DNA of 63,947 nt, the filler included, from Octopus bimaculoides (taxonomy: Eukaryota), in the NCBI RefSeq assembly GCF_001194135.2. It is 8 parts of 6 records of this genome, joined end to end, with 100 filler letters (N's around TTAATTAATTAA, not from the genome) between each part and the next. Parts side by side here need not be neighbours in the genome. Positions count along the whole stretch, not along the records: positions 1 to 18,294 come from NC_069002.1; positions 18,395 to 37,419 come from NC_069002.1; positions 37,520 to 49,002 come from NC_068981.1; positions 49,103 to 53,550 come from NW_026335863.1; positions 53,651 to 55,728 come from NC_068991.1; positions 55,829 to 59,171 come from NC_068981.1; positions 59,272 to 62,658 come from NC_069006.1; positions 62,759 to 63,947 come from NC_068986.1. One strand, 5' to 3'. Positions 1-63,947 of the stretch are shown in pieces; position 1 is the first letter of the stretch; each line of letters starts with the position of its first letter. Both the position numbers and the translations under genes were made by a program. The notes under the pieces were generated by a model that did no database searches, was not told the origin of the DNA, and saw only the letters and a list, made by a program, of their open reading frames with translations.

Positions 1-1091
1 TATTAAAGCTTGACTGATTGTTATCTTGTATGATATGCAGTTGTAAAATTAATCAATGTTGAAAGCTCTATAAATGCAAGTCGGATAGAGAACAGAAAAA
101 GTGTGGTAAAAGTGTGGTGAATACTATGATAAGAGGAGGAAGAGGGAAAAGATTGATGAGTGAACGAGTGCAAAATATGGTGATGATGATGGTGAGGAAG
201 ATGATGATGATGGTGATGATGATGATAACCTATTTATTTTATTAGTTTATATTTCAATTCGCGATAGTTCATTACGTGTTATACATATGCTATGTGTGTG
301 CGTGAGCCTACGTGTATGTGTGCGTGTGTGTGTGCATGTGTGTCTATTTATTCGCAATAGGAGCATGTAGGTGTGTTTGCTTGCAATTATACTCGAAATT
401 GCAGAACGAAAATATATATAATATAATATGGTTGAATGGAAATAAATATGCTTCCGTTCCTATACACATTCAATTTCTGAACCTTCTACCTTCTCAGAAG
501 CTAAATCGGACTGAGCCAAAAATGTGTGGCTTTCATGTGTTCCCATCCAAAGTTTAATGTACTGTTTCGCACGTTTTCATTTTTCATCTTTAATAACCCC
601 GCATTCTTAACAAAAAACTGAGTTCCAGCAACTTTGAAATCTTCAACCTTTAACAAACACACATCAGAAAACCTAGGCAACCATCAGATCAACAAACTCA
701 TTAAGTACTTTACTACTTGAACTCAACACGTTTTCTCAATACCAAATAATTTATAACCACCTCTCTATGAATTGTGATTTGTTATTTCTATTTAACTTTG
801 CCTTGCCTGGTATCGAGTACTGCAGACAGCCAAAATATCAAAATGCATCTAGCAGTCCGCAGGGGGAGCTCAGAGCTGATTTTGTTTTTAACACTTTTTG
901 CCTAAAGCTGGAAGTTTTCTCTATGGCAGCCTACAAGGACAATGGCTCATTAAACTTGAAATATATGTTCCAAATATATTGTTAACTGATCTAAAGCAGT
1001 TGGTGTTTTGGTTACATATTGATGAGATAAATACAATGTGTCGACAAAATGAAAATGTGTCCAACAATGCTTCTAATAACACGATGTAATA

Positions 1092-1324
1092 TTGGTTTCA
1101 AATTCTGGCACACGGCCATCGGGTTTTGGGAGGGTGGTGGGGAAGACAATTACATCGATCCGCAGTATTTGACTGGTATTTATTTCATTGACCTTGGAAG
1201 AATGAATGGCAAATTTCAGTTGAACAAGATTTGAACTTAGAACGCAAAGATGGACGGATATGCCGCAGAGTATTCCGACGGGCATATGCTAACCATGCTA
1301 ACCATGCTACCAGCTGGCTGCCTT
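1092..1324 (-). mobile_element. tRNA-derived SINE, family C (diverged copy)
   Basis: Reverse complement matches the copies at 29790-30021 and 36322-36500: head ggcggcgagctggcaga, gagttcaaattccgccgaggtcgac, body gataaattaagtaccag...ggggtcgat. Confidence 0.85.
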
Positions 1325-1410
1325 TAGATGGAGTAATATTAATATAATTTAGAATGTGTTATGCAGTTTTGGAACTAAATGCGTATGAAATTTTCAGATT
1401 GTTTTAACAG

Positions 1411-1820
1411 AGGAGAACAACGTTCCCGAGCTAAACTCTGTATCCCAGTACGGATCATTTAGCTGGTATTTTCCTGACAACGTTCTGACTGGGGCTTATG
1501 GATTCTTTTTCCAAATACCTGTCCTGAAAGTGTTACCGGGAGGTCTGTCGGTGCGAGACAACCTCTACATGCATGGAATCGCAATCATTGAGCTGTGTCC
1601 GAGATATGTACTGGGCGATCAAACTACTCAGAAAGCATTCATCCAGAGCCCAGGGGTTCTTGATTTTCAAGTGCGCCGTGAAGATTACCCCACTGTCTTC
1701 TTTTGTCCAGGAATGGAAGTCAATTTTACTCTGCCTCAAGGTTGTACAGAAAGAACTATTGTGACGGACGAGGATGAAAGCAACTATGATTCTTTCCTCT
1801 TCGAGCAAATCTTCCCCTAA
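1411..1820 (+). CDS. Candidate terminal coding exon of an unidentified protein (~136 aa)
   Basis: Stop-free frame from 1389 to TAA at 1818-1820, preceded by acceptors ttttcag (1397) and ttttaacag (1410). It is high-complexity and GC-richer than its flanks. Translation: EENNVPELNSVSQYGSFSWYFPDNVLTGAYGFFFQIPVLKVLPGGLSVRDNLYMHGIAIIELCPRYVLGDQTTQKAFIQSPGVLDFQVRREDYPTVFFCPGMEVNFTLPQGCTERTIVTDEDESNYDSFLFEQIFP*. No transposon motifs are seen. Confidence 0.6.
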
Positions 1821-1857
1821 ACCTCAGGCCATGTACTTTTAGTAGAAAGGGTTACCA

Positions 1858-2030
1858 CTATTATCATAATCATCATATAATACTACAAGAACAACAACAA
1901 CTACTACTACTGCTGCTTCTACTACTTCCGCTGCTGTTGCTGTAGCTACTGTCACTGCTGTTACTGCTGTTACTACTACTGTATATACTGCTCCTACTGC
2001 TTCACTTGCCAACGTTGATGTAGCAGTAGT
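1858..2030. repeat. Degenerate (ACT)n/(ACA)n/(GCT)n low-complexity tract
   Basis: Visible trinucleotide periodicity. Confidence 0.85.
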
Positions 2031-2799
2031 TGTTTTAATATTTTGAGTCAGTTCATTCAATTAGTTGGGTGCGTTCGAAAGATATACATTGCACAGTCGT
2101 CATNNNNNNNNNNNNNNNNNNNNNNNNNNNNNNNNNNNNNNNNNNNNNNNNNNNNNNNNNNNNNNNNNNNNNNNNNNNNNNNNNNNNNNNNNNNNNNNNN
2201 NNNNNNNNNNNNNNNNNNNNNNNNNNNNNNNNNNNNNNNNNNNNNNNNNNNNNNNNNNNNNNNNNNNNNNNNNNNNNNNNNNNNNNNNNNNNNNNNNNNN
2301 NNNNNNNNNNNNNNNNNNNNNNNNNNNNNNNNNNNNNNNNNNNNNNNNNNNNNNNNNNNNNNNNNNNNNNNNNNNNNNNNNNNNNNNNNNNNNNNNNNNN
2401 NNNNNNNNNNNNNNNNNNNNNNNNNNNNNNNNNNNNNNNNNNNNNNNNNNNNNNNNNNNNNNNNNNNNNNNNNNNNNNNNNNNNNNNNNNNNNNNNNNNN
2501 NNNNNNNNNNNNNNNNNNNNNNNNNNNNNNNNNNNNNNNNNNNNNNNNNNNNNNNNNNNNNNNNNNNNNNNNNNNNNNNNNNNNNNNNNNNNNNNNNNNN
2601 NNNNNNNNNNNNNNNNNNNNNNNNNNNNNNNNNNNNNNNNNNNNNNNNNNNNNNNNNNNNNNNNNNNNNNNNNNNNNNNNNNNNNNNNNNNNNNNNNNNN
2701 NNNNNNNNNNNNNNNNNNNNNNNNNNNNNNNNNNNNNNNNNNNNNNNNNNNNNNNNNNNNNNNNNNNNNNNNNNNNNNNNNNNNNNNNNNNCCCTGTGG

Positions 2800-2834
<35 letters not shown>

Positions 2835-2837
<3 letters not shown>

Positions 2838-3005
2838 CCGCAGGCGTGGCATTGTGGAGGTGCAGGCGTAATTGAGTGGTAAATATCCTGTTTCTTGACC
2901 ACTGTATGGCACCTTAGACAATTGTGTACAACTACGGCCTTGGGCTGACGAATCCCTTGTGAGTGTACTTGGGAGACGGAAACCGAAACGGAAGGAGCCC
3001 GTCGT
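2835..3005 (+). mobile_element. SINE family D, diverged 5' part
   Basis: Ends in gagacggaaaccgaaacggaaggagcccgtcg followed by microsatellite; this is the reverse complement of the 37800-37964 pattern. Confidence 0.7.
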
Positions 3006-3198
3006 ATAAATATATATGTGTGTGTATGTGTGTGTGCGTGTGTATGTGAGTGTGTATGTGTATGAATACATGTATACATATACATACATATGTATTTATA
3101 CACACACTTATAGTCAATTCAAATAAACGAATAAAAGCGGACAATATCATTACATGCACAAGAAATGCATTACGTTGATGCCCGATGAAAGGACACAG

Positions 3199-3231
3199 TT
3201 TGACGTTTCGAACATAGCTCTTCATCAGAAA
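3199..3231 (-). ncRNA. Minimal type I hammerhead ribozyme motif (PLE-type), core intact
   Basis: Minus strand reads UUU-CUGAUGA-A-GAGC(UAU)GUUC-GAAA-CG-UC/AAA: stem I 3 bp, stem II 4 bp, palindromic ACGU stem III and a GUC site. Confidence 0.65.
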
Positions 3232-4195
3232 GGAGAAAGAGAAATACCTGAAGAAGGAAAAGAAATCGCCAACGGCACGTGTGTAGCTTACATATTGATA
3301 TCTATGTGTCTTTTCATAAATACCAGTAAATGCATGTGCGTGTGTGTGTGTGTGCCATTATACACATATAAATATATGAATATAAAAATACATGAAGCTG
3401 CCGCCATGCATCCCGGCCTAGTCATGCGCAATCACAGAGTGGAGCAGTAAATATCCTTTGTCTGTTCACCTCTAATAAAAAGTGTATCAAGTCATTGGTG
3501 ACACAATAAATTGTTTTTGAACAGACAGTCACAGATTTCGCCTTAGCATGAGGCTTAATGTGTGTACACGCATCTGACGACGCTCAATTAGCCTGAAATG
3601 CACACATACTCACGAGCCGCCAATGGGGTGATAAATCTTTGCCTTCGAAATATGTATTGTGTTTTACAATACATATCTTGTATCAACTTCTAGAGCAGTA
3701 AACTTATTTTACAAGATGGATTTAAATTAAGTATATTGCTGTAATGTCAATAATAAAAATCGTTATTAGAATAAAAGATTAACAATTTTCTATTTTCTTT
3801 CGTCTGAAACTAAAATACAAAAGCAAACAATTGTTAACCGCCATTTCCTCAATGTTGCAGATATCTATAAACTGTAGATTTATCCAGGGGTCATTTCTCA
3901 GTAATTTATATTTACTTAACTTCTGTTTTTTAACATATGAAACAACTTTAAATATAAAATCATACCTTAGGGTTAAATTTATATGAAGACATAAATTCCA
4001 TCCAGTCGTACAATCTCATTCATATCAAAATATCTATTCAAGACTGAATCCCAGTCTCAATTTATTTGGAATCTTAGAGTTATTACATTAAATATCTGCT
4101 ATACAGCCTAGAGTATAATATACACTTAACGCAAGTACTTCAATGGAGCTACTGTAGATATTGAACAATTTATGCCACTTATCTTATCGTTGCAG

Positions 4196-4278
4196 AACAA
4201 AAGGGACGTGATTATGAGCCACTAAAACCACAGGCCAATATTTATGCAAAGCCGTCATATTTAAACAACCTTTATTAA
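4196..4278 (+). CDS. Possible short terminal exon with Tyr motifs
   Basis: Acceptor cttatcttatcgttgcag, then phase-1 xQKGRDYEPLKPQANIYAKPSYLNNLY*. Short, so it could be chance. Confidence 0.3.
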
Positions 4279-5012
4279 GTGTTAACTTCCTCTTGATCGT
4301 TAGAGAAATGTATCCAATACGATAATTAGTTTATTGACTTATAATATTGGTGATGATACTTAGCAACTCTCTCAAAATACAGCTGTAATACTTGCTCCAA
4401 AATATAAACTTCGAACATTAAAAGACCATTAAGTATGATGCATCATCTATTCCAAAATTCGTAGATTCATTCTTATTCCACTATATATATGGAAAAAAGA
4501 CGAAGTAGAAAATGCTAAAATACTTTTATAAAGAACATTACAGAACCGGTTTCGATCCTTGAGATCTTTTCAACAGTAAATATGAATAATAAAATTTTGA
4601 AAAATTATTGCAAAATTAAATTTTGGTAAATTTAAAAGAAAAGTCTTTTGAAAGACATATTTGTATAGTATTCAAATAACAGGGGCATTTTTCTTGTTTC
4701 TGCCTGTCTCTGTTTCACTTGTTAACTCTTGTGGGTTCTTTACTCTAAATTNNNNNNNNNNNNNNNNNNNNNNNNNNNNNNNNNNNNNNNNNNNNNNNNN
4801 NNNNNNNNNNNNNNNNNNNNNNNNNNNNNNNNNNNNNNNNNNNNNNNNNNNNNNNNNNNNNNNNNNNNNNNNNNNNNNNNNNNNNNNNNNNNNNNNNNNN
4901 NNNNNNNNNNNNNNNNNNNNNNNNNNNNNNNNNNNNNNNNNNNNNNNNNNNNNNNNNNNNNNNNNNNNNNNNNNNNNNNNNNNNNNNNNNNNNNNNNNNN
5001 NNNNNNNNNNNN

Positions 5013-5043
<31 letters not shown>

Positions 5044-5775
5044 TATATATATATAATTTAGAGAAAAGAATCAAAGTTCATGAACACATCCATGAAAATC
5101 CACAGTCACATATAGAAAAAAAACCTCATCATACAATATGAAAATGGAAAACCACGTTCACTGGAGAAATACCACAAGGAAAATACAATTCCTAGGCTTC
5201 ATTGCTGTCGTTTACATTCTCGCCTCCACAGATTTTCACAAGCATCAGATGTTCACTTATATTTTTACCTTTAGACAAACTTCAGAAACCGGGACATGTG
5301 GAAACGGCTTTTAGTTATGTTTCTCTTCTAAAGGACGTGTGATTTTTTCTTGCCTAGTTGCATGAACAAACTGGTTGCGAGTTTAGAAAATGTTACTGGA
5401 AACAATGACGATTATATTTTCAATGATAATATGCACTTATACTTACGAAACATTTTACGCGATTCGAACTCATTTCATGAAATGCAACGACGGTTAATTA
5501 CAAATTTCCAAGTTGACTATTTGTTTCGCCTCACCTCGTTATTTTCTCTATCAATCAGGTATTGACAATGCAAACATGACCACCAACATCATGAAACTCT
5601 CCACTCCCAAAGCTACTAAAAGTATTACAAAAAAACAAACAAACAAAAACAAAATAAACATTACTCTATTACATTTACATCAGTACAAAACAATACTATT
5701 CTCTGAATGTTGTTTATTTCATTTACCCTGTTGTACTGCCTTATATATATATATCTCTGTAAGCATATACATATC

Positions 5776-5813
<38 letters not shown>

Positions 5814-6949
5814 NNNNNNNNNNNNNNNNNNNNNNNNNNNNNNNNNNNNNNNNNNNNNNNNNNNNNNNNNNNNNNNNNNNNNNNNNNNNNNNNNNNNNNN
5901 NNNNNNNNNNNNNNNNNNNNNNNNNNNNNNNNNNNNNNNNNNNNNNNNNNNNNNNNNNNNNNNNNNNNNNNNNNNNNNNNNNNNNNNNNNNNNNNNNNNN
6001 NNNNNNNNNNNNNNNNNNNNNNNNNNNNNNNNNNNNNNNNNNNNNNNNNNNNNNNNNNNNNNNNNNNNNNNNNNNNNNNNNNNNNNNNNNNNNNNNNNNN
6101 NNNNNNNNNNNNNNNNNNNNNNNNNNNNNNNNNNNNNNNNNNNNNNNNNNNNNNNNNNNNNNNNNNNNNNNNNNNNNNNNNNNNNNNNNNNNNNNNNNNN
6201 NNNNNNNNNNNNNNNNNNNNNNNNNNNNNNNNNNNNNNNNNNNNNNNNNNNNNNNNNNNNNNNNNNNNNNNNNNNNNNNNNNNNNNNNNNNNNNNNNNNN
6301 NNNNNNNNNNNNNNNNNNNNNNNNNNNNNNNNNNNNNNNNNNNNNNNNNNNNNNNNNNNNNNNNNNNNNNNNNNNNNNNNNNNNNNNNNNNNNNNNNNNN
6401 NNNNNNNNNNNNNNNNNNNNNNNNNNNNNNNNNNNNNNNNNNNNNNNNNNNNNNNNNNNNNNAAAAAAAAAAAAAAAAAACAACTGCCTCGAAAAACCAT
6501 TTTCAGGATTTTCGATTACGTTTTATTATTTTCTATTGTTTTGTTACATTCATAAAAACCACTTGAACTGAAGAATTTTACCAAACGGTACTGAAGTTTC
6601 GTGTTTTAGACTTCAGCGATTTTAAAACTTTCCAATCTATTGAGAGTTGATCTAAGAGGAATTTACTCTCGCTACGCTTTAATGGTCACAGAGAAATAGG
6701 TGCACCAATTAGCAAGGGAGCAAGGATAAAATTCCTGATTAAGTCATTACATGAACTAATTCTACTACATCGTTGGCGTTCATGATGTTATTTTTGCTCT
6801 TCTTCTTCGTGATGATGGCATTTCTGTATTGTTGTTGTTGGTGTTGGTGGTGGTGTGCGATTAGAAGCGATTGTGCTGTTGATGTTGTAGTAATAGCATT
6901 AGTAGTATGTGTAATGCTGCTCTTGGTGTTAGTACTAGTATTATATGTC

Positions 6950-7135
6950 GTTCTATATTTAACAGATGAGGAATTATGTACATTATTTACATTATTTACA
7001 TTATTTACATTATTTATATTTGTCTTCATCTTGTTTGTTGCTAACACAACATTTCAGCTGATATACCCTCCAGCCTTTTTCCGGTGTCTTGGGGAAATGT
7101 CGAACCTGGATTCTCATTATTAAGGTATTTTCGAT
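6950..7135 (-). mobile_element. 3' half of SINE family G with decayed hammerhead
   Basis: Near-colinear with 58465-58650 (ggaatgagaacccaggttcg...cagccgaaac...gaggacaaat...(atgtaaata)n...ctcatc). The core CUGAUGA has decayed to CGGAAAA. Confidence 0.8.
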
Positions 7136-7136
7136 G

Positions 7137-7139
<3 letters not shown>

Positions 7140-7201
<62 letters not shown>

Positions 7202-7840
7202 GTTATTATTGTTGTTATTATTATTATTGTTCAGTAGTTTTATTTTTATCACGTGCTTTCACTTCACTACCGAGCGCAGCTCTATGCCTTGGGTATGTGC
7301 TGTGGTTTGCTGTGATGCTCTTATGGTTACTGTATTGAAAGGGTTTTGCGTAGGCTGTGTGCAGTGCCCAGTAGTGCAATTTTCTGTATGTTATATATAT
7401 TTGTAAGTCCTGGTGTCCATATTTTATATGTATGTGTTGTTGCGTTTTCGTTTTTTGGATAGAGCACTGCTGTGAAATAAGCGTGTAGGATCGAAATGTA
7501 TTCCTCACGTGTCCAGTTATGCCGTTTTGGTTTTATTTGCGGGACATGAGGAACACCGTCCGGCCCTTTATTTTGACGGTCATCGTTTTCGTAGGGTACC
7601 GGTCCGTTCATTTCTGTTGTCAGATTGTTTTGCACGTTCAGATCTTCGTACTTTTTGCGTTACAAGCTTACAGTACGCACTTCTCGGTTGTTATTCTTGG
7701 GTGAAATAATACAGGTATTATTTAATCTGTTTGTAATTTCTTTGTACATAGTGTTTGGGTTCGGAGATGGTCTGGTGTACACTGTGACACTAAATTCCCG
7801 CCGGGCTTGTCTTTGCCTTTCATGTTTTCACGGTGGTTGA
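7140..7840 (-). mobile_element. R4/Dong-type RLE LINE, internally deleted derivative with (TAA)n tail
   Basis: Minus ORF joins an N-terminal motif (RHNWTREEYISILHAYF) directly to the C-terminus PGLTNIYNIQKIALLGTAHSLRKTLSIQ. The 3' UTR matches 24540-24740, and the (TTA)n tract is at 7140-7228. Confidence 0.75.
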
Positions 7841-9272
7841 AAAAATGTTCAAAACATATTCTGAGATTAATTTCTTCTGTTTCAATCACTCAGTTGTTAT
7901 TTGTTTCACTCACTCGATTTTTACCTAACATTTTAGCATGAAATTCGCTCCACGAATCTGATAACCACCGGTTTCACGAGTTTTGCATGTTGGCACTCTG
8001 AAAACACCAACAATTTATTGATGCTCTCACGGAAAGCAACGCTAACATTCTCGCGAAGATTAGTGATACACAACGACATAAAGAGAGAGACACACATTCA
8101 ATATTTATTTCATGTGAAATACAGTGATGGAAATGCATGTTATTTAAAACGAGAAGCTCCTTCTAACATTTTGCTGTTGTTGATTGAGAACAATTTTTTT
8201 AGTAAAAGATGAGTTTCCGCTGGTTATATGCGCATCGAAAAAGCTTTTTTCAGTTTCAAAACTGCATGTCTGCAAATATTTTTGGCTATGTTACTTGTAC
8301 ATTATGTGTGGAAGTACACATATGCAAGGATTAGACGCTATATCTTCGAGCTCATCGTTCAACTTTGTAAAAGTCGTTCCTAAATCATTCTAGGATCATT
8401 GACTTTAAGCTGTGGCTAAACATTCCATATTAACTTCATTACAATGGAGTTGCTGTGTACAGACGATAAAATATTCAATGTCCGAATTGTTTGAGGTGTC
8501 AGAACAAAACAGGAGCAATTTAGAGCTAACAACGAATACGCCGGTCACATCGTTTTCTAAACATAAGGCTATGTTAGAAAAAGATATTTACCCTAGATAA
8601 ATTATTCCTAATTATATGATGTAATCTGGTAATATCTTGATTATCGATTTGCCCTTTCAGAACTGACGCTGCAGTAAAGAAGAGACGGGTTTATTGATCT
8701 AGAACAACAATATATGTATTTACCACAAAACGAAGGAGGATTTGCTCCTAGATAATCTTCATTGGAGTTAAAAGATATAAAGGGCTAGAAGTGTAAAGTC
8801 AAGTCTTCTATATCAAGACGATAATAACTGGTTTCTATCTACACAGCTATAAATCGTGGCATGTGATGGTGAATCCGAAAAGATTTCTAACACGGTTAGA
8901 ATGTTATGTATTATAGAAACCCAATGTAGTCTTTCAAAGATCAAATCTAGTTCGTTAATGGTATTGCATGTAATTGATCCATGGGATGAGCAAAAACAAT
9001 ATAACCTTGAAGGAAATTGAACTGAGATTGTAATGAGATTCGGTCTGTTGAAATACGACGATTTTCTGATTCAGCAACACATACTAGAAAAAAGAACATA
9101 CAAGGAATGATGAAATATTCCAGAGGGAATATATTGACTAATATAAACTCTTTTTAATTACAAATCAAATGAAAGAAATTTTTTTGTTATTCCCTCAATA
9201 CATAGTTACATATATACATACAGACATTCATCCGCACATACATAGTTAATTGTACATGTATGTATGTACGTT

Positions 9273-9327
<55 letters not shown>

Positions 9328-9366
9328 GTCTGTCTATATATCTATCTATCTATTTATTAAGATAAT

Positions 9367-9402
<36 letters not shown>

Positions 9403-10063
9403 GAATTTATGTATGGGGGCAGGTATGTATACAGTAAAAGGGAGCGAAATGGAGGCGAGAGAGTAATTTCCAATTACGTATATAGCTTAAATGAAAATTT
9501 TACACCATGATTAATTAAGACGGGTAAATATTTCCGTAGAGAGGGTTGTTGACACAAATTTTTGTTTATCAATGTAAATAATGTGGATGTAAAACTTGTT
9601 ATGGGATGTGATATGAGGCGAGCAATCGATGATGTGATATGTGGGTGGTGCGAACGGGCAAAATCTTTTAAATGGTAAATAAAAGAGGAAAAGTATCTCC
9701 AATCATTGTTAGTTGATTTAAAAAAGTATCTCTATTAGTTTTGTTGTTTCTATAATTAAAGTCCGAAACAAAATAAACATACGCATATAATACAAAAATA
9801 TATGTACACACACATACAAACACATATATACACACACACACAAACTAACACACACACACACACACACACACTCAATTCTATAGAGGGAGACCCACATGAA
9901 AAAGCATAGAATGCAAATAAGAAAATCGTCCAAATATATACCTTTCATACAATCGTCGGGGGAATGGAGTTAAATCGTAATTTCTTTCTATTGAAGATGA
10001 AAAGGTGTAAGCAGTATACATAACATTAAATAAACGATGTTCTGATGCAGACATATATATGTC

Positions 10064-10142
<79 letters not shown>

Positions 10143-10244
10143 TGTGTGTGTGTGTGTGTCTTTGTTTGTGTCTGCGTGTGTTTGTGCATGTGTGTGTATG
10201 TATATCTGGGTGTTCCTTGCTTCTCTGACGGCATTTATGTGGTT

Positions 10245-10306
<62 letters not shown>

Positions 10307-10382
10307 AAACAGGACAGAAAGCGTTGAGGCAAGGCAAACATCTCCATTCCTGTACATTATTATTATTGGAAGAGGATTCGAA

Positions 10383-10960
10383 GTCTTACACCTGTTTCTG
10401 GGATATCCCAGCCTATGGGATATTCCGTCATCGGATACAAATAGGGAAAATGAGAATAATTAATGAAATGACGACATAAGGGACAGGAGTAAAGGAATAA
10501 GGAGATCAAGAAAGACAAGAAAAAGGAAGTATAAAAGTTCACAGCTCATGTTTCCGCCCTTGTAGAAATGATATAGTGTACAAAGATAGCCAAGAAGATA
10601 AGAAAGTGGAGGAGGATGTAAAGGATAATAACGTAAAAAAACACGACAAAATAAAAAAATAGAGAAAATGAAAGCAATTTAAAGAGAATGGTAGGTGCCA
10701 GTGGTATTACTTTTGTCTGTATGGGTTGGGGAGGAAATCTAGTAGTAAATACTTGTGTCCATCCTAGCTAAGATGAGTGGGTGTAGAGGAATGGGGTAAT
10801 GGGTTTGTAGGTATTCGTGAATGGGGAGACTAGATGAATGTTAAATCATTTCGGAGTAGGAGTTAGAATGAAATATTAGTGGATTTATTAGGTTATGGCT
10901 TAAAAATAAAGAGTTAATATGTATCTTATAAAGTGATGAGGTAAGTGTGAGCTAAACATA
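10383..10960 (-). mobile_element. Decayed PLE-like 3' end with hammerhead relic at 10383-10438
   Basis: Minus strand ttgtat-CCGATGA-c-ggaatatccca(taggc)tgggatatcc-ca-GAAA-caggtg-TA-agactt is the same family as 63704-63779. The extent of the upstream part is uncertain. Confidence 0.5.
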
Positions 10961-11178
10961 CATATTTTGTATACATTTACATATATATGCATAATATATA
11001 AATATATACATGTATATGTATATATATATACATATACATATACGTATGTATATATATATGTATTTATGTATATATATATTTATATATGTATATATGCATA
11101 TATATGTATTTATATATGTATATATTTATATATATATTTAACTCGTATATAAGTGTGTATATATATAATTACAATACC

Positions 11179-11214
<36 letters not shown>

Positions 11215-11461
11215 NNNNNNNNNNNNNNNNNNNNNNNNNNNNNNNNNNNNNNNNNNNNNNNNNNNNNNNNNNNNNNNNNNNNNNNNNNNNNNNNNNNNNN
11301 NNNNNNNNNNNNNNNNNNNNNNNNNNNNNNNNNNNNNNNNNNNNNNNNNNNNNNNNNNNNNNNNNNNNNNNNNNNNNNNNNNNNNNNNNNNNNNNNNNNN
11401 NNNNNNNNNNNNNNNNNNNNNNNNNNNNNNNNNNNNNNNNNNNNNNNNNNNNNNNNNNNNN

Positions 11462-11501
<40 letters not shown>

Positions 11502-11639
11502 CGAAGAAGAAGAACGAAAATGCTACTTTTTAAAAAATTAACTACGTTTAAATTTCTTTACATAAATACATTAAAAAATGCGTTTGCATAACATAGATAA
11601 ATTAAGAAATGGAGTCAAACGCAGGTGTTTTTCACATCA

Positions 11640-12090
11640 TTTATACTTCCAACATGTTTCGAAGAAAGAATTGCGATTATTTCAGAGAGAATAAAAATGA
11701 TGTAAAACAATGCAGTCATCTCATCAGGGAAAGAAAGAGAGACAGAATACATCAATAAACCGTTTAAAGAACGCATTTATCGTTGTAAACATTGGCAAAA
11801 TGATACCTGTAGTTTCTATAAGTAATTTCTACCAATCTATAAGATTTGACCTTTAACTGTCTTCTTCCGTTTCATTTCTTCTACATACATCTATTTCCAA
11901 GCCTTTAAGCTTTATTCCCATTCATCTATCACGCTATATTTCTCCACTCTTCTAATATTGAGATGGATGGAATCATAATAGAGTTAAATGTGATGTCTCT
12001 TATCTGAAAATATTGGTACATCCATGGGATAGTTGAACTGAATTTTAAAGCGCGAAAAAAGAACGATGCCAGTGTATAGCTTTGTTACAT
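11640..12090 (+). pseudogene. Degenerate PLE GIY-YIG endonuclease relic
   Basis: Broken frames give ETEYINKPFKERIYRCKH and LSRYI, resembling the PLE YIG..F.ER..H and LSRYIW motifs. Confidence 0.4.
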
Positions 12091-12105
12091 TACATAATAT
12101 GTGGC

Positions 12106-12174
<69 letters not shown>

Positions 12175-12599
12175 CCACACACACGCACACACACACACTC
12201 GAACACACACGCACACACGCTCTCACACACACACACACACGCACACACACACATATATAAAGCCTTAGACAACCATCATTTTCTCGGCGGTACATTATGA
12301 ATCAACTTTGGAAAGACTTGCGAGATTTAAACGAAGCAACAGAAAAAAAAAACTGATAACAACTAAGTCAGTATTGTACACCGTTCTCTTGGAAATGGTT
12401 GACACTGATATACGCATCTGAATCTGCGCTGATACTCTATGTGAAAGAGGGAATGCATGAGATTGCAGACACTACAATAAAATTAAATGTTACAGAGAAA
12501 ATATGACAAAATATTTCCAGTCCGTCTTGACCTTTGCTCTTTTGCAATCTGTATTGCATTCTTGCAGTTTCATGGAACTAATTGGTTAATGAACACATT

Positions 12600-39930: not shown

Positions 39931-40613
39931 ATAAAATTAACAGGAATTTTTCCACCCTGCAGAGCAAAAATTACTGTTTTTCAAAGGACAACAGTTCAAT
40001 TTCAAATAAAGTATTTCACTTCAAAATAACATAAATTTACAATAAGCAGAACAGGAAACAGACTCACATACTGCAGGTAACAAACTGAAAACAACAACAT
40101 ATCGCAGATGAAAAAGGTGTGGCCTTGCTAGCTTAATTCTTTATTACAGGCACAAGGCCTAATTACAGAGGGGACATACAAAGATGCGGGAACAAAAAAA
40201 CACATGAAAGGATGAATGTGAAATGAATAAAATTACAATGCAAATGAGAAGGCCATCTTGTTCCCACCGTGAGATGAAACCGTGGATTCCTTTTCCTTAA
40301 CCCTTACATTTAACATAACTTCTAGCCTCTCTCCGAGGCAAAACCGTGACTTCCCTTTTCACTCTTAACCCATAATTATAAACATTTCAAACAAACGTTC
40401 ATACAGGACTTACTTACTTTCCTTTCCTTTTAAACTAAAACTCAACCTAATGTTTATCTCAGTATTTAGAAACTTTTGAAAACCTGTTCATTCAACAGTT
40501 GCAGAATTTATTTGCTTTTCCTTTTTTTCTTTTCCATCAAAAGTTCAAATAAATGTTTTTCTCAGTTACAGTCTTTACAAAAATATAATGACTTACCACT
40601 TCTGTCTCTCACA

Positions 40614-41725
40614 ATCATCATCATCATCATTGTTTAACGTCTGCCTTCCATGCTAGCATGGGTTGGATGATTTGACTGAAGACTGGCGAACCAGATGGCT
40701 ACACCAGGCTCCAATCTGATTTGGCAGAGTTCCTACAGTTAGATGTCCTTCCTAATGCCAACAACTCTGAGAGTGTAGTGGGTGCTTTTACGTGCCACCG
40801 GCACGAAGGCCAGTCAGGTGGTACTGGCAACAGCCACGCTCAAAATGGTATATTTTATGTGCCACCAGCACAAGTGCCAGGAAGGCGACGCTGGTAACAA
40901 TCACGTTCAAATGGTGCTATTTACGTGCCACTGGCACAGGAGCCAGACAGCTGCTCTGGCAATGATCACGCTCTGATGGTGTTCTTAGCACTCCACTGGT
41001 ACAGGTGCCAACACGATTTCGATTTCACTTGCCTCAACAGGTCTTTGCAAGCAGAGTTTAGTGTGCAATGAAGGAGATGTTGGCATGGGTGCCAGTCATC
41101 GAATTTGGTTCGATTTCAATTTCACTTGCCTCAACAAGTCTTCGCAAGCGGAGTTTAGTGTCCAATGAAGGAAAGGTACGCATAAGTGGGCTGACTACAC
41201 CCCTGGCAGAGGCCTCGAATTATGGTCTCATTTGGCTTGCTGGGTTTTCTCATGCACAGCATATTTCCAAAGGTCTCGGTCACAAGTCATTGCCTCAGTG
41301 AGGCCTAATCTTTGAAGGTCGTGCTTCACCACCTCATCCCAGGTCTTCCTGGGTCAAACTCTTCCACGGGTTCCCTCAATCGCTAGGGTGTGGCACTTTT
41401 TCACACAGCTATCCTCATCCATTCTTGCCACATCTCCATACCAGTGCAATCGTTTCTCTTGCACACCATAACTGATGCTACTTAGGTCTAACCTTTCTCT
41501 CAGGGTGCTTACACTCTGTCGAGTATACACACTGACAGTACACATCCATCGGGGCATACCGGGTTCATTCCTTGCGAGCTTACGCACGTCCTCAGCAGTC
41601 ACGGCCCATGTTTCACTGCCATGTGGCATGGCTGTTCGTACATATGCGTCATACAGTCTGCCTTTTACTCTGAGCGAGAGGCCCTTTGTCACCAGCAGAG
41701 GTAAGAGCTCTCTGAACTTTGCCCA
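40614..41725 (-). mobile_element. RTE-clade LINE 3' end (ORF C-terminus, 3' UTR, (GAT)n tail)
   Basis: WAKFRELLPLL...KGRLYDAYVRTAMPHGSETWAV...RLHWYGDVARM is the typical RTE C-terminus. The UTR matches 48361-48767. Confidence 0.9.
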
Positions 41726-41759
41726 CAATGTCTTTCTATCTTGCAATCTTTTACGTTGG

Positions 41760-42385
41760 GGTGTCCTATCTCACTATCATTTTTCTTTTTGTTTGTGTTT
41801 TTCATGTTGTCTCTTTTTGTCTCTATATTTCTGCTGTTTTTGGATTTCTTGTGATTGCATCTGTGTGTTCGTGTATTTGTGTTCGTTTGACTGTAACTCT
41901 ATGTGTTTCGTCTATGTGTCTATGTCGTTAGGTTTCCATAATTCTGGGTTGTCTTGTTTCTGGTCTGAATGACTCTGTACTTGTAAGTCCTTTACTGGTA
42001 ATTCTACTGGTAAATTTCCTTCGTTTCTCGTTGTAGGTTGGGTTTCCTCTTCCATTGCTTTACACTTCTTCAATTCCACTGTCTCTTTTCCTGGGTTTCA
42101 CCTCTGCAAAATTCCTTTCATGTTCTGTTTTCTGTTTCTGATTTTTTTCTAACATTATATCTTCCTGAACACTCTCTTCTACCACTTCCACTGCTGCCCT
42201 AGGGCATTTCCTTCTCAAGTGCCCTCTTTCACCACATCCGTAACACTTTAGGGTCTCTCCTCCAATATTATTTCCAGCACTTCTCCGTTTAGTAATTCCA
42301 AAGTTTCTGCCATTTTGTCGTAATATTTCGGGCTTACCGCACCGATTATTTCTATTTTCCGTAATTTGTCTAAGTGTTGTGTCTG
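41760..42385 (-). mobile_element. Second zinc-knuckle ORF1/Gag-like fragment
   Basis: CYGCGERGHLRRKCP (CX2CX4HX4C) followed by an E/K-rich segment. Confidence 0.65.
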
Positions 42386-42389
42386 GTCT

Positions 42390-43030
42390 ATGTGTGGACA
42401 AGATTTTTAAATTCTATGTTGTTGAGTGAGCCACCATGTTCCTGCTCGGCATGCTGGTACAGAACCGATGAGCTCTTCTCCCTCCAATGCTCATTTACCC
42501 ACTCTCCTATGCTCCGTGCTGTTTCCCTTACGTACGTCATTGTCTTGTTACTGCACCATCCCTCTGTACATCTTATTCTATAGACTACAATCATAGCTTT
42601 ACAGGTTGCTTGTGAGCTAAATCAACAGACAGTACAGCTCCCATCAGTACAGGAGGTTCTACTAAAAGGGTAAGTTATACCGATTAGGGATTTGATAGTT
42701 TGCCTGGCTTTACTACAACCTTATTTCTTAGCTTAAGTTTGTCTAGGGCCCTTCTAGAGCGGTATGCCAGTTCGCCTCTAGGGGTGGTGTCGACGAACAT
42801 GACACTCTGGTATTTGTGGCTATCATACCATGAGTTGTCCTTCCCTATTTTCTTCTTAGTCCTTTCAATGGTATTCCATGACTTGCTCCTATAGAGTGGG
42901 CAAATCTCATTCCTATTGTTACGTATGATAGTTTCAAATTTCCTCATGGCTCCTTTGTATACTCTGATTTTTTCTCTATGACTATATCCTGAGAACTGTA
43001 CTGTTTGTAGATCTAGCCCACAAACAAACT
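42390..43030 (-). mobile_element. Penelope-like element fragment (post-RT linker and GIY-YIG)
   Basis: PLYRSKSW...SVMFVDTTPRGEL and VYRIRC...YVRETARSIGEWVNEH...SVLYQH. Confidence 0.85.
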
Positions 43031-43034
43031 GTAA

Positions 43035-43227
43035 AGCTAGGAATGTAGTCTATAGTATAAGATGTACAGAGGGACAGTGCAGTAACAAGACAACGTACAT
43101 AGGGAAATAGCACGGAGCATAGGAGAGCAGGTAAACGAGCATTGGAGGGAACTTAAGGAAGAGAAGAGCTCATTGGTTCTGTGCTGGCACACCGAGCAGG
43201 AACATGGGAGCTCGTTCAACAACATTG
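43035..43227 (+). mobile_element. Inverted duplicate of the PLE GIY-YIG segment
   Basis: NVVYSIRCTEGQCSNKTTYIG...SIGEQVNEHW; reverse complement of ~42412-42590. Confidence 0.85.
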
Positions 43228-43603
43228 TATGTCGCCACTGTCATTTTTTTAATCCCAGTTTTGACCCTCCATAAATCCTAAATTAATGGGAGCAACTGTC
43301 TTTGAAGTCTCATATTGTTGTTGAATGCTTGAAATGAGGAATAGATAGACAGCCAACAACTGATGAAGGGTCTTTTCTCTGTGTTTACTTGTCCTGTTTT
43401 CAATTTTTTTCTTGTTGTTTACGTATTTCACTTGTTTTTCCCTTGTTTGTTTATGTATCTCATGTTATTTGCACCGTTGGTGACATCCTGTACCCATATA
43501 TGCATGTATATATATATATATATATGTATGTTATATATTATTTATTATTTACTATTTAATTGAACGCAATGCACCCATTTCCAAGTAAGCATATATATAT
43601 ATG

Positions 43604-43635
<32 letters not shown>

Positions 43636-46600
43636 TACACTATTTATTATCACTATTTAAATAAATATTTAAATTCTGGTTGTTTTTTTATTAAAAATAT
43701 CATTTAAAACATTTTACTCAATTTCAGTTTTCACAGTGACTCTCAGAACCATTGTGTTGTGTAAACTAAGGGATGACTTATATCTACATTCTGATTTATT
43801 AATATCAGCATAGTGTTTGTTTCCTTTTTATCTGTTATATGATATATAGTTTAACAACTTCAATAGATGATTTTTCATATATGCAAAAGTCGTTTTAAGG
43901 GTTTTTGTTTTTTTGCAATTTTTACCTTTTTTTCCACCTGCCTTTTCATGAAAAAAAAATGTGTTTGAACATTTATGATTTTTGTATAATATAGTTTTGT
44001 ATAATATATAGTTTAACAAGTTCAATAGATGATATTTCATATATGCAAAAGTCTTCGTTTCAATGCATCCATATTTAATAAATTATTTTCTTTTTAAGAT
44101 TCTTTTTGCCTAATGCATGAAAATGTTTCACTATTTGTACTAGTTTACTAATAGCTAATTTTCCTTTAAAATAGCTCTTAAAAAGAGATATTCGTGAATT
44201 CTAGTTTGCTAGCTATCAAGAAAACATTCTCTCTTTCCTGCCAATTCTCATTGCTCATTGGTATATTTCATTCATTTTTACCCAAGTCTTTGATCTTTTT
44301 TGTTTAAGATGGTTAATTATCAGTGTATCAATGATGTTCACAAATATTTATAATTCAATAAGTTGCATTTGATAGAACTTCATAATTCTTAGCTATATTC
44401 TCACTAAGCGGGTTCTTTTGATATTTTAATTTTGTAATATTTGCATTACAATAGCTACCTTGTGTGATACATCAATAATTATGAGTCAAAGTAAAGTAAT
44501 CAACAATAAATATTACATCATCAGCTAATGAAAGCAAGTGCCACCGATGCTTTAAGAGAGTTCTATGTGCAGGCAAGGTTGATCTACAAGTAATCCTTAT
44601 GTAAAATAGACATATTTATTATCAAATCAAGCAACCTAAGAAAGCAGGTAAATATAGTATCCATAAATATAGAATAGCTATACTGCTTCATATAATACAT
44701 GTAAACAATTATATTCATTAGTTTACTCAATATAACAATGCTTTTAAATAAGGCAACCCATAAGACACTTTAATTTTTTTTGCTTATGCTAGTTGGCTTT
44801 TATTTATTCATGACTCTTTCTAAAGCACCAATTATTTTGTCAGGTCAGCTACTTTGCTGTGTGTACTGACTAGCCTCATGTGGCTCTGTATTTATATTAT
44901 TAAATACTTTTGCCAGTCAGATTTATTGCTTTATATCTAACAACTTTTTTTCTCTCAAACCACTTAACTGTTTTTTATTGAGTGCATGGACTCAGACACA
45001 CATACACAAACAAGCATATGTATATGCTTTTGTGTGTGTGTGTGTGCGCACGCACATACAATAATGCTATTTAAAATCTTGGTTCTACAAAAAAAGATCT
45101 CAGAGAAGCACCAAACAATGTACTGTTATATGATTCACCAGTAATATTAGAGAGCAACATGTTCTATTTTACATCACATTCAAAATCTCATCAATGACTA
45201 TAAACTCAGGCAAAAGGGTAGTAAAAACTAATGTATGTGAGCAAGATGTAAAATTCATCTAGGTCTCTGCAAGTGTTGCCAATATTTCTCATACAACCTT
45301 AACTCCACTTGTTTAAAAATATAAATTAATTGTGGAAATAATTTTATATGAGATTCTTTTTAAGTTTAACTTTCTGTGTTTGGAAGAAGGAGCAGTAACA
45401 ATGATTTCTTAGGCCCTCCTAGACATGTGACATTGATGCATTTTATCCTTCTCTCAGAAGGCTAATATTTTAAAAAGGAAGAACTGGAAACAGGGCATCA
45501 TGATTAATGTAAGAGTAATGAGAGAAGAGATGAGTAGGGCAGGAATTCTTGGGTGGAAATGGCATCAGTCCAACCAGCTTTAATGAGCAGAACTCATTAT
45601 AGCAGTGTTTCTCAAAGGGGCAGTGTGACTGTGGGTATGGTGGGTGGGGGGTGGGGGAACACAATCGATACATCTTTTAATAACACTAGTTCTCAAAAAA
45701 ATTTTTCCATTTTTATTTTCTTTGTGAGTCTTCTCATAATAATGGTCAAAATGTTGTTTGATACTTTAAAGTGCAAGTATTCTGTACAGGCACTTTGCAA
45801 GTGCAGATTACTTGCACTTTGTTGGCTGCACTGCATATTTGATGTAAACTGTGACCCAGTATTCATTACTGCAGCTGTTGAGGGATCCTCCATTAGTATC
45901 AACAAATACCATTTCATTGTTTGATTAATTGAACTATCTTATTCTTTAATGTGTAAGCAGCTATATTCCACATGCACAGGTACCCTTGTAATTCTCTAAT
46001 AAATCAGTGTGACACAATCTGTGACAAGGCTTGACCTTTTGAATGTCAAGGGCAATCCATTTGACACTGTTCCACACTGTTTCAATGTACTTAAATTCAT
46101 TCACAAGGATTGGGTTGATTAAGAATATTGTAAAAGACAAATTAAACTTAAACTTGAAGCTTCATGATTGCAAAGCAAGCTTTTTAACTATCCAGCCATG
46201 TCTGCTTCCACAACAGTTATGGAATATACAATAGACACAAGAGTTTTGAATAGGTTCCTTGTGGTTATTGATTAGATTACACTACTGCTAATTAATTGAT
46301 CAATATTTCCAAATGGGTTTCTAAATTATTGGTTCTACAGTTTTATAAATTATTCAAGGTAGTTTTTTTTTTCCTTTCTCGTTGAAAGTTGAGAATTTAA
46401 TCAAAATTTTTTGAGTTATTCCTTTTTTTCAATTACTACAACATTTTCTTGAAATTTATTCTTTGATTAACAAGACGTTACACCACAAAATGTTAATTTA
46501 AAGCTAGATTATTAATTACTGTAAAAGAACACATTGTGGGAGGTGTAGCATGGAGGAGGAAGACTGAGACTAATGGTTTTTGCAGAGCCTGTGAAACCGT

Positions 46601-46936
46601 TGAGAGACAAGGAGAGAGTTAATCTTGATCTAGAGACCTTGTCTAAATGCTTGCAGTAAAGGTGACACTTCAAAAAGCATCTTAGGTAGGTATTAAATTG
46701 GGTGATGGATTAAATTTACTAACAAAAATAGTACAATCCATCTGGTGAGCCTCCACATAGTTCCCATCCAGTTTCATTCATTTAGGTTGTATTAATCTGA
46801 TGTAAATTATGCTGTGCAGTGAGATCAAATTCTTTGTTGGCTTCTTGGAAGACTCTACCTTATCTGTCTCTGTTGCAGGTGAGAATGTTGAAGCTGATGA
46901 CTGCTTCACTGATTTTGGCAGTGAGATTCATAGTAG

Positions 46937-47315
46937 CAGGGCTGGCCTTAGGAGGTGCGGGGCCCAATTAGGAACAATTTCGGTGAGCCCCAGGTTCCCA
47001 GTCAACTTGCTCAAAGTTTTTTTTCTTGCGCTATCAAATAATCACTTCTCCTAATATGCCGCAAATGTCTTTTTTCCATGAAAAACAGGGGGTGAGGTGG
47101 GGTAGACCTTTGGAAATTCCCTCTCCCTCCACCTCGGAGTTATTTTCTTTCGTCATTTTGTTTTCAGGTGCTGTCAACTAATCTCACCTCCTAATATACT
47201 GCAGAGGTCTTTTTTGCCCTTTGTGGCATATTAGAAGAGCAGAATAGTGGCTGTTTAGTATGTTTAATAACTGCTATTTCTAGTATACTAAACAGCCATG
47301 TTAAGGACCGGCTAC
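46937..47315. mobile_element. Possible hAT-type MITE relic
   Basis: Starts cagggctggcctta and has an imperfect inverted end taaggaccggct. Confidence 0.35.
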
Positions 47316-47391
47316 CTTTCAGTTTATTTAAACAGTGTATAATGTGTGTGTGTGTGTGTATATGTATATGTGATGTATATGCGAGTATGCA

Positions 47392-47445
<54 letters not shown>

Positions 47446-47593
47446 AAGAGAGTTAGGGGTTGAGAATCCAACCCACTAAGGGATAATATCTAACCAATAT
47501 ATTGCTGGGAAGGTACCTAATTATTGCTACACTAGTGATTTACCAAGTGCATTAAGTGGGTGCGGGTAAAAGGGTTTTTTTACCCTAAATTGA

Positions 47594-48333
47594 TATAGCA
47601 ATAAGAAAATGGAGGGGAATATGAGGTACTCATCAACTTGCACACACTGTACTCTGTTGATTAATCCGTTTATTTTACAACCAAAAGGACAATAAAGACA
47701 ATATACAGACACTTATGACATACTATGTCGTATCAACAATTAAAATTTCAAATTTAAAAGAACATCTAGCAACCAAAGAAGGGACAAAATTTTACAGCTG
47801 CTTCAGCCTAGCGTTGACATGCCCCATTCTATCTATATAGCTCCAGTATGCTGGAGTGTTCGGTAGATGAAAAGGATGCAATGGGGGTACATGCATGATT
47901 CACTAGGCCTCTTCAGAGATTTACAAAATTCAATTCATGAATTTTGCAAAATTCAAATACAAATATAAAAATAAAAATATAAAAGCATATAAAAAGACAT
48001 ACAAAAAGCATATAAAAAAAACATATAAAGAGTCATAAAAACTCATATATACATGCATATGCATGTATACATTACCATATACAGATATACATGAATACAA
48101 AAACATAAACACGTGCAGATGTACATACATAGATGGCTGTACATGCATACCTCAGTTGCTAGATGTCCTTTTAAATTTGAACTTTTAATTGTAGATATGA
48201 CATAATATGTCATAAGTGTCTGTATATTGTCTTTATTGTCCTTTTGGTTGTAAAATAAATGGATTAATCAAGAGTACAGTGTGTGCAAGTTGATGAGTAC
48301 CTCATATTCCCCTCCATTTTCTTATTGCTATAT
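47594..48333. mobile_element. Fold-back element: ~180-bp inverted arms around a spacer with a hammerhead relic
   Basis: 47594-47773 is the reverse complement of 48156-48333. The minus-strand hammerhead-like motif lies at 47788-47921. Confidence 0.8.
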
Positions 48334-48360
48334 ATATATATATATATAATATATATATAT

Positions 48361-48767
48361 ATTGCCAGAGCAGCTGTCTGGCTTCTGTGCCAGTGGCACA
48401 TAAATAGCACCATTTGAGTATGATCGTTACCAGCGTCGCCTTACTGGCACTTGTGTCGGTGGCACGTGAAAACACATTCGAGCGAGGTCGTTGCCAGTGC
48501 CGCTGGACTGGCTCCTGTGCAGGTGGCACACAAAAAACACCATTTTGAGCATGGCCGTTGCCAGTACCGCCTGACTGGCCCTTGTGCTGGTGGCATGTAA
48601 AGGCACCCACTACACTCTTGGAGTGGTTGGCGTTAGGAAGGGCATCCAGCTGTAGAAACTCTGCCAGATCAGATTGGAGCCTGGCACAGCCATCTGGTTT
48701 GCCAGTCCTCAGACAAATTGTCCAACCCATGCTAGATGGAAAGCGGACGTTAAATGATGATGATGAT
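48361..48767 (+). mobile_element. RTE LINE 3' UTR fragment
   Basis: Reverse complement of 40614-40960; ends in (GAT)n. Confidence 0.9.
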
Positions 48768-48860
48768 ATATACTTAGTAGTGGGATGTTGAAAATTGTGC
48801 ACTGAAAAAATAAATCAAACAGCATTTCAACTCTGTGTGAATATATGTGTATGTATGTAG

Positions 48861-48982
48861 AAACTCTGCCAAATTAGATTGGAGCCTGGTGTTGCCATCC
48901 GGTTTCACCAGTCCTCAGTCAAATCGTCCAACCCATGCTAGCATGGAAAGCGGACGTTAAACGATGATGATGATGATGATGA
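48861..48982 (+). mobile_element. RTE LINE terminal fragment
   Basis: Same terminal 120 bp and (GAT)n tail as 48650-48767. Confidence 0.9.
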
Positions 48983-49120
48983 TATATATATATGAAAGGT
49001 AGNNNNNNNNNNNNNNNNNNNNNNNNNNNNNNNNNNNNNNNNNNNNTTAATTAATTAANNNNNNNNNNNNNNNNNNNNNNNNNNNNNNNNNNNNNNNNNN
49101 NNGACGCCGCAGCTGCTTTC

Positions 49121-49256
49121 TACGGCTGAGTGAACTGGAACAACATGAAATAAAGTGTCTTGCTCAAGAACACAACATGCAGCTCGGTCTGGGATTCGAA
49201 CTCACAACCTCATGGTCGTAAGTTCGATGCCCTAACCACTGAACCATGTGCCTTCA
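49121..49256 (-). mobile_element. SINE family B head
   Basis: Reverse complement of 62311-62445. Confidence 0.9.
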
Positions 49257-49518
49257 TATATGTATGCATGTATGTGTGTGTGTGTGTGTGTGTGTGTATA
49301 CGTGGTGTGTGTGTGTGCCTTAATTCTTCGAAACGCCAGAGTTTTAATGGTGGCAGCTGATGAAGGGGATGTTTCTATGTGGCCTGCTTGTTTGTTGCAC
49401 CTTGTTTACCATTTTCTCCTTGTTCTTTTACCACGTCATGTACCCAGTTATGTATCTATATGCACATGTAGATGAATGTATATACATACATGTACATATA
49501 TATGCATATACTCATATT

Positions 49519-49558
<40 letters not shown>

Positions 49559-50118
49559 ATGTATATATATATATATGTATATATATATTGCTAACTGTTA
49601 GAAAATATCATCTAAATACTAACACCCCATCAGATTTGATGTGGTAATTAGAACAAACTAAAATAGATTGAGAAAGGGAACCAATAACAAATTATGATGA
49701 ATATACTGAGATTGATAGATCAAGAGAATATTATCTTTTACTTGTTTCACTCATTCGACTGTGACTATGCTGGGACTTTGACGAGTTTAATCCAACAAAT
49801 CAGTCGCAGTTGTCAAACAGTTAAAGGAGACAAACACAAAGATACACACACACACATATATACATATAGAGAGAGAGACCAAAGTGTATGTACATTGCCA
49901 TATGTATATAAAAAGGAATACAAAAATTGGGACAAGACTGCAAGTTCTTGTCCCGTTTTATCATCCAGACAGTTAGATGATACAAAAAAGGGACAACAAA
50001 ACATCCAGACAGATGATACAAAAAAGGGACAAGACAAAAACAAGGACAGATCATTCAGAGTTTTCTTTCCTCAGCCAAAATTGCAAAGATAATCTGGAAC
50101 TCGACCTAGGAAAGAAAA

Positions 50119-50340
50119 CTGAGGGGGTGCTGAAAAGTTCCTGACTTTAATGGTATCATGAAAAGGATTGGTTGAGGGCCCAAATTTCCAAGTTCTTTTA
50201 TAGAGCTTTGAAAAACTGAAGGACCACTGCACTAAGTGTATGAATCTGAGAGGGGAATAATGTTGAATAAAATCATAATTAACTGATCCTCCTATATTTT
50301 CTTTTACTCAAAACCAGGAACTTTTCAGCATGCCCTCATA
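50119..50340 (+). mobile_element. Mariner-derived MITE
   Basis: TIRs gagggggtgctgaaaagttcctg / caggaacttttcagcatgccctc. The internal relic KLKDHCTKCMNLRGE is a mariner C-terminus. Confidence 0.85.
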
Positions 50341-51133
50341 TATTTTTATTACTAGTGACAGAAGTAGCATAAGTTCAAAATAGCATTCAGTATATTTTCC
50401 TTAACATGGACATACTAAGAAAGTTAGAAAACTGCAGCATTCATCTCAATAAAGAATCTCATATAGATGTATAGTGCTAAAAGGTACAGAAGTAAATCAG
50501 TAGGAGACAAAAAGCACCCAGCAGCAGTAGTATTGCAAAATCAAAATTTGTGCTTCTTTCAGTGTTTATCAGAAGCAAGTACCCACTAACAACCACATGC
50601 TTAGACAAACTTAGCCTCAAATGATATAGAAAAATGATGATCAACAAATCACTGGTGTTCCAAATACATAGCAGACTGAGGAAAAATTAATTACTAACAA
50701 TGGAAGCAGTATTAGTTCAAAATAACATTTTGTATATCTATCTTAATGTGGATATAATGTAGAAAGCCAGAATCATCTTGAGTAATCATCTCTTATAGGA
50801 CTATAGTGCTAAAAAGCACAGAAGTACATCAGTGACAGACTTCTCAAAATCAAGCATCCATTACATTTTGAAGTACTGTCATTAGAAAATTACATCCAAA
50901 GAATAGCCCAAGCTCTCAATGAAGATAACCTGAACTGAGATGTGGAGTTTTGCAAGTTGTACTTGCCTGATGAGTAGAAAATGCACAGTTTCCAACAAAA
51001 ATTGTTTAGGTGATGAGACTACATTTAGATTAAAAAGCTCAATTAATCACCACAGTTACGCCTATAGGAGACCTGGGGGTCTGCATATTATGGAGCAACA
51101 TCATGTTAATTTACTAGGAGTTACAGTAAGGTG

Positions 51134-51519
51134 TGTTGTTGGCACTCCGTCACTTACAACGTCGAGGGTTCCAGTTGATCCGATCAACGGAACAGCCTGC
51201 TCGTGAAATTAACGTGCAAGTGGCTGAGCACTCCACAGACACGTGTACCCTTAACGTAGTTCTCAGGGAGATTCAGCGTGACTCAGTGTGACAAGGCTGG
51301 GTCTTTGAATTACAGGCACAACAGAAACAGGTAGTAAGAGTGAGAGAAAGTTGTGGTGAAAAAGTACAGCAGGGTTTGCCACCATCCCCTGTCGGAGCCT
51401 CGTGGAGCTTTAGATGTTTTCGCTCAATAAACACTCACAATGCCCGATCCTATGAATTGAAACTGCGATCCTATGCCCGCGAGTCTGCTGCCCTGACCAC
51501 TGGGCCATTGCGCCTCCAC
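51134..51519 (-). mobile_element. SINE family A, full length
   Basis: High identity to 35385-35768. Confidence 0.95.
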
Positions 51520-51639
51520 ATGAAACAGATTAATTGGACAATTCTTTCTTGACATTAATGCAACAGGTCCCATTTACTTTAACTTGCTGTAACAATCTGG
51601 TATGCCAGACATTTAAGAAGACTTTGAAGATGTTGAATT

Positions 51640-51960
51640 TATGTCCAGCAAGATGGAGGTACCCCAACACTATAACAGTAATGAAATTTTTCCAAACAAG
51701 TTGATTGGGCAAAGATGTTCCATTGAATGCCCTTCATGTTCACCAGGGCCTCACAAGACTAGTCTTTATTTTTATGGGAACATTTAAAAGATAAAGTCTA
51801 CAGTACAAAACTAGCAACAGATGGTAAACTGAGGGAAGGCGTGGAACAAGAATGTACACAAATACCTAATGAAATATTTCTTGATGCTTGGGATTTTATT
51901 GTTTCATGTTATCAACAGTGACTGGATCAGAACAGTCATCAGTTTGAAAACAGCCATTCA
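51640..51960 (+). pseudogene. Tc1/mariner-superfamily transposase C-terminal relic
   Basis: QQDG...FPNKLIGQR...PSCSPG...LKDKVYSTK...LREGVEQEC...HQFEN (cf. QQDGAPPH, WP.RSPDL, LK..VY, HFE). Confidence 0.7.
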
Positions 51961-52109
51961 CAGAAAAGTTATATTTTGTGTGTAGTTTCTATTAAATTTT
52001 CAAAATGAAATGTATTTTAATAAACTCTGACTTTATAACCATTCAATGTGTGTATACATTTTTGGGGAGACACCCTGTTTGCATGTATATATGTATGTGT
52101 GTGTGTGTG

Positions 52110-52147
<38 letters not shown>

Positions 52148-52179
52148 CGAATTGAAGACGCTGCGTTCAGTCATGTAAA

Positions 52180-52835
52180 AACAAATAGTAAATGAGTATA
52201 TGCATATATACGTACAGGTATGTGCGTACCGACATCCACCTGTATGTATAGGTGCATATCTGGGTACAGGACATTGCAAACAAAACGTAGACAAGAAAAC
52301 ACACAAGCCACATAGAGAACATTCTACTTCATCAGCTACCCCCGTTTTAACATCGGCTTTTCGAAGAGCTGGGCAGGACGCATCGTTAAAACGGCTCTTC
52401 CCATGGACCGCAAANNNNNNNNNNNNNNNNNNNNNNNNNNNNNNNNNNNNNNNNNNNNNNNNNNNNNNNNNNNNNNNNNNNNNNNNNNNNNNNNNNNNNN
52501 NNNNNNNNNNNNNNNNNNNNNNNNNNNNNNNNNNNNNNNNNNNNNNNNNNNNNNNNNNNNNNNNNNCTTGCCATGGAGGAATGTAGTGGCGGACAAATTT
52601 AATTTGCGGTCCATGGGAAGAGCCGTTTTAACGATGCGTCCTGCCCAGCTCTTCGAAAAGCCGATGTTAAAACGGGGGTAGCTGATGAAGTAGAATGTTC
52701 TCTATGTGGCTTGTGTGTTTTCTCGTCTACGTTTTGTTTGCAATGTCCTGTACCCAGATATGCACCTATACATACAGGTGGATGTCGGTACGCACATACC
52801 TGTACGTATATATGCATATACTCATTTACTATTTG
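52180..52835. repeat. ~235-bp near-perfect inverted repeat of a PLE-like 3' end, across a gap
   Basis: 52180-52414 versus 52603-52835, with one mismatch noticed by eye. Contains gctgatgaag, as do the related ends at ~43350 and ~49357. Confidence 0.85.
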
Positions 52836-53317
52836 TTTTTATATATATATATATATATATATACATACAGACAGACATAAACATACATATATGTAAATAT
52901 ACATCAAGATATCTGGTACCACAAAAGACCAAGATATCTGGCACTTTGCTGTACACAAGAAGACCAGGTCCTCCACAGCAGAAGTGTTGAGGCCACACCC
53001 TCTGATGAAGATTGGCCTGCAAAAGTCATGTGCCAGTGACATGTAAAAAGCACTCGTGCCAGTGTCACGTATTAGTGTTAGTGCAGTGCCATATTGAAGC
53101 AGGTGGCTAATACCAGGTGTTGAGATGCAAGAGGGATAGGGGCAGGTGTCTTGCATATATATATACACATATATGTTGTGTAGGTATCAGAGGGGTTTAA
53201 AACCTGTAAGGGATAATTAAATCCAGAGACGCTTCTGGGTATTAGCTGGGTAGGTAGAGTCTTTTGTAAGGTTGTATAGTAGCAGGTGGTTCGGTTGGTA
53301 AACCGGAGTTTAGGTTA

Positions 53318-53501
53318 TATACGAGAAGAAAGTGGATATAATAACAATGGGAAGCTCTTGGTTTTCGCTGGCATGACTTTAATTAAATAGATAACAAAGG
53401 AGGAAGCTGCTTCTTCTTCCTTTGTTATCTATTTAATTAAAGACATATCAGCGAAAACCAAGAGTTTCCCATTGTTATAATATCTATTTTCTTCTCCTAT
53501 A
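53318..53501. repeat. 184-nt fold-back palindrome
   Basis: Arms 53318-53406 and 53413-53501, 9 differences, 6-nt loop. Confidence 0.9.
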
Positions 53502-53711
53502 TACATATATATACACATATATACACAAATATATATATATATATATATATNNNNNNNNNNNNNNNNNNNNNNNNNNNNNNNNNNNNNNNNNNNNTTAATT
53601 AATTAANNNNNNNNNNNNNNNNNNNNNNNNNNNNNNNNNNNNNNNNNNNNGACATATAACTATCCATGTCTGAACACTGGCTGTGGTAAATTTGTTCCTA
53701 CCTTTTTTTAG

Positions 53712-53970
53712 AAATAATACATTTCTAAATCTCTCAGAGAGATTTATGCAGTAGTAATACGATGGAGTAGTTGTATGCTCTCAACTTAATGTGACAGTCC
53801 CCTGAAGGGAATAACACTACTGTTGGTTAGACCTAGGAAGCTGCACTGCTTCCTGTCGACCTTGACACATTTCTTGTGTCCTTATGTTTACAAGGGGGAG
53901 ACAAGCACCTCCACCCAGCTAAGCCTGCATCCAGAGACATGTTTCTGAGTCTTTGCTCGTCATCAGTCTG
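53712..53970 (-). mobile_element. Non-coding repeat family E (copy 2) with intact hammerhead core at 53932-53970
   Basis: Minus strand CAGA-CUGAUGA-C-GAG(CAAAGA)CUC-A-GAAA-CAUG-UC/UCUG. Confidence 0.8.
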
Positions 53971-54299
53971 CTACTCCAGACAGTACTTATTCTATCGGTA
54001 TCTTTTGTACGCGCGCGGACGACGACGAACGAACGAACGAACGAACGAACGAACGAACGAACGAACGAACGAAGCGGACAAACACCCATACACACAAATA
54101 AACAAACAAACAAACATACATACGTACATACGTACATGCATACATACATGCAAACGCAGATACGTACGAACACACACACGAATGCGCGCGCACAGACACG
54201 GGCGCCAACACCCCCACACACACAAGAAACTGAAAAGGAAAAGGAATAAGAAATTATGTCATAAACTTTATCAGTTTTCATATGTTTCTTCTATAAAGT

Positions 54300-54504
54300 G
54301 GATCAAGTGATAAGAAAATTATCGAAGAATTTCTATTACAATTAGTATATATAATTGAAGAAAAATGCCTTTCTCAAAAAGACGTATTCAATGTTGATGG
54401 AATCGCTCCATTCTAGAAGAAAACATTAAAGAGAAATTTCACACCAATAACAAGCAGTAAAAAAGAAATTAACAGCTTCAAAGCCTCTAAAGAACAAATC
54501 ACAC

Positions 54505-54555
<51 letters not shown>

Positions 54556-55050
54556 GCTACAATGCATTAGGTAGCTTTTTCATGAAGCCATTATTAATTA
54601 ATAGGGCTCACAATCCATGTGGAATGAATGGATTGAATAAAAATCGCTATAGCTTACCGGTGTGCAAATTAAAAGCAATCATGGAAGACTGCTACAATAT
54701 TCGAACACTAGTTTTAACAAAATTTCTTTCCTGAAGCTGAAATTTATTATTAAAGAAAATAACATCGACTGCAGTATTTTATTAGTAATTGTTAACGTTC
54801 CATCACATCCATGTAATTTAGAACAATCTAACGTTAAAGTTATGTTATTACGACCCAATGCCATGCCACTTATATAATCATTGGACCAAGATATAAATTG
54901 TAACTTCAAGACAAATTCTTTGAAACATTCTTATAAAAATTTAAAAAAATACTGGATGATTTGGATGCAAACCGGTTTCTGTTCCACAGGTCCTGGAAAA
55001 ATATGGAGTATAATTTGCAAGAATTCTGGTAAATTATTTGATTTGTAATG
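54300..55050 (+). pseudogene. pogo/Tigger-like transposase relic
   Basis: IIEEK..SQKDVFNVDG..F*KK...FKASKEQITLLL[..]CYNALGSFFMKPLLI..AHNP, then ILLVIVNVPSHP...VKVMLLRPNAMPLI..LDQ. Confidence 0.85.
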
Positions 55051-55114
55051 ATACTAATATAGATCGCAGTTACGAATTTTATAGAGAAATAAGGTATATT
55101 ATGGTAACATACTA

Positions 55115-55332
55115 GTCGCTGAGTTGGTAGAACCGTTAACACTTCGGAGAAAATGTATAGAGGCATTTCTCCCGGCTCTTTACGTCCTGAGTTCCAACCC
55201 CGCTGAGGTCCACTTTGTTTTTCATCCCTTCGTATCCAATAAAATAAAATAAAGTACCCGACAAGTACTGAGGTTGATCTGATCAAGTTACCCACCTCCA
55301 TCCCACCTCCTCTCGCCTTCAAATCGCAGGCT
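55115..55332 (+). mobile_element. SINE family C, diverged
   Basis: gagttggtagaaccgttaac...ctgagttccaaccccgctgaggtccac...aagtacc. Confidence 0.8.
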
Positions 55333-56193
55333 TTGAATCCTCTAAAGGACCGACCTTATGTTCAAAAGAAACGCTATGATCTCAGTTACTTATATGCTAT
55401 GTAAACCGGGTTAACCGTCCTTATGAATCCGAAGCCTCGACGGACATGAACGAAAAAAAAAAACAAAAAAACAAAGACAAAGCAAAACGATCTGCGAAAA
55501 TCTTTACTCTGATCTGAAAGAAAAATTACGCAACCGAAAAATGATTGATTTTACCAGACGGTTAGCTATACTGAATAAAGAAGAAAAGGAAACGAGACCT
55601 AATAGTTATTGCGTCGTTGATTTTCAACTATCGAAAAACAAAGAACAATGGTTTTAATATCTTCAAGTGTAAATGACAGTCAATAACACAAACACTTCAT
55701 ACAAAGGCCATTTAAAACAAGTGACACGNNNNNNNNNNNNNNNNNNNNNNNNNNNNNNNNNNNNNNNNNNNNTTAATTAATTAANNNNNNNNNNNNNNNN
55801 NNNNNNNNNNNNNNNNNNNNNNNNNNNNAAAAAAAAGAAATTGGTGGTGTCGATCAAAAGGGATCGTAGGAAGGGAAAAAGGGGCAGTTCGATCAAAAGG
55901 GATCGAAAAAAAAAGAAAAGGAAAGGCCGATCAATAGGGATCGTGTATTACACAGTAGATAGATAGATAGATAGATAGATATAGAGCGTGAGAGAGAGAG
56001 AGAGAGAGAGAAAGAGACAGACAGACAGACAGACCGAGTGAGATAGAACGATACGTAGATATACGTGTGTATATAAACATCTATATATTTATATACATAT
56101 GCATAAACACACACACATATATATATATGCAAACACACACATACGTACTTAAATGTGTGTGTGTGTGTGTGTGTGTGTGTAGACTGATCGATC

Positions 56194-56248
<55 letters not shown>

Positions 56249-56948
56249 TGATAGATAGATATATGTGTATGTTTGTGTGCGTATATAATTGTATAGAGAC
56301 ATACATGTACATACATGCATACACCCATACACACATACATAATACATACATACATACCCACATAGATACATACACGCATACATACATACATGCATACATA
56401 CATTCATACATACAGACAGACATACATACATACACGCATACATACATATATACATACATGCATACATACATACATACATACGTAAACACATGCATACATA
56501 CATACATTAATACATACATATATATACATTCATATAAAATATATCGGCCAAACATAGGAAGCCAGGAAACATATGGCGCAACAGTTAAGTCATTAAAATC
56601 GTCCAGACGACAGAACTATATTGAATAAAACTAATTTAATCAGCCAAACAAATAAATACAAATATATCCAGGTTTATTTTTGTTAAATTCACTTCCAGTA
56701 ATTTCCACAAATCCATTCTCCAGCTCCACCGATGCCCAAATAGACCAAAATATGTCTAACACTAAACTACGCAATCTTTTTATTCTTATTTATTTATTTA
56801 CTAATTTACTTATTCTCTCATTTTAGATTCAAAATGTGATTACGTCTTACATATTTGGCATAATATGACGATGACTAATTTCCGGTTTTTTTTTTTTATT
56901 ACTGTCAATGATAAAATTCTGATATATTGTTGCAAATACACTTGTGTT

Positions 56949-57790
56949 AAAATAACCACCTACGTATCATACCTAATGTATACATGTTGTTGCTAGGCCA
57001 GTTATTGCAGTTATTTGTCCTGAAATAACATCTTTTATGGGTTTGCAGTGTTAAAAACGAAATAAATATCAGAGACAAAAATTCGTCCTAGAAGCAGCTT
57101 GCGAGAGTTGTATATGTATTTCAGCATTTTTGAGTCCTTTCAATGGCATGCAATTCCAGCCAGTCACATACTCCTGATAAAGAGAAAAAATGGTTAAACA
57201 TTCACTGATGTTGCAAATAGTCGCCTGGCTGAATAAAAGTCCAGTATATGCAATTGATCCGGAATCTAATTAAGACAATTATCTATGTACCATGTTTAAT
57301 ATATACACACACTGTTGATAAGGTACTTACTGCCGTTATTTGTCTTGAGATAACATCTCTTATGGACATACTATGTTAGAACACAACAGATATCAGAGAT
57401 AGACGAAAATTCGTTGCAGCTGCGGCCAACAAATTTATCAGATGCATTTCGATCTTTTAAGCCTCATCAATGACGCATACTAGCATCCAGCCACATACTT
57501 GGATGAGAATTTCTCGTCTCTGATGTAGGAATAAAGTTGATAAAACACTAATGCTGCGAATAGTCGCCTGGCGATTAAAAATCTGGTATATGGAGCTGAG
57601 GCAGTAATTAATCAAAATAACCATCTACGTATCATACTTAATGTATACACACGTTTGATAGGTCAGTTACTGCAATATTTGTCCTGAAATAACCTCTTAT
57701 GGACGTGCTGTGTTAAAAGTACCATAAATATCAGAGAAAAACGAAAATTCACCCCAACAGTTACCAGCAAGAGCGCCAGATGCATTCCGG
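56949..57790. repeat. ~335-bp degenerate tandem repeat, about 2.5 units
   Basis: Units begin ~56949, ~57274 and ~57615 (aaataaccatctacgtatcatac...ttatttgtcctgaaataac...tatcagag...gatgcatttc...aatagtcgcctggc). Confidence 0.85.
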
Positions 57791-57799
57791 CCTTTCTCT

Positions 57800-58175
57800 C
57801 GAAGTAGTGCTTAGAAGCAAAGTGTGTCGAGTGTGGTCATTTAGAAAATAAGATCAAGTTTCAGCTACGCAGAATCTCCTGGGTTGTGTCGAGCAAGACG
57901 AAAACTTTCTGAAAGCAATCATAACAGGTAACAAATCTTGGGTTTATGTCTACGACCCCGAAACCAGGGCTCGATTTTCGCAGTAGGAAACACCAAGATT
58001 TCAAGACATTATTTACATTATTTACATTTCATGGATATTTGTCCTCATCTTGTTTGTTGTTAACACAACGTTTCGGCTGATATACCTTCCAGCCTTATTC
58101 AGGTGGCTTGAGGAAATTTTGAACCTGGGTTCTCATTCCTAAGGTATTTTTCCGATGTTGTTGTTGTTGTTGTTG

Positions 58176-58226
<51 letters not shown>

Positions 58227-58397
58227 TCACTGCTTGGAATCGAACTCGGAATCTTGGGGCTAGTAGCCCGCGCTCTTAACCACTACGCCATATGCCCGTG
58301 GGCTTAACCACTGCGCTATGTGCCCGTGGGCATGTGGCGTAGTGTTAAGAGCGCGGGTTACTAACCCCAGGATTGCGAGTTCGATTCCAGGCAGTGA

Positions 58398-58465
<68 letters not shown>

Positions 58466-58865
58466 TCAAAAAATACCTTAGGAATGAGAACCCAGGTTCG
58501 AAATTTCCCCAAACACCTGATGAAAACTGAAGGGTATTTCAGCCGAAACTTGTTAACAACAAACAAGATGAGGACAAATATCCGTCAAATGTAATTAATG
58601 TAAATAAAGTAAATAATGTACATAATTCCTCATCTTTTAAATATAGAATTGTAAGATTTCAAGACGTCCAGGAAATCCAAGAGAATGCGATGAGGCAGCT
58701 GCTCGCTATCCTCCAAAATGCTCCAGGAATGCTTCCAACACTGGATAAAGTGTGTGGCTTCAGAAGGGGACAACTTTGAAGGGGACTAAAGGCCGAACTG
58801 CTATGTGTTTTAGTTTTCTTTTTATAGCACCAGTCCCCATAGTTTTTGACAAGAATTCTTAGCCC
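57800..58865 (+). mobile_element. Internally deleted mariner relic, interrupted by the 58008-58652 insertion
   Basis: Left part FLKAIITGNKSWVYVYDPET; right part RFQDVQEIQENAMRQL...KCVASEGDNFEGD*. Ends with a TIR-like ccagtccccatagtttttgacaag. Confidence 0.85.
58008..58652. mobile_element. Head-to-head palindromic dimer of SINE family G (tRNA head + (AAT)n + hammerhead tail) with 13-bp TSD
   Basis: The arms are reverse complements. A box tggcgtagtgg and B box gagttcgattcc are present. The direct repeat AAGATTTCAAGAC lies at 57995-58007 and 58653-58665. Confidence 0.85.
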
Positions 58866-58887
58866 AATGCCTGCAAGAATTGTTTTT

Positions 58888-59171
58888 TTGTTGTTGGCAC
58901 TCCGTCGCTTACGACATCGAGGGTTCCAGTTGATCCGATCAACGGAACAGCCTGCTCGTGAAATTAACGTGCAAGTGGCTGAGCACTCCACAGACACGTG
59001 TACCCTTAACGTAGTTCTCGGGGATATTCAGCGTGACACAGTGTGACAAGGCTGACCCTTTGAATTACAGGCACAACAGAAACAGGAAGAAAGAGCGAGA
59101 GAAAGTTGTAGTGAAAGAGTACATCAGGGTCCGCCACCATCCCCTGCCGGAGCCTCGTGGAGCTTTAGGTG
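58888..59171 (-). mobile_element. SINE family A, cut by a gap
   Basis: Matches the family A 3' 285 bp. Confidence 0.95.
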
Positions 59172-59271
59172 NNNNNNNNNNNNNNNNNNNNNNNNNNNNN
59201 NNNNNNNNNNNNNNNTTAATTAATTAANNNNNNNNNNNNNNNNNNNNNNNNNNNNNNNNNNNNNNNNNNNN

Positions 59272-59302
<31 letters not shown>

Positions 59303-59873
59303 ATATTTATGCATATATATGTATGTATATATATGTATGCATATACGTACAAACATGCATACATGCATATAAAAATACACGCTCACACACACACGTACAT
59401 ATATGTGTAGACATGCATACATAGGAAATAAAATAAATGACAAGAGAACATGCAGTGAGGCTGTAGATTGCATTTGTTTGCAGCTATTTTTGCTGCAAGA
59501 TGCAGTGCACTCAGGGTTTGTGTATGAGAGCACTTCTAGAAGAGCCTTCNNNNNNNNNNNNNNNNNNNNNNNNNNNNNNNNNNNNNNNNNNNNNNNNNNN
59601 NNNNNNNNNNNNNNNNNNNNNNNNNNNNNNNNNNNNNNNNNNNNNNNNNTATAAAAAATGTAAGCATCTGTAAATTGTGTGCTGGTGCCATGAGAAATGC
59701 TTTTATATTGTAACAATTACACAATATAGAAAGACATGTAAAACCGATAACTATATAATCCAACCAAAATATCTCAGTTACGCAAACGTAAACAGAATTT
59801 CTATTTAGTCTTAAAATACATCGAACATATTCAAAATACCATCTTGGTTTTGTGGTACGGAACGTTTTTCTGG

Positions 59874-60048
59874 TATTCTTTTATTCTTTTGGTTGTTTCG
59901 GTCATTTGACGGCGGCCATGCTGGAGTACCGCCCTTTAGTCGAAGAAATCGACCCCTGGACTTATTCCCTGTAATCTTGGTGGTTATTCTATTAGTCTTT
60001 TTATGCCGAACAGCTAAGTTACGGGAACGCAAACACACCAACGCACCA

Positions 60049-60082
<34 letters not shown>

Positions 60083-60172
60083 TGGTGTGTTGGTGTGTTT
60101 GCGTCCCCGTATATATATATAATAGGCTTCTTTCAGTTTCCGTCTACCAAATTCACTCACAAGGCTTTGGTC
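59874..60172 (-). mobile_element. SINE family D partial, with internal fold-back
   Basis: Matches 37582-37850. Confidence 0.85.
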
Positions 60173-60673
60173 TTTAAAGTATACAGTTAGACTTCTTTGG
60201 CAACTTTTCTCCCCCACCATTTTGTAGGGGGGTATTTACCTTATTTTTCTGGGCTCTTTTCGCAGCTATACCTCGTTCGAAATTTGCATTAGTTTTGTAT
60301 GAAAAAACAAAGGAAAGGAGGAAGGCTTGTTTGCAGTTTGTAGAAAAAACATTAAACGTGCCTAAAGGGAAAACATGGTTCCCCACCACCAGCTAAAAGA
60401 CATGAAGGTCTATGAAAGAAGGCGAATAAGTACCGGGGTCGGGGGGAAGAAGAGACAACTAACACTCGATCGTTTTAGAAGTCCCAGAATAAAAACGTAA
60501 ACACCCGAAAGACTTTCCCTCTATTCATTACTAAATGTCTTTCCCTGTTCTTCATTGTTAAAAGTAAAGAAGCTAGAAAAGATCGACCGTATTTCAGTCT
60601 GTCATTGTAAATGACTGAGGCTTTCCTTTCTCTGTCTCTGTCACTTCACTCCTTTTCTCTACGGTTAAGACAA

Positions 60674-60999
60674 TGAAGGTGTGTGGCTCAGTGGTTAGAA
60701 GTATTCGGCCCACGATCGTAAAGTCATGAGTACGATTTCCTGCGGCGCGCTGTGTTTTTCAGCAAGGTACTCTACTTCACCTTCCTGCAGTCCACTCAGC
60801 TGGCAAAAATGAGGTGTAGCTGTAATTCAATGGGGCCAGCCTTGTCACATTCTGTGTGAGGCTGAATCTCCCTGAGAACTAAGTACCTTATGGTATGCAT
60901 GTCTGTGGAGTACTCAGCCACTTGCGCGTTAATTTTACGAGCAGACTGTTCGTTGATTAGATAAACAGGGACCTCATCGTCGTAACCAACGGAGTGCCA
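60674..60999 (+). mobile_element. Chimeric SINE: family B head with family A core/tail
   Basis: B-type head, then tgtaattcaa...cagccttgtcaca...cgtaaccaacggagtgcca. Confidence 0.85.
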
Positions 61000-61319
61000 T
61001 TTTTTAAAAAAGTGAAAGAAAAGGAAATGTTCCATATCGTAAGGCAAAAATGTCATGTGTTTAGTATAAACAGTGAAAGGTAAAATGAAATAATTGCTAT
61101 TCCGTCGTGTATTCGCCCTTGACTCACGCACAGTTTGATAACGTCAACCTGTGCATCGTTATTTAACTGGGGTCTTGGCCTCCAGATCTATGAGACACAC
61201 GAATGCCGCTGTTAGGACCAGATTAACATCCATAGTGACCCTAACGACTAAAAAGAGTTTCCTGCCCCAATATAGGACCTTTTTTCGTTTTCTTCCAACC
61301 ACTTGAAGGTTTATCTTTC

Positions 61320-61477
61320 TCCAGTCCACTCAGCTGGCCAAAATGAGTTGTGGCAGTAATTCAAGGGAGCCAGCCTTGTCATATTCTGTGTGAGGCTGAA
61401 TCTCCCTTAGAGCTACGTTAACGATGTGTATGTCTATGGAGTACTCAGTAACTTGCGAGTTAATTTTATCCTCGTGT
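61320..61477 (+). mobile_element. Fragment of the B/A chimeric SINE
   Basis: Aligns to 60790-60940. Confidence 0.8.
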
Positions 61478-61715
61478 GGTAACGAAAAGTGAAAGTGACA
61501 TCTAATATTTGCTGTGTCTATGTATCTATGTATCAACTTTTCTTTTGATCTATGTATCTACTGTCTCTCTCCCTTTCTCTTTCACCTCCTTTGTGTCCCT
61601 CTTCTCCTCCGCTTTTAATTTAACAATGTGTGTTTCTATGCTTCTACTTTTCTTGCGATGTGATAAACATTTAAAAACTCAAAACGAAGGCCGTTACCAC
61701 TCACTGTCTCTCTCA

Positions 61716-61750
<35 letters not shown>

Positions 61751-62250
61751 ACTCTCTTTCTCTCTTTCTTCCTCTCTGTCATCCTCTCTGTCATCCTCTC
61801 TCTTGCTTTGTCACTCACTTCTTTGAAGTAAGTGTGACACACACGCCAGGTACGTACAAAAGGAACAAATTAGTATATTAATAGTATTGATGAGGAAAAG
61901 AGAAGTCATATTGGCATTACAAGTTTATTATAACATGTCTCCATATATTATGGCTTGTATCAAATAACCTTGCATGAAATATCGAATAACAAATATCGTC
62001 CGTTCATGGAAAGAATTGTAATGTCAATTGGACTTCTGCCATCATTAAAATTATCACTTTTATTACTTAACCAATGAGGCTGACATCAAGCTTGCTGCAT
62101 CTTAACTTGGAGTTGTTTGGTACTCCTCTTGGTATCAAATGAAGTCTTATGGATCTCCTTTTGCTTTTGGAATTCTACGCTAGCCAGCATTCTGCATGAT
62201 ATGGTAATGAGGCAAAAGCCATGATCATAATACATATACACAAACATACA

Positions 62251-62286
<36 letters not shown>

Positions 62287-62310
62287 TATAGTCGTATGTA
62301 CATCTATCTA

Positions 62311-62584
62311 GTGAAGGCGCATGGCTCAGTGGTTAGATCGTCGAGCTTACGATCGTGAGGTTGTGAGTTTGAATCCCGGAACGGGCTGCGTGTTGTGTTC
62401 TTGAGCAAGACACTTTATTGCATGTTGCTCCAGTTCACTCAGCTGTAGAAATGAGTTGCGACGTCTCAGGCTGGTATGCATGGGCGACTGCTGGTCTTCC
62501 ATAAACAACCTTGCCAGGACTTGTGCCTCGGAGGGTAACTTTCTAGGTGCAATCTCATGGTCAGTCATGACCGAAGGGGGACTC
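62311..62584 (+). mobile_element. SINE family B with alternative tail
   Basis: A and B boxes present; tail shared with 16430-16550; followed by (TATC)n. Confidence 0.9.
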
Positions 62585-62591
62585 AGCAACA

Positions 62592-62658
<67 letters not shown>

Positions 62659-62984
62659 NNNNNNNNNNNNNNNNNNNNNNNNNNNNNNNNNNNNNNNNNN
62701 NNTTAATTAATTAANNNNNNNNNNNNNNNNNNNNNNNNNNNNNNNNNNNNNNNNNNNNCTCACAACATGAAACCTTGGTCAAATATCTTCTGCTATGCCC
62801 CCTAGCTGATCAGTTTTGTTGATGAATTTGGTAGATGAAAACTGTGTATAATTTCTTTATATATGTGTGTATGTACGTGAGTGTGAGAGTGTGAGAGTAT
62901 GTGCGTGAATACATATGCGTGTGTGTGTGAGAGAGATGTCTGTGTGTCCCTGTATGTATGCGTGAATACATATATGCGCGCGCA

Positions 62985-63030
<46 letters not shown>

Positions 63031-63032
<2 letters not shown>

Positions 63033-63249
63033 AATAATACATTTCTAAATCTCTCAGAGAGACTTAAGCAGTAGTGATGCGATAAAGTAGTTGTATACTG
63101 CCAACGTAACGTGACAGTCCCAATAAGGGAATGTACAACTGCTATTTAGCCCTAGGAAGCTGGACCGCTTCCTGTCGGCCTTGATACATTTCCTGTGTCC
63201 TTATGTTTGCGAGGGGGAGACAAACTCCTCTACCCAGCCTAGCCTGCAT
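63031..63249 (-). mobile_element. Non-coding repeat family E (copy 3), lacking the hammerhead
   Basis: Aligns with 53712-53930 and stops at gcctgcat. Confidence 0.85.
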
Positions 63250-63309
63250 ATATGTGTATATATGCGTATCTTTGGCTATTTGAGTGTGCCCCCCCCCCCC
63301 ACACACACA

Positions 63310-63480
63310 ATCGCTTCACACCTGATGTTTATGTTCCCGTAATAGAGCAGTTCGGTAAAAGAGAGCTGTATAAGTACTAAGCTTGCGAAGAATAAGCTTT
63401 ATGGTCGATTTGTTCGACTAAAGGTGGTGCCCCAGTATAGCGCCAGTCAAATTAATGAAACAAGTAAAAGAATAAAAGAA
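63310..63480 (+). mobile_element. SINE family D 3' half, diverged
   Basis: gttcggtaaaagagag...taagtactaagcttg...gttcgactaaaggtggtgccccag...gaataaaagaa. Confidence 0.7.
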
Positions 63481-63703
63481 TAGAACATATATGGAGAATA
63501 TGAGGAGTTTAGTTTACTTGTGATCTAATTAATAGGCATAAATGCCTTCCTCCTCCACTTTAATAAAAATCTTAACGTCTGACCCCTCACATATAACTGA
63601 CCCTTACAATGAATAATAAATTATCTTCATTAATTTGTTTTGCTATTTATTTTACTTTTGCACTCATTCATTCTTTCTCACACCTATTTCACACACATAC
63701 GTT

Positions 63704-63779
63704 GTCTCTGATGACAGAATACCTAGTGTACGAACATGCAAGCCTAACACATGGAATATCCCTGAAACAGCTGTAAGAC
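63704..63779 (+). ncRNA. Type I hammerhead motif with intact core at a PLE-like 3' end
   Basis: GUCU-CUGAUGA-[49 nt]-GAAA-CAGCUG-UA/AGAC: stem I 4 bp, palindromic ACAGCUGU, GUA site after 63775. An upstream frame ends INAFLLHFNKNLNV*, like a GIY-YIG C-terminus. Confidence 0.6.
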
Positions 63780-63947
63780 TTCAAATTCACCTTACTCTAA
63801 TTAAATATCCTAAATTACTCGAGATACTTGTCCAGCCTTGGTTCTTGTCCTTTTCCCTCTTACAATCAGACACTCAGACACATAATCTGTGCCGGTGCTT
63901 TACTCATTCACTACTTAGACATTTTGTATAATTTTTCTATTATATAT

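What the first reader, a model, noticed from the sequence alone, without database searches (positions are those of the whole stretch)
3199..63779. Minimal hammerhead motifs recur in at least five unrelated repeat contexts in one 64-kb window
Seen: CUGANGA...GAAA-[palindrome]-UH motifs with a closable stem I. Intact cores are at 3199-3231(-), 38136-38178(-), 53932-53970(-) and 63704-63779(+). Single-hit or decayed cores are at 7043-7088(-), 10383-10438(-), 47788-47921(-), 57437-57474(-), 58062-58107(-) and 58512-58554(+). Stem III is a different palindrome per family: ACGU, ACAUGU, ACAGCUGU, AUGCAU. Established: minimal type I hammerheads with palindromic stem III occur at PLE termini and in metazoan non-LTR retrozymes, and typically cleave as dimers. 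Inference: this genome hosts a diverse set of non-autonomous, probably PLE-mobilised ribozyme retroelements that standard annotation would miss.
Basis: partly seen in the sequence, partly recalled or inferred. Interest (0 to 1): 0.75.

Follow-up and report, generated by a model that had tools for sequence, protein, structure and literature searches.

The report
Penelope retroelement ends carrying hammerhead motifs
The hammerhead (self-cutting RNA) motifs are real and belong to seven abundant repeat families, four of which are the broken-off tail ends of protein-coding Penelope jumping genes and two of which are likely small passengers copied by such genes; this arrangement is already known from many animals, and cutting is predicted, not tested.

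Summary
The motifs are real, but this is a known kind of system. A strict descriptor finds 4 motifs against a mean of 0.12 in 100 shuffles. The window is a pack of 8 stretches, so the sites are not one locus. Four families (A, C, F, G) are 3' ends of protein-coding Penelope-like elements (PLEs), not non-autonomous elements: RT/endonuclease sequence lies upstream on the same strand. Two (B, E) are non-coding 335-350-nt units of retrozyme type; D has no parent found. Palindromes are shared between families, and the 'intact' core at 3199 is likely a CpG-decayed U4C variant. RNA-seq shows passive read-through and no ends at the cut site. One twist: PLE A carries a tRNA-like A/B-box module just before its hammerhead, and most short copies begin there. 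The scan noted this twist and octopus retrozymes before, on other DNA.

The parts
3113..3293 (-). Family D copy (about 180 nt, ends at a TA/TG microsatellite); hammerhead at 3199-3231. Parent element not found.
6950..7175 (-). Family A copy: (AAT)n, decayed hammerhead at 7043-7088, tail. 3' end of a Poseidon-type PLE.
10376..10438 (-). Decayed hammerhead resembling family C over 35-88 nt; flanks differ from C; family not searched.
11571..11768 (-).
11768..11951 (+). Inverted piece of the family G 3' UTR joined head-to-head to the G copy.
37978..38195 (-). Family B copy, hammerhead at 38136-38178 with broken palindrome; ends at the short 3' end (unit position 293).
47447..48151 (-). Family F copy: 3' UTR piece, hammerhead at 47788-47921 with about 110-nt stem II domain (core intact in the family majority), full tail to (TA)n; 3' end of a Hydra-type PLE.
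48155..48341 (+). Inverted partner of the F copy, ending at the short 3' end.
53707..53970 (-). Family B copy with intact hammerhead at 53932-53970 and full 3' end; part of a non-coding unit of about 350 nt.
56947..57754 (-). Family E tandem array (about 335-nt units); hammerhead at 57437-57474; family core UUGAAAA (U3-A8 covariant).
58006..58303 (-). Family A, left copy of a head-to-head pair: tRNA-like module, (AAT)n, hammerhead 58062-58107, short 3' end.
58328..58401 (+). tRNA-like module with A-box and B-box motifs 44-45 nt apart; part of the PLE A 3' region.
58402..58653 (+). Family A, right copy: (AAT)n, decayed hammerhead 58512-58554, full tail.
63028..63249 (-). Family B copy truncated 3' of the hammerhead (no core left).
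63523..63858 (+). Family C copy; hammerhead at 63704-63779 with long stem II; 3' end of a Hydra-type PLE.

Best explanation
The motifs are type I hammerheads in the 3' terminal repeats of several Penelope-like retroelement families, and they are scattered because PLE enzymes likely copy RNA from a fixed start just downstream of the hammerhead and usually stop early, leaving short stumps. Shown: families A, C, F and G continue upstream into RT/endonuclease-coding sequence on the same strand; B and E are non-coding repeats of about 350 and 335 nt with head-to-tail units; A, B, C and F show two fixed 3' ends and inverted upstream partners. Inferred: B is moved by PLE enzymes (it has the PLE insertion signature but no ORF), E likewise by analogy; the ribozymes were under selection in the source elements (stems differ between families yet pair) and likely cut only as dimers or with protein help; the genomic copies seen here are mostly decaying passengers transcribed by read-through.
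For: Family A: of 29 loci found with the RT/endonuclease DNA, 27 have the tRNA-like module and 19 also the hammerhead 200-700 nt downstream, 4 have a second direct copy upstream; locus L241 has an 855-codon stop-free frame with Pfam RVT_1, E 1.2e-10. Family C: Hydra-type linker/endonuclease sequence upstream in L235 (tblastn E 2.6e-6) and L233 (E 0.001), 2 of 6 long loci. Family F: L349 and L356 are collinear (92% over 1,358 nt of ORF region) through a 2-kb UTR to the F end; CxCX5C linker present. Family G: ORF pieces upstream on the same strand in L288 and inverted in L287, 2 of 14 loci. Inverted upstream partner: A 17 of 29, B 18 of 29, C 9 of 29, F 3 of 24; two 3' ends per family, e.g. B partners end at 287-294 in 12 of 18 against 341-348 for the main copies; A ends 43 nt apart in reads and contigs. 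These are the published PLE signatures (PMC8557442 passages; PMC11167929 parts 1-2). Majority sequences: stem I of 3-6 pairs, purine-pyrimidine pair opening stem II and a palindromic stem III in all 7 families. B head-to-tail junction in 7 of 29 loci, E two hammerhead segments in 6 of 29.
Against: No cleavage was measured. Three RNA-seq runs of one study (about 6% of each read, unstranded) show no pile-up of ends at the predicted cut site for A or B; 96-97% of A reads run on into unrelated sequence and B depth follows the 5'-truncation gradient of the contig run; such libraries are poor at showing these ends. D's link to an ORF rests on one locus and 0 of 39 other matches shared it. No partner PLE was identified for B or E. 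Main-copy 3' ends for A and B are biased long by the query. Clade names rest on motifs and similarity, no tree. C and D fold poorly as monomers (stem I probability 0.13 and 0.02), and D carries U4C, reported to lower activity in vitro (PMC3088659 passage).
Confidence: 0.85

Rival explanations
1. All families are non-autonomous retrozymes that propagate as self-cut circular RNAs.
For: B and E have the size (335-350 nt), tandem units, 6-pair stem I and palindromic stem III of metazoan non-LTR retrozymes (PMC7229834 section 14). Head-to-tail joints of B occur in RNA reads.
Against: A, C, F, G run into protein-coding PLE sequence. The same B joints occur in the contig run and in 7 of 29 genomic loci, and RNA depth is not flat across the unit.
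Confidence: 0.08
2. Family A short copies are a true SINE: Pol III transcribes the tRNA-like module through the hammerhead and tail, and the PLE protein copies that RNA.
For: A-box and B-box at tRNA spacing and no T4 run before the tail in the window copy. Of 29 loci found with the module alone, 24 begin within about 7 nt of its first base, 4 continue into the PLE UTR, 1 hits a gap; 23 have the hammerhead downstream. Of 10 copies found through the hammerhead that reach the module start, 8 stop within 7 nt (the L027 copy scored as a stop continues into the ORF by eye).
Against: The module starts inside a small palindrome, and at least 7 of the 24 junctions are fold-backs at it, so RT snap-back could make the same pile-up without a promoter. 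Rfam and ARAGORN at default do not call it a tRNA; phage blastn lands on tRNA genes only at E 2-8. No Pol III data. PAc work says the protein needs ORF-start sequence on the template (PMC11167929), which a short Pol III RNA may lack.
Confidence: 0.35
3. The motifs are chance matches or dead relics with no selected ribozyme function.
For: One-mismatch descriptors are only weakly enriched; most copies of D and E are decayed (7 of 29 and 3 of 29 match their majority at all core and palindrome positions).
Against: Strict enrichment 4 vs 0.12; seven families with different stems all keep the pairing, and E carries the compensatory U3-A8 pair.
Confidence: 0.04

Closest known systems
Minimal hammerheads of metazoan PLE terminal repeats (Cervera and De la Pena 2014, PMC4209133; parts 1-2 of 4 read)
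   Same: Many sequence families per genome, mostly single truncated copies, opposite-strand pairs, extra nucleotide after A9, G10.1-C11.1, palindromic stem III, U3-A8 covariant.
   Different: Host group not named in the parts read; families C, F, G have long stem II domains (56-110 nt) and 8-nt palindromes; B and C have an extra base on both sides of stem II; D has a family-wide U4C.
Penelope/Poseidon PLE PAc of Anolis carolinensis (PMC11167929; parts 1-2 of 4 read)
   Same: Hammerhead at the pLTR/ORF start, two RT start sites giving an optional tail, AT-rich targets, no RNA-seq ends at the cut site.
   Different: PLE A carries a tRNA-like module and an (AAT)n run upstream of the hammerhead; none is mentioned for PAc in the parts read.
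Hydra-clade PLEs (Craig et al. 2021, PMC8557442; section 11 and passages read)
   Same: CxCX5C linker (seen in C and F), C-terminal endonuclease, hammerhead near the 3' end, (TA)n insertion sites, presence in molluscs.
   Different: F has a 2-kb 3' UTR and asparagine-rich ORF insertions; clade membership not tested by tree.
Metazoan non-LTR retrozymes (PMC7229834, section 14 and passages; bioRxiv 10.64898/2026.07.22.740005, part 1 of 5 and passages)
   Same: B and E: non-coding 335-350-nt tandem units with a type I hammerhead, coexisting with PLEs; the preprint argues they derive from PLEs.
   Different: Circular RNA not shown here; B is mostly dispersed 5'-truncated and inverted copies with a PLE-type double 3' end.
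Schistosoma Sm-alpha SINE-like elements (review PMC6765202, passages only)
   Same: Pol III-type promoter followed by a hammerhead.
   Different: In family A the module sits inside the 3' region of a protein-coding PLE, not in a stand-alone tandem SINE.

Membership tests
Type I minimal hammerhead | Core CUGANGA / GAAA / UH or a known variant | tested here: met
   Majorities of A, B, C, F, G canonical; E U3-A8; D U4C
Type I minimal hammerhead | Stems I and II pair, stem III palindromic | tested here: met
   Stem I 3-6 pairs in 7 of 7; palindrome in 7 of 7; monomer stem I probability 0.91-0.99 for A, B, E, F, 0.49 for G, 0.13 for C, 0.02 for D
Type I minimal hammerhead | Self-cleavage after UH (dimer- or protein-assisted) | not testable with these tools
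   RNA-seq shows no end pile-up for A or B; library type is not suited
EN+ Penelope-like element (families A, C, F, G) | RT plus C-terminal GIY-YIG-type endonuclease upstream of the hammerhead | tested here: met
   A: RVT_1 E 1.2e-10 in an 855-codon frame; the endonuclease was recognised by recalled motifs, Pfam did not hit it. C, F, G: thumb/linker/endonuclease pieces by tblastn; RT core not seen for these three
EN+ Penelope-like element (families A, C, F, G) | pLTR partial tandems, inverted 5'-truncated partner, optional tail | tested here: met
   for A, C, F; for G inverted partners seen, 3' ends not counted
Hydra clade (C, F, G) | CxCX5C linker and (TA)n targets | tested here: inconclusive
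   Linker present in C (L235) and F (L349), not seen in the G copy read (L357); (TA)n ends in C, F, G
Hydra or Poseidon clade | Placement in the RT phylogeny | not tested
   No reference sequences held; no tree built
Non-LTR retrozyme (B, E) | Non-coding 170-400-nt tandem units each with a type I hammerhead | tested here: met
   B junction in 7 of 29 loci, E two hammerhead segments in 6 of 29; no ORF linked
Non-LTR retrozyme (B, E) | Abundant circular unit-length RNA | tested here: inconclusive
   B only: joints present in RNA and in contigs, depth not flat; E not tested
tRNA-derived SINE (family A short copies) | tRNA-derived head with A and B boxes | tested here: inconclusive
   Boxes present at tRNA spacing; no Rfam or default ARAGORN call; weak phage tRNA matches
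tRNA-derived SINE (family A short copies) | Independent Pol III transcript that starts at the head | not testable with these tools
   5' ends pile up there, but fold-back at a palindrome explains part of it

The most novel reading that the evidence does not exclude
A Poseidon-type PLE has captured a tRNA-derived Pol III promoter into its terminal repeat, directly upstream of its hammerhead, so that one element yields both the autonomous retrotransposon and a PLE-mobilised SINE; abundant short Pol III RNAs could supply the partner strand for the dimeric ribozyme in trans.
Probability: 0.35. Interest if true: 0.6.

Novelty: new member of a known kind. Interest (0 to 1): 0.3.

Why it matters
As a class it is known, so the value is modest: it gives seven concrete hammerhead families in one animal genome, four tied to their coding PLEs, with natural variants (U3-A8, U4C, 110-nt stem II, bases added on both sides of stem II) that are ready for cleavage tests on the open question of what PLE hammerheads do. 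If the tRNA-like module is a working Pol III promoter, it would show how a PLE can give birth to a SINE; my searches found no paper describing that, though they cover only the open library.

Tried and rejected
Rfam scan of the window: no hammerhead among the 150 of 327 rows shown; microsatellite matches to microRNA models dominate. ARAGORN default: 0 tRNAs; lowered thresholds were pure noise; Rfam on one module copy: no tRNA. One-mismatch descriptors: weak enrichment. Core-versus-flank conservation within families was not used: the copies were picked by similarity and flank columns include truncations. Idea that F has a fixed 5' end at a hairpin: rejected, F continues into a PLE. Idea that the A tail is a 38-47-nt GT-AG intron with the start codon 18 nt after the cut site: not confirmed; the ORF frame is also open from a start codon upstream of the hammerhead, and no matching skip is among the joints shown in RNA reads (34 more joints not shown). 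D parent through L097: unique to that locus. Hydra-type endonuclease remnant 830 nt from a B cluster in L242: intervening sequence looks unrelated, not counted. Run search: no RNA holder listed. Dimer folding: the palindrome pairs fully between strands in the predicted dimers of C, F and G, not cleanly in A, B, D, E; energy models ignore the core, so this was not counted. Lunse et al. 2017 on dimeric PLE hammerheads could not be read; it may already list these variants. No supplements were read; the family tables of PMC4209133 and PMC8557442 may contain these elements.
Full report
Setting. The window is a pack of 8 stretches of 30-38% GC, rich in microsatellites, from a 2.34-Gb genome in 145,327 contigs. 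The repeat landscape looks like an octopus; that label is recalled and echoed by earlier scan notes, and comes from no naming call. The ten sites lie in five stretches from five places on four contigs, so their co-occurrence reflects genome-wide abundance, not a cluster.

Check of the observation. The motifs are at the stated places. A strict type I descriptor with palindromic stem III finds 4 motifs (3199, 11646, 53932, 63704) against a mean of 0.12 and a maximum of 1 in 100 local dinucleotide shuffles; a tighter version finds 2 against 0.03. With one mismatch the excess is weak (3 vs 0.58, reached by 3 of 100 shuffles; 2 vs 0.75, by 16 of 100). Site 38136 is not intact.

Families. Own-genome searches gave first-look candidates (lower bounds; 40 scored each, 15-30 fetched): A (7043, 58062, 58512) 2,839; B (38136, 53932) 2,767; C (63704) 963; D (3199) 909; E (57437) 1,279; F (47788) 1,028; G (11646) 1,599. 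Site 10383 matches C only over 35-88 nt and was not searched. With the window's own copy left out, the majority sequence of each family fits a hammerhead: stem I of 5, 6, 4, 3, 6, 6 and 5 pairs for A-G, different in sequence between families; palindromes ACGU (A, D), ACAUGU (B), ACAGCUGU (C, F), AUGCAU (E), ACAUAUGU (G). Copies matching their majority at all core and palindrome positions: A 15 of 29, B 24 of 29, C 17 of 29, D 7 of 29, E 3 of 29, F 16 of 24. E carries the compensatory U3-A8 pair described for PLE hammerheads (PMC4209133). D mostly reads CCGACGA (11 of 29; CUGAUGA 2 of 29), so the canonical-looking core at 3199 likely arose by decay of two CpGs (inference); U4C is a known natural variant with lower activity in vitro (PMC3088659 passage). 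B and C have one extra base on each side of stem II; C, F and G have long stem II domains.

What carries them. Family A: of 29 loci retrieved with RT/endonuclease DNA from L011, 27 have a tRNA-like module 150-400 nt past the query end and 19 also the hammerhead; 4 have a second direct hammerhead copy 2.0-2.5 kb upstream. L241 holds an 855-codon stop-free frame with RVT_1 (E 1.2e-10), a DKG motif and a C-terminal endonuclease-like region (the endonuclease and the name Poseidon rest on recalled motifs). Family C continues about 1 kb upstream into a linker and endonuclease with CxCX5C (L235, E 2.6e-6; L233, E 0.001; 2 of 6 long loci). Family F continues 2 kb upstream into the same kind of ORF in L349 and L356, collinear at 92% over 1,358 nt. 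Family G has such ORF pieces upstream in 2 of 14 loci. CxCX5C, (TA)n targets and hammerheads define the Hydra clade (PMC8557442 section 11). B is a non-coding unit of about 350 nt with head-to-tail junctions in 7 of 29 loci; E a unit of about 335 nt with two hammerhead segments in 6 of 29 loci; no ORF was linked to either. D copies are short; an ORF piece abuts one (L097) but 0 of 39 other matches share it.

Insertion signature. An inverted partner lies upstream in 17 of 29 A loci, 18 of 29 B, 9 of 29 C and 3 of 24 F; the 4 hits for D look like flanking repeats and were not counted. Each of these families has two 3' ends: A partners mostly 143-177 against about 195; B 287-294 (12 of 18) against 341-348; C about 185 and 340; F about 350 and 509 (main-copy ends of A and B are biased long by the query). 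For A the two ends also show in reads and contigs, 43 nt apart. Inverted 5'-truncated partners and an optional tail are PLE hallmarks (PMC8557442), explained by two internal RT start sites (PMC11167929). That B has this signature without an ORF is the best evidence here that it is moved by PLE enzymes (inference).

RNA. Three raw RNA-seq runs of one study, about 6% of each read, equal on both strands: the A terminal repeat peaks at about 2,400-3,400-fold depth against about 5-25 in the ORF start, a ratio like that of the contig run, and 96-97% of reads run on into unrelated sequence; no end pile-up is listed. For B, depth rises from about 30-70 to about 200-270 towards the 3' end as in the contig run, no ends lie at the cut site, and head-to-tail joints occur in both RNA and contigs. 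This fits read-through of dispersed copies and gives no sign of abundant circles, but these libraries are poor at showing either. The PAc study likewise found no RNA-seq ends at its cut site although the ribozyme cuts in vitro with protein.

The one twist. In PLE A a 76-nt module with A and B boxes 45 nt apart, then (AAT)n, precede the hammerhead. Of 29 loci retrieved with the module alone, 23 have the hammerhead downstream; 24 begin within about 7 nt of the module's first base, 4 continue into the PLE UTR, 1 meets a gap. Of 10 copies retrieved through the hammerhead that reach the module start, 8 stop there. A Pol III start would explain this, but the start lies in a small palindrome and at least 7 of the 24 junctions are fold-backs, so RT snap-back is a real rival; tRNA origin is only weakly supported. 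Searches for Penelope with SINE, tRNA, hammerhead and pol III (0 papers), Penelope with pLTR, tRNA and SINE (3 papers: two reviews and a curation guide; one read as passages) and hammerhead with Penelope and octopus (1 work) found no description. I reached this before looking at the scan's notes; they report the same module and octopus retrozymes on other DNA, which is not independent support.

Verdict. Real, more than chance, and mostly explained: terminal-repeat hammerheads of at least four PLE families plus two retrozyme-type passengers and one orphan family. New members of known kinds; interest 0.3. Papers seen: PMC4209133 parts 1-2 of 4; PMC11167929 parts 1-2 of 4; PMC8557442 section 11 and passages; PMC7229834 section 14 and passages; bioRxiv 10.64898/2026.07.22.740005 part 1 of 5 and passages; PMC3088659, PMC6765202, PMC13282606 passages; no supplements; Lunse et al. 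2017 not available.

Noticed in passing
window 7175-7437 and 24200-24748: 3' end of a non-LTR element with a restriction-like endonuclease-type frame (KPDI..D..V..D..K..KY; R4/Dong-like, recalled) inserted in (AAT)n runs; one copy sits in the (AAT)n of a family A element.
   Followed up: partly
window 20559-20944, 35385-35768, 51134-51519, 58888-59171, 27511-27754, 22892-23125: An abundant tRNA-headed SINE-like repeat of about 385 nt, 82-95% identical between copies.
   Followed up: no
L039, L080, L120, L349 (flanks): A further abundant hammerhead-like family related to D with an A6U core (CUGUUGA), 6 distinct examples in fetched loci.
   Followed up: no
L176, L284, L304, L352: Single canonical-core hammerheads with other palindromes (ACUCGAGU, ACCCGGGU, ACGCGU), pointing to more families than the seven studied.
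   Followed up: no
L241:6277-6431 (-): The PLE A reading frame is open through the hammerhead and tail from an upstream start codon, while a second start codon 18 nt after the cut site would need a 38-47-nt GT-AG intron; the tail varies in 9-nt steps.
   Followed up: partly
L294: RT fragment of a third PLE type (LRPII..SFDV.SLYTNIP) next to an F copy.
   Followed up: no
window 52113-52904: Near-perfect inverted repeat (242 nt, 99%) across an assembly gap; possibly an assembly artefact.
   Followed up: no
window 39107-39712 (-) and 41354-41770 (-): A zinc-knuckle ORF1-like frame and an RTE-like RT fragment.
   Followed up: no
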